From positions 2,208,001 through 2,272,000 of the forward strand of contig CAVRAY010000001.1 in NCBI GenBank assembly GCA_963719225.1: 64,000 nucleotides of DNA. Reading direction: 5' to 3'. This document shows positions 1 to 64,000 of the stretch, one piece after another (position 1 is the stretch's first letter; each line of letters starts with the position of its first letter). Below the pieces are notes generated by a model. It did no database searches and was not told where the DNA came from. It worked only from the letters and a program-made list of their open reading frames with translations. The DNA comes from Thermoanaerobaculia bacterium. GTDB taxonomy: Bacteria > Acidobacteriota > Thermoanaerobaculia > UBA5066. A program made the translations under genes and the position numbers.

Positions 1-2
1 CC

Positions 3-227
3 TTCGACCTGAACGAAAACATTCATCGCTTTCATGACGGGCCGAGTCGCAGGCTCTACATTCACTACACTTCAGGGCTATACGAACTCGTCGTTGCGCG
101 CGCCGTCATTCAAGGGCTTCTTTCCGAGTCGTCGCTTCCCGAGGAAGTTCGCATCCATCTCGCCCCAGCCATTGCGCGTGAGCGAGAGGCCTTGAGGCAG
201 GCGCGCGAACCCGAGAGTGCGGTCTAA
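3..227 (+). CDS. Cassette ORF, 3' part only (hypothetical protein)
   Basis: Open frame from window start (FDLNENIHRF...AREPESAV*); its TAA lies inside the GTCTAAC box of the attC. Confidence 0.65.
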   Translation, partial: FDLNENIHRFHDGPSRRLYIHYTSGLYELVVARAVIQGLLSESSLPEEVRIHLAPAIAREREALRQAREPESAV

Positions 228-301
228 CAACGCGCTGCAGCGGACTCGTCGTCAGTCGCTGCGCTCCTTCCTCCTCGCCGCTGAGCTTGATATCGTTAGG
301 C
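222..301 (+). repeat. attC site
   Basis: GTCTAAC...GCTGCAGCGG...CCGCTGAGC...GTTAGGC; R''/L''/L'/R' imperfect palindrome, 80 bp. Confidence 0.9.
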
Positions 302-335
302 GGTGAATCGCCAAGTTGCCTTAAAGGAGGAGCAA

Positions 336-782
336 ATGCCCAAGACATCGCTGCGATGGTTCAGTGGATTGACCGTATTCGGTCTCGGTCTCGCGCTCGG
401 CGCCTTTGTTCGCGCGGACGCGCAGAAAGAGACCCCGATCAGAAGCGAGCAGGCGGCACCTGAGACGCGAGGTGTTACGGTGAAGCCACTAGCAGCGCTT
501 GACCTTGGCCCTGAAATCGAGGGGATGGCAGGGCGCCAACTTCGAATGCGAATGGTAACTATCGAACCTGGAGGGGTCTTCGGCCCGATTCACAGCCATA
601 AAGACAGGCCCGGCGTGGTCTACATACTGCAAGGAACCATCACTGACCATCGAAATGGAGCGGCTAAGGATTATGGCCCGGGAGTGGGCTGGCCCGAGGA
701 TAAGAACACCACACACTGGCTTGAGAATAGAGGAACGATGTCAGCTGTGGAAATCTCAGTCGATGTATTCAGGCAACAGTAA
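336..782 (+). CDS. Cupin-domain protein with signal peptide (cassette)
   Basis: AAGGAGG RBS before ATG 336; cupin motifs HSH..RPG.VYILQG and H.LENRG. Confidence 0.8.
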   Translation: MPKTSLRWFSGLTVFGLGLALGAFVRADAQKETPIRSEQAAPETRGVTVKPLAALDLGPEIEGMAGRQLRMRMVTIEPGGVFGPIHSHKDRPGVVYILQGTITDHRNGAAKDYGPGVGWPEDKNTTHWLENRGTMSAVEISVDVFRQQ

Positions 783-915
783 GCCCGGGCTTGTTGATCT
801 GCTGGAGACTAGCAACCCGACTGGCAGCGGTATCGTCTTTAGACCGGAAAACCGGGCCGAGGCGGCTGCAGCCCTCAGAGACCTGAGGAAGGGTGGAGCA
901 CCAGATTAACAGGCG

Positions 916-976
916 GCCTAACCCGCGGCTGCAGCGGACGCCCTTGCGGGCGCCGCTGAGCCGCAAGCCGTTAGAC
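916..976 (+). repeat. attC site (59-be type)
   Basis: GCCTAAC-CCGCG-GCTGCAGCGG...CCGCTGAGC-CGCAAGCC-GTTAGAC, 61 bp. Confidence 0.92.
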
Positions 977-996
977 GGCGAAATACATGGTGACGC

Positions 997-1328
997 GTGC
1001 TTCGACTCCTGACTGAGGCCGAGTTCCACGGAACTATGTCCACGCCGATGCGTCGTGTAGGAGAAGACGACCCAATCGCCCCGATCAATCTCAGGTCGTC
1101 CGTGGAAGAGTGCATTTCGCAGTACTCCTTCCAACCACCACAAAGGACATTGAGATTCACCACGCTTACCGAAGCGCCGACGGCATTCACACTCACGTCC
1201 TCTTCTGGTATGGCACGCCGAACAAATACCTCGTTATCGTGCTGGACGAGCCTGGCCGCAATGTAGTCGGGTACCACTTCCTCGACCTGGCCGAGAAGTA
1301 CGGCCTCGTGCCACCGAACGCCGTCTAA
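997..1328 (+). pseudogene. Cassette hypothetical protein, frameshifted near 1125-1132
   Basis: ORFs 997..1266 and 1110..1328 join into one plausible ~110-aa protein whose TAA lies in the GTCTAAC box. Confidence 0.6.
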
Positions 1329-1334
1329 CACCTC
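1323..1334 (+). repeat. Left part of an attC interrupted by the IS
   Basis: GTCTAACACCTC followed directly by IS-end-like ATATCTGGACTCCTCC. Confidence 0.7.
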
Positions 1335-1439
1335 ATATCTGGACTCCTCCTTGGGATCAAGTGCGGGCGGTCTGTGGTTTTTCTCCTTCTAAGAAATCAG
1401 GCGATCCCGGGTCGTCGGGGCGATTCCTGCGTGGGAACG

Positions 1440-1625
1440 CGATCGATGGTGATGAGCGGAGAAGGTCGCGACGGCACTCGTATCTACGGCCTCTTCTGTT
1501 GGAGCCTTCGTGGGCTCCGGGCCAGGATGAAATCCGCACACGGGGAGCCAATCGTTGTGCAACGGCTTCTTGGAGCCAGAGGTGTTATCGGCTTTGCCCC
1601 GTGTCGGTCGGACCGAGCTCATCTG
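1440..1625 (-). ncRNA. Putative bridge RNA / seekRNA region of the IS1111 element
   Basis: Non-coding 3' end of the IS; contains TAACACCTC (1579-1587) and GTTGCAC (1557-1563) matching attC, and AGATACGAG (1477-1485) matching the IS-end junction; boundaries approximate. Confidence 0.6.
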
Positions 1626-1685
1626 TCGCATCTTTCGCGTTCGTCGGCGGGAAGGGCTGACGGGTTTCTCTCCCACTTTCTCGTT

Positions 1686-2160
1686 TCAGGCAGAAGCGGT
1701 TGCTGGAGGGTTCTGAGCGGCGAACCTGGCCTTGAACGGCTCGCCCCGCGTTGCGACGGCCCAGATGATCCGGGCGAGCTTGTTTGCGACGGCGACTGCG
1801 GCGCGGTTTCGCCCGCGCCTGTTCTCGACCTCGAGCGCCCATTGCTGCAGGTCATGCGGCCTTTTCCTGCGATGGGCCGAGAGCAGCATCGAGCGGGCCC
1901 CGCCGATCAAAAGCGTCCTGAGGTACGGGTCTCCGGCCTTGCTGATCGACCCGAGCCACCTTCTCTTTCCGCTCGAGCTTTCCTTCGGCGTCAGCCCGAG
2001 CGAGCTCGCAAACTTCCGTCCCGACTTGAAGCGCAGGAAGTCTCCGACCATCGCAGAAAACGCCGTGGCGTTCAGGAGACCTACACCCGGAATCGTCTCG
2101 AGCCTCTCGACGAGAGGAGCCGTCCGGGCCAGGGCCTTCAGCTGCTTTTCGACCTGCCCG
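1686..2160 (-). pseudogene. IS110 transposase, C-terminal fragment
   Basis: Frame reads LETIPGVGLLNA...RFKSGRKFASSLGLTPKESSSG...GSISKAGDPYLRTLL...AVANKLARIIWA; N-terminal DEDD domain absent. Confidence 0.9.
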
Positions 2161-2226
2161 CTGCTGAACCGGCGGCAGGAGAGCGTCCAGCCGTCGCTTC
2201 GTTAGGCGGCAGAAAGCGCTGCCACG

Positions 2227-2459
2227 TTGGATTTCGAGCTTCTCTCTCCGATCACCGGGATCGAGACCATCGCACGCGGCGCGGCCATTCGCGAGGTCGC
2301 CCGGCTACGTCGGGCTCATGGTTCGGGCGCTGGCTCAAGCGGAAGGGCATCGCTTTCGTCCGCGCCGCCCATGGTCTAACCTATCGCGCGGAGATTCACT
2401 GGTATGAAGCGAGGGGCATCGGGCGCAAGGAACTCAAGGTCAAGCGGTACCTCCCGTAG
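2227..2459 (+). pseudogene. Small conserved hypothetical protein (toxin-like), frameshifted near 2320-2327
   Basis: TTG start MDFELLSPITGIETIARGAAIREVARLRRAHG, then after a frameshift GRWLKRKGIA...AEIHWYEARGIGRKELKVKRYLP*. Confidence 0.6.
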
Positions 2460-2573
2460 CGCGTTGTCGACGAGTCGGGCGAGGACTACGTCTATCCGAA
2501 GAACCTCTTCAGGGCCATCACTCTTCCTGCCCAGGTTCAGCGCGCGCTCGGTCACGCGGTCCCTGCTGCCTAA
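2460..2573 (+). pseudogene. C-terminal remnant of partner hypothetical protein
   Basis: RVVDESGEDYVYPKNLFRAITLP...AA*, no start codon; stop inside GCCTAAC. Confidence 0.55.
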
Positions 2574-2606
2574 CAACGCGCTGTAGCGGAATCGCTGCGC
2601 TCGCCG
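2568..2606 (+). repeat. Truncated attC (right arm deleted)
   Basis: GCCTAACAACGCGCTGTAGCGGAATCGCTGCGCTCGCCG, close to attC 222-301 but with no GTTRRRY. Confidence 0.7.
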
Positions 2607-2612
2607 CAAAAC

Positions 2613-2921
2613 ATGCCAGTCAGCGTTCGTTACTTCGTCGACGTACTCGGCTTCGAGCAGGCAACCTGGGGAACGGACGACTTTACGCACGTCGGGCGCG
2701 ATGGAAGGGGCATCTACCTCTGCCGAGGCGGCCAGGGAAATGCAGGAGCTTGGGTCTGGGTCGGCGTTGGCGACGTTCGCGCTCTCTACCGCGCATACAA
2801 GGAGCGCGGCGCAATCATCAGGCAGGAGCCCACGAACCGGCCGTGGGCACTCGAAATGCAAATTCAAGATCCGGATGGCAACGTGCTCCGATTCGGATCG
2901 GACCCAGAGGAACAAACGTAG
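2613..2921 (+). CDS. VOC/glyoxalase/bleomycin-resistance family protein, probably N-truncated
   Basis: YFVDVLGF and PWALEMQIQDPDGNVLRFG motifs; first beta-strand appears missing. Confidence 0.75.
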   Translation: MPVSVRYFVDVLGFEQATWGTDDFTHVGRDGRGIYLCRGGQGNAGAWVWVGVGDVRALYRAYKERGAIIRQEPTNRPWALEMQIQDPDGNVLRFGSDPEEQT

Positions 2922-3163
2922 GTTTCGAGAACGACAGTCCTCTTCATGAGCTCATCCGCAATGTTCCGCACGTCGCCCTTGAGGTGGACGATCTCGACGC
3001 CGCTCTCGAAGGTCAGGAGATCATTCATCCCCCCGGTTCCCCATCCGACGGCGTTCGCTCGGCCATGATCGTCCACAACGGCGCGCCGGTTGAATTCATC
3101 TGGTTCCGAAAGCGCCATGATATCGATGTGGGGCAGGTCCCGTGTCTTCTCGCATACGACTAG
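2918..3163 (+). pseudogene. C-terminal fragment of a VOC-like protein
   Basis: SPLHELIRNVPHVALEVDDLDAALEG...VRSAMIVHNGAPVEFIWF with no proper start. Confidence 0.55.
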
Positions 3164-3531
3164 GCTTCTTCCAGGAGCTCATGGGTGCGGACTCGGTTCT
3201 CTTGCACGGCACGCCGCCGGAGATCAACGCTCTCGTTCCACGGCTCTACGAATTCCTGGCCTCGCCTCTCGACGAATGGCCGATTCACGAACATGCTCTC
3301 GTTTCCAGTCACCGTCCCGTGCGCCTCTTCGCCTCGCGCTTCGGCATGACGAGCAGAAGCGGCTACCGCTGGCGCTGTTCGCCCGCAGAGCTGCCTTCCA
3401 TCCAGGCCGCGCTCCAGGCCTTGGCCGTTTCAGGCTCCGGCCACACGTACTTCATGCTCGCGGGCTCCACAGCTCGGCTGATCGTCTCGGCAGGCGAGTA
3501 CCCGGATACCTGGTGGCAGGCAAACGCCTGA
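3142..3531 (+). CDS. Hypothetical protein (probable last cassette ORF)
   Basis: 129-aa ORF on cassette strand ending in GCCTGAC (possible degenerate R'' box). Confidence 0.5.
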   Translation: MSSRIRLGFFQELMGADSVLLHGTPPEINALVPRLYEFLASPLDEWPIHEHALVSSHRPVRLFASRFGMTSRSGYRWRCSPAELPSIQAALQALAVSGSGHTYFMLAGSTARLIVSAGEYPDTWWQANA

Positions 3532-3650
3532 CAGCTTCTGGGTCGTGGCGTCAGTAATTTTCCCACCCTGCGCGGTGGTCGGCGGCCGCCGGCATCGCCA
3601 TCCGGAGGCTCTTCAGGGTTGCGTGACGAGCCTGCTACGCTCAGGGCCCC

Positions 3651-4553
3651 GTGCACGACATCGTCGGCGTTCTCGTCAACTCGCTCCTGGCCGCCGGCCT
3701 TTACGCCACGATGGCGTACGGGCTCGCGGTGATCTACGGGGTCATGCGCATCATCAACCTCGCACACGCGGGGATCATGATGTTGGGGGCGTACACGACG
3801 TTCACGCTCTTCACGCGGTTCTCGATGGATCCCTTCCTTTCGAGTCTCGTCGTCGTGCCCGTGTTCTTCGCCGGCGGCGTCGTCCTCTACCGGACGGTCG
3901 TCCGGCGTCTTCCGCGATCGGGGTCGACGCCCTCGATGGAAAGCCTCCTGCTCCTTTTCGGCGTGTGGCTCGTCCTCCAGAACCTCGCGTACGTGCTCTG
4001 GAGCGGAGACACCCAGTCGATCCTGACCTCCTACACGCTCAAGTCGGTCTCTCTCCTCGGCGTGCGCGTGGGCGTACCCGCGCTCGGGGTCTTCGGCATG
4101 TCCGCGCTCTCTCTCCTCATCCTGGAATTCGTCCTCCACCGCACGTACCTCGGGAAGGCGATCCGGGCGGTCACCCAGAACCGTGACGCCGCTCTTCTCT
4201 CCGGCGTGGACGCCGACCGGATCTCCGCGATCGCGTTCGGCATCGGAACGGCCTTTGCCGGGCTCGCGGGCACTCTCCTGTCCACGCTCTTCGCGTTCAC
4301 CCCCGACTTCGGGCGGAGCTTCCTGCTCAAGGCCTTCTGCATCATCGTGCTCGGCGGCCTCGAGAGCGTGACCGGCGTCGCCGCGGGGGCCTTCGTCCTC
4401 GCCCTCCTCGAGAACGGGACGGCGGCGTTCACGTCCGTCCCGACGTCTCTCCAGGACGCTCTCAGCTTCACGCTCCTCGTCGTCACGCTCGTCGTGCTGC
4501 CCCACGGACTCCCGGGACTCCTCCGCCTCGTGCGCGCACGGGGTAGCGGGTGA
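3651..4553 (+). CDS. livH: Branched-chain amino acid ABC transporter permease (LivH-like)
   Basis: GLAVIYGVMRIINLAH, GKAIRAV.QN motifs; hydrophobic. Confidence 0.9.
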   Translation: MHDIVGVLVNSLLAAGLYATMAYGLAVIYGVMRIINLAHAGIMMLGAYTTFTLFTRFSMDPFLSSLVVVPVFFAGGVVLYRTVVRRLPRSGSTPSMESLLLLFGVWLVLQNLAYVLWSGDTQSILTSYTLKSVSLLGVRVGVPALGVFGMSALSLLILEFVLHRTYLGKAIRAVTQNRDAALLSGVDADRISAIAFGIGTAFAGLAGTLLSTLFAFTPDFGRSFLLKAFCIIVLGGLESVTGVAAGAFVLALLENGTAAFTSVPTSLQDALSFTLLVVTLVVLPHGLPGLLRLVRARGSG

Positions 4554-5497
4554 GCTCGAAGAGATCGCTCGAGGCTGCCGGCATGCTCGCGGCGGCGGCC
4601 GCGCTTTTCTTCGCTCCCTCCTACCTCGAAAGGGGCACGCTGAACGACGTCTGGAGCGTCGCGCTGGCCGTCGTCCTCGCCTCCTCGTGGAATCTTCTCG
4701 GAGGCTTCGCGGGACAGGTTTCGATCGGCTATTCGGCCTTCCTCGGGATCGGCGCGTACACGACCGTCCTCCTCGCGCTGCGGGGCGTGTCCCCCGTCCT
4801 CACGCTGCCGCTCGGGGCGCTCTTTGCGGCGGCCTTCTCGGTGATCATCGGCTACCCGACGTTCCGACTCCGCGGGCCTTACTTCACGATCGCCACGATC
4901 GGCGTCGGCGAGGCCGTGCGCGTCGTGGCGTCCAGCGTCGCGTTCGCGGGCGGCGCGAGCGGGCTGAGGATGCCCGCCGGGTCCTTCGATTTCGAATCGA
5001 ACTTCCGCGCCATGACGCTCCTCGCCGTGGCCCTGGTCTGGATCGCGCTCGTCGTCTCGCGAAGCGCCTTCGGATCGGCCCTTGCCGCCGTGAAGCAGGA
5101 CATCGACGCCGCCGAGGCTCTCGGCGTGAACTCCACGCGGCTGAAGGTCATCGTGCATGCCCTCTCGGCCGCGCTGGTCGGCCTCGCCGGGGGCCTGTTC
5201 GCGATCAACTTCCAGTACGTGTCGCCCGGCTCGGTGTTCGACTTTCGCCTGAGCCTCACGATCGTGCTGATGCCGATCGTCGGCGGAGTCGGCACCGTCG
5301 CGGGACCCGTTCTCGGCGCGATCCTGTTCGGCTGGCTCCAGCTCAAGCTCCTGTCGATCCCCGCCCTCCTCAACTCCTCGCTCTTCATCTACGGGGCGCT
5401 CCTGATCGCGGTCATGCTCTTCGAGCCGAAAGGACTTCTCGGCCTCGTGAAGCGCCTTTCCGCGCGCCGCCTCAAGCGCTTCTACACCGATGCCTGA
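4550..5497 (+). CDS. livM: Branched-chain amino acid ABC transporter permease (LivM-like)
   Basis: WNLLGGFAGQVSIG, RLRGPYFTIAT motifs. Confidence 0.9.
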   Translation: MSSKRSLEAAGMLAAAAALFFAPSYLERGTLNDVWSVALAVVLASSWNLLGGFAGQVSIGYSAFLGIGAYTTVLLALRGVSPVLTLPLGALFAAAFSVIIGYPTFRLRGPYFTIATIGVGEAVRVVASSVAFAGGASGLRMPAGSFDFESNFRAMTLLAVALVWIALVVSRSAFGSALAAVKQDIDAAEALGVNSTRLKVIVHALSAALVGLAGGLFAINFQYVSPGSVFDFRLSLTIVLMPIVGGVGTVAGPVLGAILFGWLQLKLLSIPALLNSSLFIYGALLIAVMLFEPKGLLGLVKRLSARRLKRFYTDA

Positions 5498-6233
5498 GCC
5501 CATCGTCTCCGTCCGCGCGCTCACGAAGCGCTTCGGGGGCCTCGTGGCCGTCAAGGCCGTTTCGTTCGACGTCGCGGCGGGCGAGATCTTCGGCGTCATC
5601 GGCCCGAACGGCGCCGGCAAGACGACCCTGTTTTCGTGCCTGACGGGCGCGCAGCGCCCCACGTCGGGCTCCGTTCATCTTCGGGGAGAGCGCCTCGACG
5701 GACTGCCGGTCTGGGCCGTCGCGCACCGCGGGCTCGTGCGCACGCACCAGATCGTGCGGCCGTTTCGCGAGATGACCGTGGCGGACAACGTGGCCGTCGG
5801 AGCACGCTTCGGCAGGGGTCGAAGGCGTGGAGCCGACGAAAGCGCCCGCATCCACGAGATTCTCGAGCGCACCGGCCTCGTCGCGCGGGCCGGTTCTCTC
5901 GCGGGCACGCTGACCCTCGGCGACCTCAAGCGCCTCGAGATCGCCCGGGCGCTCGCGACCGAGCCCGACGTCCTGTGCCTGGACGAGATCATGGGAGGCC
6001 TGAACCCCGCCGAGATCAACTCCGCCATGGCGCTCGTCCGGGAGATGCGTGATCAGGGCCTGACGATCCTCCTCATCGAGCACCACGTCCACGCCGTGGT
6101 CGGGCTTTCGGATCGGATTCTCGTCCTGAACTTCGGCGAGAGGATCGCCGAGGGGCGTCCCGAGGAGGCGCTGCGCGATCCGGCCGTGGTCGCCGCCTAC
6201 TTCGGCGACGTTCCGGAGGAGGCCGCCCCGTGA
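5490..6233 (+). CDS. livG: ABC transporter ATP-binding protein (LivG-like)
   Basis: KRFGGL, GPNGAGKTT, LDE, IEH. Confidence 0.9.
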   Translation: MPEPIVSVRALTKRFGGLVAVKAVSFDVAAGEIFGVIGPNGAGKTTLFSCLTGAQRPTSGSVHLRGERLDGLPVWAVAHRGLVRTHQIVRPFREMTVADNVAVGARFGRGRRRGADESARIHEILERTGLVARAGSLAGTLTLGDLKRLEIARALATEPDVLCLDEIMGGLNPAEINSAMALVREMRDQGLTILLIEHHVHAVVGLSDRILVLNFGERIAEGRPEEALRDPAVVAAYFGDVPEEAAP

Positions 6234-6949
6234 GCCTCCTCGCCGTCGAGAGCCTCGACGTCTTCCATGGAAACGTCCAGGCCGTATGGGACGTCTCGTT
6301 CCGCGTCGAGGCCGGAGAAATCCTGACGCTCGTGGGCGCGAACGGCGCCGGGAAATCGACTCTGTTGAAGACGATCGCGGGCCTCCTTCCGGCCCGGCGC
6401 GGGCGCATCCTCTTCGACGGGCGCGACCTCTCGGACCGGCCGGCCCACACGCGGGCTCCCGACGGCCTCGTGCTCGTGCCGGAGGCGCGCCAGCTCTGGC
6501 CGGGCATGACGGTTCTCGAGAATCTCGAGATGGGGGCGTGGGGAAGGAGGGCGCGGTCGGATTCCTCGCGGACGCTCGACGAGATCTTCGCCATGTTCCC
6601 GGTTCTCGAGGAGCGCCATGCCCAGAAAGCCGGCACGCTATCGGGAGGAGAGCAGCAGATGTGCGCGATCGGCCGCGGCCTCATGGCCCGCCCGCGCCTC
6701 CTTCTCCTCGACGAGCCGGCTCTCGGCCTTTCCCCGCGCCTCGTCCGAGAGGTCTTCGCCTCGCTTTCCGCGATTCGCAAGGCCGGCGTCACGGTGCTCC
6801 TCGTCGAGCAGAACGTCGCTCATGCCCTCGCGCTCGCCGACCACGCCTGCGTCCTCGAGACGGGCCGCGTCACGCTCACGGGGCTCGCGCGCGACCTCGC
6901 CGCCGACCCGCGCGTGAGGGAGGAGTTCCTCGGGGTGTCGGCGGTATGA
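6230..6949 (+). CDS. livF: ABC transporter ATP-binding protein (LivF-like)
   Basis: GANGAGKST, LSGGEQQM, LLDEP, VEQN. Confidence 0.9.
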   Translation: MSLLAVESLDVFHGNVQAVWDVSFRVEAGEILTLVGANGAGKSTLLKTIAGLLPARRGRILFDGRDLSDRPAHTRAPDGLVLVPEARQLWPGMTVLENLEMGAWGRRARSDSSRTLDEIFAMFPVLEERHAQKAGTLSGGEQQMCAIGRGLMARPRLLLLDEPALGLSPRLVREVFASLSAIRKAGVTVLLVEQNVAHALALADHACVLETGRVTLTGLARDLAADPRVREEFLGVSAV

Positions 6950-8451
6950 GGATTCCTTGCTCCCCGGCCGTCGTCTGGAACGGCCGCTCTTACTCATTCG
7001 AAGAAATCCGCCGGTGGGCGAGTGAATACTCAGCCACCCTGGCTTCTCTCGGCATTCGTCCGGGCGATCGCGTCGCGGTGTTCGCGGAGACGTGTCCCGA
7101 GCTCGTCGCCGCTTTCGTCGGCCACCTCTCGTCGGGCGTCATCCACGTGCCCATCAACACGCGCTACAAGGCCGACGAGGCACGTCACGTCCTCGAGGAC
7201 TCGGGGGCGGCGGCGGTGCTGACGCAGGAGGGGGAAGACTGCCGCCAAGTCCTGGACGAGATCCTCAGAAAGCAACAGCCTCCAAAGCTGCGCGAGGTCC
7301 TTTCCATCGCTTCAGCCTTCCCCTCTTCCCCTTCTGAGAATTCTTTATCTTCCTCTTTCTCTTCGACGCCATCGGATGACGACATCGCGATGCTCATCTA
7401 CACCTCGGGCACGACGGGCAAGAGCAAGGGCGTCGCGCTGGCGCATCGCGCTCTCGAGGCCAACACGCGCGCGATGATGGAGCTCTGGCGTTTCACTCCG
7501 GACGACCGTCTCCTGCTCGCACTTCCGTTGTTCCACGTGCACGGGCTTTGCCTCGGAGTCGCGGGCGCGCTTCTCACCGGCTTCACGCTGCTACTCGAGG
7601 GACGCTTCGACGCGGCCCGGGTCGTGAAGGCGTTCGCGACCGAGGGCGCGACGGCCTTCATGGGAGTGCCGACGATGTACGTCCGCCTCCTCGAGCACCT
7701 CGAGGCTCATGCGGAGGGGGCTGAAGCGCTTAGCAAGGCGAGGCTCTTCACCGCGGGGAGCGCGCCGCTGCCGGCCGCCGACTTCGAGGCTTTCCGCCAG
7801 AAGACCGGCCACGCGATCCTCGAGCGCTACGGGATGAGCGAGACGCTCTTCACCCTGTCGAATCCCTACGAAGGCGAGCGGCGCCCCGGCACCGTCGGGC
7901 TCCCCGTCACCGGCTGCTCCGTGCGGCTCGCGGACGACGACGGACGCGACACCCACGAGGGCGAGCCGGGAGAAATCCACGTCAGGAGCAACGGGTTGAT
8001 GAGCGGCTATTGGGGACGCGAGGCCGATACCGCCGCCGCGTTCCGGGACGGCTGGTTCCTCACGGGGGACGTGGCGCGCCGGGATGCCGACGGGTACGTG
8101 ACGATCCTCGGCCGCAAGTCGGTCGACTTCATCAAGAGCGGCGGCTACAAGATCTCCGCCCGCGAGATCGAGGACGTGCTCCGCCGGCATCCGTCCGTGA
8201 AGGACGCGGCCGTCGTCGGCCTCCCCGACCGGGTCTGGGGCCAGCGCATCGCGGCGGCCGTCGTCCTCGTCGAGCCCGGCGACGCCGAGGCCGCGGTGAG
8301 GGCGTGCGAGGAGATCGGCGCCTTCGCCTCGTCGTGCCTCGCGGATTTCAAGAAGCCCCGCGACGTCCGCGCCGTACCCGAGCTGCCGCGCAACGCGCTC
8401 GGAAAGGTGCAGAAGCACCTGCTCGTGAAGACGCTCGGCGAGGAGCCGTGA
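6946..8451 (+). CDS. Acyl-CoA synthetase (AMP-binding, MatB/malonyl-CoA synthetase-like)
   Basis: YTSGTTGKSKG, LPLFHVHG, ERYGMSE, TGD, PRNALGKVQK; ATG overlaps livF stop. Confidence 0.85.
   Translation: MRIPCSPAVVWNGRSYSFEEIRRWASEYSATLASLGIRPGDRVAVFAETCPELVAAFVGHLSSGVIHVPINTRYKADEARHVLEDSGAAAVLTQEGEDCRQVLDEILRKQQPPKLREVLSIASAFPSSPSENSLSSSFSSTPSDDDIAMLIYTSGTTGKSKGVALAHRALEANTRAMMELWRFTPDDRLLLALPLFHVHGLCLGVAGALLTGFTLLLEGRFDAARVVKAFATEGATAFMGVPTMYVRLLEHLEAHAEGAEALSKARLFTAGSAPLPAADFEAFRQKTGHAILERYGMSETLFTLSNPYEGERRPGTVGLPVTGCSVRLADDDGRDTHEGEPGEIHVRSNGLMSGYWGREADTAAAFRDGWFLTGDVARRDADGYVTILGRKSVDFIKSGGYKISAREIEDVLRRHPSVKDAAVVGLPDRVWGQRIAAAVVLVEPGDAEAAVRACEEIGAFASSCLADFKKPRDVRAVPELPRNALGKVQKHLLVKTLGEEP
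7321..7343 (+). repeat. Dispersed TTCTWAGAA-core motif copy (intragenic)
   Basis: CCCTCTTCCCCTTCTGAGAATTC. Confidence 0.7.
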
Positions 8452-8454
8452 GCC

Positions 8455-9123
8455 TCAGCTCGCCCAGCCCATGTAGAGCATCACGAGGCCGAACGTGTCG
8501 ATGAAGCCGTGGGCGAGGACGCTCGCCCAGAGGTTCCGGCCGGAGAGAAGGTAGGCGGCGCCGAGGACGAGCCCGGACATGCCGGAATCCACCATTCCCG
8601 TCGGGCCCTTGTAATAGTGCCCGATGCCGAAGAGGACCGCCACGAACACCATCGCGACGAGATGGGCCGCGGCCGTTCCCTTACCGAGATCCGCGCCCCG
8701 CGTGAGGAGATAGCCCCGATACCCGAACTCCTCGCCGAACGCGGCCCACGTCCAGACGATGCCGAGCCACATGAGCGCGGTACCGAGATTTCCCGGGATC
8801 GCGGCGGCCCCCGCGGGCGCCACGATCGGAGGCCATACCTTCGCCGCCAGAGTCTCGACGACCTCGCCCAGGACGATCCTCAGCGCCGCCGCCGCAACGG
8901 CGATCAGAAGGATGCGGCCCCATGACTTCGGGCGGCGAAACGGCAGCGCCGACCAGCCCCCGCTGCGCACACGGAAAGAGACCAGCCCGAGCACGACGAG
9001 GATCGGGACCTCGTTTGGGACGACGTGAAACACGTTGTGCCCGATCACGATGGCGGAGCCGAAGAGAAGCTCGAGGCCGCTCACGACGCGTGAATCGGAG
9101 ATCTTCAGGTCGCCTGGGCTCAT
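8455..9123 (-). CDS. CPBP/CAAX-family intramembrane metalloprotease
   Basis: EEFGYRG, FGIGHYY, H..ID motifs. Confidence 0.85.
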   Translation of the reverse strand: MSPGDLKISDSRVVSGLELLFGSAIVIGHNVFHVVPNEVPILVVLGLVSFRVRSGGWSALPFRRPKSWGRILLIAVAAAALRIVLGEVVETLAAKVWPPIVAPAGAAAIPGNLGTALMWLGIVWTWAAFGEEFGYRGYLLTRGADLGKGTAAAHLVAMVFVAVLFGIGHYYKGPTGMVDSGMSGLVLGAAYLLSGRNLWASVLAHGFIDTFGLVMLYMGWAS

Positions 9124-9185
9124 GCGAGTCTTCGCGCGGGAAGTCGATGCCGCCCGGAGATAATCGACCCGTTCGAGGAGGATGA

Positions 9186-11150
9186 ATGCGACGTCTCGTC
9201 CCGGCCTTCGCCGTGCTCTCGTGTCTCCTGGCGACGCGCCCCGCGGACGCCGGCGCGACGGAGCCGTTCGACACCCTCTATGCGCGCCTGACGAGGTCCC
9301 GGGAGTTCCTGGGCGTCGCGATCTCTCCGGATGGGACGCACGTCGCGCGCGTGGAGCAAGTCCGAAGCGAGAAAGCTCATCGGGCCACACGGATCCTCGT
9401 GCAGGAAGCGCGGCCCGGCGCCCGGACGGCGTGGGTCACGGCGTCGCCCGACCGGTCTCCGATCCGCGAAGAACACCCGGCCTTTTCGCCCGACGGGAGG
9501 ACCCTCGCGTTCGTCTCGCACGCCGGCGGGGCGGCTCTGTGGGTCGCGCCGATCGGCGGCGGCTCCGCGACGCGGCTCACGAAGCTCAAGGGCGCGTTTT
9601 CCCGGCCGCGCTGGTCTCGCGACGGCCGGTCCCTCGCGGTCCTGGTCGTCGAGGATCCTTCCAAGGAGCCCGGCCCGATGGGTCCGACGGCGCGCGACGC
9701 GGGCGTGGTCCAGGAGCGGATCGACGAGCAACGCATCGCCGTCGTGGATGTGGGCACGAAAGCCCTGCGGTTCGTGTCGCCGGCCGATCTCTACGTCTAC
9801 GAGTACGACTGGTCGGCGGACGGAAGAGCCTTCGCGGCCGTGGCGGCGAAGGGCTCGGGCGACGACAACTGGTGGCACGCCGAGCTCCTCTCGGTGGACG
9901 CGGCCTCGGGCGCGACGCGGCTCCTGTGGAAGCCGCCGCTCCAGATCGCGAATCCCGTCTTTTCGCCCGACGGCTCCACCGTGGCGGTGATCCACGGCCT
10001 CATGAGCGATTTCGGCTCGACGGGGGGCGACGTCACTGTCGTGCCGGCGGCGGGGGGCACGGCGCGAAACCTGACTCCCGGACGGCGCGCTTCCGCGGGT
10101 TCCCTGGCCTGGCCGTCCGCGTCCCGACTTCTCGTGACGGAGCTCGCCGGCGAGGCCACGTCGGTCGTGGCCGTCGATCCGGTGACCGGAACGGCCCGGG
10201 TGCTCTTCTCGGGACACGAGACGCTCTCGGCTGGCCACGGCCTGGGCCTCGCGCTCTCGCGCGACGGAGCGGCCTCGGCGGTGATTCGCGAGTCGTTCGA
10301 GTCTCCTCCCGAGGTGTGGACCGGCCCGATCGGCTCGTGGACCCGCCTCACCGAGGACAACGCGGGCGTGAAAGCCGAATGGGGCCCCGCCGCGAGCGTC
10401 CGCGTCACGAGCGACGGCCGGACGGTCCAGGGGTGGCTCCTCCCGCCCCCGCGTCTCGACGCCAGGGAAAAGCACCCGCTCGCGGTCGTCGTGCACGGAG
10501 GTCCCGCCTCGGCGCACCGAAACAGCTGGCCGCCGCCGCTCGTCGGCGCGCTCGCCGCGCGCGGATATTTCGTGTTCCTGCCGAATCCGCGCGGGAGCTT
10601 CGGGCAGGGCGAAGCGTTCACGGCGGCGAACGTGAAGGATTTCGGAGGCGGCGACCTGCGCGACATCCTCGCGGGCGTCGACGAGGTCCTGAGGACGCGC
10701 CCGGTCGACCCGAAGCGGGTCGGCCTCTTCGGCTGGAGCTACGGAGGCTATATGGCGATGTGGGCGGTCACGCAGACGAGCCGTTTTGCCGCCGTCGTGG
10801 CGGGCGCGGGCATCGTGAACTGGCAGAGCTATTACGGCCAGAACCGCATCGACAGCTGGATGCTCCCCTATTTCGGGGCCTCGGTCTACGACGATCCCGC
10901 GATCTACGCGCAAAGCTCACCCATCACTTTCATCAAGAACGTGAAGACGCCGGTCCTGGTTCTCCACGGCGAGCGCGATGCCGAGGTGCCGGCGCCGCAG
11001 GGGTACGAGTTCTGGCACGCGCTGAAGGCCCTCGGCGTCCCGACGCAGCTCGTCATCTATCAGGACGAGGGCCACGGCTTCTTCCGGGAGGAGAGCAAGA
11101 AAGACCGCGTCCTCAGGGTGCTGGACTGGTTCGACCGCTGGATGAAGTGA
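9186..11150 (+). CDS. S9 family peptidase (prolyl oligopeptidase/acylaminoacyl peptidase)
   Basis: Signal peptide, PD40 propeller repeats, HGGP, GWSYGG, D..V, EGHG. Confidence 0.92.
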   Translation: MRRLVPAFAVLSCLLATRPADAGATEPFDTLYARLTRSREFLGVAISPDGTHVARVEQVRSEKAHRATRILVQEARPGARTAWVTASPDRSPIREEHPAFSPDGRTLAFVSHAGGAALWVAPIGGGSATRLTKLKGAFSRPRWSRDGRSLAVLVVEDPSKEPGPMGPTARDAGVVQERIDEQRIAVVDVGTKALRFVSPADLYVYEYDWSADGRAFAAVAAKGSGDDNWWHAELLSVDAASGATRLLWKPPLQIANPVFSPDGSTVAVIHGLMSDFGSTGGDVTVVPAAGGTARNLTPGRRASAGSLAWPSASRLLVTELAGEATSVVAVDPVTGTARVLFSGHETLSAGHGLGLALSRDGAASAVIRESFESPPEVWTGPIGSWTRLTEDNAGVKAEWGPAASVRVTSDGRTVQGWLLPPPRLDAREKHPLAVVVHGGPASAHRNSWPPPLVGALAARGYFVFLPNPRGSFGQGEAFTAANVKDFGGGDLRDILAGVDEVLRTRPVDPKRVGLFGWSYGGYMAMWAVTQTSRFAAVVAGAGIVNWQSYYGQNRIDSWMLPYFGASVYDDPAIYAQSSPITFIKNVKTPVLVLHGERDAEVPAPQGYEFWHALKALGVPTQLVIYQDEGHGFFREESKKDRVLRVLDWFDRWMK

Positions 11151-11160
11151 GCACGGGCGG

Positions 11161-12144
11161 ATGTGGCTTTCGAGCGCACAGATCGCGACGCTCCTCTTTG
11201 CGCTGACCGCCGCGTCTTTCGGGCTCCTCGCCCTCACCCTGCTCGGCGTGGCGCGCGCGCGCATGCGGCTCGCGCTCTACGCGGTGCTCGCTCTCGGAGT
11301 CGCATCGCTTCTCGGCGCGCCGTTCCTGTTCGGACCTCCCACGCGCGACCGCGTCGAGACGAGCCTCGCCGTTGTCCTGCCCCTCGTGGCCGCCGCGTTC
11401 CTCTCGGACCTCGCCCGCGGCGGCCGGCGGACACGGGCATTCCTCTTCGCTGCCGCCAGCGTCCTCGTTCTCGCCGCCCTCGCCGAGCTCGCCGCGAGGC
11501 GGCAGGTCCTGGTCGTGGCGCCTGTCGTCTCTCCCCTCGGGGCCGGGTTCGTGCTCTTCACGGCGCTACTTCTCCCTCGCGTCGCCGAGCAGGAGAGGCG
11601 CCTCTTCACTCAGGCCACGACGGACCCGCTCACGGGCCTCCTGAATCGGGCCGCGTTCGAGGAGCGGGCGCTGGCCGAGCTTTCCCGCGCGAGCCGCACG
11701 GGACGTAGCCTCGCGATCGCGATGCTCGACGTCGATCATTTCAAGAAGTTCAACGACCGTTTCGGCCATCTTGCGGGAGATGCCGCGCTGACGGCCGTCG
11801 CGCGCGCCGTCGCACGGACGGTTCGCGGCATCGACGCCGCGGGCCGTTACGGCGGGGAGGAGTTCATCGTGCTCCTCGTGGAGGCGGACGCCGAGGCCGG
11901 CGTGCATGCCGTGGAGCGCATCCGAGCGGCCGTCGCGTCGCTCGGGCCTCCCCGGATTCCGATCGGCGTCACGGTTTCCGCCGGAGTCGCCGTCCATTCG
12001 GGCCTGTTCGAAAGGACCTCGTTCGAGTCTCTCGTCGCCCGCGCGGACGCAGCTCTCTACTCCGCCAAGAAGGCCGGCCGCGACCGCGTGGTCCTCGAGA
12101 CGGCTCCGCTGGCCGCTTCGCCGGCGGAAGTGCGCTACCGCTAG
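11161..12144 (+). CDS. Membrane-bound diguanylate cyclase (GGDEF)
   Basis: TDPLTGLLNR, DVDHFKKFND, GGEEF. Confidence 0.9.
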   Translation: MWLSSAQIATLLFALTAASFGLLALTLLGVARARMRLALYAVLALGVASLLGAPFLFGPPTRDRVETSLAVVLPLVAAAFLSDLARGGRRTRAFLFAAASVLVLAALAELAARRQVLVVAPVVSPLGAGFVLFTALLLPRVAEQERRLFTQATTDPLTGLLNRAAFEERALAELSRASRTGRSLAIAMLDVDHFKKFNDRFGHLAGDAALTAVARAVARTVRGIDAAGRYGGEEFIVLLVEADAEAGVHAVERIRAAVASLGPPRIPIGVTVSAGVAVHSGLFERTSFESLVARADAALYSAKKAGRDRVVLETAPLAASPAEVRYR

Positions 12145-13334
12145 GGGGCGAGGGCCCGCGCGAGGCGGGCGAGGCCTTCCTCGATCCTGGCGCGGGAGGT
12201 CGCGAACGAGATTCGCACGCAGCGGTCCTCGCCGAAGGCGATGCCGGGTGTCACGGCGACCGCGGCGGTGTCGAGAAGGGCCTTCGCGAACGTCTGAGAG
12301 CCCGTGACATCCTGCCCGCCGATTTTTCTCCCGTAATGGGCCGAGACGTCCGGGAACGCGTAGAACGCGCCCCCGGGAGCCGCGCACGTCACGCCCGGGA
12401 GAGCGTTCAGGGCGGGAATGAGGAACTCCCTCCTTCGCGCGTATTCGGCCAGCATGCCTTCCACGGCGGGCTGCGCCTCGTCGGGCCTCGTCAGCGCCGC
12501 CACGGCGGCTCTCTGCGTGATCGAGCAGACGTTCGACGTGGCGTGGCTCACGACGCGGCCCATGAGGTCGACGAGGGCCCTGGGGCCGAGCGCGAAGCCG
12601 ACGCGCCAACCCGTCATTGCGTATGTCTTCGAGAGCGTCCCGGCCACGAGGATCGTTTCGGGGAATTCCCTGGCCAGCGCGGCGGCGGAAAAGTGCTTCC
12701 CTTCGAACACGAAGCGGTCGTAGCACTCGTCGAAGAGGACCGTCCAGCCGCGCGAAGCCGCGAGCCGGACGACGGCTTCGATCTCGGAGGGTTCCATGAC
12801 GGCGCCTGTCGGGTTGTTCGGCGTGTTCACGATGAGCCCCCGCGTCGCGGGCGTCGCGGCGCGGGCCACGTCGGCCGCGGTCAGGCGGAAGCGGGCGCTT
12901 TCGGGAATCGTCACGAACACGGATCGCGCGCCGGCGAGCGTCACCATCTCGGGAAAGGAAACCCAGTACGGCACGGGCACGAGGACGTCGTCGCCTTCCT
13001 CGAAGAGCGCGAGGCAGGCCGTGTGCAGCGCCTGCTTGCCTCCGGCCGTCACGATGACGTCCGCCGCCGTGTACGGCGCGTCCCACGCCGCCTGGTAACG
13101 CTCTGCGATCGCCTCGCGCAGATCCGGAATTCCCGAGGCGTCCGTGTATTTCGTGAAGTCCGATTCGATCGCCTCGATCGCGGCGTGTTTCACGAACGCC
13201 GGCGTCGGGAAGTCGGGCTCTCCCGGGCCGAAGTCCACGACGTCGATTCCCCGGGCGCGCAGCGACGCTGCCGCCTTCATGACGGCGAACGTGGCCGAGC
13301 CCGCGACGCGGGAAGCGCGCGACGCGAACCTCAA
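12141..13334 (-). CDS. aspC: PLP-dependent class I aminotransferase (aspartate aminotransferase)
   Basis: GEPDF, PNNPTG, DECY, SKTYAMTGWRVG; TTG start overlaps upstream TGA. Confidence 0.85.
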   Translation of the reverse strand: MRFASRASRVAGSATFAVMKAAASLRARGIDVVDFGPGEPDFPTPAFVKHAAIEAIESDFTKYTDASGIPDLREAIAERYQAAWDAPYTAADVIVTAGGKQALHTACLALFEEGDDVLVPVPYWVSFPEMVTLAGARSVFVTIPESARFRLTAADVARAATPATRGLIVNTPNNPTGAVMEPSEIEAVVRLAASRGWTVLFDECYDRFVFEGKHFSAAALAREFPETILVAGTLSKTYAMTGWRVGFALGPRALVDLMGRVVSHATSNVCSITQRAAVAALTRPDEAQPAVEGMLAEYARRREFLIPALNALPGVTCAAPGGAFYAFPDVSAHYGRKIGGQDVTGSQTFAKALLDTAAVAVTPGIAFGEDRCVRISFATSRARIEEGLARLARALAP

Positions 13335-14512
13335 CGGCGCCTCAGGGTGTTCCAGGCAGCTCGAAACACGTGTGGTTTCCGCCTTCCGAACGCGATCATG
13401 GCGATCTCCACGCCGCACCAGCCCGCATAGACGCCGATCATCGCCTCGCGCGTGCCGGGGACGGCGAATTGAACCAACCAAAACACGAAGAGGATCGCGG
13501 CCTCGAGCGCACGCAGGTCCATGTTCACGAGGAGCAGCCACCCGAGAAAGCTCTGCAGGATCGTCAGGAGGATCTCCAGGCGCTGGTGCGGGTCGAACAC
13601 GATGGCCGAGGGCGCTCCCTTCGAGATCGAGTAGATGACCGGAATGAGCGCCGAGAGGATAGACCACTGATTGATCGTCGAGGAGACGAGGTTCATCACC
13701 GCCATCGGCGCTTTCGTGATCTGCCGCGCCCAGTTGAACGCCGAGAGCTTCTCCGGAAATTCCGAGAGAAAAGGCGCGACCCACTGGACGAAGACGAACT
13801 GCGAGACTCCGAACGAGACCGCGAGCGCGAGCATGGACTCCACGAACGAGTGCGCGGACACGGCGAGGATCGCGCCCCCGACCAGGAAGATGCCCGTGAT
13901 GGCCCACCCGCGCCGGCGGGGCCCCTGCGCGAGCGCCCAGCGGGACACGGCCGGGAGATCCTCCATTTCCTCGACGTCGCCCTCGCGCGGAGGCACGCGC
14001 AGGAGCGCGACGAGATACGCGGCGTAGCAGGCCGTGAGGATGGCGGCGTCGACGAGCCCGAGGCTGCCCTTCCACCAGATCACGCTGAACCAGAGGAGCG
14101 GCGGCAGAAGGCCCACGATCTCGATCGCCTGCTCGTCGTCGAATCTGATCGCGATCCACGTCTTGCGCTTGCCCGTCTTCCGGGCGAAGTACGCGGCCAC
14201 GAAATAAACGAGCGGCCAGCCGAGGCCCACGAGGAGGCGGATCGAGCCGGTGAAGTTCGCGATCGCGAGATGCACCTTCGCCGGGTCCTTCCCCGCCTCC
14301 CACGCGATGACGGCTTCCACCGCGAACTCGGGGAGCGTCTGGAGCCAGGCGAGGATCGCGAGGGCGAGGCCCTGGGATACGAGAAACTGGGCGGCCTCGG
14401 CCCCCCAGGCCACGAGGAACGCGGAAAAAAGAACGGACGGAAACGTCCACAGGGCGGTCAGGGGCGATGCTTTTGCGGCAACGCCGCCCGCTACCGGAAG
14501 CGTCAGCTTCAT
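13331..14512 (-). CDS. Na+/Ca2+ exchanger-like (CaCA) membrane protein
   Basis: Two alpha-repeat-like motifs QTLPEFAV and SEFPEKL; ~10 TM helices. Confidence 0.7.
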   Translation of the reverse strand: MKLTLPVAGGVAAKASPLTALWTFPSVLFSAFLVAWGAEAAQFLVSQGLALAILAWLQTLPEFAVEAVIAWEAGKDPAKVHLAIANFTGSIRLLVGLGWPLVYFVAAYFARKTGKRKTWIAIRFDDEQAIEIVGLLPPLLWFSVIWWKGSLGLVDAAILTACYAAYLVALLRVPPREGDVEEMEDLPAVSRWALAQGPRRRGWAITGIFLVGGAILAVSAHSFVESMLALAVSFGVSQFVFVQWVAPFLSEFPEKLSAFNWARQITKAPMAVMNLVSSTINQWSILSALIPVIYSISKGAPSAIVFDPHQRLEILLTILQSFLGWLLLVNMDLRALEAAILFVFWLVQFAVPGTREAMIGVYAGWCGVEIAMIAFGRRKPHVFRAAWNTLRRR

Positions 14513-14586
14513 TCGAGCGGGATTTAAGCACACCGATTCGCATCTCTGCCCGCTTCCGAGGAAGGCACTACACTCTCGGTCGCTCC

Positions 14587-15411
14587 ATGACGACGCGCAT
14601 CGACTCTTCCTCGAACCCGCGCATCGCCGCGGCGATCAAGGCCGTCGCAGCGCACGAAAAGATGCTCCTCGAAGGCACGCGAATGATCGGGGAGGCACTC
14701 GACGCGCGGGTGCGGATAGAAGATGTTCTTGTTCAGAGAGACCAAGAGGAAGAAAGGGAAAGAGAAGATTTTCTTACAAGGGTAAGAGGGGAAGGATCGC
14801 GCGTGAGCGAGGTTTCGGCGCGCGTCCTGCGAAGGCTCTCGGATCTCCCCTCGACGCGCGGCGTCGTCGCGATCGCGGCACCCCCCCTCCGTACGCTGAG
14901 CTCTCTCTCTTCGCTCTTCCCGTATTCACCTTCTAAGAAATCTTCCCTTTCTTCTCTCTTCCTCCTCCTCGACGACGTTCAGGATCCCGCGAACGTCGGC
15001 GCGATCCTGCGGAGCGGCGAGGCCTTCGGCGTCGCCGCCGCTCTCCTGACGCCCGGGTGTGCCTGGCCCTTCTCGCCGCGCGTCCTGCGCGCGTCGGCGG
15101 GAAGCGCGTTCCGGCTGCCTGTCGCGGCAGGCGTCGATCCGGCCGAGGCCGTCGCCTGGGCACGAGGCCACGGAATCGTCCTCGCGGGAGCGGCGGCTCA
15201 CGGTGGCGCGCCCCCCGCGGTCCTCGCCGGCGTCCGTCCGCTCGCGCTGGTGATCGGCTCGGAAGGCCACGGGATCTCGCCGGGAATTGCCGCGGCGCTC
15301 GACCACCGCGTCACGCTGCCGCTCGCGGGCCGCGTCGACTCGTTGAACGCCGCCGTCGCCGCGGGCGTCCTCCTTCACGTCCTGTCGCGTCCGCCCGCGC
15401 CCGCGCGTTAG
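14587..15411 (+). CDS. TrmH/SpoU RNA methyltransferase
   Basis: QDPANVGAILR, GSEGHG, SLNAAVA. Confidence 0.9.
   Translation: MTTRIDSSSNPRIAAAIKAVAAHEKMLLEGTRMIGEALDARVRIEDVLVQRDQEEEREREDFLTRVRGEGSRVSEVSARVLRRLSDLPSTRGVVAIAAPPLRTLSSLSSLFPYSPSKKSSLSSLFLLLDDVQDPANVGAILRSGEAFGVAAALLTPGCAWPFSPRVLRASAGSAFRLPVAAGVDPAEAVAWARGHGIVLAGAAAHGGAPPAVLAGVRPLALVIGSEGHGISPGIAAALDHRVTLPLAGRVDSLNAAVAAGVLLHVLSRPPAPAR
14764..14791 (-). repeat. Dispersed motif copy (intragenic)
   Basis: + strand GAAGATTTTCTTACAAGGGTAAGAGGGG. Confidence 0.75.
14929..14945 (+). repeat. Dispersed motif copy (intragenic)
   Basis: CCTTCTAAGAAATCTTC. Confidence 0.75.
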
Positions 15412-15471
15412 AATCGCCAATCGGCCGCGCCCTCCGGGCCGTCATCAAACGAAAAGCGAGGACCTCATCCC

Positions 15472-16206
15472 ATGCGGCGAAATCTCATCGCCTCCGTTCT
15501 TCTTCTGTCTTCGGCGACCCTGGCGCTCGCCGAGGAACCGGCGAAGCCCGCCACCAAGAAGGCGGCTCCCGCCAGGACCGGCTCCGCGAAGGCCGCCGGC
15601 GCGGCTCCCGCGACCGAGAGCGCCAGGACGCTCTACGCCATCGGGCTCGTGATGAGCCAGAATCTCGGACCGCTCAAGCTTTCGCCCGCGGAGCTCGCTT
15701 CTGTGCAGGAGGGCATCGCGGACGGAGTCCTCGGCCGCGCCCCCAAGGTGGAGCTCCAGACGTACGGCCCGAAGATCCGCGAGTTCGCGAACGCGCGCGT
15801 CGCTTCGGGTGCCGAAGCCGAGAAGAAGGCCGGCACGGCGTTTCTCGCGAAGGAAGCGGCGGAGAGCGGCAACGTCAAGCAGCCGACCGGGTTCCTCTAC
15901 AAGGAGATCAAGGCCGGAACGGGCGCCTCGCCGAAGGCGACCGACAAGGTGAAGGTCCATTACCGCGGCACCCTCACGGACGGCACCGTCTTCGACAGCT
16001 CGATCGAGCGCGGTGAGCCCGCGTCCTTCGAGTTGAACAGGGTAATCCCGTGCTGGACGCAGGGTCTGCAGCTCATGAAGACGGGGGGAAAGGCCCGCCT
16101 CGTGTGCCCTTCGGACCTGGCCTACGGCGACGGCGGCAGCCCTCCCAAGATCAAGGGCGGCGCGACGCTGATCTTCGAGGTCGAGCTCCTCTCGATCGAA
16201 AAGTAG
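15472..16206 (+). CDS. FKBP-type peptidyl-prolyl isomerase (FkpA/Mip-like)
   Basis: [34 protein letters not shown]. Confidence 0.92.
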
Positions 16207-16212
16207 TCCGCC

Positions 16213-16776
16213 TCAGAACACTTCGGCGGTGAACCGGAGGAGGCGGGGAGGGCTCGGGCCCTTCCAGCTCTCCTCCGGAAGGCCGGCCCTCAGGCATGCC
16301 TGGGACAGGATGCGCGGGCCGTCCCAGCCGAACGTCGCGGCATCCTGAGGCAGGACGACTCCGCGGCGTTTCCCTTTTTCGACGACGACACCATGCAGGC
16401 GCGAGTCGGGCCGGGAGAGAACGGGAATTTCTTCGGAGGAAGAGAAGATTTCTTCGAAGGTGGAGAGGATGGAGATCTCGGGCACGTAGCGCGGCAGCTC
16501 CCTGGCGGTCGCTGGAGGGAACCTCGGGTCGCGCAGGAGTGCCGTCACGGCGTGCTCCTCGACCTCTTCGACGAGCCCGCGCGCGGCCTCGGTCGTTCCG
16601 CTGCGCCCCCGCGGCCGCCCGTCCCTCTTCCACGTCACGAAGACGGGCGCGGGCCCCGCGAGCGCTCCGCTCGCGGGAATCTCCGGCCGCACCGGAGCGC
16701 GCAGTCCGATCGCGCGCGCCGCCGCCGACAAAGCGACCTTTCTAAGAATCTCTCTCTCTTCCTCCGAAAGCATCAT
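16213..16776 (-). CDS. AMMECR1-domain protein
   Basis: VFVTW, RDPRFPP, EISILS, GVVLPQ. Confidence 0.8.
   Translation of the reverse strand: MMLSEEEREILRKVALSAAARAIGLRAPVRPEIPASGALAGPAPVFVTWKRDGRPRGRSGTTEAARGLVEEVEEHAVTALLRDPRFPPATARELPRYVPEISILSTFEEIFSSSEEIPVLSRPDSRLHGVVVEKGKRRGVVLPQDAATFGWDGPRILSQACLRAGLPEESWKGPSPPRLLRFTAEVF
16737..16754 (+). repeat. Dispersed motif copy (intragenic)
   Basis: CCTTTCTAAGAATCTCTC. Confidence 0.65.
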
Positions 16777-17414
16777 GATGCGAGCCATTGGGCGAGCGCA
16801 TCGCCCGTGAGGTGCTCGAACTCGTCCAGACGCCCGGTGAAAAAGTGATCCGACCCGGGGACGGCGAGAAAAGTCCAGCCGCGTGCGGCGGCGATCTCGC
16901 GGGCCCGCGCCGCCGAGCTGAACTGGTCCTCTCCGCCCTGGATCCACGCGACCCGGGTGTCGGGAGGGACGGCGCCGTCCGGCTCGTCGCGGTCGGTCGG
17001 GACTCCGATGAGAAGCAGCACGTCGGGCCTGAGGCGCTCTGCGGCCCTCAGGGCGCACAGCGCGCCGAACGAGAAGCCCGAGAGTACGAAGGCGCCGTTC
17101 GGCTGCCTGGTTCTCAGCCAGCGTCCGGCCGCGACGACGTCCTCGGTTTCGCCGGCGCCGCCGTCGTACGTCCCCGCGGATGCGCCCACCCCCCGGAACT
17201 GGAACCGGAGCGCCGCGAGCGAGAACTGTCCCGACAGAAGGCGTGCGGTGCGGTGCACGACCTTGGTGCGCATCGTTCCGCCGAGCCGCGGATGGGGGTG
17301 CGCCACGAGCGCCGCCCCGGCCGGAGCGGCCGGCGCGCGCAGGAGCGCCTCCAGGGGGCCTGCGGGACCGGGAATCTCGAGCGACGTGAGCTTCACCGGG
17401 GCCGCATCCCGCAT
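16773..17414 (-). CDS. Alpha/beta hydrolase
   Basis: HPHPRLGGTM, FRGVGAS, GFSFG, HFF. Confidence 0.88.
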   Translation of the reverse strand: MRDAAPVKLTSLEIPGPAGPLEALLRAPAAPAGAALVAHPHPRLGGTMRTKVVHRTARLLSGQFSLAALRFQFRGVGASAGTYDGGAGETEDVVAAGRWLRTRQPNGAFVLSGFSFGALCALRAAERLRPDVLLLIGVPTDRDEPDGAVPPDTRVAWIQGGEDQFSSAARAREIAAARGWTFLAVPGSDHFFTGRLDEFEHLTGDALAQWLAS

Positions 17415-17524
17415 CGAAACGACGTTAGCACGCGACCTTTTCCCGGTCGCCCGTTGAATTTCACCTCCCCGGACGGCTATAAGGGGATCCCCCAGGGAAG
17501 CCTTCCTCGCGTCAGGAGCGTGCC

Positions 17525-18583
17525 ATGAAGAACATCGTTCACATCGTCGGAACCGGGACGATCGGAGAGCCACTCATCGGTCTCTTCACGGACTTCAAGC
17601 AGCATCTCGGAATCGACGAAGTGACGTTCCACAAGCGCACGCCCATGAAGACCGAGCGGGCGAAGGTGGCGCACCTCATGTCGCGCGGCGCGCACCTCGC
17701 GACCGAGGACGACAAGACGGCGGATTTCGAGGCCCTCGGCCACAGCGTCTCCTACACGGCGCAGGAGGCTCTCGAGCGCGCGACCGTCGTCATCGACTGC
17801 ACGCCCGCCGGGAACGACAACAAGGAGGCCTACTACAAGCACGTGAAGGGTCCGCGCGGCTTCGTCGCGCAAGGCTCCGAGTTCGGCTTCGGGAAGATGT
17901 ACGCGCGTGGAATCAACGACGCGGCTCTCATCCCCGGCGAAGACCGGTTCCTGCAGGTCGTCTCGTGCAACACGCACAACCTCGCGATCCTGATCAAGAC
18001 GCTCGGCATGTCGGGGGACGAGCTCGTGATGGACCGCGCGCAGTTCGTCTGCATGCGACGGGCGAACGACGTCTCGCAGAACAAGGACTACATCCCCGCG
18101 CCGACCGTCGGCAAGCACGACGACGACGTGTTCGGGACGCACCATGCCCGCGACGTCTTCCATCTCTACGAGACGCTCAACCTGAAGCCCAAGGTCTTCT
18201 CGTCGGCCCTGAAGCTCAACACGCAGTACATGCACTCCGTGTGGTTCAACTTCGAGCTTGCGAAGCCGATCGACAAGAAAACGGCCGTCGAGCGCCTCAA
18301 GGAGAATCCGCTCGTTGCGCTCACCGAGAGGAAGAGCGCGAACGAAGTGTTCTCCTTCGGCCGTGACCACGGGTATTACGGGCGCATCCTTTCCCAGACC
18401 GTCATCTCGACGCCCACGCTCGCCGTCGCCGACAAGGGCCGCGAGATCGTGGGGTTCTGCTTCACGCCGCAGGACGGCAATTCCCTTCTCTCGTCGGTCG
18501 CCGGCGCCATCTGGCTCATGGACCCGACGCACGCCTCGGAGCGGATCCAGGTTCTCAAGCGGTTCGTGTTCCGGGAAATTTAA
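17525..18583 (+). CDS. Archaeal/type II GAPDH-like NAD(P)-dependent oxidoreductase
   Basis: GTGTIG, VIDCTP, QG.E, VVSCNTH, RRAND, HH..D, MH motifs parallel class II GAPDH. Confidence 0.65.
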   Translation: MKNIVHIVGTGTIGEPLIGLFTDFKQHLGIDEVTFHKRTPMKTERAKVAHLMSRGAHLATEDDKTADFEALGHSVSYTAQEALERATVVIDCTPAGNDNKEAYYKHVKGPRGFVAQGSEFGFGKMYARGINDAALIPGEDRFLQVVSCNTHNLAILIKTLGMSGDELVMDRAQFVCMRRANDVSQNKDYIPAPTVGKHDDDVFGTHHARDVFHLYETLNLKPKVFSSALKLNTQYMHSVWFNFELAKPIDKKTAVERLKENPLVALTERKSANEVFSFGRDHGYYGRILSQTVISTPTLAVADKGREIVGFCFTPQDGNSLLSSVAGAIWLMDPTHASERIQVLKRFVFREI

Positions 18584-18596
18584 GAGAGGAACGGGG

Positions 18597-20321
18597 ATGA
18601 GCGATCCCCCCGTCTTCCCTTCTAAGAAGATCATTCTCTTCGAACGCTGCATCTCGCTTCTTGTCGCCATTCTTGGAGCGACCCTCGTCCTGCACCACAT
18701 GGCTGGCGATTCCGCGACGACGGACGAGCCCGTGCACATCGCGGCGGGCGTGGAGATCGTCCGGGACGGGACGGGCCGGTGGAACCCGGAGCATCCGCCG
18801 CTCGCGAAGGCTCTCGCCGGCCTCGCCCTCACCGGTCTCGACGTCCGGCCCGCAGGCGATCCCGTCGCGAATCCCTCCCACGCCGGCCTTCTCCTTCGCT
18901 TCCTCTTCGAAAACCAGACGCCCGCCGAGACGATCCTGTTCCGCGCGCGCCTGCCGTTCGTGGCGCTGTTTCTCGCCCTGCTCTTCGCCGTTCGGCGCGA
19001 AGCCGCACGCCGCTTCGGCATGGCCGCGGGCGGCGCCGCGCTCGCGTTCGCGGCTCTGGAGCCGAACCTCATCGCCCACGCCGGCGTCGTCCACACGGAC
19101 CTCGCCGTCACGCTCTTCCTCGTCCTCTCGCTCGGGCCGCTCTCCCGCATTCCCGACGCGAACGACCGCATCGCTCCCGTTTTCCTCGGAGTCCTCTGGG
19201 GACTCGCGTTCCTCTCCAAGTACAGCGCGCCGCTGCTGGTGCTCGTAACACTGCCGCTCATGTTCGTCGGAGGACCGGGGACCAGGGAGAATTTGCTTAG
19301 GAAGGAAAGAGGGCTCGCCCGTGGCGTAGCTCGTGTGGGCGGGCGCCTTCTCCTCGCTACTTTCATAGCAATCCTCGTCGTTTTCCTCGGATTCTTTCTC
19401 GCCTACCGAAACCAATCGGCTTCGGATCGGGAGGCGCTGGCCCGAAATCGGTTGCTCTTGAAAGGACATTCGCAGGCCTGTAGCGACTTCGCGATCGGGG
19501 CGGGTCGCCTTGCTCCACCGCTCGGGAACGTCGCGACCGGAGCGCTCTCCGTGGCGCTTCAGAGCCGCGTCGGCGCCGGCCCCTCCTATTTCATGGGACA
19601 CGTCGCCGAGGGCGGGAGCCCATGGTATTTCCCCGTCGCCTTCCTCGTGAAGGTGTCCCTCGGTCTCGTCGCCGGCGCGGCCCTGGGAGTCTTCTCTCCG
19701 GTCGGACGTCGGTTCGGCCTCTTCGTCGTCGGAGCCCTCGTCGCGTTCTTCGTCCTCTCCGCCGGGGCCGCGTACAACATCGGCGTGAGGCATCTGCTCT
19801 TCGCGTTCCCGCTTCTCGCGATCCTCGCCTCCTCGGCGGCCGCGGAACTCCGGCCCATGGGCCGCGCCCTTCTCCTCGGAGGGTTTCTCGTCGTCGAGGC
19901 GATCGAGGTCCTGGCGGCTCATCCGCACGAGCTCGCGTTCTTCAACGTGGCGGCCGGCGGGCCTTCGGGCGGGCGGCGGTTCCTCGTGGACAGCAACCTC
20001 GACTGGGGCCAGGATCTCGCGCGGCTTTCGATCCAGGCGCCCGCCTACTCTTCGAAGCCGCTTCCCGCCATCGTCTTCGGAGGGGACCTCCCGCGGCGCT
20101 ATCCCTCGCTCCGGCAGCTCGCGCCGGGTGACGAGGACCGCCCCGGCGCCTTGATCGCGATCGGCGAGACGCCGATGGCCCTCGGACCCGAGCTCCTGGC
20201 CTCGAAGGGCGCCGCTCGGGACGCCGAACGTCTCGCCGCGCTCCAGCGGGCTCTTCGCTCCAGGGGAAACCGCATCGGGACGATCGGCGGCTCGATCGGC
20301 ATCTGGCGCCTGAGTCCGTGA
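18597..20321 (+). CDS. GT-C glycosyltransferase (family 39, ArnT/PMT-like)
   Basis: TDEPVH, EHPPLAK, KYS, DSNLDWGQD; many TM helices. Confidence 0.8.
   Translation: MSDPPVFPSKKIILFERCISLLVAILGATLVLHHMAGDSATTDEPVHIAAGVEIVRDGTGRWNPEHPPLAKALAGLALTGLDVRPAGDPVANPSHAGLLLRFLFENQTPAETILFRARLPFVALFLALLFAVRREAARRFGMAAGGAALAFAALEPNLIAHAGVVHTDLAVTLFLVLSLGPLSRIPDANDRIAPVFLGVLWGLAFLSKYSAPLLVLVTLPLMFVGGPGTRENLLRKERGLARGVARVGGRLLLATFIAILVVFLGFFLAYRNQSASDREALARNRLLLKGHSQACSDFAIGAGRLAPPLGNVATGALSVALQSRVGAGPSYFMGHVAEGGSPWYFPVAFLVKVSLGLVAGAALGVFSPVGRRFGLFVVGALVAFFVLSAGAAYNIGVRHLLFAFPLLAILASSAAAELRPMGRALLLGGFLVVEAIEVLAAHPHELAFFNVAAGGPSGGRRFLVDSNLDWGQDLARLSIQAPAYSSKPLPAIVFGGDLPRRYPSLRQLAPGDEDRPGALIAIGETPMALGPELLASKGAARDAERLAALQRALRSRGNRIGTIGGSIGIWRLSP
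18618..18632 (+). repeat. Dispersed motif copy (intragenic)
   Basis: CCTTCTAAGAAGATC. Confidence 0.7.
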
Positions 20322-20365
20322 ACGCAGCGGCCGCTGTGAAAGACTTGGGGCCGGAAGGGGGACCC

Positions 20366-20836
20366 ATGGGAACGATCGTGCACACGTCCCGCATCTGCAT
20401 CACGCGTGAGAAAGGCCCGACCCGCAAGGCGTTGATCGAGGGCTTCTCGGAGCCCGTCTATTACGGCGTCCACGGCGGGATCAAGAGCTTCTACAAGGTG
20501 GAGCCCGAGAAGGAGCACGCCGCGACGCTGGACCACATCGTGGGCGCAGTGGCCGGTTGAATGATGGGGACACTGGCCACGGTGCTGGCCGGAAGAAAGA
20601 TCCCGACCTTCGCGGATCGCTATCGCGCCGACGTCGAGGGGGACATCGAGGACATCGACGGAGTCCTGAGGATCACCCGGATCCGCGTCGCGTACACGCT
20701 CTCCGTCCCCCCGGGGAAGACCGAGGAGGCACGCGACGCGCTCAGGACGTACATCACCCGATGCCCGGCGGCCATGAGCGTGAGGGGGTGCATCGAGCTC
20801 ATCGACTCGGCCGAAGTCACCGAGCTTCCCGGCTGA
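20366..20836 (+). CDS. OsmC-family protein, probable selenoprotein (UGA at 20558-20560 read as Sec)
   Basis: Two in-frame ORFs separated only by TGA: ...HIVGAVAG-U-MMGTL...CPAAMSV; the TGA sits at the position of the first OsmC catalytic Cys. Confidence 0.8.
20573..20592 (+). promoter_or_regulatory. Putative bacterial SECIS hairpin
   Basis: CTGGCCA-CGGTGC-TGGCCGG stem-loop starting 12 nt after the UGA, G-containing loop. Confidence 0.55.
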
Positions 20837-20842
20837 GACGGA

Positions 20843-21229
20843 TCAGGCGAAGACGGCTCCCCGCTCGTGAAGGAGCTCACGAAGGATCGACCGGTGACAG
20901 CGTGCCTCGGAAGGACAGTAGCAGCCGACGGAGAACGACGTTCCGTGAGACAAAGCGGCAAGCAGGTCCAGGACATGCGCTTTGTCCGGCTGCTTCATCT
21001 CGGCTCGATAGCGTCTGCCGAAATTCCGCCACCGTGAAGCGTCGTCTGCCGCTTTGCCCGCCTTGAGGAGCTCCTCGCTGGGCGCCACCTCGGGCAGCCA
21101 GACGTCGTAGAAATCCCGCGACGCAAAGTCGGCCTTCGGGACTCCACGCGGCGGGCGCCGGACGGTTCCGATGCGCAGCCCCTCTCCCGCGACACGCGGG
21201 TCTCCCAGCCGGACGATGCGGATGGGCAT
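20843..21229 (-). CDS. DUF488 family protein (YeaO-like)
   Basis: RRPPRGV.K, WLPEVAPS, Y..EM, CYC...RCHRS. Confidence 0.8.
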   Translation of the reverse strand: MPIRIVRLGDPRVAGEGLRIGTVRRPPRGVPKADFASRDFYDVWLPEVAPSEELLKAGKAADDASRWRNFGRRYRAEMKQPDKAHVLDLLAALSHGTSFSVGCYCPSEARCHRSILRELLHERGAVFA

Positions 21230-21275
21230 TCGTTCCTCCTGATTGAAGCGATATCGCCACGATAACAAGCGCCGC

Positions 21276-21740
21276 TCACGCGTTCGCCAGCATCAGCTCG
21301 AGCGCCTGCGAGATCGACGCCCCGTCCTCGAGGCCGGAGAGACGCGGAACGCGCCGACGCAGCGCTTCGAGGCGCTGCGGCTCGACGGCAAAGTCATAGG
21401 CGAGGATGACGGGGACGCCTTCGAGCATCGGCGCGAGCGCGTCGAGGATGTAGAACCCCTGGTGCGTCGCGAGGTGGCGCACGGCGCGGACGCGGTCGCC
21501 TCCGAACCGCGCGACGAGCGACTCGGCGTCTCCCGCGAGGGCGGCTTCCGGCGTCCGGTCGAAAACGACGTCGAGGAACACGGCTCCCGGCCGCTCCGCC
21601 GCGACCGCGGAGCGAGCCGACTCGAGGTCCCCCGCCCGCACGAAAACGGCCTCCAGCCCCCGCGCGGCCGCGAGACGCTGGAAGCCTTCGACGTATTCGG
21701 ACCCGTCCTCCACGACGAGGACCGTGCGAGGGGGAGTCAT
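21276..21740 (-). CDS. Atypical stand-alone receiver-like protein
   Basis: VLVVED, VFLD, then an insertion before QGFYIL. Confidence 0.6.
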   Translation of the reverse strand: MTPPRTVLVVEDGSEYVEGFQRLAAARGLEAVFVRAGDLESARSAVAAERPGAVFLDVVFDRTPEAALAGDAESLVARFGGDRVRAVRHLATHQGFYILDALAPMLEGVPVILAYDFAVEPQRLEALRRRVPRLSGLEDGASISQALELMLANA

Positions 21741-24244
21741 GCGGCCTCCTCCACCGCCGCGAACTCCACCGCGACGCCTTTCGTGAACTCCCCCGTTCCC
21801 GGCGTGACGTCCACGAGACCGTCCCAGCGCCGGACCAGGTCCGCGACGACGCCGAGGCCGCGCTCGGCGGCTCTTCCCCGGATCATCTCCGCGGTGAGGA
21901 GCCGGGGATCCCCGTCGAAAAGCACGAACCGCGCGAGGGCCTGGCCGGTCACGGGGTCGCGCCTCTCTTCGGCGAGGAGCGCGAGACGCGGAGCCTGCAG
22001 GGCATTCGCGAAGAGATTTCGCCAGAGCGTGGCCCAGTCCCCCTCCGGGACGCGGACCCTCACGCATTTTCCGTCCGCCTCCTCTCCGAACAGCCCGAGG
22101 CCCGCGAGCGGCGGTGCCGCAGCGTCGTTTTCGCGCGCGACGCTCGCGAGAAGGGATCGGAGCCTCTCGAACCGGGCCTCCGTCGAACCCGCGACGTCGA
22201 GAGTCGCCGTCAGGAGCTGCGCGGTCCGCGGATTGAGCGTCGCCGCGGCCCGGCGAAGGGACCGGCTCAGCTTCTCGAGGCGCCGCGCCGGGAGCGAACC
22301 TTCATCGGCGAGAAGTGCGAGATCGGCACGGATTCTCTCCAGGGCCTCGAGAGACCGAGAGACCCGGGAGAGAAGCGGATCCTTGAATCGAAGGTTCAGG
22401 CGCGCTCCGCGGCGGCGCCCGATCGCCTCGAGGTCACGCAGGGCTCTCCGCGCCTCGGCGACGAGCCCCGGCGTCCCAGGGTTCCCGTAGAGACGCTCGA
22501 CCAGGAGCGGGGCGGCCTCGGCGAGTCCCTGCTGCGAGTCCAGACGCTCCAGCGCCTCGCCGAGAAGCAGACCGCCGTGCTTGAACGCCTCGTGGGAAAG
22601 GCGGCCCGCCACGGAGCGCGCGTCGTGCGTCGCGCCGGGATCACGCTTCAGCCACTCTTCGAGCGTGAGGCCCAGCCGCCTTCTCCCCCAAGAGAGAATC
22701 GCCGCGAAGAGCGCGCACAGGCCGCCGCCGAGCGCGACGCCTCGCAGCGTGTCCTGTCGCCTCTCCTCGCGCGCCAGCGCCGCCTGCGCCTCCTCGGCAT
22801 GGACGCCTCCGGCCGCTTCCGCGAGATAGCGCCGGAAAAGCGCCGCCGCGCGCGACGAACGTCCTTCCCCCGACGCGATTCTCCCGAGCGCGAAGAGCGC
22901 CTCGCGGGAGCCGGCCTGATCCGCGTGCTCCCAGGCGCCCTCGGCGTCGCGCTCCCGTCCGGCCTGCCGGCCCAGCAGCTCGGCCAGCCGCTCCCATGCG
23001 GCCGCGCGGGACGGGTCGATTGCGACGGCGCGCCTGAGCACCTCTTCGGCGCCGAGGAGGTCCTCCCGCCTCTCGCGAAGCGCGGCGCGAAGCTCGAGGG
23101 CGGGCACGAAGCGGGGATCGAGGCGTTCGGCCTCGGCGAGCTCGGCCTCCGCCGCCTCCCAATCGCGCGCCGTCGGCCGGCCCGCGTAGACCTGCGCGAG
23201 ACGGAATGCCCCCACGGCGGGAGACGCGGGATCCGATCCGAGAGCGATCGGCTCGGGACCCGAGGTCTTGGCGAGACGCGCGCGCAGGCGTTCGCGGAAG
23301 GAGGAGGATTCCGCTTTCTCCGCTTGCGGAGCGAGAGCCCTCCATGCGTCGAGCCGCTCGAGGGCGCGCGCAGGGTCGCCCCACGCCGCCCAGCGGTTCG
23401 CCGCCTCGCGCTGGAGACGCAGCAGGTCCGGCCGGAGCGCGACGGCTCGGTCGAGAAGCGCGAGCGACTCCTCCTTCGCCGGGCGGTCGGGCTCGTTCCA
23501 GAGCAGATTCGAGAGGGCAACGAGGGCCTCGAAACCGTCCGGCTCCGCCGCGAGAGCCGTCCGGTACGCCGCGGCCGCCTCGCCGCTCCGGCCGCTTCGT
23601 TCCTCGACGCTCCCGAGGGCGAGAGCGGCCTCCGAGTATCCGGGCGAGAGCCGGAGCGCCTTTCGGAACGCCTCTCGCGCGGCTTCATTCGCTCCACGCC
23701 TCAACGCGGTCTTCCCGTCCGCGAAGGCGCGGCGGGCGTCCGCCGAGGGCGGCGCAAAGCCGGGCCGAACGGGAAGCTTGCGGGCCTCGTCCTCGGCGTC
23801 CAGCCGGCGGATGTTCTCGCCGATCCAGTCGGCGCCCGACCGCGCGCGCCTCTGCAGCGCGGTGAGCACGTGCCCGTACTGGAGGATCGCGCCGCGCCGG
23901 TCCCCGCGCGCTTCCGCCTGCCGCGCGAGCACGAGCCGCTCGGCCGGCGACAGGGCCTCGGGGGCCTCCTTCGCCGCGATCTCGAGGAGGCGCGCCTCGT
24001 CGTCCGTGTCGCCCGCGACGGCCGCGAGGTCCGCGCCGCGCAAGGCGAGAGCGAGCGAGGGCGACGCGAGACGCGCGCGCCGGACCAGATCGCGCGCGCC
24101 CGCGAGAGCCTCCGGGCTCGGCGTTCCCTCGGCGACGAGATGCTCGGCCTGGCTCGCCAGAGTCGCCGGATCCTCGGCGCAGTCCGTCGCCGGCCTCGGA
24201 GCGACGGCGAGGAGCAGCGTCAGGACCGCCCGCAGCATCCTCAC
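21737..24244 (-). CDS. Exported TPR protein with TM helix and C-terminal histidine-kinase-like domain
   Basis: Signal peptide, TPRs, TM, RLSHE, NLFANAL, LFDGD, RGLGVV. Confidence 0.6.
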   Translation of the reverse strand: MRMLRAVLTLLLAVAPRPATDCAEDPATLASQAEHLVAEGTPSPEALAGARDLVRRARLASPSLALALRGADLAAVAGDTDDEARLLEIAAKEAPEALSPAERLVLARQAEARGDRRGAILQYGHVLTALQRRARSGADWIGENIRRLDAEDEARKLPVRPGFAPPSADARRAFADGKTALRRGANEAAREAFRKALRLSPGYSEAALALGSVEERSGRSGEAAAAYRTALAAEPDGFEALVALSNLLWNEPDRPAKEESLALLDRAVALRPDLLRLQREAANRWAAWGDPARALERLDAWRALAPQAEKAESSSFRERLRARLAKTSGPEPIALGSDPASPAVGAFRLAQVYAGRPTARDWEAAEAELAEAERLDPRFVPALELRAALRERREDLLGAEEVLRRAVAIDPSRAAAWERLAELLGRQAGRERDAEGAWEHADQAGSREALFALGRIASGEGRSSRAAALFRRYLAEAAGGVHAEEAQAALAREERRQDTLRGVALGGGLCALFAAILSWGRRRLGLTLEEWLKRDPGATHDARSVAGRLSHEAFKHGGLLLGEALERLDSQQGLAEAAPLLVERLYGNPGTPGLVAEARRALRDLEAIGRRRGARLNLRFKDPLLSRVSRSLEALERIRADLALLADEGSLPARRLEKLSRSLRRAAATLNPRTAQLLTATLDVAGSTEARFERLRSLLASVARENDAAAPPLAGLGLFGEEADGKCVRVRVPEGDWATLWRNLFANALQAPRLALLAEERRDPVTGQALARFVLFDGDPRLLTAEMIRGRAAERGLGVVADLVRRWDGLVDVTPGTGEFTKGVAVEFAAVEEAA

Positions 24245-25890
24245 GCCTCGCGGCGCGCCGAGAGGCCGAGCTTGTTGAAGCGCAGGCGGACGGCACGCTC
24301 GTCGGCCGCCGACCCGGTCATCCTCTCGGCCATGCGAGCGAAGTCGCCTTCACACTCATGAAACAACTGGCGGAAGGCGGAGCGCTCGAGCTCGCGCCGG
24401 AAGCTCTCGACACTTTCGACTTTCGGACGCGGAAGCGCGAACACCTCGTCGGCCGATGCGACGTCTTCCTGGCGAGCCTCGGCGAGGAGATCGAAGAGCA
24501 GCCGCGGATCCATCGTGAACACGATCCGCCCCGACCGGTCCCTCGTGGCGGCCGTCCGGCCGTACAGGGTCGCCGCGAGGAGATCGGCGAGGACCATCGC
24601 GAATTGCCGCACGTTTCCGGGCCAGGGATGGCGGGCGATCGCCTGCCATCCTTTGCGCGGAAGGGTGAAGACGATCGGGGCCCGGCTGCGCGAGAGCTCT
24701 TCCTCGCCGCGCGCGAGCTCGAACGTATCCTCGCGGTCCGGCTCCGCCCCTCCGGCCGCGCGCGCCTGCGCCGCGATCTCCTGCCGATGTACCGGATCCG
24801 AGAAGAAGTCCGCCGCGAAATCGTCGGCGAGATCCTCGAGGTCCTCGCGGCGCGCCGAAAGAGGCGGCAGCTCGAGCGCGAGCGCGGGGTTGAGGCGCAT
24901 CAGGAGATCGGCGCGGAAGAGACCCTCCGCGACGCGCTTCTTGAGGTCCACGTTGGACGCCGCGACGATGCGCGCGGTGTGCGGCAGGACGGACGTCGCC
25001 CCCACGCGCCGAACGACGCCGTCGTTGAGCGCCGTCAGGAGGGCCTTCTGGGCATCGGAGGAGAGGTTCTCGATCTCGTCCAGAAAGAGAGTCCCGCCCG
25101 CGGCGGCCTCGAAGACGCCCGGGCGATCCGCCACCGACCCGGTGTACGAGCCGCGCACGGAGCCGAAGAGAGCGGCCTGCAGGAGCGTCTCCGGCACGGT
25201 CGCGCAGTCGAACGAAACGAGCGGGCCCTTGCGCGACGAGAGCGGATGGATGACCTCCTTCACGAGAAAGTTCTTCCCCGACCCCGTCGGCCCCGTCAGG
25301 AGGAGCGGCAGCGGCGTGGGGGCGAGGGAGGAAATCCGGCGGCGCAAATCCCTCATCGCGCCTCCCCGGCCCCAGAAGAACCTTCCCGTCGAGAGAGGCG
25401 ACTCGCGCTCCGCGAGAACTCGGCGCACGAGGCGCACGAGCCCCTCGCCCGTCGTCTCGTCCTCGCCGACGGTGTACGTGAACGCGTCGGCGCGAAGGCG
25501 GCGGGCTTCGTCCTCGAACGGAATCTCCTCGTGCGCCGTCGTCAGCACGACCGGCAGATCTCTCTCGCGATGCCGCAGGCGCTCCAGGATGAAGAGGCCC
25601 TGCCGGTCGCGCCGGTCGCGCCGGTCGCGCTTCCCCGCAACCGTCTCGCCGAGCGGTCGGCGGTCGGGCAGGAGGTCCTCGTCCGAGATGTCGAACCTCA
25701 GGTCGAGAACGACGAGATCCGGAATTCGTCCCGCGCGCGCGAGCGCCGCCTCGGCCTCGGGCCAGCTTCCCGCCCAGGTCTTCTCCGCCGAGGGCCCGAG
25801 CAGGACCAGGTCGGGCGCATGCCGCCGCAGGAATTCCGCGGTCTTCGGCTGATCGTCGACGACCAGGACGCGAGGGCCGCGAGCCGTCAT
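24241..25890 (-). CDS. NtrC-like sigma54-interaction regulator (REC-AAA+)
   Basis: VLVVDD, GPTGSGKN, GSYTGS (GAFTGA variant), TLFLDEI, FRADL, WPGNVRQ. Confidence 0.85.
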   Translation of the reverse strand: MTARGPRVLVVDDQPKTAEFLRRHAPDLVLLGPSAEKTWAGSWPEAEAALARAGRIPDLVVLDLRFDISDEDLLPDRRPLGETVAGKRDRRDRRDRQGLFILERLRHRERDLPVVLTTAHEEIPFEDEARRLRADAFTYTVGEDETTGEGLVRLVRRVLAERESPLSTGRFFWGRGGAMRDLRRRISSLAPTPLPLLLTGPTGSGKNFLVKEVIHPLSSRKGPLVSFDCATVPETLLQAALFGSVRGSYTGSVADRPGVFEAAAGGTLFLDEIENLSSDAQKALLTALNDGVVRRVGATSVLPHTARIVAASNVDLKKRVAEGLFRADLLMRLNPALALELPPLSARREDLEDLADDFAADFFSDPVHRQEIAAQARAAGGAEPDREDTFELARGEEELSRSRAPIVFTLPRKGWQAIARHPWPGNVRQFAMVLADLLAATLYGRTAATRDRSGRIVFTMDPRLLFDLLAEARQEDVASADEVFALPRPKVESVESFRRELERSAFRQLFHECEGDFARMAERMTGSAADERAVRLRFNKLGLSARREA

Positions 25891-26402
25891 CGGCGCGCTC
25901 CAGGAGGCCGCACGATCTCCGGGCCGTCGTCGAGGGCGACGCGGCGGTAGAACGCGGTGCAGGCGCGGGACGCTTCGAGGCAGGCTTCGTCGAGGGAGAC
26001 AAGAGAAAATTCGGAGAGAGAGGAGATTTTGTTTTCGGAAGAAGAAGAAGGAGAAGAAGAAGATTCTTTGAATGGGAAGAGATTGGAGGCGAGGCGCTCG
26101 AGGTCCGACATTGCGCGATCCAGCGTCTGGAGGTCCGGATCGTCTGCCGGAAACGACGGCCCCTCTTCCCTCTTCCATTCCAAGAAGATCTTCAGAACGT
26201 CCTCACTGGCTCTGCCGCCTCTCGTGCGCGGCAGAAGGTCCGCTACGAGCCGCGCACGCAATTCGTCCGGGCTCGTTTCTCTCTCTTCCGGCGCGCTCCA
26301 GCGGAGGGCCTTGCCCACGTCGTGCTTCAACCGAAAGGCTGCGGACTTTCTCCGCAGCCTCCGGTCTTCGGTGTCTTGATGGTCTCGCCGTGTGCCCGTC
26401 AT
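25887..26402 (-). CDS. Hypothetical protein with HisKA-like LKHDVGK motif
   Basis: Overlaps the start of the next gene; operonic position. Confidence 0.6.
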   Translation of the reverse strand: MTGTRRDHQDTEDRRLRRKSAAFRLKHDVGKALRWSAPEERETSPDELRARLVADLLPRTRGGRASEDVLKIFLEWKREEGPSFPADDPDLQTLDRAMSDLERLASNLFPFKESSSSPSSSSENKISSLSEFSLVSLDEACLEASRACTAFYRRVALDDGPEIVRPPGARR

Positions 26403-26411
26403 CCTCTTCGA

Positions 26412-27935
26412 TTATCCGCTCAGCCGTTCGGTCATCTGCTGCAAGCGGTTCCAGTCCACGACGCCCGGAGCCGAGTACGGACGATCCACGAGGACCGGGC
26501 GACGGGTTCCTTCGGTGTCGCAGAGGACGTGCCGCTTCGGAATCCTCAGGCCGTCGGGCGTGAACCCTTCGCACACGACGAGGAGGAGGCGGCCGTCCGG
26601 CGAGAACCCGAGTGACGTGGTGTACCGATCCTCTCCCGGCGCCGGCCCTGCCGAGGTCGCCGAAACGCCGACCGACAGGACCTCGGGCTCGGCGGACGCC
26701 GCCGGCTCGATCACGCGGGCCCGGGCGATGTCCAGCAGCCGCGTTCTGCGACGGCCCGCGGTGGGCGCCTCGTCCCACACGAGCTTCTTCCCGGTGGCGT
26801 CGAACGCGAGACTCGCCGGGTCCGCGCCCACGACCGTGTAGGGCTGGATGGCGTCCCTGCCGTCCGGTCGCGTCACGACGAGCAGCGTGACTCCGCCCCG
26901 CGCGACGAACAGGGCGCGCAGGCCGGATGCGGAGACGACGGGCTTGTCCGAAACGACCTTGCGCGGAAGAGATTTCGTGAGGCGCGCGACGAGGCGGTCG
27001 GCCGCGCGGCGGCGCGCGGCATCCGGCGCCGTCGCCGTGACCTCGGAAGCCGACTCGATCGCGCCGTCGCGATAGACGGCGAACGCCTCGACGTCGCCGC
27101 GGCGCGCGGCTCCCTCGGCGAGCCACGACAGCAGCCGCGCGCGCTCGAGGAGAAACGCCACGCGGCGCGGGGACGCGGGGAATGAGGCGAGGAACTCGGC
27201 CAGGTCGCGCTCGCGACGGGTGGCGGCAGAGACGTCCGCGGGCGCCTGCGGATCCACGAGCGGGCCGCACGACGTCAGGAGCCGGAGCCGCGCGCGCTCG
27301 GCGACGTCGGCCTGAGGAGCGAGGGCGATCAGCCGGCGATAGGCCGCGCCGTCGTACCGATATCCGCCGCCGTCGCCCTTCGGAACGAGCGTCATGCCCC
27401 AGATCCGCGCGAGCCGGACCGAGGCGGGCTCTCCCCCGTCCTCCCGCGGCCGTGCCGAGGCCGCGAGGAGCTCGCCGGCGCGGCCCAGGAGCTCCCACGC
27501 CTCGACGCGCGAGGCGTCGCGCCGCGTGACTTCGTGAAGATACGCCGCGGCGAGAACGGGCCGGTCGTTCGCATCGAGAAGGAGGCGTGCGTTGCCGACG
27601 AGCCGTTCGATCGATTCTCGCGGGTCGTCGAGGACGAAAAACGCCGAGGAGTCGGTCCAGCCGCGCGATGCGGGGACGGTGCCCCAGGCCGGCGCCAGGA
27701 CGAGGACGCGGCTGCCGCTGCGCTCCAGGAGCTGCGCCGGAGCGCTGGCCGCGACGCGCCCGCCGTTCCCGAGGCGATCCGCGGGCGTTTCGCCGAGGAC
27801 CACCGAACGGAGCGCGACGAGGTCCTTCCCTTCCGGCTCGTCGGCGCGGGCGAGCGCCGCGAGGAGCAGGGGCGAGGCGAGGAGCCCGAGGAACGCGAGC
27901 AGCCTGAGGATCGGGGCGACGTACCGGCGGAACAT
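26412..27935 (-). CDS. Exported hypothetical protein (TPR-like helices plus C-terminal propeller-like repeats)
   Basis: GGAGG RBS, signal peptide, GFSPDGR. Confidence 0.7.
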   Translation of the reverse strand: MFRRYVAPILRLLAFLGLLASPLLLAALARADEPEGKDLVALRSVVLGETPADRLGNGGRVAASAPAQLLERSGSRVLVLAPAWGTVPASRGWTDSSAFFVLDDPRESIERLVGNARLLLDANDRPVLAAAYLHEVTRRDASRVEAWELLGRAGELLAASARPREDGGEPASVRLARIWGMTLVPKGDGGGYRYDGAAYRRLIALAPQADVAERARLRLLTSCGPLVDPQAPADVSAATRRERDLAEFLASFPASPRRVAFLLERARLLSWLAEGAARRGDVEAFAVYRDGAIESASEVTATAPDAARRRAADRLVARLTKSLPRKVVSDKPVVSASGLRALFVARGGVTLLVVTRPDGRDAIQPYTVVGADPASLAFDATGKKLVWDEAPTAGRRRTRLLDIARARVIEPAASAEPEVLSVGVSATSAGPAPGEDRYTTSLGFSPDGRLLLVVCEGFTPDGLRIPKRHVLCDTEGTRRPVLVDRPYSAPGVVDWNRLQQMTERLSG

Positions 27936-27980
27936 GTGAACCTCCCGGCGCGATGTCCTGTCCGCGCCTGGCAGGGCCAG

Positions 27981-27996
27981 TTCACGCTTCGTGCCG
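27981..27996 (-). promoter_or_regulatory. Possible sigma54-like -24/-12 promoter
   Basis: CGGCACGAAGCGTGAA (GG-N10-GA rather than GC) ~45 bp upstream of the operon containing the bEBP. Confidence 0.25.
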
Positions 27997-28053
27997 CGAG
28001 GGCGATCACGCCCGGTGCGTTTCTGGTAACGCCTGTATTATGCGATATGGAGT

Positions 28054-28072
28054 AGTTTTCTTAGAAAAGGAG
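28054..28072 (-). repeat. Dispersed motif copy (intergenic, extended palindrome)
   Basis: AGTTTTCTTAGAAAAGGAG. Confidence 0.65.
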
Positions 28073-28077
28073 ATAAC

Positions 28078-29055
28078 TCACAGGTCGTGATAGTCGAGCC
28101 GGATCTTCGTCTCCGCGAAGGTCTTTCCGTCCACCTCGACGTACGGGTAGATGAAGAAGTTCAGCGGGCCGTCCTTCTGCGGCGGGGAGAGCGTGAGATC
28201 GCGGCCCGTCGTGATGTCGTACCGGTCCGGGTCGAGATGGCCGAAGAGGTACGCCTTCTTCACGGGCTCTTTCGTCTTCGCGGCGTCGGACGCGTCGACC
28301 GGCACCCAGCCCTGCCCGGGTGCCCAGAACTCCGCCCAGCAGTGATATCCGGGCACGGAGCCTTCCTTTTCGGGCTTCAGCGGGAAGCCGATGGAGAAAC
28401 GCACCGGGATCCCCTCGGCGCGCGCGAGCGCCATGAACGCCGAGTGGAAATCCGTGCAGTTCCCTTTCTTCACATCGCAGAAGCGCTCCGAGTCGCCCTT
28501 TCCCCAGCCCGGGGCGGTCTTGTCGTACGTGCCGTTGTCGACGAGGTAGTCGTAGAAGGCCCGCGCCTTCGAGACGTTGTCGGTCTTTCCCGCCGACAAC
28601 GTGCGGGCGAGCTCCCTGACGCGGGGCGTCAGCGGCACGAGCCGGTTCGGCTTGAGGAGCTCCGACGCGCCGGGAGGCGCGGTCCTCTTCGCGCTGCCTG
28701 GAGCGGGCGCCACGGCCTCGCGCCTCGTGACGCGATACGTCGCCTTGACCTCGAGGTCCTTCCCGAGCTGCTCGGGCTGGTCGAGGACGAAATGCGCGAG
28801 GCGGTTCCCCGCCGAATCGGTTTCGAGCGTGAACGGAGCGGGCGCCTGGATTTTCATCTCGGAAACGGACTGATACGGGCCGTCCGACGGCAGCGGAACC
28901 CAGACCTCCGCCTTCTTCGCCGTGGCCGGAAGAGCCGCGATCGTGCCGACGTAAGTGGCTTCGAAGGACCTCACCGTTGGCGTCTTCGTGCCCGCGACGA
29001 GAAAGGCCCCCGAGCAGGCGGCGAGAACGGCAGCGGCGGCGCAGAGCTTTTTCAT
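28078..29055 (-). CDS. Exported transglutaminase-like protein
   Basis: GNCTDF, HCWAEF, W.PVD catalytic triad. Confidence 0.88.
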   Translation of the reverse strand: MKKLCAAAAVLAACSGAFLVAGTKTPTVRSFEATYVGTIAALPATAKKAEVWVPLPSDGPYQSVSEMKIQAPAPFTLETDSAGNRLAHFVLDQPEQLGKDLEVKATYRVTRREAVAPAPGSAKRTAPPGASELLKPNRLVPLTPRVRELARTLSAGKTDNVSKARAFYDYLVDNGTYDKTAPGWGKGDSERFCDVKKGNCTDFHSAFMALARAEGIPVRFSIGFPLKPEKEGSVPGYHCWAEFWAPGQGWVPVDASDAAKTKEPVKKAYLFGHLDPDRYDITTGRDLTLSPPQKDGPLNFFIYPYVEVDGKTFAETKIRLDYHDL

Positions 29056-29097
29056 GGTTCCCCCCGGCCGGATTCTAGGGACGGTCGCTTCCCTTTC

Positions 29098-29694
29098 TCA
29101 ACTCGCGAGCGAAAGAAAGTGGAATGCCGCGATCACCAAAGAATGCGTGATGGCTCCCCGCCGGATGAGGCCCGGGATGCGGGCCAACGGCACGAGCTCG
29201 ACGGCCAGGTCTTCGCCTTCGTCGGGGATGAGCTCCCCCACGGGGCGGCACCCCTTCGCGAGATAGGTCGTGCACCGATTCGAGAGGATGGCGGGATTCG
29301 GCTCCACGACCCCGAGCCGCTTCCAGCTCCGCGCCACGTGCCCCGTCTCCTCGCGCAGCTCGCGTCGGCCGGCGACCAGAGCCGAGCCGTCGTGGGTCTC
29401 CACGCCGCCGCCCGGGATTTCCAGCGTGACCGTGCGCGTGCCCGCCCGGAACTGCCTGACGAGGACGACCTCGTTCCGATCCGTCAATGCGATGACGTTC
29501 ACCCAGTCGGGGCAGTCGAGGACGTAGAACGGGTGCGGAAGACCAGTTCTCGGCGAGCGCAGGATCTCGCGCCGCACCGAAAAGACCTTGAAGCTGCCGA
29601 GCGCCTCGCGGGAGACGACCGGCCAGATTGAGGGAATCGTCCGAAAAACACCGGGCGAGATTTGCTTAGAAGACGAGCCCCTCTTCCCTTTCAA
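29098..29694 (-). CDS. NUDIX hydrolase (ADP-ribose pyrophosphatase-like); start uncertain
   Basis: VRQFR, EIPGG, RRELREETG. Confidence 0.88.
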   Translation of the reverse strand: MKGKRGSSSKQISPGVFRTIPSIWPVVSREALGSFKVFSVRREILRSPRTGLPHPFYVLDCPDWVNVIALTDRNEVVLVRQFRAGTRTVTLEIPGGGVETHDGSALVAGRRELREETGHVARSWKRLGVVEPNPAILSNRCTTYLAKGCRPVGELIPDEGEDLAVELVPLARIPGLIRRGAITHSLVIAAFHFLSLAS

Positions 29695-29704
29695 AGAAAT
29701 CTTC
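29657..29704. repeat. Two back-to-back motif copies in opposite orientation
   Basis: GAGATTTGCTTAGAAGACGAG followed by CCCCTCTTCCCTTTCAAAGAAATCTTC. Confidence 0.65.
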
Positions 29705-29715
29705 TCTTCGTCTTC

Positions 29716-30678
29716 TCAGCCGTTCCCGAAGCCCGTGATGATGTAGGAGCCGCTCTTGGCGTCGCGTTTCAGCGAGATGACTTTCGCCTTCTCGGCGGCC
29801 TCGAGCAGCTCCGAGAACGCGCGGAAACCGTAATAGCTCTCGTTGAACGACGGATTCTTGCGCTGCATGGTCTGCTTGACCATCGAGCCCCAGAGGATTT
29901 CCTTGTTCTCGCGCTTCAACGCGAGGATGGAGTCCATCAGGAGGGAGAACGCTTCGGCCGTCTTCTCCGGCAGGCCCTGGAGAGACGCCGTCTTCGACTT
30001 CTCGCGAACGAGGTCCTCGTAATAGAGGAACTCGTCGCAGTTGTCGATGAGGAGCTCCGACGTCGAACCCTTCACGCCGAAGCCCAGGACCTGCTTGTTG
30101 TTCTCCTTCAGCTTCGAGACGAGAGGGGAAAAATCCGAGTCGCCGGATCCGATGACGAACGTCGTGATGTGCTCCTTGTTCGAGGCGAGGTCCATCGCGT
30201 CGACGACCATCCGGATGTCTGCGGAGTTCTTTCCGGTCATGCGGTGCTGCGGGATGTCGATGAGCTCGAACGCGCTCTCGTGAAACGCGCGCTTGTATTC
30301 CAGGTAGCGGCTCCAGTCGGCATACGCCCGCTTGACGACGATCTTCCCCTTCTCGAGGAGCCGCGAGATGAGGAGCTTGACGTCGAACTTCGGATGTCCG
30401 CTCTCGCGCAATCCGATGAGGAGGTTGTCGATGTCGATGAAGAGGGCGAGGTTCTGTTCTTCCTGATTCATGGCTCCTGCCGGTGGCGGGGTTCCCATCC
30501 CCTCGATGAAATTCGACGGGGCGGAAACAGGGGACGGGGGCGCAAAAACGGGCTCGGCTTCGGGAAACGGGGCGTCGGCGAGGTCCTCGGGTGTCTTTGG
30601 CGGGACGCCCGAGCGTCCGCGCCCGCCGCGGCGGCGGCGCCGGGCGCCGCCCGCGGCCTTCGGGGCGGCGTCGCTCAC
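29716..30678 (-). CDS. NYN-domain (LabA/DUF88) protein with OST-HTH; start uncertain
   Basis: FIDIDN, GKNSADI, SGDSDF, CDEF, FNESYYGF. Confidence 0.88.
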   Translation of the reverse strand: MSDAAPKAAGGARRRRRGGRGRSGVPPKTPEDLADAPFPEAEPVFAPPSPVSAPSNFIEGMGTPPPAGAMNQEEQNLALFIDIDNLLIGLRESGHPKFDVKLLISRLLEKGKIVVKRAYADWSRYLEYKRAFHESAFELIDIPQHRMTGKNSADIRMVVDAMDLASNKEHITTFVIGSGDSDFSPLVSKLKENNKQVLGFGVKGSTSELLIDNCDEFLYYEDLVREKSKTASLQGLPEKTAEAFSLLMDSILALKRENKEILWGSMVKQTMQRKNPSFNESYYGFRAFSELLEAAEKAKVISLKRDAKSGSYIITGFGNG

Positions 30679-30748
30679 GAAACCTCTGTCACGGAGCGCC
30701 ATTGTCGCACGGATCGGGCTTGCGCGGCCTGATGCGAGAATCCGGACC

Positions 30749-31729
30749 ATGGAGTCTCCTCCTCTTCTTTTCGATCTCACGGGCCGCGGCGCGGTCGTCC
30801 TCACCGGAAAGGACCGCGCTTCGTACCTTCACGGCCTCGTCACGAACGACATCAAGAATCTGACCCCGGGCACCGGCTGCGCGGCGGCCTTCCTGACGCC
30901 GAAGGGAAAGCTCCTGGCCGACTGCGTCGTCCTGGGCGAGGAGGACCGCCTCGAGATCGACTGCGAGCCGGAGCTCGCGAAGAAGATCGAAGATTTGCTT
31001 CGGAAGTATCTGGTATTCAACGAGGTCGAGATCGGGACTCTCACATCGGAGACGGCCGTCTTTCACCTCCAGCATTCGGCGGCGGGTGACGCGGTCGAAG
31101 ATTTTCTGAGAAGGGTAATAGGGGAAGGAGAGCTCCGGCCCGCCGTGGCGTTGCCGGACACGCCGCACGCCCACGTCATGGCGTTAATTTCCGGCGACGT
31201 CCGCCTCGTTCGCGAGAACCGCACCGGCATCCCGGGCTACGACGTCCGCTTCCCCTCTTCCCACTCAGAAGAAATCCGAAAAGCATTCCTCGCCGCCGGG
31301 GCGCGGCAGGCCTCGGACGCCGAATTGGAAAGCCTGCGCATCCGGGCCGGCATCCCGCGCTGGGGCTTCGAGCTGACGGAAGCCGTCCTGCCTGACGAAG
31401 CCGGGCTGAGGGAGCGGGGCTTCATCTCCGACAGCAAGGGCTGCTACATCGGACAGGAGACGGTGGCCCGCATCAAGACGTACGGTCACGTGAACCGAAG
31501 CCTCGTGCGCCTGCTTCTCGAGGGGGAAGCTCCCGCGGCCGGCAGCGAGATCCTCTTCGAGGGGGAGAAGGCCGGAGCCGTGACGAGCGCCGCCCCGGGG
31601 GCGGCATCCGCTCCGGCCACCGCCCTTGCGTACGTCCGGCGAGAGCGCGCCGCTCCCGGAACGCGGCTCCTCGTCCGCACGAGAGAAGGCGACCGCCCCG
31701 CGACGGTGTCGCCGCCGCCCGTTGCCTGA
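30749..31729 (+). CDS. ygfZ: YgfZ/GcvT-like folate-binding protein
   Basis: GLVTND, LTPKGK, KGCYIGQE. Confidence 0.88.
   Translation: MESPPLLFDLTGRGAVVLTGKDRASYLHGLVTNDIKNLTPGTGCAAAFLTPKGKLLADCVVLGEEDRLEIDCEPELAKKIEDLLRKYLVFNEVEIGTLTSETAVFHLQHSAAGDAVEDFLRRVIGEGELRPAVALPDTPHAHVMALISGDVRLVRENRTGIPGYDVRFPSSHSEEIRKAFLAAGARQASDAELESLRIRAGIPRWGFELTEAVLPDEAGLRERGFISDSKGCYIGQETVARIKTYGHVNRSLVRLLLEGEAPAAGSEILFEGEKAGAVTSAAPGAASAPATALAYVRRERAAPGTRLLVRTREGDRPATVSPPPVA
31097..31124 (-). repeat. Dispersed motif copy (intragenic)
   Basis: + strand GAAGATTTTCTGAGAAGGGTAATAGGGG. Confidence 0.75.
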
Positions 31730-32651
31730 GTCCCGCCCGCGTCCGCGCGCGGACGGCCGGGCGATCGCCGCCCTCATCGCCGTCCAGGTCTGCTTCGGCA
31801 CGTTTCCGGTATTCGGGAAGCTCGCGCTCGCCGAAACGCCCCCGATGGTCCTCGCCGCGATGCGCGCGGTCGCCGGCGCGATCGTCCTCACGCTCCTCGC
31901 ACGCGTTCTGGCACCCGAGGAGAAGCCCCCCGAGCCGCGCGACCGCCGCATGCTCATCGTCCTGTCGCTGTTCGGCATCGTCGCGAACCAGACGTTGTTC
32001 GTGAGCGGACTCGCCCGCACGACAGCGACGAACGCGACGCTGTGCACAGCGGCCACGCCCGTCTTCACGATGCTCATTGCCGCGGTTTCCGGACGCGACC
32101 GTCCGTCCGTGAGGAGGATGCTGGGAGTTCCGATCGCCCTCGCGGGGCTCCTGACACTCCTGGACGTGGCCCACCTCGACTTCAGCGACCGGACGCTCGT
32201 CGGGAATCTCCTGATCCTCTCGAACGCCCTGTCGTACTCGATCTTTCTCGTTCTCTCCCGCGACGTTCTCGCTCGAAGGTCCGCGGCCTCCGTGACGGCC
32301 GCGATCTTCCGCTATGCCGCCCTGCCGATCCTCCTACTCGCCGTGGCCGACCTCGGGACGTTCCGGCCGGGCGCGCTGACCGGCCGTGCCTGGATCGGAA
32401 TCGCCGGCGTCATCGTCCTTTCGACGATCGTGGCATATGCCCTTAATACGTGGGCTCTCGCGCGGATGACCGCGACGACCGTCGCGATGTTCATGTACGT
32501 GCAGCCTCTCGTCGCGATCTCCCTCGCGCGGGCGGTCCTCGGCGAGCGACCGTCGCCTCAGACGGCGGTGGCGGCGGCGCTCATCTTCGCGGGCGTGGCG
32601 CTCACGACGTGGCCCGAATCCCTCATGGTCCGTCGGCCGCCCCCGCGATGA
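31722..32651 (+). CDS. DMT/EamA family transporter
   Basis: 10 TM helices, two EamA repeats, YVQP, LGE. Confidence 0.88.
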   Translation: MPESRPRPRADGRAIAALIAVQVCFGTFPVFGKLALAETPPMVLAAMRAVAGAIVLTLLARVLAPEEKPPEPRDRRMLIVLSLFGIVANQTLFVSGLARTTATNATLCTAATPVFTMLIAAVSGRDRPSVRRMLGVPIALAGLLTLLDVAHLDFSDRTLVGNLLILSNALSYSIFLVLSRDVLARRSAASVTAAIFRYAALPILLLAVADLGTFRPGALTGRAWIGIAGVIVLSTIVAYALNTWALARMTATTVAMFMYVQPLVAISLARAVLGERPSPQTAVAAALIFAGVALTTWPESLMVRRPPPR

Positions 32652-33888
32652 ACACGGAGTCCTGGGACTGGTTGTCGATGACCGTGGCGTAGGAGAACAG
32701 GGGCGCGCCGGACGTCACGACCGCGTACGCGTTTCTCGTCAGGGTCGACGCCGAACCTGCGTTGAGGAAGACGTCGTTCAGCTGGCGGGCTTCATTCGGC
32801 GCCAGCGTGAGCGGGATCGGCGCTCCCAGTACCGTTCCCGAGCTTCCGTAAAGGGTGATCGTGGCCGAGACCGCCGAGGAGCCGGGGTTGTAGAGACCCA
32901 CGTTCGAGCGGAAGCCCTGCGACAGGTCGCCGCCGCTCGAGCCGAGCCCGACGAGGATCGCGCGCGTGCGCGCGTCGGCCGAGGCCAGCGCCGGGACGGA
33001 CGTCCCCGTCGTCGGCGCGGGGAGCGACGGCGAATACGTACGCGAGAGCACGGTGATCGGGGTGGAAGTGTCGTAGCTCAGCTCGATCGCGCCCGCGGTG
33101 CCCGGATCGCCGAACAGCGTGACGAGCGCGTCCGTGAAATACACGGACTGGCGAGGAAACACCCCGAAAAACCGGTTCGTGGCAGCGCAGGTCTGGGAAG
33201 TGAAGCAGCGGTGGCGCGCGGTGACGCTCGCGTCGAAGAGCGACGAGGAGCCGAGTACCCAGAGGTCCGTCTGGAAGAACGTGCCGTTCTGCCCGTGGAT
33301 CGACGCCGAGGCGGGAATCGTGACTGTCGCTACGGGCGCCACCGAGGGCTCGTCGAAGTAAGCCTGGACAATCCCGCCGGCAGCGACCTTCTCGAGCCGG
33401 ACGGCGACGAGAGCGCTCGCCATACCCGGGGGAACGACCCCCGTGCCAATGCCGAAGTCGATCCATGCGTCGAAACCGGACGTGATCGACCCGGTGCCGT
33501 TTCCGAATCCCGCGAGCGCGGTTCCTCCGCAGGAAGGGACGGAGTAGTAATTGAGAATCCCCTGGGCCCGAGCCGTGCTCGACTGACCCGCCGGGACTCG
33601 AACGCGGACGCGAAACACCACCGTGGCGCCGGGGACGACGGCGACGCACTGCGTCAGCCCTCCGGAGAAGCCGGCGACGCCGGAGGAATTCGTGAGGAGT
33701 GCCGAGCCGGACGCGGCCGAGCCGCCGATGTCGAGGGGGGACCAGCCCGCCGAGACGCCCGACTCCAGCGTCCACCCGGCGAGGTTCGTGGCAAAGCCCG
33801 GGTTCACGAAAAGGTTCTGCGCGGCCGCCGAACCCGCGCCGAGGACGAAGACGAGAAGCCAGGCCGGTCGCGATGACGTTGCGCGCAT
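32623..33888 (-). CDS. Secreted beta-rich hypothetical protein
   Basis: Signal peptide, NPGF..W (CBM-like), FQTDLW, FRSNVGLYN, VIDN.SQD. Confidence 0.75.
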   Translation of the reverse strand: MRATSSRPAWLLVFVLGAGSAAAQNLFVNPGFATNLAGWTLESGVSAGWSPLDIGGSAASGSALLTNSSGVAGFSGGLTQCVAVVPGATVVFRVRVRVPAGQSSTARAQGILNYYSVPSCGGTALAGFGNGTGSITSGFDAWIDFGIGTGVVPPGMASALVAVRLEKVAAGGIVQAYFDEPSVAPVATVTIPASASIHGQNGTFFQTDLWVLGSSSLFDASVTARHRCFTSQTCAATNRFFGVFPRQSVYFTDALVTLFGDPGTAGAIELSYDTSTPITVLSRTYSPSLPAPTTGTSVPALASADARTRAILVGLGSSGGDLSQGFRSNVGLYNPGSSAVSATITLYGSSGTVLGAPIPLTLAPNEARQLNDVFLNAGSASTLTRNAYAVVTSGAPLFSYATVIDNQSQDSVFIAGAADGP

Positions 33889-33928
33889 GACATCGACTCC
33901 TTTGATGTTCACGTTTCCCGGATGCCGT

Positions 33929-35581
33929 TCACAGAGGCGCGGGACGCCCGAGCAGGTAACCCTGCCCGTACGTCACGCCGAGACGCTCGACCTCGGCCTT
34001 TTCCGCCTCGGTCTCGATGCCTTCCGCCACGGTCTCCGCGTCGATGCGCGCGGCGAGCCGGACGAGCATCTCGACGACGTCCCGCTTGATCGAGTCCTCG
34101 TGAAGGCCCGTCACGAGGTAGTTCGAGATCTTGAGGTACTGGGGACGGAGCTCCGCGATGGACTGGAGCGACGCGTAGCCGGAGCCCGCGTCGTCGATCG
34201 CGATGCGGAAACCGAGCTCGCGAAGCACCCGCACGCTCTCGCGGAAGAGGTCGTAGTCGCGGATGGCGGCCCGCTCCGTGATCTCGAGAACGACGCCGCT
34301 CTGGATCGCGAGGAGCGGCTGGAGCACCTCGTGGCCGCGCGACTTCAGCGCGTGAATGAGCTCGGTCTCCACGTTCACGAAAAGCATGCCGGGCCGTTTC
34401 CCGACGAAGCGCTCGGCCGAGAACTGCATGCAGATCTTCTCGAGGCTCCAGACCTGGTCTGATTTGAGCGCGTAGTCGAAGAGCATCTCGGGGTTCTCGA
34501 AGGGCGAGTCGGCGGGCCCCCGCGAGAGAGCTTCGTGCGCGAAGATGGCGCCGCTCTTGAGGTCCACGATCGGTTGATAGAGGGTCTCGATCTGGCGGTG
34601 CACGAGCACGTCCTTGAACTGCTCCCTCAGCAGGGCCGCCCGCTCCCCTTCCTTCGTCGAGGCGACGGAGATCGCCTCGCGGAGAGCGCGGTAGACGAGC
34701 CGCTCGAGGCGGACCTGCGGGCTGTAGAGCAGCTTCGCGTAGCCGACGTACAGGCCGATCTTCCTCTGGATGCGGTGCTCGAATTTCTCGCTCAGCGTCT
34801 CGCGCAGCGACTCCTCGATCTGGCGCGCCTTGCGCTGGAGGCGCTCCAGGATCTCGTCGCCCCTGAGGCCGGGCGGCACCGAAAGGAACACGTAGAACTC
34901 GGACCCCGAGGGTCGGTTGATCGCAATGAGGTCTTCCGTGGAGAACAGCGTTCCGAGGAGCCGCTTCAGGGCCTTCGCGGCTTCCCTCAGGACGTCGTCG
35001 AAGACCTCCCAGCCATAGTAGTCCTCGATGTGGGCGTATTTCTCGAAGTCGATGAACAGCACGCCCACCTCGTGATCGACGAGTAGCCATTCGCGGAGCG
35101 CGTCGACGATGACTGGAATCGTCGGGAGGCCCGACACCGTGTCGAAGAGCAGGTTGCGTGTCCGCGCGTCTCCCGTGTCCCTCGGCATGAACGCCGATCG
35201 CGGGCCCTCCCCCGGCTCGAGGAGGCGCTCCACCGTCTCGAGCAGATGGCGCTTCGTGAACGGCTTGGTGATGTAGTCGTTGGCGCCGACCTGCATTCCC
35301 GTGATCAGGTCCTTGATCTCGGACTTCACCGTGAGCATTACGATCGGGATCGAGGACGTCTCGGGCAGGTTCTTCAGCGTCGCGCAGACCTCCCAGCCCG
35401 ACATCTGCGGCATCGTGACGTCCAGGAGGATCACGTCCGGCTGGATCGCGGCCGCCTGCTCGATCCCTTCCCGGCCGTTGCGCGCGAGGATGGGAGCGTA
35501 GCCGGCGTTCGTGAGGAGCGTCTGGACGATGAGGAGGATGTCCTCGTCGTCGTCGACGATCAGGATCTTTCGTTCGTTCAC
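33929..35581 (-). CDS. Response regulator with degenerate GGDEF and EAL phosphodiesterase
   Basis: REC, SGSEF (degenerate), EAL.R, EITE, DDAGSG, EGIE, QGY. Confidence 0.9.
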   Translation of the reverse strand: MNERKILIVDDDEDILLIVQTLLTNAGYAPILARNGREGIEQAAAIQPDVILLDVTMPQMSGWEVCATLKNLPETSSIPIVMLTVKSEIKDLITGMQVGANDYITKPFTKRHLLETVERLLEPGEGPRSAFMPRDTGDARTRNLLFDTVSGLPTIPVIVDALREWLLVDHEVGVLFIDFEKYAHIEDYYGWEVFDDVLREAAKALKRLLGTLFSTEDLIAINRPSGSEFYVFLSVPPGLRGDEILERLQRKARQIEESLRETLSEKFEHRIQRKIGLYVGYAKLLYSPQVRLERLVYRALREAISVASTKEGERAALLREQFKDVLVHRQIETLYQPIVDLKSGAIFAHEALSRGPADSPFENPEMLFDYALKSDQVWSLEKICMQFSAERFVGKRPGMLFVNVETELIHALKSRGHEVLQPLLAIQSGVVLEITERAAIRDYDLFRESVRVLRELGFRIAIDDAGSGYASLQSIAELRPQYLKISNYLVTGLHEDSIKRDVVEMLVRLAARIDAETVAEGIETEAEKAEVERLGVTYGQGYLLGRPAPL

Positions 35582-35606
35582 GACACTCCGATCTTAAACG
35601 GACGCC

Positions 35607-35933
35607 TCAAAACTCCACGTCACAGGCCGCGAGGTCCGCCGGCGACGGGGGCGCGGCCAGAGTCTCGGCGTCGACGCGGCTCACGCGCGAAAGGCTCGGC
35701 CCCTCCCCGAGGGCCGCCTCCAGGCGGTCCAGCGCGTGGACGGCACCGGATGCGATGACCTCCACCCTCCCGTCGTCGAGGTTCCGCGCGCCCCCCCGGA
35801 GATTCAGCGCCCGGCCCGCGCGCGCCGCGAACGCGCGATATCCCACACCCTGCACGCGTCCCGAAACCCTCCAGCGGCGCACGGCCGCGAGCCAGCCGCC
35901 CGAATCGTCAACTCCGGGATCCTGGCCCTTCAT
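35607..35933 (-). CDS. acyP: Acylphosphatase
   Basis: SGRVQGVGYR, N..DG.VE. Confidence 0.9.
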   Translation of the reverse strand: MKGQDPGVDDSGGWLAAVRRWRVSGRVQGVGYRAFAARAGRALNLRGGARNLDDGRVEVIASGAVHALDRLEAALGEGPSLSRVSRVDAETLAAPPSPADLAACDVEF

Positions 35934-36634
35934 CGCGAGATCCGCTCGGTTCCGACGGGGGAAAAGCCGAAACGTCCGACGAGCGGGACATAGGCGACCT
36001 CGCCGGCGTCCTCCGCGCGCGTCCGCCCGTTCGGCAGCTTGCGGACGACGAGGAGCCTCTGGCGGGCGGCGGGACCCACCGGGATGACGAGCCGTCCGCC
36101 CGGCGCGAGCTGCGCGACGAACGGCTCCGGCACGTCCGGCGCGGCCGCCGCGACGACGATCGCGTCGTACGGAGCATGCTCGCTCCAGCCGTAAGAGCCG
36201 TCGAAGATCTTGATCGACACGTTCGCGATGCCGAGAGCCTTCAGGAGATGCACCGCTCCATTCCCCAGCGCCGCGATGCGCTCGAGCGAGAAGACCCAGC
36301 GGGCGAGGCGGGCGAGAACGGCGGCCTGGTAACCGGAGCCTGTTCCGATCTCGAGGACGCGCGAGGCCGGCGTCAGGGCCGCGAGCTCCGCCGTGCGCGC
36401 CACGTTCGCGGCCTGCGTGATCGTCTGTGCGTGGCCGATCGGCAGGGCGTGGTCGCCGTAGGCTTCGCCCCGCAGCGCAGCCGGAACGAAGAGGTGGCGC
36501 GGGACGGATCCCATCGCCTCCGCGACGCGCGGGTCCCGGCAGAGCCCGGCCGCCTTGAGTCGCTCCACGAGCGCCCGGCGGGCGCCCGCGCCGGCGCGCG
36601 CGGCGCGCTCCACGTCCCGGTCGGCCGGCTTCAC
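35930..36634 (-). CDS. pcm: Protein-L-isoaspartate O-methyltransferase
   Basis: VPRHLFV, LEIGTGSGYQ, APYDAI; next to surE. Confidence 0.92.
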   Translation of the reverse strand: MKPADRDVERAARAGAGARRALVERLKAAGLCRDPRVAEAMGSVPRHLFVPAALRGEAYGDHALPIGHAQTITQAANVARTAELAALTPASRVLEIGTGSGYQAAVLARLARWVFSLERIAALGNGAVHLLKALGIANVSIKIFDGSYGWSEHAPYDAIVVAAAAPDVPEPFVAQLAPGGRLVIPVGPAARQRLLVVRKLPNGRTRAEDAGEVAYVPLVGRFGFSPVGTERISR

Positions 36635-36643
36635 GTCATGATC

Positions 36644-37414
36644 CTAGCCCGCACGCTGCGAAGCGATCTTCTCGGCGAGACCCTCGAGATCGGCCAGCGC
36701 GCGGTAATCCGTCATGTCCATGTGCAGCGGCGTCACGGATACCCACCCTTCTGCCACGGCGAGGAGATCCGTTCCCTCGGCCTTCGTGTCCACGAAAGTC
36801 CCGCCGATCCAGTAGTAGGGGCGGCCGCGGGGGTCGATCTTCTCGACGATGTTCTCTCCGTAGCGCCGGCGTCCCATGCGCGTGGAACGAAAGCCCTTCG
36901 GCTTTCCCGCCGGAACGTTGACGTTCCACAAGGTGTCCGCCGCGGGCGGATGGTCCTTCGCCCACGAGATGATCTCGGCCGCGGCCTTCTCGGCCTCCGT
37001 GAAGTCGATCGCGCCGACCGCGTCCCGCGCGTAGTCCAGCGAGAACGCGATCGAGGGAACCCCGAGCAGCGTGCCCTCGAACGCGCACGCCACGGTTCCG
37101 GAATACGTCACGTCGTCGCCGAGGTTCGGCCCGGCGTTCACGCCCGCGAACACGAAGTCGGGCGGATTCGCCTTCAGGACCGAGCAGAGGGCGATGTTGA
37201 CCGAGTCCGTGGGCGTTCCGTCGACGACCCAGGTCCTCTCGCCGGTCTTCAGCACCCGAAGGGGGCGGTGCATCGTGAGCGAGTGCGCCGACGCGCTCTG
37301 CTCGCGGTCGGGAGCCACGATGTACGTCTCGAACCCGGCCCCGCGCGCGGCGCGCTCGAGCGCGGCGATGCCCGGGCTGTGGACCCCGTCGTCGTTGGAG
37401 ATGAGAGCCCTCAC
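36644..37414 (-). CDS. surE: 5'/3'-nucleotidase SurE
   Basis: SNDDG, GTPTD, G.NLG..V.YSGT. Confidence 0.95.
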   Translation of the reverse strand: MRALISNDDGVHSPGIAALERAARGAGFETYIVAPDREQSASAHSLTMHRPLRVLKTGERTWVVDGTPTDSVNIALCSVLKANPPDFVFAGVNAGPNLGDDVTYSGTVACAFEGTLLGVPSIAFSLDYARDAVGAIDFTEAEKAAAEIISWAKDHPPAADTLWNVNVPAGKPKGFRSTRMGRRRYGENIVEKIDPRGRPYYWIGGTFVDTKAEGTDLLAVAEGWVSVTPLHMDMTDYRALADLEGLAEKIASQRAG

Positions 37415-37833
37415 CCGGGCCCCGTGTAGACGACCTTGTTCCGCTCGGTCTCGTGCAGCTCCACGCGGACGAGCCTGCCGGGAGCGAAGGCGGGTTGGAG
37501 CACGTCCCAGATGCGGATCGCGATGTTCTCCGCGGTCGGATTCACCCCCGCGAGGAACGGGACGTCCACGTTCAGGTTCTTCCGGTCGCAGGCCCTCACG
37601 ACGCGCTCGTTCACGACGCGTTTCACCACGCCGAAGTCCATCACCCAGCCCGTCAACGGATCGACCGGCCCCTCCACCGTGACGTCGAGCCCGTAGGTGT
37701 GCCCGTGAGAGTGCGGGTTGTTGCACTTGTCGAAGACGCGGCGGTTCCACTCGGCGTCCTTGGAATCGTTGTGCAGCCTGTGCGCCGCCGAGAAATGCGC
37801 GCGCGTCGTGATGCGCACGGACGGTTCGCTCAC
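37411..37833 (-). CDS. queD: 6-carboxytetrahydropterin synthase / PTPS family
   Basis: FSAAHRL, C...HGHTY, PTAEN, ET. Confidence 0.85.
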   Translation of the reverse strand: MSEPSVRITTRAHFSAAHRLHNDSKDAEWNRRVFDKCNNPHSHGHTYGLDVTVEGPVDPLTGWVMDFGVVKRVVNERVVRACDRKNLNVDVPFLAGVNPTAENIAIRIWDVLQPAFAPGRLVRVELHETERNKVVYTGPG

Positions 37834-38234
37834 CGTGCCCACCTCCGTCGCGCGTTCTCCCAGAGCGAGAGACGGCGGAAGAGCTCGATGGGCGTCGTCT
37901 CGACGTAGACCGTCTGGGAGTACGCGATGCTCCGCGCCCTCTGCCCTTCCCGGCAGGCGTGCTCGGCGGCCTCCGTGGGCGTGCACGGCTTGAAGTCGAA
38001 CACCGGGGTTCCGTCAATCACGTCGCCGACCATGACGGCGAGGGCCGTCACCCCGAGAAGAGTCAGGCAGGACGTCAGCTCCGCCTTCCCCGTCGCGTGG
38101 CTCGCGATCTCGGCCTCGCCGCCGGCGGCTTCGAACCCCGCGGGAACGAACCAGCGCACGGAGAACGCGAGCGGATCCCCGCCGTACCCGCTCCTCAGGT
38201 AGATTCGCTGCGCGTTCTCGGGAGCGGGTCGCAT
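37830..38234 (-). CDS. Hypothetical protein
   Basis: 134-aa ORF whose stop overlaps the queD start (GTGA). Confidence 0.6.
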   Translation of the reverse strand: MRPAPENAQRIYLRSGYGGDPLAFSVRWFVPAGFEAAGGEAEIASHATGKAELTSCLTLLGVTALAVMVGDVIDGTPVFDFKPCTPTEAAEHACREGQRARSIAYSQTVYVETTPIELFRRLSLWENARRRWAR

Positions 38235-38318
38235 AGGGGCGAGTTTAGAGAAGTCTGCCGCCGTCCGCACGGGAGCCCGAGGGCATGAAGTAGCCTTGCC
38301 AAAGTCGGAGAGCCGGTC

Positions 38319-39680
38319 GTGACAGCCCTGAGACTCTTCCGCAGCAGCCGCGTCGTCACGCCCGGGGGCGTCGAGCCGGCGTCCGTTCGCGTGCGGGACG
38401 GCGTCATCATCGCCGTCGGCGGCCACGAGGCGGCGCCGGACGGTGCGGACGTCCACGACTTCGCGGACGCGGTCCTGATGCCGGGAGTCGTCGACAGCCA
38501 CGTCCACGTCAACGAGCCCGGCCGCACGGAGTGGGAAGGCTTCGAGACGGCGACCCGCGCCGCGGCGGCGGGCGGCGTCACGACCATCGGCGACATGCCG
38601 CTGAACAGCGTTCCGGCCACGACGAACGCGGACGCGGTGGCGGTGAAATCCGGCGCCGCCAACGGCAAGGCGGCGGTCGATTACGTCCTCTGGGGCGGTC
38701 TCGTGCCCGCGAACGCGCGGCGGCCGGAGGTGCTCGACGCCCTCCTTTCGGCCGGCGTTCCGGGATGCAAGTGCTTTCTCGTCCCCTCCGGTGTCGACGA
38801 ATTCCCGAACGTCACGGCGGCCGACCTCGAGGCGGCGATGCCCCGCCTCGCGCAGAGAGGCTCGGTCCTCCTCGTTCACGCCGAGCTGCCGGGGCCCATC
38901 GAAGCCGCCTCCGCGTCCGGAGATCCGCGTTCTCATGCGACGTGGCTCGCCTCCCGCCCGCGCGCTTCCGAGAACGAGGCCGTGGCCCTCATGATCGACC
39001 TCGCCGAGCGCACCGGCTGCCGCGTCCACATCGTCCACCTGTCCTCGGCCGACGCCCTCTCTGCGTTGCGCGCGGCACGCCGCCGCGGGGTTCCGGTCAC
39101 GGTGGAAACGTGCCCTCACTACCTGACGTTCGCCGCGGAGGAGATCGGCGACGGCCGGACGGAATTCAAGTGCGCGCCGCCGATCCGCGAGCGCGAGAAC
39201 CGCGAGCGCCTCTGGGAAGGCCTGCGAGACGGCACGATCGACATGGTGGTCTCCGACCACTCGCCGTGCGCCCCCGAGCTGAAGGCGCGGGAAAGCGGGG
39301 ACTACCTCGCGGCCTGGGGCGGCATCTCGTCTCTTCAGCTCGCGCTGCCCGCTCTCTGGACCGCGGCGCGCGCGCGGAGCTTCACGCTTTCCGACGTCGC
39401 CGAATGGATGTGCCGCCGCCCCGCGTCGCTTCTCGGCCTCGAAAACCGAAGGGGATCGATCGCGCCGGGCCGCGATGCGGACTTCGTCGTTTGGTATCCT
39501 GAACGCGAGTTTTCCGTGGAACCCGCTCTCCTTCGCCACCGGCACACGGTGACGCCCTATGCGGGGCGCGCCCTTTTCGGCGTCGTCGAGAGAACCTTCC
39601 TTCGTGGAGAGGTCGCGTTCGACCGCGGCACGTTCGCCGGCACTCCGTCCGGGCGTTGGCTCCGGCCCGGCCGGCCCTGA
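38319..39680 (+). CDS. allB: Allantoinase
   Basis: HVHVNEPGRTEWEGF, KCF, HAE, ETCPHYL, SDHSP, WGGIS. Confidence 0.93.
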   Translation: MTALRLFRSSRVVTPGGVEPASVRVRDGVIIAVGGHEAAPDGADVHDFADAVLMPGVVDSHVHVNEPGRTEWEGFETATRAAAAGGVTTIGDMPLNSVPATTNADAVAVKSGAANGKAAVDYVLWGGLVPANARRPEVLDALLSAGVPGCKCFLVPSGVDEFPNVTAADLEAAMPRLAQRGSVLLVHAELPGPIEAASASGDPRSHATWLASRPRASENEAVALMIDLAERTGCRVHIVHLSSADALSALRAARRRGVPVTVETCPHYLTFAAEEIGDGRTEFKCAPPIRERENRERLWEGLRDGTIDMVVSDHSPCAPELKARESGDYLAAWGGISSLQLALPALWTAARARSFTLSDVAEWMCRRPASLLGLENRRGSIAPGRDADFVVWYPEREFSVEPALLRHRHTVTPYAGRALFGVVERTFLRGEVAFDRGTFAGTPSGRWLRPGRP

Positions 39681-39681
39681 C

Positions 39682-41172
39682 GTGGCGCGTTTCACGGAGC
39701 TCGTCGACCTCGCTTCTTCGCGCGTCGGCGGAGCCGTCCTTTTCGCGAACGACGATTTCTTCGCGCCGAAGGAGAACCTCCTCGAGCCGGAAGCGCCCGT
39801 CTTCCTGCCCGACCGTTACACGGACCGCGGCAAGTGGATGGACGGCTGGGAGAGCCGGCGACGGCGCACGCCGGGCCACGATTTCTGCGTCGTCAGGCTC
39901 GGCCTGAGAGGCGTCGTCCATGGAGTGGACGTGGACACGAGCCACTTCACGGGCAACTTTCCGGAGGCGGCGTCGCTCGACGCGACCGACGCGCCGGAAG
40001 GGACGCCGCTCGAGGAGCTCGGGAGCGGAGACGTTCCCTGGATCGAGATCCTCCCCCGCTCGGCCCTCCGGGGAGACACCCGAAACCTGCTTCCCGTCTC
40101 GAGCCGAAGGCCGTTTTCACACGTGCGCCTCGCCATCCATCCCGACGGCGGCGTGGCGCGCCTTCGTGTGCACGGCGAAGTCGTGCCCGACTGGAAGACG
40201 CTCTCGGCCCGGAGAGAGGCCGTCGACCTCTGCGCGCTCGAAAACGGGGGGCTCGTTCTCGCTTCGAGCGACAGCTTCTTCGGCTCGCACCAGAGCCTCC
40301 TGATGCCGGGACCCGCTTCCGGAATGAAGGACGGGTGGGAGACGAAGCGTAGCCGCCGGCCGGGTTTCGACTGGGTCGTCGTCCGGCTCGGGACGCGGGG
40401 CAGCATCGCTCGCGCCGTCGTGGACACGAGTCACTTCAAAGGCAACTTCCCCGATCGCGCCTCGCTCGAGATCTGCGACGCTCCCCTGGCGACCGTCGAG
40501 ACGCTGGCCGATTCGAAAAGCGTCTGGCAGCCCGTGCTGCCGGAGACGCCGCTCGCCGCCGACACCGTGCACTCCTTCGAGAAGGAGCTCTTTCCGCACG
40601 CGCCGGGCACCCACGTTCGCCTGCGCATCTACCCCGACGGCGGCGTGAGCCGGCTGCGTCTCTACGGCGCCCCGCGGCTTCCAGAGGCGGTCGCGCGATT
40701 GAACGCCGCATCTCGCGAGGACGTCCTCACAAAGCTAGCCTCGTTCTGCGGGTCGCGGCGCTTTTCTTCGAAGGTGGAAGAAGGAAGACCCTATTGGAGT
40801 TACCTCGAGCTACTGCGGGCCGTCGATTCCGCCTTCGAAGAACTCCTCCCGGAGGACTGGCTCGAGGCGTTTCGCGCCCACCCCCGCATCGGCGACCGGG
40901 GCGCCGCGGGGAGCGCGGCGTCGGAGCAGGCCGCGGCGCTCGTGGCGGCGCCCGCGGTCCTCGAGCGCCTCCGACTCGCTAACGCGGAATACGAGAAGCG
41001 GTTCGGCCATCTTTTCATCGTCTGCGCCTCGGGCCGGCCGGCCGACGCGCTCCTCGCGAACCTCGAGGAGCGGCTCGCGAATCCTCCCCCGGTCGAGCTC
41101 GGAATCGCGGCGGAAGAACAGCGGAAGATCACGCGGCTGAGAGTCGAGAAGTTTCTCGCGGAGGGCGCATGA
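39682..41172 (+). CDS. alc: Allantoicase fused to OHCU decarboxylase
   Basis: Two allantoicase repeats (DGWE..R, PDGGV.RLR) plus C-terminal AHPRIG, SEQ, YE.RFG..FIVCA, EQ.KI..LR. Confidence 0.88.
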   Translation: MARFTELVDLASSRVGGAVLFANDDFFAPKENLLEPEAPVFLPDRYTDRGKWMDGWESRRRRTPGHDFCVVRLGLRGVVHGVDVDTSHFTGNFPEAASLDATDAPEGTPLEELGSGDVPWIEILPRSALRGDTRNLLPVSSRRPFSHVRLAIHPDGGVARLRVHGEVVPDWKTLSARREAVDLCALENGGLVLASSDSFFGSHQSLLMPGPASGMKDGWETKRSRRPGFDWVVVRLGTRGSIARAVVDTSHFKGNFPDRASLEICDAPLATVETLADSKSVWQPVLPETPLAADTVHSFEKELFPHAPGTHVRLRIYPDGGVSRLRLYGAPRLPEAVARLNAASREDVLTKLASFCGSRRFSSKVEEGRPYWSYLELLRAVDSAFEELLPEDWLEAFRAHPRIGDRGAAGSAASEQAAALVAAPAVLERLRLANAEYEKRFGHLFIVCASGRPADALLANLEERLANPPPVELGIAAEEQRKITRLRVEKFLAEGA

Positions 41173-41600
41173 GCCACACGCGTTCGCCGATCACCACGCA
41201 TGTCCTGGACCTCGCGACGGGGAGACCGAGACCGGGGATTCGGATTCTTCTTAGAGTGAAAGAGAGCGACCGCACGGGCGGGACGAAGAAGCGGGCAGGC
41301 GGGGCGGCGGGTGTCGGCGCGACCTGGCGCGAAATCGGCAGGGGCGTCACGGACGCCGACGGCCGCGTGGAGAATCTGCTTCCGGCCGCAGCACGAATCG
41401 AGCCGGGCACCTACTCCCTCACCTTCGACATCGGCGCGAAGCGCTCTCCCTCTTCCCCTTCTAAGAAATCCCCCTCTTCTTCTCTTTCTTCATTCTTTCC
41501 CGAAATCACCATCACGTTCGTGATCAGCGACCCCTCCGCGCATTACCACGTCCCGCTGCTGCTCTCGCCCTTCGGATACTCCACCTACCGGGGCAGCTGA
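41169..41600 (+). CDS. uraH: 5-hydroxyisourate hydrolase
   Basis: ITTHVLD, DGR, HYHVPLLLSPFGYSTYRGS. Confidence 0.93.
   Translation: MSHTRSPITTHVLDLATGRPRPGIRILLRVKESDRTGGTKKRAGGAAGVGATWREIGRGVTDADGRVENLLPAAARIEPGTYSLTFDIGAKRSPSSPSKKSPSSSLSSFFPEITITFVISDPSAHYHVPLLLSPFGYSTYRGS
41448..41471 (+). repeat. Dispersed motif copy (intragenic)
   Basis: CCCTCTTCCCCTTCTAAGAAATCC. Confidence 0.8.
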
Positions 41601-41601
41601 C

Positions 41602-42489
41602 GTGGATCCGAACGTCCACGAGTGGCTGCACCTGATGCTGCGCTGGGCGCACATCCTCGCCGGCATCATGTGGATCGGCGATTCCTTCCTCTTCATGTGG
41701 CTGGACCGGACGCTGCTCCCGCCCGACCCGCCGCGCGACGGCGTCACGGGCGAGCTGTTCCTCGTCCATGGGGGCGGCTATTACCAGGTGGAGCGACGCC
41801 TCTTCCAGCCCGGCCGAATGCCGTCCCTCCTGCACTGGTTCAAGTGGGAATCCCTCTCGACGTGGGCGACGGGGTTTCTCCTGCTCCTCCTCGTCTATTA
41901 CTACGGCGGCGGAATCCTCCTCGTCGACCCCTCCGTGTCGAGGATCTCCGTGCCCCTCGCGATGGCGCTCGGCCTGGCTCTGCTGCCCGTGTCGTGGCTC
42001 GTCTACGACGCGCTCTGGATCTCTCCCCTCGGGAAGAGCACGCCCCTCGCGGGGGTCGTCTCGGTCGGCCTCTTCTCGGGTCTCGCCTATTTCCTGACTC
42101 ACGTCTTCGGCTCCCGCGCCGCGTATCTCCATGCCGGAGCGATTCTCGGGACGATCATGGTGCTGAACGTGTGGGTGAGGATCCTGCCCGTGCAGCGGAG
42201 GATGCTGGCCGCCGTGCGGGCGGGACGGAGCGTCGATCCCGCGCCGGGCCTCGCCGCCAAGAAGCGCTCGACGCACAACACGTACATGACACTTCCCGTC
42301 GTCTTCACGATGGTGAGCAACCACTTCCCGACGACGTACGGCAGCCGCTGGAACTGGGCGGTGCTCGTGCTGCTGGCGCTCGCGGGCGGGGGAATCCGCC
42401 ACTTCATGCTCACGCGCTCGACGAAGACGGCGTGGCTCCTCGCCGCCGGAGCCGCGCTCACGGCCGCGGCGTTCGTCCTGACGCGGTAG
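41602..42489 (+). CDS. puuD: Urate oxidase PuuD membrane domain (no C-terminal cytochrome c)
   Basis: RWAH...GI.WIG.S, VHGGG.Y, LHWFKWE, RS.HN.Y.TLPV.F.M.SNH. Confidence 0.85.
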   Translation: MDPNVHEWLHLMLRWAHILAGIMWIGDSFLFMWLDRTLLPPDPPRDGVTGELFLVHGGGYYQVERRLFQPGRMPSLLHWFKWESLSTWATGFLLLLLVYYYGGGILLVDPSVSRISVPLAMALGLALLPVSWLVYDALWISPLGKSTPLAGVVSVGLFSGLAYFLTHVFGSRAAYLHAGAILGTIMVLNVWVRILPVQRRMLAAVRAGRSVDPAPGLAAKKRSTHNTYMTLPVVFTMVSNHFPTTYGSRWNWAVLVLLALAGGGIRHFMLTRSTKTAWLLAAGAALTAAAFVLTR

Positions 42490-42501
42490 AAGGCGAGAAC
42501 G

Positions 42502-42882
42502 CTACGCCAGCGCGAGGGGAACGTGCTTCGACATCAGCCCGAAGATCCTGTCCTCGGTCAGAAGAGTCGCCTGCAGATCGAGGGCGCACTGAGCGACGTG
42601 CGCGTCGGGCGTGGACACGGAAACACCCTTCGGGAGAAGCGACGCGCGCAGCTTTCCCACACGAAACCAGTGTTGGTGCTCCGTACCACACAACGGAAGG
42701 TCCGAGAGGAGATCTTCGAGCGCCGAACGGTCCGGGGCGCTGAGCCTCCCGCTGAGGAGCTCGGCCGCCACGACCGCGGGAAGAAACACGCGTCCTTCGG
42801 CCAGCGCGTCGTCGATCAGCGGCGAGCCGTGGCCCGCGAAATACGACACCCAGCTCGACGTGTCAATGACGAGGGCGCTCAC
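42502..42882 (-). CDS. vapC: VapC/PIN-domain toxin
   Basis: IDTS, AELLSG, DAHVA, L.TEDR.F. Confidence 0.88.
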   Translation of the reverse strand: MSALVIDTSSWVSYFAGHGSPLIDDALAEGRVFLPAVVAAELLSGRLSAPDRSALEDLLSDLPLCGTEHQHWFRVGKLRASLLPKGVSVSTPDAHVAQCALDLQATLLTEDRIFGLMSKHVPLALA

Positions 42883-43072
42883 GCGAAACCCTGAGGTCGA
42901 TCTTCAGGCGGAGACGGCCTTTGAGCCGGGCCGCCTTCCGGGCGGCCGCCGAGCGGCGAACGAGCTCCAGGCCGTCTACGAGCGTCTCCGTGATCCCTTT
43001 CCCGGTGGCGCGCCGTGCTTCGCTCAGAAGCAGGGCCGGGAGATTGGCGCTGATGCGGCGAGTGCTGTCCAT
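42863..43072 (-). CDS. Antitoxin (VapB/RHH-like)
   Basis: Small basic ORF upstream of and overlapping the PIN gene. Confidence 0.75.
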   Translation of the reverse strand: MDSTRRISANLPALLLSEARRATGKGITETLVDGLELVRRSAAARKAARLKGRLRLKIDLRVSRERPRH

Positions 43073-43103
43073 ACGCTCATACTAACGCTCGTCTATACCG
43101 CCG

Positions 43104-44315
43104 TCAACGGCCCGCCGTCCTGTTCTTCAGGATCTTCGCGAACGAGCCGCTGACGAGCTCCTCGGGAGAAAGGCCCGCCTGCTCGGCGTCCGACTCGCGG
43201 AACGCTCCGCAGTTTTTCCCTCGAAGGAAGAAATTCAGGAGGGCCTGGCCCGTGGCCGGATCGTCGAGGATGCCACCGGTGGTGGCGGTCGTGGCAGCTG
43301 CACCTTTCTCGAGAGCCGCCCGCAGACGCTCCTGCGCCGCCCTCTTACCTTCTAAGAAGAATCCGAAATTCGCTGCAAAACGCGAAGGCAGCTGGGCGGG
43401 GTGCAGATCCCAACCTTGATAGAAACCACCCTCGAGGGATCGACGGACGTCGGCATAGTGGACGCGCCACGCCGCATGAACGGCCGCGCGGTCGCCGACG
43501 GGCAGGACGTTCGTGGATCCGTCCGAAAGCATGATTCCCGTGCCCGCGAGCGAGACTTGCAGGACGTGCCTCGCGAAGTCGCACGCGGGGTGCCCCATGT
43601 GCTGGAAGGCGGCGGCGATCCCGAGGCTGGCGGTGTAGTCGTACGTCCCGAAATGCGCGCCGACGCAGCGTCCTCGCGCCGCGCGGACGAGCTCTGGCAG
43701 CGCGATGCGGCCATCCGGCGTGAAGATCGTCTGCGGCGTCTCGACCATGATCTCGAAACCGAGACTCCCGCCGGGAAGACCGAGACGTTTCTCGTGGCCG
43801 TCGAGGGCCTCCGCCAGGATCGCCGGCTGATCGGGCGACGTGATCTTCGGGAGCGTGACGACAAAGCCGGGCGGGAGGCTTCCGCGGCCTTCGGCCGCAA
43901 GCGTCGAGAGGAAGATCTCGAGAGTTCGGAGCGCCCGAGCCGCGCTTCGGTCTTCGAGAGGCTTGATTCGGATTCCATAGAAAGTGGAGAGAGAGCCCGC
44001 GGCTCGAGCGGCGGCCACCCCGCGGGCCACGGCCGCGGTGCACGCGTCCTCTTCGTCGTCCGTCCGGACTCCGTACCCGTCCTCGAAGTCGATCCGGTAG
44101 TCCTCGACGGGGTCTTCTCTCAGCTTTCCAAGAACTCTCTCGTGGATCTCTTCGAACCGTGGGGAAGGAGGGAGGCCGAGCGCCTCGGCGAAAGCCGTGC
44201 CCGTCGGCGCGTGCTTGCGGAGCGCGGCGAGAGCCGCCTCACCGAGCTCCTTCGCCGCATTTGCGCGGAAGAGGTGAGCGCCCTCATAGAAGGTGTGGAC
44301 GGGCTGGCGCTTCAT
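43104..44315 (-). CDS. HpcH/CitE-like TIM-barrel lyase (DUF6986-type)
   Basis: RQPVHT.Y, RIDFEDGYG, TLPK, EIMVET, HFGTYDY, QGWDLHPAQL. Confidence 0.75.
   Translation of the reverse strand: MKRQPVHTFYEGAHLFRANAAKELGEAALAALRKHAPTGTAFAEALGLPPSPRFEEIHERVLGKLREDPVEDYRIDFEDGYGVRTDDEEDACTAAVARGVAAARAAGSLSTFYGIRIKPLEDRSAARALRTLEIFLSTLAAEGRGSLPPGFVVTLPKITSPDQPAILAEALDGHEKRLGLPGGSLGFEIMVETPQTIFTPDGRIALPELVRAARGRCVGAHFGTYDYTASLGIAAAFQHMGHPACDFARHVLQVSLAGTGIMLSDGSTNVLPVGDRAAVHAAWRVHYADVRRSLEGGFYQGWDLHPAQLPSRFAANFGFFLEGKRAAQERLRAALEKGAAATTATTGGILDDPATGQALLNFFLRGKNCGAFRESDAEQAGLSPEELVSGSFAKILKNRTAGR
43340..43364 (+). repeat. Dispersed motif copy (intragenic)
   Basis: CCCTCTTACCTTCTAAGAAGAATCC. Confidence 0.8.
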
Positions 44316-44342
44316 GTCCGAATGCTAACCGCCGCGGGCGTG

Positions 44343-45302
44343 TCAGAAGAGGTACGTCAACCCGAGGCTCGCCACGAAGCGTTCCGTCTGCTCGCCGTAG
44401 AGAGCGCGAATGACGGGAATCTGGATCGCGGCGCGGCCCGCGAGGCCGCGGCCGAGATCGATCACGGCCCGCGGCGTGAGGTAGAGGACGTCGCCTCCGG
44501 TGTTCGGGTCGACGTCGCCCGCGCTCACGCGATCCTGCTGGGCGTGGCGGTAGTTCAACTCGACGACGGCGTCCAGAACGCTCGACACTTTCCGCTCGTA
44601 CGCCGCGTTCACGAGAGTCACGTTTCCGTATTGGTATCCGAACTCGTTCGTGCCGGTCGCCCGGTACTGGGCCGAAGCGAAGATGGCAGAGTCCATATCG
44701 ACGAAGGCCACTGTCGAGACGCCGCCGAAAACGTCCGTCGCGCCGGTTCCGGACTGGAGGTGCTCGTCGAGGCGGGTGCCGCCCGCCGCGAGACCGTTCT
44801 TCCCCCACGGCGTCTTCACGCCTCCCACCAGGGACACCCAGGCGCGCCGCCCAAGGCCGGGCTCGAAGGGCGTGGACCAGATGCGGACGAGGGCGTAGAG
44901 CTCGGGATCAGACAGGTCGCTCGTCCGGCTCGTCTCCGAGATTCCCGAGCGGACGTCGGTGGACGTGAGCCGCTTCCGGCTCCACGGCACGCGGGCGACG
45001 GCGACGACCTTTTCGCCGAACACGTACGAGAGGGTGGTGGTGTACCGGTTCTCGACCTCGGAGTCGAGGCCAGCGATCGCTTCGGTGCCGAGACGATGCC
45101 GGAAGGCGCGCAGATCCGCCGCGTCCGCCGCGATCGCGCTGTCCTTGTCGAAGCGGTCCCAGTCGAGGGCGAGCCGGAATTTCGCCGCGGCAAAAACGTT
45201 CGGACCGAGCGCGTTGAAGGTCACGTCGCCGCAGCGGCAGATGGAGCACGGCAGCGCGGGAGACGCCGCGAGGAAAAGGAAGAGGATCAGCCCTCGCCGC
45301 AC
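44343..45302 (-). CDS. Putative outer-membrane beta-barrel protein with N-terminal CxxCxC
   Basis: Signal peptide then CSICRCG; Q.GTG..D; C-terminal LTYLF. Confidence 0.65.
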   Translation of the reverse strand: MRRGLILFLFLAASPALPCSICRCGDVTFNALGPNVFAAAKFRLALDWDRFDKDSAIAADAADLRAFRHRLGTEAIAGLDSEVENRYTTTLSYVFGEKVVAVARVPWSRKRLTSTDVRSGISETSRTSDLSDPELYALVRIWSTPFEPGLGRRAWVSLVGGVKTPWGKNGLAAGGTRLDEHLQSGTGATDVFGGVSTVAFVDMDSAIFASAQYRATGTNEFGYQYGNVTLVNAAYERKVSSVLDAVVELNYRHAQQDRVSAGDVDPNTGGDVLYLTPRAVIDLGRGLAGRAAIQIPVIRALYGEQTERFVASLGLTYLF

Positions 45303-45315
45303 CGGCTGAAGTATC

Positions 45316-46926
45316 TCAGACGGGCGCGAGCTCCTCGTGGCGCGCAAGCTCGAGCGGCCTCTCCTGCGACGCGAGATAGGCCCTGTGATCGTGGGACATG
45401 CTTCCGGCGGGCAGGAACGGGAACAGGGATCCCAGGTCCCGGCTCACCTGGCGCGCGTAGAAATCAGGCAGCTCGTCCGTCTCCTGGGCGAAGTAGCGCT
45501 GCACCTGGGCGTCCGTGTCCAGTCTCTTCCGCACTTCCGTGTAGTACTTGATCCGGCCGGAGCCTTCCGAGGAGAGCGCGCGCACGACGTTCATCCAGCG
45601 TGGAATCACGGCCTTCGTGGCGGCAAAACGCTTGACGATCTTCTTCCACGAAAACGTATACCTGGTCAGGTCGATCACGTGGTCGTAGAAGTCCGTCCAC
45701 GCGTAGTTCTGGGGCCGCACGTTCATCGCGTGGTTGTTGTCGAGGAAGTGGAACGGGAACGGGAGCACGCGGTTCGCGCGCTGATATTCGAGATTGAGCG
45801 GCGCCGCGCGCCCGAAGGCCGAGAGCAGCGAATAGCCGGGGAACGCGCCCGGGGTCAGGTCGATGAACCGCTTCGTGAGCTCGAACGGCTCGGCGCCCGA
45901 CTCGCCGTCGAGGCCGAGGACGAAATTTGTCTGGACGTACGGCATGTAACGCAGGATCAGGTTGACGTGGTCGGACACTTCCCGGACCTTCTCGATCCCC
46001 GTCCTCCGGCCCGTCATCGACTTGTTGCCGAGCTCGTACCAGGATTCGACTCCCGGCAGGAGGGCCTTGAACCCGTTCCGGCGGAGCCGTTTCAGGTGGG
46101 GCTCGGAAAGCAGGGACAGGCTGCTCTCCGCGATCGAGGTGATGCTCCCGGGCGGGACCGCGTCCTCGATCACGTTGAGGAACTGGTCGAACCGGACGCC
46201 GAAGTTCGGGTCGTGCCAGCCGACGATCGGCTTCCTGACTTTCTGGACGATGAAACGCAGGTCTTCTCGAAGGACGTCGAGATCCAGCGGCTGATAGGGC
46301 ACGACGGAGTCGATACAGAAGCTGCAGGTGTAGGGACAGCCGAGACTGCCCAGGATCGGGATCATCTTCATCAGGGGCGACTTCCGGAGAGTCGGCTCGA
46401 TGAACTTCCACCGCTCCCGAACGCCGGGCAGCGCGAGCGGCTGGCGCGGGGCCTGGAGGTGGAGACCCAGCGGGCGGTGGCTCGCGCAGTCCCGAAGAAG
46501 GTCCTCGATCAGCGCCTCGTCCGTGAAGCCGAGAACGTAGTCGAAATACCGGCGCGCGTCTTCCGGATAGCAGCGGGCGTGCGGCCCGCCGAGGGCCGTC
46601 ACGGCGCCCTTCGACCGGAAGAGGTTGCTCAGCGCGTAGGCGAGAAACGCCGCCTCCGTGAAGGCGCAGATGAAAACGACATCGACACTGCCCGGCAGCT
46701 CGTCCTCGAGGTTCTCGAGGCCCGTGTAGCACACGTAGGTGACCTCGTGCCCTCGCGCCTCGCACCAGACGCCCACGATCTGCGGCATGATGCTCGCGAG
46801 ATTCGCGTTCATCACCCGGGCGTACAGGGCGTCGGTGGGTCCCTTCGCGACGAGATCGACGACGCCTACTCGGAGCTTCTTCACCCCGTACAGGCTATCA
46901 GGTCGCGACTGAGAATCGTTAATCAC
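45316..46926 (-). CDS. B12-binding-type radical SAM protein
   Basis: LGGPHA, GCPYTCSFC, GVES. Confidence 0.85.
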   Translation of the reverse strand: MINDSQSRPDSLYGVKKLRVGVVDLVAKGPTDALYARVMNANLASIMPQIVGVWCEARGHEVTYVCYTGLENLEDELPGSVDVVFICAFTEAAFLAYALSNLFRSKGAVTALGGPHARCYPEDARRYFDYVLGFTDEALIEDLLRDCASHRPLGLHLQAPRQPLALPGVRERWKFIEPTLRKSPLMKMIPILGSLGCPYTCSFCIDSVVPYQPLDLDVLREDLRFIVQKVRKPIVGWHDPNFGVRFDQFLNVIEDAVPPGSITSIAESSLSLLSEPHLKRLRRNGFKALLPGVESWYELGNKSMTGRRTGIEKVREVSDHVNLILRYMPYVQTNFVLGLDGESGAEPFELTKRFIDLTPGAFPGYSLLSAFGRAAPLNLEYQRANRVLPFPFHFLDNNHAMNVRPQNYAWTDFYDHVIDLTRYTFSWKKIVKRFAATKAVIPRWMNVVRALSSEGSGRIKYYTEVRKRLDTDAQVQRYFAQETDELPDFYARQVSRDLGSLFPFLPAGSMSHDHRAYLASQERPLELARHEELAPV

Positions 46927-47034
46927 GGTTGACCGTCATCGGACGGAGTGATCTCATCCGGCCCAGATCGGAGTCAACAGCCGGGTCCTTTCCACAATGA
47001 CGTCAAGGCCGAAAACGGCCGGAGGAGTGCGGTC

Positions 47035-48375
47035 ATGAAAAGGAAGCAGCCCCGCGGAATCACGCGTCGAACTTTCACGAAGCTGGCGGGCGGCGGAGCC
47101 CTCGCCGCCGGAGCCCTCGGGCCGGCATTCCTGTTTCCCGAGCGCGCGGAAGCCCAGCAGAAAACGCTCAAGATCCTCCAGTGGAGCCATTTCGTCCCCG
47201 CCTGGGACACGTGGTTCAACGGCACCTACACGAAGGAGTGGGGCCTGAAGAACAACACGAACGTCGTCGTGGACAACATCAACCTCGTGGACCTCGGGGC
47301 GCGTGCCGCGTCCGAGGTTTCGGCGAAGAAGGGCCACGACCTCTTCATGTTCCTGTCGCCGCCCGCGGCGTACGAGTCCTCGGTCATCGACATGTCGAAC
47401 GTGTACAAGGAGGTCGAGAAAAAGCACGGGAAGAAGATCGACCTGGCCCACAAGTCCACTTACAACCCGAAGACGAAGAAGTACTTCGCGTTTTCCGACG
47501 CCTACACGCCCGATCCGGGCAACTGGCACAAGGACTGGTGGACCGAAGCGGGATACCCGAACGGACCGGACACCTACGACGACCTCCTGAAGGGCGCCAA
47601 GAAGATCCGGGACAAGAACGGTCACCCGTGCGGCGTCGGACTCTCGCAGGAGCTCGACTCGAGCATGGCGCTGCGCGCCCTGCTCTGGTCCTTCGGCGGC
47701 GCCGAGCAGGACGAGGCCGGCAACGTCACCATCAACTCGAAGCAGACGGTCGAAGCCCTGAAGTACATGAAGGAGCTCTACACGCAGACGGAGACGGCCG
47801 AGGTCTTCACCTGGACGCCTCCCTCGAACAACCAGGCGATGCTCGCGGGCAGGGTCTCGTACGTCGCGAACGCGATCTCGGTCACGCGCCAGTCGGAGAG
47901 GGAGAAGCTGCCGATCGACGGCAAGATCATGGTCAGCCCCGCCCTGAAGGGCCCCGTCCGGCGCCTCGCGGCCGAGCACGTCATGAACTGCCACGTGATC
48001 TGGGAATTCGCGGAGAACAAGGAAGGCGCGCAGAAATTCCTGATCGATTTCATGGACCACTTCCACGAGGGCTTCGTCGCCGGTCAGTTCTACAACTTCC
48101 CCTGCTTCCCCTCGACGGTTCCGGACCTGAAGAAAGAGATCGCGAACGATCCGCGGGCGAATCCTCCGGACAAGTACAAGGTCCTCGGAAACGTCCTCGA
48201 CTGGGCGACGAACGTCGGCTATCCGGGCTACGCGACGGCCGGCATCGCCGAGGCGTTCTCGACCTGGGTCATCCCGACCATGTTCGCGAAGGTCGCACGC
48301 GGCGACGAGTCCGCCGAGGACGCCGCGAAGGCGGCCGAGACAGAGTACAAGCGCATCTTCGCGCGATGGAAGTAG
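47035..48375 (+). CDS. Carbohydrate ABC transporter substrate-binding protein (Tat signal)
   Basis: TRRTF twin-arginine; WSHFVP; followed by ATPase and permeases. Confidence 0.88.
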   Translation: MKRKQPRGITRRTFTKLAGGGALAAGALGPAFLFPERAEAQQKTLKILQWSHFVPAWDTWFNGTYTKEWGLKNNTNVVVDNINLVDLGARAASEVSAKKGHDLFMFLSPPAAYESSVIDMSNVYKEVEKKHGKKIDLAHKSTYNPKTKKYFAFSDAYTPDPGNWHKDWWTEAGYPNGPDTYDDLLKGAKKIRDKNGHPCGVGLSQELDSSMALRALLWSFGGAEQDEAGNVTINSKQTVEALKYMKELYTQTETAEVFTWTPPSNNQAMLAGRVSYVANAISVTRQSEREKLPIDGKIMVSPALKGPVRRLAAEHVMNCHVIWEFAENKEGAQKFLIDFMDHFHEGFVAGQFYNFPCFPSTVPDLKKEIANDPRANPPDKYKVLGNVLDWATNVGYPGYATAGIAEAFSTWVIPTMFAKVARGDESAEDAAKAAETEYKRIFARWK

Positions 48376-48387
48376 CGCGGGCGCTCG

Positions 48388-49472
<1,085 letters not shown>

Positions 49473-49476
<4 letters not shown>

Positions 49477-50381
49477 GCCGGACGAGCGGGACCTCGACGA
49501 GCGCCGGCCAGACCCCGACCCTGGCGATCGCCATGTTCGCGCCCGCCGTCATCTTCATCGTGCTCCTGATCGGGGTGCCGTTCGTCCTCGCCGTCCTCTA
49601 TGCCTTCAGCGACGCGCGCATCGGCAGCACGGGCTTTCATTTCGTCGGCCTCGAGAATTTCCGGAGCATCCTGCAGAGCCCGGGGTTCCGGAAGGCGATC
49701 CGGAACTCCATCGTGTTCACGCTGTGCGCCCAGGCGATCGTGATCGTGTGCTCGAACATCCTCGCGATGGCTCTCGAGAAGCCGTTCCGCGGCCGCGGCC
49801 TCGTCCGTTTCCTGATCCTGCTGCCGTGGGTCGCGCCGGTGTCGCTCGGCACGATCGGCTGGAAGTGGATCCTGGATTCCATCTACAGCGTGTTCACGTG
49901 GGTGCTCGTGGCGCTGCACGTCTACAAGCCGTACGAGACCCCGATGTGGCTCGGCGAGCCGCAGCTCGCGATGGCCTCCGTCGTCCTCGTGCACTGCTGG
50001 CGGCTGATCCCGTTCTCCACCGTGATCATGCTGGCGGGGCGCTCGGCCATTCCCCGGGAGATCCCGGAGGCCGCCGCGATCGACGGTGCGGGTTTCTGGC
50101 GCACGCTCTTCCAGATCAACCTCCCGATGATGGCGCCGATCCTGAGCGTGGCGGTGCTCTTCGGGATCATCTTCACGTTCACGGACATGACGGTCGTCTA
50201 CATCCTGACGGCGGGCGGGCCCTTCGACTCGACCCAGACGCTCCCTTCCCTCGCGTTCGCGACGGGGATCGCAGGCAGCGACCTGGCGGCGGGCGCCGCG
50301 ATCTCGCTCTTCCTCGTGCCGGTCCTGGTCGCGGTCGCCTATCTCATGCTGCGCGTCGCTCACCGCGCCGAGGTGGTCTGA
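49473..50381 (+). CDS. Sugar ABC permease
   Basis: EAAAIDGA loop. Confidence 0.9.
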
Positions 50382-51229
50382 TGGAACGCAGCAAGCTTCG
50401 CAAGGCCGGAGCGAGGGCGCTCCACGTTTTCGTGCTGGCCTTCTTCGTCGTCGCCCTCGCGTTCCCGTTCTTCTGGATGGTCATCGCGACGTTCAAGCAG
50501 AACATCGACCTCTACGCGGTCGAGAACAACCCCTTCATCTTCAACATGCCGCCGACGCTCGAGCACCTGAGGTTCCTGTTCGCGGAGACGCGGTTCATGC
50601 GCTGGCTCGGGAACACCGCGCTCGTGGGTGTCCTCGTCGTCGCGATCACGCTTCTTCTGGCCGTGCCGGCGGCGTACGCGCTCGCGCGTCTCGCGGGACG
50701 GTGGGGCGAGCGGCTCGGGATCGCGATCTTCCTGACGTACCTGATCCCGCCGACGCTGCTCTTCATCCCGCTCTCTCGCGTCGTCGCGCTGCTGGGACTG
50801 CAGGACAGCATCTTCTCGGTCGTCCTCGTCTACCCGAGCATGACGATCCCGTTCTCCATCTGGCTCCTCATGGGCTTTTTCAAGTCCATTCCGAAGGAGC
50901 TCGAGGACGCGGCCATGGTGGACGGCCTGTCCCGCTTCGGCGCCTTCCTGCGCATGGTCGTACCGATCTCGGTCTCCGGGATCCTGACCGTCGTCATTTT
51001 CAGCTTCACTCTCGTGACGCAGGAGTTCGTCTACGCGCTGACGTTCATCTCCCCGGAGAGGAACCAGATGGTCGGCGTCGGGATCCCGATCTACCTCGTG
51101 CGCGGCGACGTCTACTACTGGGGATCCCTGATGGCGGCCTGCCTCGTCGCGAGTCTCCCGATCGCCGTCGTGTACAACCTCTTCCTGGACCGCTTCATCG
51201 CTGGGTTCACGGTCGGCGCTGTCAAGTAG
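50381..51229 (+). CDS. Sugar ABC permease
   Basis: IPKELEDAAMVDG loop. Confidence 0.9.
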   Translation: MERSKLRKAGARALHVFVLAFFVVALAFPFFWMVIATFKQNIDLYAVENNPFIFNMPPTLEHLRFLFAETRFMRWLGNTALVGVLVVAITLLLAVPAAYALARLAGRWGERLGIAIFLTYLIPPTLLFIPLSRVVALLGLQDSIFSVVLVYPSMTIPFSIWLLMGFFKSIPKELEDAAMVDGLSRFGAFLRMVVPISVSGILTVVIFSFTLVTQEFVYALTFISPERNQMVGVGIPIYLVRGDVYYWGSLMAACLVASLPIAVVYNLFLDRFIAGFTVGAVK

Positions 51230-51331
51230 GGATGCAAACGCATCCCTTGACCGGCTTTCCCGCCGCGCCCTACGTATTTGAGGGATCCCGCAAAAAGGCG
51301 GCCTCTTCGCCGCGGAAATGCGAGGTTTGTC

Positions 51332-51757
51332 ATGCCTAAAGGTCACTTCCGGCTGTTTGCCCTTCTCGGCGGGGGAATCGTCCTCGTCGTCGCGCTGGCC
51401 GGACTCTGGCGCGTCCAGAACCAGCCGGTCAACGCGACCTGGACCCCTGCACACCTGGCGCTGCCGCTTTCCACGACGGCGGACCGCATCGAGGTGCTCG
51501 TCGCCGACGTACCTCTTCAGAAAGCCGTCACGGACAAGCGCCTGATCATCTCGACGGATACGGGCCTGAAGCCCGTCCTCGAGGCCACGGTTCGCGTGAA
51601 CAACGCCGACCAGATTCTCGCGGCCCGCTTCACCCCGCTCCTCGTACTTTCGGCCGTGGCCGGCGGCGCATTCGTGCTCTTTCTCGTCGGCCTCTTCGCA
51701 CCGCGCATCGGGGCATTCCATCAGCACGGCCTCATCGACCTGCACCTGACGGCGTAA
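51332..51757 (+). CDS. Hypothetical two-TM protein
   Basis: GAGG RBS, good codon usage, two hydrophobic segments. Confidence 0.6.
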   Translation: MPKGHFRLFALLGGGIVLVVALAGLWRVQNQPVNATWTPAHLALPLSTTADRIEVLVADVPLQKAVTDKRLIISTDTGLKPVLEATVRVNNADQILAARFTPLLVLSAVAGGAFVLFLVGLFAPRIGAFHQHGLIDLHLTA

Positions 51758-51808
51758 GACGCCCTGGAGCTCGGGATTCGGCGGCCGGCCGCTCCCGCGG
51801 TCCGGCCG

Positions 51809-53635
51809 TTGGCTTATCGTGCGCCGGTGGACCGGAAGGCGCTCGTGTTTTCCCTGGCGATGGTGGCCGCCGTCTTCGTCGCCTATCTCCCCGCCCTCGA
51901 TGCGGGTTTCGTCTGGAACGACGACACGTACCTGACGGAAAACCGCACGCTCGACGCTCCCGACGGACTCCATCTGATCTGGACCGAGCCGAAGGCCAGC
52001 GAGCAGTACTACCCCATGGTCTTCACCTCGTTCTGGATCGAGAAGCGCCTCTGGTCGCTCCATCCGCTCGGCTATCACCTCGTCAACGTCCTTCTGCATG
52101 CCGGATCGGCTCTGCTGCTCTGGTGGCTCCTGCTTCGTCTCAGCCTGCCCGGCGCCTGGCTCGCCGCCGCCGTTTTCGCCCTGCACCCGGTGTGCGCCGA
52201 ATCCGTCGCCTGGGTCACCGAGCGCAAGAACACGCTCTCGCTGTTCCTGTCGCTCCTCGCGATGCACGCGTACCTGGCGTGGCGTGAAGAGAAGAAAGAA
52301 GAGAAGACCGAAGATTTTCTTAGAAAGGGTAAGAGGGGACGGGCGGCACAGCGCTCACCCGCGGCGCGGCCCTCATTCGCTGCGCGGCGCCGATCCTCTT
52401 CCTTCATCGGATTCCTCGGGTTCCTTCTCTTCGTCCTCGCTCTCCTCGCGAAGACGACCGCCGTCGTCGTCCCGGCCGTTCTCCTCGTCCTCGTGTGGTT
52501 CCGGCGCGGCAGGGTCGCCGGGAGGGACGTTGGGCCGCTCGTCCCGTGGTTCGCGGCCGGCATCGCGCTCGCCCTCCACACCGCCTGGCTCGAGAGGACG
52601 ATGGTGCAGGCGGCCGGACGCGAGTGGGCGCTCTCACTCGCACAGCGGATCGTCCTCGCGGGCCGCGTCCTTCTCTTCTATTCGAAGAAACTCTTCTTTC
52701 CGACCGATCTCTCCTTCTTCTACGAGCGATGGACCGTCGACGCGCGCCGGCTCCTCCAGTGGCTCCCGGCGCTCGCGGCTCTCATCGTCCTCGTGCTCGC
52801 GTGGCGCTTCCGCGCGCGCCTCGGCCGCGGGCCTCTCGCGTCCCTCCTCCTCTTCGGAGGCGTCCTCTTTCCCACGATGGGATTCTTCAACGTCTACGCG
52901 ATGCGCTATTCGTGGGTCGCGGATCACTTCGCCTATCAGGCCGCCGCCGTCCTCGCGGCCTGCGTCACGTGCGGGGCGGCCTCCTGGGTCGTTCTCCGAA
53001 ACCCGGCGGTGCGGCGGGCCTCGGCGGTCCTCGCCGTCGCGGTTCTCGCGGTCTTCGGAACGCTCACCTTTCGTCACAGCAGGAGCTTCCACGACCCCGA
53101 GACGCTCTGGAAGGACACGCTCGAACGAACCCCTTCCTGCTTCATGTGTCACACGAACTACGGCAACTGGCTCGTGGAGAACGGCCGCGAGGACGAGGCG
53201 GTCCTCCATTTCGAGAAGTCCCTGGCCCTCAAGGGGGACAACGTCCCCACGCTCCTCAATCTCGCGCGCATCGACGAAGGTCACGGCCGTCTGGACGCGG
53301 CGGCCGCCCGCCTTCGCGCGGCCGCGGCGATCGATCCCGCGGACACGGCGGTTCTGATCAACCTCGGGACCGTGAGCACGAAGGCGGGACGGCTGGACGA
53401 GGCCGTCGCGGCCTACGGAGAAGCCTTGCGGCTGGGCTCGTCCGAGGATTACCTCGCGCACAACGGCCTCGGTGTCGCGCTCATGCGGGGCGGGAGCCCG
53501 GGGAAGGCCGTGGAGCATTTTCGCGAGGCGCTCCGTCTCAGGCCCGACTACGAGTACGCCCGCGCGAATCTCGAGCGCGCTCTCGCCGTTTCGGGTGGGC
53601 CCGTCGCCGGGACTCCGCGCCCGCCGGGACGGTAG
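51809..53635 (+). CDS. TMTC-like GT-C membrane protein with C-terminal TPRs
   Basis: F.WNDD, YHLVNVLLH, HP...ESVAW..ERK, ADHF.Y, TPRs. Confidence 0.82.
   Translation: MAYRAPVDRKALVFSLAMVAAVFVAYLPALDAGFVWNDDTYLTENRTLDAPDGLHLIWTEPKASEQYYPMVFTSFWIEKRLWSLHPLGYHLVNVLLHAGSALLLWWLLLRLSLPGAWLAAAVFALHPVCAESVAWVTERKNTLSLFLSLLAMHAYLAWREEKKEEKTEDFLRKGKRGRAAQRSPAARPSFAARRRSSSFIGFLGFLLFVLALLAKTTAVVVPAVLLVLVWFRRGRVAGRDVGPLVPWFAAGIALALHTAWLERTMVQAAGREWALSLAQRIVLAGRVLLFYSKKLFFPTDLSFFYERWTVDARRLLQWLPALAALIVLVLAWRFRARLGRGPLASLLLFGGVLFPTMGFFNVYAMRYSWVADHFAYQAAAVLAACVTCGAASWVVLRNPAVRRASAVLAVAVLAVFGTLTFRHSRSFHDPETLWKDTLERTPSCFMCHTNYGNWLVENGREDEAVLHFEKSLALKGDNVPTLLNLARIDEGHGRLDAAAARLRAAAAIDPADTAVLINLGTVSTKAGRLDEAVAAYGEALRLGSSEDYLAHNGLGVALMRGGSPGKAVEHFREALRLRPDYEYARANLERALAVSGGPVAGTPRPPGR
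52310..52338 (-). repeat. Dispersed motif copy (intragenic)
   Basis: + strand GAAGATTTTCTTAGAAAGGGTAAGAGGGG. Confidence 0.8.
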
Positions 53636-53642
53636 AGATGCA

Positions 53643-56030
53643 TCACGAGGAGAGTCGTCGCACCTTCGGATAGTTCATCTTCCGGATCAGGTCGCCGAAA
53701 CGGGGGTCTCCCCGGAACGCGTCGAAGAGCGGGTTGACGTTCAGCTCGTCCATGATCCAGGCTCTGTCCTCGAATGAGCGCTCGAGCCAGGCGAACGCGT
53801 TGTCCCGGTCTCCGAGGCCCGCATAGATGATCGCGATCTGCGTAGGCGGCAGGAACTGCGCCTTGCGCTTCTCGAGCAGCTTCGCGAGCACTTTTCGCGC
53901 CTCTTCCTTTCGTCCGGCGAGGCCGTACGTGAGTCCGAGCGCGAAGTTGGCGCCCGGATCCGGCACCTTGCGCGAAAGGAAGACCGCGATCGCCTCGTCG
54001 TAGCGCTTCAGCGTCGTGAGGGTGACGGCCAGCTCGAATTTCGCGAAGACCGAATCAGGCCGACCGGCGAGAACCTTCCGGAAATGCTGCACCGCCTCTT
54101 CGAGCCGGCGGGCGAACTGGAGGCGCACGCCGCTGTAGACGGCGACTTCCTCGGAGAGCGGGTCCAGCTCCTCGGCGATCCGCGCCTCCCGGATCGCTTC
54201 TTCGTGGCGGGAGAGGATGGACATGAGGTACGAGGCCTCCGTATGGACGGCGGCCGAGCCGGGCGAAAGCTCGAGGGCTCGCCGCGTGTCCTGCTCGGCT
54301 CCGGCCCAGTCGAAGTCGCAAGAACGCCGAAGGCCCGCGAGAAGCGCGACGGCATCCCCCTGCTTTGGATCGAGCTGGATGGCGCGCTCCGCTTCGGCGC
54401 GCGCCTCCGCGCACGCTTCGGAAAGGGGCCGGTACCCCGCGAAGCCGCCCCACTGGAGCCCTTCGGCGAGGCGCGTGTGCGCGAGGGGGAACCCCGGGTC
54501 CGCCTCGACCGCCTTTCGGAAGAGCTCGACGCCCTTCTCGATCCCCTGGCGCTGCGTCAGCGACTGGGTGATCGCGTACGTGCCGAGGAGGACGAGCCTG
54601 TGCGCTTCCGGGTCGACCGGACGGCCCGCGCCCAGGCGCCCGGCTTCTTCCGGGCTCACGGCCACCCGCACCTCGCGCGCGATGGCCATCGCGACTTCGC
54701 TCTGGAGGGCGAGGACGTTTCGCGCGTCGCGCGTGTAGCTCTCGGCCCAGAGGTGCCGGTCCGAATCCGCATCGATGAGCTGCACCGTGATGCGCACGTT
54801 TCCGCCGTCCCTCAGCACGGAGCCCTCGACGACTCCCCGCACGCCGAGCGCACGTGCGATCTCGGGAAGCGATTTCGTGGCGTTCTTGTACGGCATCACG
54901 GACGTCCGCGAGATCACCTTCAGCGCCCGAATCCGCGAGAGCTCGGTGATCACGGCCTCGGTCATTCCGTCCGCGAAGTATTCCTGCTCGGGGTCCTTCG
55001 AGAGGTTCGCGAGCGGCAGGACCGCGAGGGAGTCGATCCGCGACCCCTTCGACCAGCGGCTCCGCAGCTTGCCGACGTCCGCGGCGAAGAGAAGAGCGAG
55101 CACGGCGATTGCTCCCGCGAGGGTCGCGGCGACCGGGAATCCGCGCGTGCGCGCCGCCGGCCGTGCGGCGGGCACGACGGTGGACATTCCGGTCTGCAGA
55201 CGCTCGAGGCCGGACTTCAGCTCCGCGGCCGTCGCATAGCGCATTTCCGGGTTCTTCCGCAGGCAGGTCCGGAGGATCTCCTTGAGGCCTTCCGAAGCCG
55301 GGGCTTTTCCGGAGAAATCCGGATCGGCGTGAAGGATCGCGTCCGTGAGGCGCGCCGGAACGTCTTCGCGGAAAGGCCGGCTCCCGGTCGCCATCTCGCA
55401 GAGCACGACTCCGGCGGCCCAGATGTCCGTCCGGCCGTCCACCCGCTCGGCGCGAAGCTGCTCGGGCGCCATGTACGGAAGCGTTCCGGCGACCTCTTTC
55501 TTCGTCGAGGTGAACGTCTCCATCGCCGAGGCCTCGCCCGCGGGTGTGAGCCTGAGCTTCGCGATTCCGAAGTCGAGGATCTTGAGGTCGCCGCCCTTCG
55601 TCAGCTTCAGGTTCGCCGGCTTGAGATCGCAATGGATGACGCCCTCGGCGTGCGCCGCCGCGAGGCCGTCGGCGAGCTGCGCGCCGAGCCGGAGCACTTC
55701 CCCTTCGAAGAGCGGCCCCTCACGAAGCCTGTCGGAGAGAGCGGCCCCTTCGACGAGCTCCATGACGAGCGCGTCGACTCCCCCGGCGTCGATCACGTCG
55801 TAGATGTGGGCCACGTTCCGGTGCTTGAGCTTCGCGAGGACGAGAGCTTCCTTGTGAAAACGCGCCCGCGCGGCCTCGTCCGAAAGGAGCGAAGACGAAA
55901 GCACCTTGATGGCGACCTCGCGTTGTAGCCGCGTGTCGCGCGCGCGGTAGACCTGGCCCATCCCGCCGGAGCCGAGGGGGCCCAGGATTTCGTACGGTCC
56001 CAGACGTGATCCCGGTTCCAGATCCGCCAC
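53643..56030 (-). CDS. Hanks-type Ser/Thr kinase with TolB-like and TPR domains
   Basis: LGSGGMG, VAIK, HCDLKPAN, DFG, YMAPE, SLAVLPL. Confidence 0.93.
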   Translation of the reverse strand: MADLEPGSRLGPYEILGPLGSGGMGQVYRARDTRLQREVAIKVLSSSLLSDEAARARFHKEALVLAKLKHRNVAHIYDVIDAGGVDALVMELVEGAALSDRLREGPLFEGEVLRLGAQLADGLAAAHAEGVIHCDLKPANLKLTKGGDLKILDFGIAKLRLTPAGEASAMETFTSTKKEVAGTLPYMAPEQLRAERVDGRTDIWAAGVVLCEMATGSRPFREDVPARLTDAILHADPDFSGKAPASEGLKEILRTCLRKNPEMRYATAAELKSGLERLQTGMSTVVPAARPAARTRGFPVAATLAGAIAVLALLFAADVGKLRSRWSKGSRIDSLAVLPLANLSKDPEQEYFADGMTEAVITELSRIRALKVISRTSVMPYKNATKSLPEIARALGVRGVVEGSVLRDGGNVRITVQLIDADSDRHLWAESYTRDARNVLALQSEVAMAIAREVRVAVSPEEAGRLGAGRPVDPEAHRLVLLGTYAITQSLTQRQGIEKGVELFRKAVEADPGFPLAHTRLAEGLQWGGFAGYRPLSEACAEARAEAERAIQLDPKQGDAVALLAGLRRSCDFDWAGAEQDTRRALELSPGSAAVHTEASYLMSILSRHEEAIREARIAEELDPLSEEVAVYSGVRLQFARRLEEAVQHFRKVLAGRPDSVFAKFELAVTLTTLKRYDEAIAVFLSRKVPDPGANFALGLTYGLAGRKEEARKVLAKLLEKRKAQFLPPTQIAIIYAGLGDRDNAFAWLERSFEDRAWIMDELNVNPLFDAFRGDPRFGDLIRKMNYPKVRRLSS

Positions 56031-56114
56031 GCCCCGCTCCCTTACCCGCTCGTCGAGGGCGGTTTCAGTATAGGGCGCTCCCCATCACCGTCGGATTATC
56101 GCCACCGTCGTCGG

Positions 56115-56813
56115 TCACCTGGGCGTGAACTGCGAGAGCTCGTGGATCCCGAGCTGTCTCTCGAGCACCGCGACTTGCTCGACCGTCTTCTCGAATCCCT
56201 CGTCGCCGAAGAGGCGGTCCTCTTCCTTCTCGAACTGGTCGCCCAGCTCCTCGAGCCGCTTGGCTGAAAGGATCCGGTGGAGCTCGGGGAAGAGCACGGT
56301 GTCTTCGCGAGCCTCGTGCGGCCGGTACATGCGAATGAACGCGCGACACGCCGCCGCCAGCTCCTTGCGCGCGGCCTCCTTGCGGAATCGATCCGGCACG
56401 GCGTTTCGCAGCACGACGTCCGTGACCCTACGGCCGGCCTCGTGCTGCTCGCGCAGGACCTTCACGAGATCCAGGAGCTTCTTCCTCTTCTCGAACTCCG
56501 GAAAGATGAAATTCTCCTCGAGCCTCTCGTGGTAGTCCTCGACGAACTTCCGCACGAGGAGAGCGGGCTTGTGAAAGACGTCGGGCGTGAGGTCGCTTTC
56601 CTTCCGCCGCAGCCCCTCCTCGAAGATGAGGAGAATTCGGTTCAGAGCCCCGTGCTCGCGCATGAGATCCTCGGCGGCCGAGACCTCCTCCTTCTGCTCA
56701 TCTTTCTTCTTCTCATCGTTCTTCTGATCCGCCCGCGCACCGGCCGGGAGGACGAGCTGCCCGAGGCCGAGCACGGCCGTGGCGGCGAGAAAACGTCGGC
56801 GGTCGTCGTTCAT
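56115..56813 (-). CDS. Hemerythrin-like domain protein with Tat signal
   Basis: RRRFL; EH, YHE..EE, H, PHEAREDTVLFP. Confidence 0.8.
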   Translation of the reverse strand: MNDDRRRFLAATAVLGLGQLVLPAGARADQKNDEKKKDEQKEEVSAAEDLMREHGALNRILLIFEEGLRRKESDLTPDVFHKPALLVRKFVEDYHERLEENFIFPEFEKRKKLLDLVKVLREQHEAGRRVTDVVLRNAVPDRFRKEAARKELAAACRAFIRMYRPHEAREDTVLFPELHRILSAKRLEELGDQFEKEEDRLFGDEGFEKTVEQVAVLERQLGIHELSQFTPR

Positions 56814-56920
56814 GAAGGTTTTTGGCTGCAATCGATGCGCCAGGGCGATACCTGCACGGTTTACAGATCGCCGCCGATTCCCTCGAGGGTGCATGATCTC
56901 AGCCGCTTGGAGGGCTCCGG

Positions 56921-57379
56921 ATGTTCGAAATGCGACCGATCGGGCGCGTGAAGAGCGCGTTCCAGGACACGCGGGAGATCCCCAAGGGATGCGGAGCGAA
57001 GCACGAGGCCGACGGCGTGATCGAGATCGATCCCGAGCTCGAGCCGGGGCTCACCGACATCGAAGGCTTCTCCCACCTCTTCGTCATCTGGGTCTTCGAT
57101 CGCTCGGGAGGCCCGGAGCTCCTCGCTTCGCCTCCGAGCGACGACCGGCCGCACGGCGTCTTCGCGACGCGATCTCCGCAACGTCCGAACCCGATCGGCC
57201 TCACCGTCGTCGAGCTGCTCGGCCGCGACGGCCCGCGACTGCACGTCCGTGGCGTGGACATGCTCGACGGCACGCCGGTCCTCGATCTCAAGCCCTATCT
57301 GTCGAGCATCCCCCAGGAGGCGCTGCGGCGCGGCTGGCTGGCGGAGGCGGAAGCGCGGAATCGCGCGCGGAACGGTTGA
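56921..57379 (+). CDS. tsaA: tRNA (t6A37) methyltransferase TrmO/TsaA family
   Basis: GVFATRSP.RPNPIGL, DGTPVLDLKPY. Confidence 0.88.
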   Translation: MFEMRPIGRVKSAFQDTREIPKGCGAKHEADGVIEIDPELEPGLTDIEGFSHLFVIWVFDRSGGPELLASPPSDDRPHGVFATRSPQRPNPIGLTVVELLGRDGPRLHVRGVDMLDGTPVLDLKPYLSSIPQEALRRGWLAEAEARNRARNG

Positions 57380-57394
57380 CGGCTGCGCGTTCGC

Positions 57395-58219
57395 TCACGC
57401 AACGGGCGCCGCGCGGCACCGCTGCAGGAGCCGCTCGTCCTTCAGGCGCTCCGCCCACGCCGGGAAATCGTTCGTGGGGCCGCGCCACATGAGCGCGTCC
57501 ACGTCGCGGAAGAGAGGCGCGTCGGTCCGGAGCGTCGCCAGATTCTTGAAGAGAAGCGCCAGGTCGCACTCGTCCCCGAGGAGGGATTGCGGGAAGCTCT
57601 CGATCGGACCATACCGGTTCAGAATTCGTGCCGCGCCGACCCGGCCGATCCCGCGAATGCCGGAGTATCCGTCCGCGGCGTCGCCGACGAGGGCGAGAAA
57701 GTCGGGAATCAGGGCGGGCTCTACTCCGAACTTCTCGCGAACTCCGTCCGCATCGCGGATCTTCTGCCCCCGGCGATCCACCTGCACGACCCGCGTCCCG
57801 CGGACGCACTGCGCCAGGTCCTTGTCGGGCGTCCAGATGCAGACTTTCTCCACCTCTTCGCTTTCAGAGGCGATTCGCGCCGCGGAGGCGAGCGCGTCGT
57901 CCGCTTCCAGCTCGATCATCGGCCAGACCGCCACTCCCATCGCGACGAGCGCCTCCTCGAGCGGATGGAATTGCGCGAGGAGCGCCTTCTCGATCCCTTC
58001 CCCCGTCTTGTAGCCGGGCCAGAGCCCGTTCCGGAAGGATTCGATGACGTGGTCGGTCGCCACCCCGAGGTGCGTCGCTCCGGTCTCGATCATCTGCAGG
58101 ACGGTGTTCAGGACTCCGACCACCGCCCCGTAGGGCGGATCCTCACCCTCCGTGAAGCGCCGAAGGCCGTAGAAATGTCGGAACAGCTCGTACGTCCCGT
58201 CGACGAGGTGAACGATCAT
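57395..58219 (-). CDS. 5'-3' exonuclease / flap endonuclease
   Basis: LVDG, YK, EADD, DKD, LVGD.ADG..G..GIG (H3TH). Confidence 0.88.
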   Translation of the reverse strand: MIVHLVDGTYELFRHFYGLRRFTEGEDPPYGAVVGVLNTVLQMIETGATHLGVATDHVIESFRNGLWPGYKTGEGIEKALLAQFHPLEEALVAMGVAVWPMIELEADDALASAARIASESEEVEKVCIWTPDKDLAQCVRGTRVVQVDRRGQKIRDADGVREKFGVEPALIPDFLALVGDAADGYSGIRGIGRVGAARILNRYGPIESFPQSLLGDECDLALLFKNLATLRTDAPLFRDVDALMWRGPTNDFPAWAERLKDERLLQRCRAAPVA

Positions 58220-58243
58220 GACTTCGATGCTAGCCTCGATCTC

Positions 58244-60145
58244 ATGGTGCGCCGCGTGATGCTCCTGCTCTCTTTCGTCTTCGCAATGGTGAGCGTCGCC
58301 GCGTGCCGGCCCTCGGCCTGGTTGAGGACCGCGGAGGAGCGCGGAGGCGCGGACACGCGCCTCGAAGCGCAAGTCGACGCCATTCTCACGCAGCAGCAGA
58401 AGGAGCAGCACATTCCCGGCCTGGCTTTTGCCGTCGTCAAGGACGACGAAGTGGTCTATCTCAAGGCCTTCGGGCTGCGTGACATCGAGCGGAATCTCCC
58501 GGCCACGGCCGACACCGTGTTTCCGATCGGCTCGTGCACCAAGGCATTCACGTCGATGGCGGCTGCCATCAGCCAGGACGAGGGGCTGCTGTCGCTCGAT
58601 GATCATCCTCGCCGGTTCTTGCCGTACTTCAAAATGGCCGATCCCGAGGCCGACGCTCGCGTGACCCTGAGGGACATGCTCAGCCACCGAACCGGGCTCA
58701 TGGCCAAAGCGGACCTCGCGGCCGAACCGGGCGTCCTGACCCGGGAGGAGTACGTGCGGGCCGCGACCTCGGCGAAACCGACCGCGAAGTTTCGCGCCGC
58801 GTTCCAGTACTCGAATGCCATGTTCTGCGCCGCGGGCGAGATCGTCGGCAAAGCGAACCGCTCCTCCTGGGAGGACGTCGTCGAGCGAAAGATCCTGAGG
58901 CCCCTCGGGATGACCTCGAGCCTCGTCTCGGCGCTGGACATGTCGGCCGCCATCGATCATGCGACCGGCTACGTCTTCGTCGACGGGGAGAAGAAGTGGC
59001 TCTCGGTGCCTCCCCCGCGCAGCCTCGCCGCGCTCGCGCCCGCCGGCAGCATCGCTTCGTCGGCTCGCGACCTGATCCGGTGGGTGCGCATGCTCAGCAA
59101 TGGCGGCCGCATCGGTGCCAGGCGAATCGTCTCCGAGGCCGCGCTGAGCGAGGTCGTGAGCGGGCAGGTCCCGATCAATTCCGCGCTGTCCTACGCCCTT
59201 GGGTGGGTAACCTACGAATGGAACGGTCTGTGCGTGGTCGAACACAATGGCGGGTCGCGGGGAATCAGCGCGCTCGTCAGCTTCATCCCCGGCCGCCGGG
59301 TCGGCTTCGTCTTCCTCGCCAACACGTCACCCAACTTCATGACCACGATCGGCAATGCCGGAAAGCTCCTCTGGCCTCTGATCATCGACAGCACGCCCAC
59401 CACCCTCCCTTCGCCCGCGACGAGCGCACGACAGCACCCCGCCCCAGGACCGGGTGCCGGGAAGAACCCGGCTGCGATAGCTGTGGAGCTCCCGACCGCC
59501 GACGCTCTCGTTCAACGCATGATCGCTGCGCTCGGAGGCGAGCGGATCCTTCGCGGACATACGTCTCTCGAAATCAACGCCGTGAAGGCATACGAGAACC
59601 AGGGTGTCACCGCCGACTACGTCCTCCGGGCTAAAGCCCCCGACCAACATGTCGAAGAGGAAGTGTGGACCGCCGCGGGCCGCGAGATCGGTCGGCTCCG
59701 GGTGTACTTCGATGGACACAGCGGCGGTCAGGAGACGACCTTCGGACAGGATGCGACGAATGATGATTCCGGCAACGATCGTGCTCGACGGGACTATCAC
59801 CTGCACCCGCTTCTCGCTCTTTCCGGCCTCTACAAGGAAGTCCGCGTCCTCGACCGCGTGAAAGTCGGAGCCGCACATGCATACCTGATGGAGCTCGTCC
59901 CCGCAGGCGGGCCGCCCGCGCGACTCTACGTGTCAGAACGCTCCGCGCTCGTCCTTCGGCGGGAGGTTGACGGACACTCCGAGACGTTCGACGACTACCG
60001 GGCCGTCGACGGCGAGCTCCTCCCTTTCCGCACCACCATTCACGACGAGCTCGGCGAGACGACGATCCAGGTCCGGGAAGCTCGCCTCAACCCGACGATT
60101 CCCGGCGCTGCTTTCGGAGCGTCGAAGACCATAGGCGACAACTAG
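58244..60145 (+). CDS. Serine hydrolase (beta-lactamase/AmpC-like) with C-terminal extension
   Basis: SCTK, YSN, HNG motifs. Confidence 0.88.
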   Translation: MVRRVMLLLSFVFAMVSVAACRPSAWLRTAEERGGADTRLEAQVDAILTQQQKEQHIPGLAFAVVKDDEVVYLKAFGLRDIERNLPATADTVFPIGSCTKAFTSMAAAISQDEGLLSLDDHPRRFLPYFKMADPEADARVTLRDMLSHRTGLMAKADLAAEPGVLTREEYVRAATSAKPTAKFRAAFQYSNAMFCAAGEIVGKANRSSWEDVVERKILRPLGMTSSLVSALDMSAAIDHATGYVFVDGEKKWLSVPPPRSLAALAPAGSIASSARDLIRWVRMLSNGGRIGARRIVSEAALSEVVSGQVPINSALSYALGWVTYEWNGLCVVEHNGGSRGISALVSFIPGRRVGFVFLANTSPNFMTTIGNAGKLLWPLIIDSTPTTLPSPATSARQHPAPGPGAGKNPAAIAVELPTADALVQRMIAALGGERILRGHTSLEINAVKAYENQGVTADYVLRAKAPDQHVEEEVWTAAGREIGRLRVYFDGHSGGQETTFGQDATNDDSGNDRARRDYHLHPLLALSGLYKEVRVLDRVKVGAAHAYLMELVPAGGPPARLYVSERSALVLRREVDGHSETFDDYRAVDGELLPFRTTIHDELGETTIQVREARLNPTIPGAAFGASKTIGDN

Positions 60146-60203
60146 ATGAGCCCATTCACGAACTCTCGGACACTGGTTACGAGGGCATGCCACCGGACGC
60201 GCT

Positions 60204-61451
60204 TCAGGCTTCTTTCCGGATCGGGTCGGAAGGCGCCTTCTCGCGTTGCGCGAGGAGGATGAACGGCACGGAAAGCAGCTCGAGACCCGCTCCGACGACG
60301 TACGAGATGGAGTACCCCCACACGTCAGCCACCTTGCCGAGCGCCGGCTGGAAAACGACGCCTCCCGACGAACTCATGAGATTGTCGGTCGAGAGGACCG
60401 TGGCGCGCTCCCCCGACGGGATGAGATCGTTGATGAAGGCCTCGCGAACGGGCATCGTGGCGGCGAAGACCATGGCCCAGACGGCGAGAAGGGCGAGCGC
60501 GACCCAGAAACTCGGGGCCAGGCCGATGAGCGCCAGGGCGGCGGTGCTGAGAACCGAGCCGACGAAGAGGAGAGACGTTCTTTTCCGGAAGATCCGGGCC
60601 ACGTGCGGGACGATGATGCCGCCGATGATCTGCGTGCCGGCGACGATCGAGGCCGCCAGGCCGGCGATCGCGTAGGACTCTTTCTTGCCGTAGAGCTCGA
60701 GGAGGTAGGGCTGCATGGCGTAGAACGCGTAGATGCCGACTCCGCCGGCGAACAGGCCGCCGAGCATCAGCCAGCGGACGGGGGCATTTCGGAACCCGTG
60801 GTCCAGCGACGATTTCAGGATCCTCCGCATCTCCAGCGCCATCGCGCCCCTCTCGAGGGGAGTGAATCCGACGTCTCGCATCGAGAGGAATGCGACGAGG
60901 AACGTGAGCCCGAGCATCGCCGCCCGCAAGATGTAAGGCACGCCCAGATTCGTGGCCTGCGCGATCGCGCCGCCCGCCAGGGTGCCGGTCAGCATCGCGA
61001 CACCGCCCGCGATCTGGCCTTTCGCGAAGGCGGACTCCAGCGTGCCCGAATACCGGGCGAACTTCAGGCCGTCGACGAGCCAGGCTTCGGTCGCGCCGGA
61101 GAAGAACGTGAAACCGAGCCCGAGCAGAATGGAAGTGACGGCCCAGGCCCAGAACGGACCGTGGACGCGCCACATCAACAGGTACAGCAGAGTCGAAACG
61201 AAAAGCGTAGCGGAGCCGAGGAGATACGACGTTCTTCGCCCGAACGTGTCCGCCACGACGCCGGTCGGCACCTCGAAGAGCACCTCACCGAGCGTGAAGA
61301 AGGCGTTCGCTGCGAAGGCCTGGGTGATCGTCAGTCCCGCATCGAGAAGGAAGAGCGTGTTGATGCCCCAGATGAAGGAGGAGGCGAACGTCGAGAGGAG
61401 CGTCAGCGTGACGTAAGTTCTGAGGATCCGGTGCGAGTCGGCGGCCGCCAC
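60204..61451 (-). CDS. MFS transporter
   Basis: EVPTGVVADTFGRR motif A; 12 TM. Confidence 0.9.
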   Translation of the reverse strand: MAAADSHRILRTYVTLTLLSTFASSFIWGINTLFLLDAGLTITQAFAANAFFTLGEVLFEVPTGVVADTFGRRTSYLLGSATLFVSTLLYLLMWRVHGPFWAWAVTSILLGLGFTFFSGATEAWLVDGLKFARYSGTLESAFAKGQIAGGVAMLTGTLAGGAIAQATNLGVPYILRAAMLGLTFLVAFLSMRDVGFTPLERGAMALEMRRILKSSLDHGFRNAPVRWLMLGGLFAGGVGIYAFYAMQPYLLELYGKKESYAIAGLAASIVAGTQIIGGIIVPHVARIFRKRTSLLFVGSVLSTAALALIGLAPSFWVALALLAVWAMVFAATMPVREAFINDLIPSGERATVLSTDNLMSSSGGVVFQPALGKVADVWGYSISYVVGAGLELLSVPFILLAQREKAPSDPIRKEA

Positions 61452-61520
61452 GGCCGCGGATTAGAGCATCTTGCCCCGATCAGGATCTCCCCGGAGTCCG
61501 GCTCGTTGTAGCCTTGCGGC

Positions 61521-62003
61521 ATGTGGGAGTCGTTCAAGCGCTTCTTCGAGGAGCGCGTTTCGGCCCGCGCCGCCGGAGATACGGAGGCGGGACGGGATCA
61601 CGCGCTGAAGATCGCAGCCTCCGCTCTCCTCTTCGAGGTCGTTCGCGCCGACGGCCATGTGACCGAGGAGGAGCTCACCGTCATGCGTACGGCCATCCAG
61701 GGCACTTTCGGCCTCTCCCGCGAGGAGTCTGAGGAGCTGGTGCGGCTAGGCGAGGCCGAGGCCCGCAAGGCGACGTCGCTCTACGAATTCACGCGTCTCG
61801 TCGACCAGGGCTTTTCGGCCGGCCAGAAGAAACGGGTCGTGGAGCTCCTGTGGCTGATCGCGTTCGCCGACGGAAAGAAGGATCCGGAGGAGGAGCATCT
61901 CGTCCGCAAGATCGCGGGGCTCTTGCACGTCCCCCACCCGGATTACATCGATGCCAAGCTCCGGGCGCGCTCGGAAAGCGGCCTCGAGCCGTCGGGCGGT
62001 TGA
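61521..62003 (+). CDS. TerB family protein
   Basis: ADG....EE, SLYEFT, AFADG..D..EE. Confidence 0.85.
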   Translation: MWESFKRFFEERVSARAAGDTEAGRDHALKIAASALLFEVVRADGHVTEEELTVMRTAIQGTFGLSREESEELVRLGEAEARKATSLYEFTRLVDQGFSAGQKKRVVELLWLIAFADGKKDPEEEHLVRKIAGLLHVPHPDYIDAKLRARSESGLEPSGG

Positions 62004-63127
62004 CCCTCGTGCGCCTCCCCTTCGCTCCGCCGCTCGCGCCGATGCTGTCCAAGGCTGCGGATGCCCTCCCCGGAGGCGAGGGCTGGCAGTTCGAGCCCAA
62101 GTGGGATGGCTTTCGAACGCTGGTTTTTCGCGACGGAGACGACATGCTGTTCCAGAGTCGAGATGAGAAGCCCATGAACCGCTACTTTCCCGACCTTCTC
62201 GGACCGCTGACCGCCGCGCTGCCCGGGCGCTGCGTCGTGGACGGCGAAATCGTCATCGTCGGCCCGGGCGGGCTCGACTTCGAGGCGCTCCTTCTCCGCA
62301 TCCATCCGGCCGCCTCGCGCGTGAAGCTCCTGGCGCAGGAGACGCCGGCATCCTTCGTCGTCTGGGACCTGCTGGCGTTGGGCCACGAGGACCTGCGCGA
62401 GACGCCGCTCGCCATTAGGCGCGAAAAGCTCGAAAAGGCGCTCGCCGGGGCGGGGCCGCGTGTGCATCTCTCGCCCGCCACGCGTGATCGCGTCCTCGCC
62501 GAGGACTGGTTCCGCCGCTTCGAGGGGGCCGGGCTCGACGGGGTGATGGCCAAGCGTCTGGACTCGCCCTACCGCGCGGGGGCGCGCACCATGATCAAGA
62601 TCAAGCACACGCGCACGGCCGACTGTGTCGTCGCCGGCTTCCGCTGGCACAAGGAGGGCAAGGGCACGAGGGTCGGCTCGCTCCTGCTCGGCCTCTACGA
62701 CGACGCGGGCACGCTGCACCATGTTGGCGTCGTGGCGGCATTCACGACCGCGGTCCGCAAACAGCTCGTCGAGGAGTTCGCTTCCCTGCGCAAGAACGCG
62801 TTCGAGGGGCATCCCTGGCGCGGCTGGGCCGACGAGCAGGACGACTCGGCCGTCAAGGGCCAGCGCCTGCCCGGCGCGACGAGCCGGTGGAATCACGGCA
62901 AGGACCTCAGCTGGGAGCCGCTCAGACCCGAGCGCGTGTGCGAGGTCGCGTACGACCACATGCAAGGCACACGCTTCCGACACGCCGCTCAGTTCGTTCG
63001 CTGGAGGCCCGACAAGAGGCCCCGCGACTGTCGCTACGATCAGCTCGAGGTCACGCCGGCTTACGAGCTGGAGCGCGTCTTCGGCGCGACGGCGCGGCGC
63101 GGGGAGGCTCGTCGGCCTGCTTCCTGA
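62000..63127 (+). CDS. ligC: ATP-dependent DNA ligase (LigC-type)
   Basis: EPKWDGFR, DGEIV, DGVMAK, K.KH.RTADCVV, RFRH. Confidence 0.88.
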   Translation: MTLVRLPFAPPLAPMLSKAADALPGGEGWQFEPKWDGFRTLVFRDGDDMLFQSRDEKPMNRYFPDLLGPLTAALPGRCVVDGEIVIVGPGGLDFEALLLRIHPAASRVKLLAQETPASFVVWDLLALGHEDLRETPLAIRREKLEKALAGAGPRVHLSPATRDRVLAEDWFRRFEGAGLDGVMAKRLDSPYRAGARTMIKIKHTRTADCVVAGFRWHKEGKGTRVGSLLLGLYDDAGTLHHVGVVAAFTTAVRKQLVEEFASLRKNAFEGHPWRGWADEQDDSAVKGQRLPGATSRWNHGKDLSWEPLRPERVCEVAYDHMQGTRFRHAAQFVRWRPDKRPRDCRYDQLEVTPAYELERVFGATARRGEARRPAS

Positions 63128-63998
63128 AATGCGGGGGCCAGGGCGCGTCTCCCTGGCCTTCTCCTTCCTGTACGGCAGACAGCCGGAGCAGCTCGTCGAG
63201 CGATCCCGCGGCGCGATCGATCCCCGCCGATGCATCTCCGCGCTCAGCCAGGCGCGCCGGCGCGGTGGCGAGCGTGAAAGCCGCCGGATCGCAGCCGGCG
63301 ACCTCGTCCCACCGGAGCGGCATGGACACGCGCGCGTCCGACGTGGGCCTCACGGACCAGGCCGAGGCAACCGTGCGGTCCTTCGCGTTCTGGTTGTAGT
63401 CGAGGAAAACGCCATGGCGCTCCTCCTTCCACCACTTGCTCGTGGCGAGGTGCGGCGCGCGCCGCTCGACCTCGCGAGCCAGCGCCAGCGCCGCGCGCCG
63501 CACCTGGTCGAAAGTCCAGCGCCTCTCGATGCGGACGTTGATGTGCATCCCGCGGGAGCCGGACGTCTTGGGCCAGCCGACGAGATTCTTCTCTTCGAGC
63601 ACGTCGCGCACGAGCAGCGTCACGCGCCGGACGTCGTTCCAGCTCACCCCGGGGCCCGGATCCAGATCGACGCGCAGCTCGTCGGGATGGTCGAGGTCGT
63701 CGGCGCGGACGGGGTGCGGGTTGAGGTCGATGCACCCGAGGTTGACGATCCACAGGAGCTGGGCCGCGTCCCGGACGACGATCTCGCGCGCGGTGCGGCC
63801 CGACGGAAAGTGCAGCTCGACGGTCTCGATCCAGTCGGGATGCGTCTCGGGAGCCCGCTTCTGGAAGAACGGCTCGCGATCGGCGCCGTTCACGTAGCGT
63901 TTGAGAACGATCGGCCGCGCCGCAATCCCGCGCAGGGCCGCCTCCGCAACCGCGGCGTAGTACCTCGCCAGATCGAGCTTCGTGTGGCCGGCCCGCGG
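63051..63998 (-). CDS. LigD-type primase-polymerase domain protein (Prim-PolC-like), 5' end outside window
   Basis: TKLDL..YY, FFQKR, DLDP, KTSGSRG.H, DYNQNA.DRT. Confidence 0.88.
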   Translation of the reverse strand, partial: PRAGHTKLDLARYYAAVAEAALRGIAARPIVLKRYVNGADREPFFQKRAPETHPDWIETVELHFPSGRTAREIVVRDAAQLLWIVNLGCIDLNPHPVRADDLDHPDELRVDLDPGPGVSWNDVRRVTLLVRDVLEEKNLVGWPKTSGSRGMHINVRIERRWTFDQVRRAALALAREVERRAPHLATSKWWKEERHGVFLDYNQNAKDRTVASAWSVRPTSDARVSMPLRWDEVAGCDPAAFTLATAPARLAERGDASAGIDRAAGSLDELLRLSAVQEGEGQGDAPWPPHFRKQADEPPRAAPSRRRRAPARKPA

Positions 63999-64000
63999 AA

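Follow-up and report, generated by a model that had tools for sequence, protein, structure and literature searches.

A probable seek/bridge RNA in the non-coding end of an IS1111-type element inserted in attC sites of a Thermoanaerobaculia genome

An IS1111-type element interrupts an integron attC site near the start of the window, the stretch of 64,000 nucleotides analysed here (C1:2208001-2272000 of a 4.75-Mb genome of 68% GC). The question is whether its downstream non-coding end encodes an RNA whose guides match the site in which it sits, as a first-pass annotation made from the letters alone had proposed, and which strands of attC such guides would read. The region is best explained as the 3' non-coding end of a five-copy, attC-inserting IS1111 element that likely encodes a seek/bridge RNA, with target guides directed to opposite strands of double-stranded attC (probability approximately 0.92). 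Three guides (both target guides and the guide for the left end) covary with their DNA partners among relatives, and the guide for the right end is nearly invariant, with one covarying position. The features are listed in Table 1.

Table 1. Coordinates of the truncated element, its interrupted attC site and the predicted RNA features in the window
Feature	Position	Strand	Remarks
Interrupted attC, left part	1323..1335	+	R'' box 1323-1329, spacer ACCTC 1330-1334, L'' first base 1335
5'-truncated IS1111-family element	1336..2165	-	Intact length 1,497 bp; left end and codons 1-192 missing
Right-end extension GATA	1336..1339	-	Beyond the subterminal repeat; with base 1340 forms the left donor sequence AGATA
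Right subterminal inverted repeat	1340..1352	-	13 bp; perfect versus the left repeat of intact copies
Predicted -35 hexamer TTGATC	1355..1360	-	17 nt from TAGGAT (-10), which would arise solely on the circle junction
Putative seek/bridge RNA core, conserved	1474..1605	-	Target-binding loop 1538-1605, donor-binding loop 1474-1537
Left-donor guide AGAUACG	1479..1485	-	Equals right end AGATA followed by the crossover dinucleotide YG
Right-donor guide UUCAUCC	1525..1531	-	Complementary to left end GGATGAA; 29-37 of 37 pairs match per position
Left-target guide loop UUG-CA-CAACG	1553..1562	-	CAACG (1553-1557) corresponds to -3 to +2; predicted to pair with attC top strand
Apical hairpin between target guides	1563..1578	-	Helix 3; 5 pairs, 3 changed on both sides
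Right-target guide UAACACCUC	1579..1587	-	Predicted to pair with attC bottom strand, +2 to +10; unpaired in consensus; covaries with flank
DEDD transposase 3' remnant	1686..2165	-	Codons 193-351; PF02371 with SG motif; no RuvC domain

The element, its copies and its insertion site

The genome contains five copies of the element, all of them in attC sites, and the family assignment made earlier is borne out by domains and repeats. The four copies other than that of the window are intact and encode a protein of 351 amino acids in which PF01548 and PF02371 both score over cut-off. Residues D10, E52, D89, D92 and S257-G258 were assigned in this transposase to what we take to be the DEDD and SG motifs; the full DEDD plus C-terminal SG signature of the IS1111 family is present in the 351-residue protein and absent from the truncated window copy. 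The window copy is 99-100% identical to the intact copies, with one at 98%, over approximately 1312-2165. It would be immobile because its left end and RuvC domain are lost, and its RNA region is intact. Non-coding DNA occupies 350 bp downstream of the transposase (1336-1685) versus about 90 bp upstream. All four intact copies have perfect 13-bp subterminal repeats, within the 11-13 bp of the IS1111 family, of which the window copy retains the right one only; 8 bp (left) and 4 bp (right) lie outside the perfect repeat, or 7 and 3 bp, the family values, if the mismatched outer pair is counted in. The plasmid relatives have terminal extensions of 7 and 3 bp, with that outer pair matched. Two other relatives (L089 and L113) carry a tandem duplication of the final 14-18 bases of their right ends.

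All five copies share one insertion point in attC, between the first and second bases of L'', and one orientation, which is opposite to that of the cassettes. The right end of the window copy, which the first-pass annotation had put at 1335, is one base further on, base 1335 belonging to attC, and the layout of 1323-1335 is that of the empty attC sites. Rejoining the flanks gives an attC of normal length in three of the four intact copies and one 2 bp short in the fourth, with no target duplication; a 2-bp target duplication or an IS621-like CT core was rejected because attC lengths then come out wrong. In the orientation of the element the target reads CTGCAR, cut, YGAGGTGTTA. A pattern composed of the left flank and the first target guide (up to 2 mismatches) was found at 11 sites in the 4.75 Mb, all of them attC, which indicates selectivity and not discovery, because the pattern was built from the known site. 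The attC sites with an ACCTC or CCCTC spacer, which best fit the first guide, are all occupied (4/4), versus 1 of 17 other attC-like sites, although the occupied sites are not independent events because cassettes may have arrived with the element already in place. Because the ACCTC spacer occurs in occupied sites only, the element might itself bring in or rewrite this spacer; the idea was rejected, since relatives that share one guide (L044-L048) have differing flanks. Split attC sites would likely be lost to the integrase until the element leaves.

Four copies are located in a cassette array at C1:2197-2211 kb with no integron integrase adjoining, and the fifth is in an array beside the sole integrase that scores over the TIGR02249 cut-off (C1:1115046-1115984). 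The integrase-less array (window 1-3550; L001:7200-20000) is about 1.09 Mb from this integrase. Its cassettes include a cupin gene (303-782) and a glyoxalase-family gene (2613-2921), an IS3-type element and a DUF772/DDE element are present in or beside it, and its attC sites have an unusually long 8-nt spacer preceding R'. The array end (window 2161-2606) is decayed, with the insertion sequence stopping at about 2165, either by real decay or through assembly error; the cassette next to it matches C1:2203537-2204067 at 92-97% but lacks about 120 bp, and no right arm is present in the attC at 2568-2605. Genes named from their translations as a branched-chain amino-acid ABC-type permease and ATPase follow the array (3651-6949). 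Rfam found nothing real in window positions 1-4000 (3 matches, E 2-4).

The flank of the copy at C1:2200824 (L087) is 2 bp short and matches the first guide at 6/9. Flanks 2 bp under the usual spacer length were also observed in L050 and L085, always at a CGCG run, and an empty attC (C1:1103062) is short like these flanks; they may be natural variants, or else products of slipped insertion and, for the empty site, a scar of excision. A doubtful proposal is that bulge-tolerant guides would permit a 2-bp slip in CGCG spacers, that insertion and excision would shorten attC, and that two guide RNAs would compete for each site; if true, integron recombination sites would be edited by an RNA-guided element. 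A second, distant IS1111-like element with PF01548 and PF02371, 15-bp subterminal repeats and a best plasmid match of 34% is present in two copies (L002:3834-5330 and L002:5930-7427; C1 about 1107833-1109330 and 1109930-1111422). Its insertions are in the attC sites used by the first element, at a distance of 11 bp from it, and one site carries both elements. Its downstream region contains AUUGCAGCG, complementary to its right flank, and AUGGAAG, which matches its right end. An end of this second element was found at the same attC position in L023, L027, L041, L048, L049 and L078.

Target guides and the strands they would read

Relatives were collected by genome and metagenome scans, three related-genome searches and five plasmid regions, giving 126 loci with a transposase match, which include some DNA fetched twice and four loci from the window's own genome. 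Both ends, both flanks and all guides were obtained from 66 of the 126, yielding 37 distinct target-guide pairs; the other 60, cut by contig ends or too divergent for the patterns, were left out. The nearest named relatives carrying the element are Acidobacteriota bins. The best protein match among at least 5,000 from plasmids is ISPa25 (47.5%), and comparison of the non-coding region with plasmids gave no significant DNA match (4 short matches, E 0.09-0.3). L098 (ISPa25), L099, L100 and L101 (ISPa62) are inserted at the attC position of the window element, and the L102 (ISPa21) locus is not in attC at that position. A clade of 34 rows in the transposase tree (support 95/95) holds the window element, L098-L102 and elements with non-attC targets.

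The match from which the first-pass annotation started is real: TAACACCTC is present at 1326-1334 on the forward strand and at 1579-1587 on the reverse strand, and the assignment of the first target guide to the bottom strand of attC was correct. This 9-mer occurs 3 times in the window versus 0.04 expected, the third occurrence (469-477, in the cupin gene) looking like chance. When the non-coding region was shuffled, it still had an exact 9-mer in common with the 20-nt flank in 388 of 20,000 shuffles; the match alone is thus only modestly above chance, and covariation in relatives carries the case. Permutation tests on the 37 pairs ignored relatedness and used parsing patterns written after the sequences were seen, and for both reasons overstate significance; with that limit, complementarity of the first guide to positions +2 to +10 averaged 5.57 for cognate pairs versus 4.84 for permuted pairs, a value reached by 0 of 10,000 permutations (3,444 of 10,000 for the other strand). 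In a fixed register, 19-28 of the 37 pairs match per position, which is low because the register shifts by one base between lineages.

Another reading is that the matches arose by chance or are left over from flanks captured long ago, and that the protein chooses the site by recognising attC. In its favour are the 9-mer matches in about 2% of shuffles, the copy matching its first guide at only 6/9, and the one or two flank mismatches often seen in relatives. It is extremely unlikely, considering that three guides change together with their DNA partners in lineages of 42-100% protein identity, whether the target is attC or not, that the fourth matches the right end almost invariably, that all guides are located in conserved loops, and that the RNA of a family member, ISEc11, is required and reprogrammable according to PMC11187229.

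The second target guide was only partly recognised. GTTGCAC is present at 1557-1563 on the reverse strand as annotated, but its first G (1563) belongs to the stem of the hairpin, and the conserved part of the guide, CAACG, lies mostly outside this segment. The five CAACG positions equal the top strand of the element's target in 32, 35, 31, 26 and 35 of the 37 pairs, with several base types represented at -3 and all four at -2 and -1, and the two target guides overlap at a shared G, position +2. Both target guides had been assigned to the bottom strand, which would suit the folded single-stranded attC used by the integron integrase. Joined, the two segments do resemble the top strands of neighbouring attC sites, GCCGUUGCAC resembles the attC right arm GCCGCTGAAC at 8/10 by eye, and attC is termed a potentially folded structure in the available part of PMC11187229. 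The join looked collinear because the attC box GCTGCAGC is palindromic and so reads alike on either strand. Under the opposite-strand model (identity of the second guide to the left flank), the cognate mean was 4.92 versus 4.44 permuted, reached by 0 of 10,000 permutations, whereas the same-strand model scored at chance (4.36 versus 4.37; 5,464 of 10,000). With one row per left-flank hexamer (n=19) the counts were 0 and 4,186 of 10,000, respectively, and with non-palindromic targets only (n=14) they were 0 and 3,745 of 10,000. Further points against the same-strand assignment are that its GCCG is in a covarying stem, that the final five bases of the guide track the duplex flank position by position (with A, G, C and T changes at -1), and that sister elements with linear non-attC targets share the RNA scaffold. 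The same-strand assignment is thereby largely refuted and very unlikely.

Elements with non-attC targets obey the opposite-strand rule, as with the L114-type guide TCACCACG and left flank TTCACCA, CGGCACCG with GGGCAC in L082, and GTTTCAGCG with CTTCAG in L116. The linear non-attC targets of L082, L104, L114 and L116 are the cleanest single cases for this rule. Sister elements of one such type (L104, L114, L115, L117, L123, L132 and L133) have left flank TTYCACCA and right flank CGGGCTGCTAG, with a probable resemblance to the end of another insertion sequence. The preferred opposite-strand reading predicts that the guides of this clade read duplex attC on both strands and not a folded strand.

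A 2-nt bulge, placed by eye, would allow the UUG of the second guide loop to pair with -6 to -4, which is likely. Without a gap, position -4 matches in only 10 of the 37 pairs; 0-3 extra bases separate UUG from CAACG in the window lineage, and a bulge is therefore inferred. An ungapped GTTGCAC register on the opposite strand would be possible for the window copy, but was rejected, its two middle bases varying freely in close relatives.

The RNA scaffold and the donor guides

Structure was analysed by RNAalifold and pair counts in 30 sequences (the window copy and 29 representatives at <90% identity, from 60 distinct sequences) over 149 columns. The consensus comprises five helices, in which 97% of cells pair and 12 of 23 pairs are changed on both sides; helices 4 and 5 have no two-sided change. 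Slid alignments pair at 30-44%, and 0 of 500 shuffles, which ignore relatedness, reach any of the measures; the fold of the single window sequence has z = -2.16. The small GGCT/AGCC hairpin noted earlier is confirmed as covarying (1574-1578 with 1563-1567), and the non-coding region, for which folding and alignment to IS1111-attC elements had been advised, can be aligned with those of ISPa25 and ISPa62. All four guides, one pair for the target and one for the donor ends, are in loops of a conserved two-loop RNA, and not in stems without covariation, an outcome that would have spoken against guides. Together with the four intact copies, the full-length copies that had been called for, and the guide/flank covariation among relatives, these results make it likely that the region encodes the proposed seek/bridge RNA, with guides for target and donor. 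Supplementary Table 1 of PMC11187229 gives an ISKpn4 sequence to which, by eye, the non-coding region of L099 is close.

The donor match of the first-pass annotation, AGATACGAG at 1477-1485 on the reverse strand, stands for its first 7 nt, which match in 28-37 of the 37 pairs per position; the last two match in 15 and 20 of 37. For the retained part, AGAUACG, the matches are 35, 37, 37, 37, 37, 28 and 35 of 37, and G and T covary with the partner at the second position. The fourth guide, UUCAUCC, had been overlooked because the window copy lost its left end; it covaries with the left end of the element (0, 1 and 18 of 10,000 permutations in the subsets of 37, 19 and 14, respectively). A reading that departs from the preferred one solely in the role of the second loop is that the working RNA is the seekRNA proper, a short target loop of about 70-100 nt, the donor loop being part of a precursor and the ends being read by the protein through the subterminal repeats. 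The perfect 13-bp repeats would fit this, as would the accessible description in PMC11187229 of predominant co-purified RNAs of 70-100 nt with target matches alone; we regard it as unlikely, and retain the two-loop RNA with four guides.

Joining the ends in silico gives TTGATC, 17 nt and TAGGAT, a predicted junction promoter by analogy with PMC11187229. None of 24 sequencing runs screened contained half of the words. In four RNA libraries, contigs of relatives (mostly 85-99% alike) span the whole element, small RNA being beyond the power of these libraries; the contigs contained no circle joint and no RNA ends, and are uninformative on expression either way.

Proposed mechanism and comparison with known systems

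By analogy with the family, an intact copy would be excised as a circle, the joined ends would form the promoter for transposase and RNA, and the donor loop would hold the circle junction. The target loop would then open attC, with the first guide on the bottom strand (+2 to +10) and the second on the top strand (-3 to +2, probably reaching back to -6 over the bulge), overlapping at the shared G. The DEDD/serine recombinase would join the strands without duplicating the target, so that L'' is divided between its first and second bases.

Tetu and Holmes (2008) and Post and Hall (2009) reportedly named an IS1111-attC group. A literature search by term, with most subscription papers outside its coverage, found no study of the present lineage. 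The idea of a natural guide aimed at attC holds, but it was already published: PMC11187229 (Siddiquee et al. 2024), in its accessible text, describes seekRNAs for the attC-targeting ISKpn4 and ISPst6 and a predicted one for ISPa25, the order being a top-strand match followed by a bottom-strand match. According to PMC11208160 (Durrant et al. 2024), 93% of IS1111 elements are predicted to carry a bridge RNA in their right end, and a multi-loop often holds the donor nucleotides. PMC13626964 (Hiraizumi et al. 2026) treats IS621 excision, and attC is unmentioned in the part available. The mechanism itself is not new, having been published in 2024, and knowledge of it is unchanged. With the present analysis the attC-targeting IS1111 elements gain an Acidobacteriota-type lineage in which all four guides are mapped to the base, together with a natural series of reprogrammed relatives with attC and non-attC targets on one RNA scaffold. 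These may be useful for engineering IS1111 recombinases and for counting cassette arrays locked by split attC sites.

The window element is like ISPa25 and ISPa62 of plasmids in attC position, orientation and alignable RNA scaffold, and like the IS1111-attC group (ISPa25, ISKpn4, ISPst6, ISPa21, ISPa62) in subterminal repeats that start with TGGACTC; their transposases fall in one 95/95 clade, which also holds elements with non-attC targets. As in the seekRNAs of ISKpn4 and ISPst6, so far as their published description was accessible, a top-strand guide is 5' of a bottom-strand guide and the two overlap in the target. Unlike that group, it has only 42-47.5% protein identity to its members, its host is likely an Acidobacteriota lineage, the guides of its lineage are tuned to a GC-rich type of attC, and its second guide loop is 2 nt longer. 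The two loops, four guides and dual-strand pairing with target and donor resemble those of IS621 and of the predicted IS1111 bridge RNAs in the accessible accounts, as do the circle-junction promoter (predicted here) and the DEDD and serine recombinase. Compared with IS621 as described in the same accounts, the RNA of the window element is in the right end, the right-target guide comes first, the subterminal repeats are long, and the shared crossover is a single invariant G (target YG, donor GG or TG) instead of a CT core.

Follow-up and report, generated by a model that had tools for sequence, protein, structure and literature searches.

Identity and abundance of the motif

The locus studied here, a window of 64,000 nucleotides from a Thermoanaerobaculia bacterium, raises the question of why much the same short AT-rich sequence should be written, in both orientations, into many unrelated genes, and what might read it. 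We trained a site matrix on the source genome and counted as sites all matches of 16 bits or more; gene calls are those of our own simple gene finder. The exact core TTCTAAGAA occurs 273 times in the genome, with 259 copies on the main contig, C1, against 6.7 expected from an order-4 Markov model, and the matrix finds 859 sites genome-wide against about 16 expected from order-5 Markov simulation. The original prediction had proposed a comparison with a codon-shuffled background: 161 cores lie in predicted genes, compared with 0-4 in six codon-preserving controls. Every other genome of the genus (28 of 28) carries the motif as well, ruling out an assembly artefact. We can confirm that the motif is real, a product neither of chance nor of assembly. 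No Rfam family matched within the window.

The site consensus is approximately CCCTCTTC(A/C)C(C/T)TTC(T/G)AAGAAA(A/T)(C/T)(C/T), with a pyrimidine tail after it. The site is about 25-45 bp long and polar, with an asymmetric centre and asymmetric flanks; the core, once described as palindromic, is only partly so. In the window, all eight exact cores reported earlier lie where they had been placed. Of the 21 copies listed with them, 18 score 16 bits or more, but those at 29657 (9 bits), 30989 (13 bits) and 31252 (8 bits) are weak; the window total is 26 sites, eight of which are additions to that list. The sites, in window coordinates, are as follows.

1376-1400, plus strand: lone site; truncated IS110-family element, non-coding 3' end (the copy previously placed at 1385)
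6986-7010, plus strand: site in the upstream part of an AMP-binding enzyme frame
7321-7345, plus strand: site in the AMP-binding enzyme gene
14766-14790 (minus) and 14920-14944 (plus): pair with centres 160 bp apart, SpoU/RlmB-type methyltransferase frame
16424-16448 and 16445-16469 (tandem, minus) and 16729-16753 (plus): 290 bp, AMMECR1-domain gene
18609-18633, plus strand: site close to the PMT_2 gene start
19289-19375: pair, 68 bp, PMT_2 glycosyltransferase gene
26059-26191: pair, 114 bp, 5' end of a sigma-54 activator frame
28053-28077, minus strand: intergenic site just beyond a transglutaminase-like gene
29679-29703, plus strand: site separating NUDIX and NYN genes; a weak minus copy lies 27 bp off
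31099-31277: minus site (31099-31123) whose plus partner has decayed (8 bits), YgfZ-type gene
31548-31572, minus strand: site in the YgfZ-type gene, its position kept across the genus
40759-40847: pair, 70 bp, allantoicase/OHCU decarboxylase gene
41243-41472: pair, 211 bp, HIUase gene
43212-43363: plus site (43339-43363) whose minus partner is weak (13 bits, 133 bp), DUF6986 gene
43969-44139: pair, 152 bp, DUF6986 gene
52312-52694: minus site (52312-52336) and plus site (52670-52694), 364 bp, TPR gene

The HIUase-gene protein matches a 109-position Pfam profile over 135 residues and therefore has extra residues, and contigs of a related strain show 68 other letters where the window has positions 19283-19388. 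The YgfZ-type gene sites occupy the same codons in many orthologues of the genus and were found at 0 of 10 outgroup loci. The truncated IS110-family element has five copies in the genome, and the site is missing from a related element end in the outgroup genome G022; this comparison indicates that the site joined the IS110-family end in the source lineage.

The paired unit and its spacer

The copies had been treated as separate units, but they are not independent, and their oriented pairing had been overlooked. The unit is a polar pair that runs from a purine arm through 40-200 bp of unremarkable sequence to a pyrimidine arm. We counted 281 pairs genome-wide, most of them spaced by 65-200 bp, with a mode at 70-95 bp, a floor at about 65 bp and few below 60 bp; the reverse arm order was seen in seven cases within 260 bp. 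Among 742 strong sites, an opposite partner lies on the inner side of 593 and on the outer side of 20, and for 172 of the 859 sites no partner on the inner side reaches 8 bits. Tandem copies are frequent, at distances of 21-45 bp; copies in sense and in antisense orientation are equally numerous (295 vs 290), all six frames are used, and the spacing from pair to pair is irregular (CV 1.1-1.25). Helical periodicity, which is often seen in tight loops, was not significant in the pair spacing (p 0.22). True pairs have arms no more similar to each other than those of shuffled pairs (0.584 vs 0.582 +/- 0.005), so each arm fits the consensus on its own; no covariation was found between columns of the two arms, and no pair has 28 or more of 40 bases identical.

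The spacers are host coding sequence that matches from one pair to another among paralogues only, and they share no motif beyond GC-rich, Ala-like words. Fourfold sites in them are better conserved (G/C retained 0.76 vs 0.69; C-G swaps 0.15 vs 0.24), GC-neutral codon choice puts CTG above CTC (0.42 vs 0.27, z 7.5) and GTG above GTC (z 3.2), and synonymous positions lean to TG/CA steps. An excess of A/T at third positions spans the spacer and about 80 bp beyond each arm and then ends, while pair regions show a CpG-biased shift towards A/T; the outer flanks have no clear periodicity. The spacer codon shifts could reflect local mutation or repair instead of bendability.

Sites within genes

It had been claimed that the copies sit in genes and never break the reading frame. 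Thirteen of the 21 lie in called genes and five in upstream frame extensions, with three outside; the claim is true of the coding majority but fails for the non-coding copies. Genome-wide, 70-84% of the 859 sites are coding, compared with 90-93% of the DNA, and site density between genes is about three times that within coding DNA. Where the preferred T would create a stop, as it does in two frames, G or A is found instead, compared with 71% T at intergenic sites, which is how a tolerant binding matrix behaves.

The suggestion that selection on the DNA overrides protein sequence fared well. In comparisons with relatives, which are not mutually independent, A/T at third positions of the core is kept at 0.79 against a background of 0.27, and identity to outgroup orthologues is 27% for residues under sites against 56% for other residues. 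We looked for conservation of the same peptides in orthologues lacking the motif, a refuting condition set beforehand, and did not see it. At orthologous positions 84-96% of sites stay, and in a sample chosen irrespective of the motif, from two species that are 76% identical, 23 of 25 were retained. These comparisons support the view that sites are kept by DNA-level selection at the expense of protein sequence.

Alignment to the outgroup, proposed as a way to separate insertion from recoding, gave both: 131 of 202 sites are ungapped substitutions and 36 of 202 lie in insertions (background 1.2%). Gains and losses of sites are all-or-none and often involve indels of 20-35 nt, and 9% of codons in pair regions have gaps, compared with 1%. 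Substitution at codons that tolerate it seems to be one route to a new site, and short duplication or insertion within loops another. The most conserved genes (65% identity or more) carry 3.6 sites per 100 kb vs 23-34, genes without an outgroup match have fewer sites (12 vs 23), and low-GC windows are likewise site-poor (6.9 vs 22).

Distribution along the chromosome

On C1, regions up to 0.5 Mb from the skew terminus have 30.5 sites per 100 kb, compared with 11.7 far away (rho -0.75). The terminus-ward rise is about 2.6-fold, and in orthologues of 35-65% identity density climbs from 10.7 to 32.3. Contig C2 is partly chimeric, which blurs some distance bins, those of the orthologue comparison among them. 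The gradient is broad and has no bounded domain, with sites across the whole chromosome. A second genome weakly backs it: among the forward matches listed for a 3.67-Mb contig, there are at least 15, 13, 18, 15 and 24 per 0.5 Mb, then 12 to 2.9 Mb. Sites show no leading-strand bias when sorted by replichore orientation (422 vs 437), and the genome contains no match to the dif consensus used.

Phylogenetic range and candidate readers

Two sister genera have the pair, and none of 95 further genomes of the order does; the unpublished genome G019 contributes one row to our tallies, and no claim depends on it alone. The outgroup G022 has almost no motif, with 10 matches reaching 16 bits in 2.4 Mb. 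Viral contigs gave 0 matches to a strict pair pattern, in a collection from which this lineage's phages may be absent. It should be noted that G022 has inverted repeats of its own, which are MITE-like, of low complexity and mostly extragenic.

A co-occurring DNA-binding protein had been anticipated, but of about ten candidate factors none tracks the motif. MatP (PF06303) was found in 0 of 5 genomes, with a positive E. coli control, and a histone fold likewise in 0 of 5. A second type II topoisomerase (topoisomerase IV) is present throughout the family; a basic 164-aa protein, with what we take to be HTH-like repeats and an AT-hook-like word, is in 55 of 62 family genomes; an HTH-TPR protein is in 44 of 48; and a 70-aa protein is in 5 of 5. 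A four-helix-bundle protein likewise does not track the motif. Among the HU/IHF paralogues, the fourth HU is also present in the motif-free G022 and G059, and an 86-aa basic protein had no match in five relatives with the query used. RAYT (PF01797) was not found in the source genome and occurs in 4 of 28 genomes of the genus and in all 17 motif-free g17 genomes, and the IS110-family element occurs in 14 of 28 genomes of the genus. Gene subtraction against G022, which covered 2.4 of 3.84 Mb, yielded no clean candidate list.

Discussion

Our preferred explanation, to which we assign a probability of roughly 45%, is that the pairs are sites for a putative bivalent looping protein that organises the chromosome. 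Among the three candidates originally offered, the terminus gradient and the polar pairing best suit a binding site of a chromosome-organising protein; an uptake signal is less probable, and a tiny mobile element is disfavoured. We infer a protein that reads the pair and holds both arms at once: by bridging them it would curve the intervening 40-200 bp into a small loop, with the purine tracts as stiff stems and the TG/CA-rich spacer as the bend. Such looping would serve nucleoid or terminus organisation and would be needed most near the terminus. More tentatively still, the pairs may represent a new class of chromosome-architecture element, comprising several hundred two-armed polar loop anchors in genes, with a selected bendable spacer and a terminus-graded density, whose reader would be either an unrecognised protein or a universal one with changed specificity in the two-genus ancestor.

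The most serious alternative, which we nevertheless consider unlikely, is a self-DNA signal for uptake or transfer, in which a dimeric receptor would prefer facing sites, and biased uptake with recombination would drive the sites into tolerant codons without any chromosomal role. Hundreds of copies, a core with tract-like flanks and the use of all six frames would suit such a signal, as would the paucity of sites in highly conserved, outgroup-less and low-GC regions, which has been reported for uptake sequences (PMC2817400). The genome has ComEC, but so do 10 of 14 control genomes, and ComEC is therefore not discriminating. An uptake drive would be expected to produce neither the one-way pairing at 65-200 bp nor the rise towards the terminus in a single gene class. 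Residues under uptake sequences are conserved about like others (PMC2817400), whereas here identity halves.

It is rather improbable that the pairs, instead of being static loop anchors, serve an enzyme or barrier that acts on both strands, for example as paired nicking or priming sites or back-to-back polar fork pauses like terI/terII. The geometry does match that of B. subtilis terI/terII, which face each other at about 0.1 kb (PMC13220808), and the terminus bias, indel-rich pair regions and CpG-biased A/T shift might be expected of such a locus. However, asymmetry with respect to fork direction was not seen (arm scores 27.5 vs 27.0, p 0.20; lone sites 99 vs 73, p 0.056), and synonymous spacer sites are more, not less, conserved. 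There is also no clear inversion of spacers (186 forward, 6 weak reverse and 53 ties in 245 comparisons), and hundreds of barriers on both chromosome arms would presumably be costly. In contigs of related strains, the 15 joints listed of 138 are all skips.

We give little credence to a templated or slippage process, such as end-healing or gene conversion, that would write the sites and retain them by rewriting rather than function. The all-or-none gains and losses, the excess of sites in insertions, the frequent tandem copies and the site added to an IS end are what it would leave, but about two thirds of aligned sites are ungapped substitutions, variants obey frame constraints, near-identical arms are lacking, and the search for an RT turned up just one gene, at the end of C2. 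The idea that the arms are termini of a domesticated MITE or REPIN family is disfavoured: the doublets are inverted, at spacings near the 71 and 110 bp of REPINs (PMC3116915), and are denser between genes, but most sites lie in genes, the spacers are unrelated host sequence save among paralogues, the arms do not covary, and RAYT was not found in the source genome or in 24 of 28 others yet is present in every g17 genome. An RNA or single-strand hairpin between the arms is very improbable, since the slightly stronger duplexes of true pairs (-30.2 vs -29.3 +/- 0.4 kcal/mol) and the slightly higher score of the arm that RNA polymerase meets first (27.7 vs 26.4, p 0.002) stand against the lack of column covariation, spacers that fold no better than flanks, and the near absence of one arm order when either would form a stem.

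A paired polar signal strong enough that conserved enzymes are rewritten by it, with constraint extending across the spacer, points to an unfamiliar DNA transaction in an unstudied lineage, and the motif is a natural test of the price in protein sequence that a DNA-level code can exact. Since the phylogenetic edge is sharp (two genera with the pair, 95 genomes of the order without), the reader of the putative loop anchors should be findable by gene-set comparison.

A search of largely open-access literature found no description of the motif. To our knowledge, the genome-wide bacterial signals described are either single sites (DUS, HIP1, matS, KOPS, Chi) or extragenic mobile doublets. Rickettsia palindromic elements, in-frame repeats that genes tolerate, insert as a single conserved block; here, substitutions account for two thirds of the aligned sites, and the spacers are native, with no conserved internal block of the MITE or RPE kind. 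HIP1 is a short perfect palindrome tied to methyltransferases. The matS sites are few, palindromic and confined to a bounded domain. Our pairs share with matS/MatP a terminus bias and, if our preferred reading holds, a role in chromosome organisation (PMC8669397, PMC11564523), but number in the hundreds, are polar and follow a broad gradient, and MatP was not found.

Other likenesses are similarly partial. AIMS also rise in abundance towards the terminus and are scarce in foreign-looking DNA, but are 8-mers biased to the leading strand (PMC5993296), and no strand bias is seen here. HIP1 of cyanobacteria is likewise lineage-specific, over-represented and conserved within and between genes, with no established function and a proposed nucleoid role, but is a palindrome of 8 bp with periodic spacing (PMC5861425), compared with a polar, paired and irregularly spaced site of about 25-45 bp with an asymmetric centre. 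REPINs with RAYT are inverted doublets spaced by 70-110 bp (PMC3116915, PMC3337134); they are mainly extragenic, with hairpin-complementary arms, whereas our pairs are mostly intragenic (70-84% of the 859 sites), have a host-sequence spacer and arms without covariation, and RAYT was not found with them in the source genome. B. subtilis terI/terII with RTP are also two facing polar sites about 0.1 kb apart, but that genome has nine Ter sites (PMC13220808), against about 280 pairs here without fork-direction asymmetry. Finally, the Pasteurellaceae USS and Neisseriaceae DUS have hundreds of copies, many of them in genes and in every frame, favour genes and positions of low conservation, and are scarce in genes without homologues (PMC2817400); the motif described here differs in its seemingly obligate one-way pairing at 65-200 bp, its terminus gradient and its far larger cost in protein identity.

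Enrichment of the motif

The original prediction described about 20 dispersed copies of an AT-rich motif (core TTCTWAGAA) in the window. All eight of its exact cores are where it placed them, and 18 of its 21 coordinates reach 16 bits, the threshold used here for a site, the other three being weak; eight further sites in the window were absent from its list. The 25-column matrix was trained on the genome under study itself, so this threshold is a convention. Genome-wide, 859 sites of at least 16 bits were found, compared with about 16 expected by scaling a Markov simulation. No 9-mer on the main contig, C1, is more over-represented than TTCTAAGAA (259 observed vs 6.7 expected; 273 when the second contig, C2, is included). 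The predicted enrichment over a codon-shuffled background is borne out, with 161 cores in predicted genes (calls of a purpose-made gene finder) and 0-4 in six codon-preserving controls. That the copies sit in genes and never break the frame holds for the majority, which are coding, but three of those listed are extragenic. Across the genome, called genes cover 90% of the sequence and hold 70% of sites; once frames are extended, coverage is 93% and the share of sites 84%.

Paired architecture

The genome contains 281 pairs at 25-300 bp in which a minus site (purine arm) precedes a plus site (pyrimidine arm), and 7 cases of the opposite order within 260 bp. Among 742 strong sites, the partner lies on the inner side of 593 and the outer side of 20, and relatives show a similar bias (291 vs 4, at loci in part picked by the pair pattern). 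Spacing is chiefly 65-200 bp, with few pairs below 60 bp, and shows no helical periodicity (p 0.22). For 172 of the 859 sites, roughly one in five, there is no partner of 8 bits.

Selection on DNA over protein

When 180 sites were aligned to relatives, a site was found at the same place in 84-96% of 444 observations, with all-or-none scores, and a second-species copy within C2 (76% identity) keeps 23 of 25. The comparison with G022, an outgroup genome lacking the motif, used 896 orthologues from 2.4 of its 3.84 Mb. Of 202 aligned sites, 131 are ungapped substitutions, 36 lie mostly inside insertions (background 1.2%) and 35 touch gaps; 52 additional sites fall outside the alignments. The proposal that DNA-level selection overrides protein sequence is supported by core A/T conservation at third codon positions (0.79 vs 0.27 background, pattern-matched pairs masked) and by protein identity at the ungapped sites (27% vs 56%), and the YgfZ alignment displays it directly. 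The preferred T is replaced by G or A where it would make a stop codon. Genes at least 65% identical to G022 carry 3.6 sites per 100 kb, compared with 23-34 in others.

The spacer is not neutral either. Among its codons, A/T endings are in excess (ratio 1.6), mostly in CpG context, and this holds too where the residue matches the outgroup; its fourfold sites are conserved above background, although its amino acids fall below; and GC-neutral choices favor TG over TC. The A/T shift reaches about 80 bp beyond each arm and then stops, partly because more same-direction copies cluster at 70-90 bp. The spacer may thus bend more readily than the stiff purine stems on either side of it; a change in mutation or repair beneath a bound complex would explain the A/T shift equally well.

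Phylogenetic range and chromosome position

The strict 12-mer is abundant in 28/28 other genomes of the host genus, present in 8/8 of the sister genus (1-25 copies each), found once in one of two genomes of another genus, g12, and absent from 24 genomes elsewhere in the family. In the sister genus, consensus and pairing are the same as in the host genus, and segments partly picked for their matches have a density of 3-19 sites per 100 kb. A looser pair pattern occurs in 22/22 genomes of the host genus, 4/6 of the sister genus and 0/95 from the rest of the order. In a species-level genome collection, the 80 matches listed, of at least 120 to the strict pair pattern, are all titled Acidobacteria or Thermoanaerobaculia; viral contigs searched with the pair pattern gave no match.

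Matches to parS (one) and the DnaA box (two), along with dnaA itself, put the origin near C2:327 kb, and GC skew switches near C1:2.06 Mb. On C1 alone, site density drops away from the terminus (rho -0.75; 30.5 vs 11.7 per 100 kb). When only orthologues sharing 35-65% identity are counted, density climbs from 10.7 to 32.3 towards the terminus; C2's chimeric portion blurs the bins used for this. A second genome weakly supports the gradient among the matches listed. No strand bias was found genome-wide.

Other features of the window and genome

Window 1322-2165: shortened element of the IS110 family (Transposase_20), present 5 times in the genome (98-100% identity), presumably of IS1111-attC type; flanks resemble attC cores; the long 3' non-coding end carries one strong motif site, absent from the related end in G022
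Window 1-3550 and C1 2.19-2.21 Mb: low GC, small genes and IS copies, resembling an integron cassette array
C1 1115037-1115990: tyrosine recombinase similar to integron integrase, apart from the cassette-like stretch
Window 38319-44315: purine/urate catabolism cluster (amidohydrolase, allantoicase-OHCU decarboxylase fusion, HIUase, Urate_ox_N, DUF6986)
Window 62000-63893: adjoining genes for an ATP-dependent ligase and a LigD primase-polymerase domain
C1 2.293-2.320 Mb: tandem Ser/Thr kinase cluster; in most members the N-terminal part of the kinase carries the same 93-bp pair
C1 54955-57790: G runs plus a T69/A109 block, which probably arose as an artefact of long-read assembly
C2 ~600-800 kb: repeats C2 7-223 kb in inverted orientation at 75-86% identity; the assembly seems to be a chimera that includes another species of this genus
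C2 end: lone RT gene amid foreign-looking genes
G022: inverted repeats of 55 bp and ~245 bp forming several MITE-like families, together with low-complexity heptamer arrays that are also inverted, their A-rich arm leading; both chiefly extragenic

A possible mechanism

The best fit, to which we give a probability of roughly 0.45, is a bivalent protein that would hold both arms and loop the spacer between them for chromosome organization, because the arms are independent, polarity is one-way, spacing has a minimum, constraint spans the spacer and density follows a terminus gradient. We infer binding, looping and purpose alike. About ten candidate readers (proteins that would recognize the motif) were compared with it by presence across genomes and none tracks it, so the reader would be an unscreened gene or a universal protein of changed specificity. 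Among those rejected, a basic 164-aa protein (C1 3836045-3836539) occurs in 55/62 family genomes and so does not track the motif; it has no Pfam family, an RGRP word and two repeats that we take to be HTH-like, and is possibly an uncharacterized nucleoid protein.

An uptake-type drive, which we consider unlikely, accounts for the tolerance pattern of the sites, but polarity and the terminus gradient are not obviously explained by it. Somewhat less probable still is an enzyme or barrier acting at the pairs; comparisons gave no evident inversion of spacers, and no asymmetry of sites relative to fork direction was found. Templated writing of the sites seems improbable, and no pair with near-identical arms was found in the genome. 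Mobile-element ends are slightly less plausible again: spacers are host sequence, with mutual matches confined to paralogues, most notably about 15 Ser/Thr kinases sharing the 93-bp pair. The arms do not covary (similarity 0.584 in true pairs, 0.582 with shuffled partners) and duplex energy differs only slightly between the two sets; a hairpin formed by the arms is very improbable.

Comparison with known systems

The paired DNA signal is real, selected, lineage-restricted and outside known families. A literature search, supplements aside, found no paper describing it. A defining feature of each of REPINs, HIP1, AIMS, Ter and matS is missing from the paired motif, which resembles in single respects DUS/USS (PMC2817400), HIP1 (PMC5861425), AIMS (PMC5993296), REPINs (PMC3116915, PMC3337134), terI/terII (PMC13220808) and matS.
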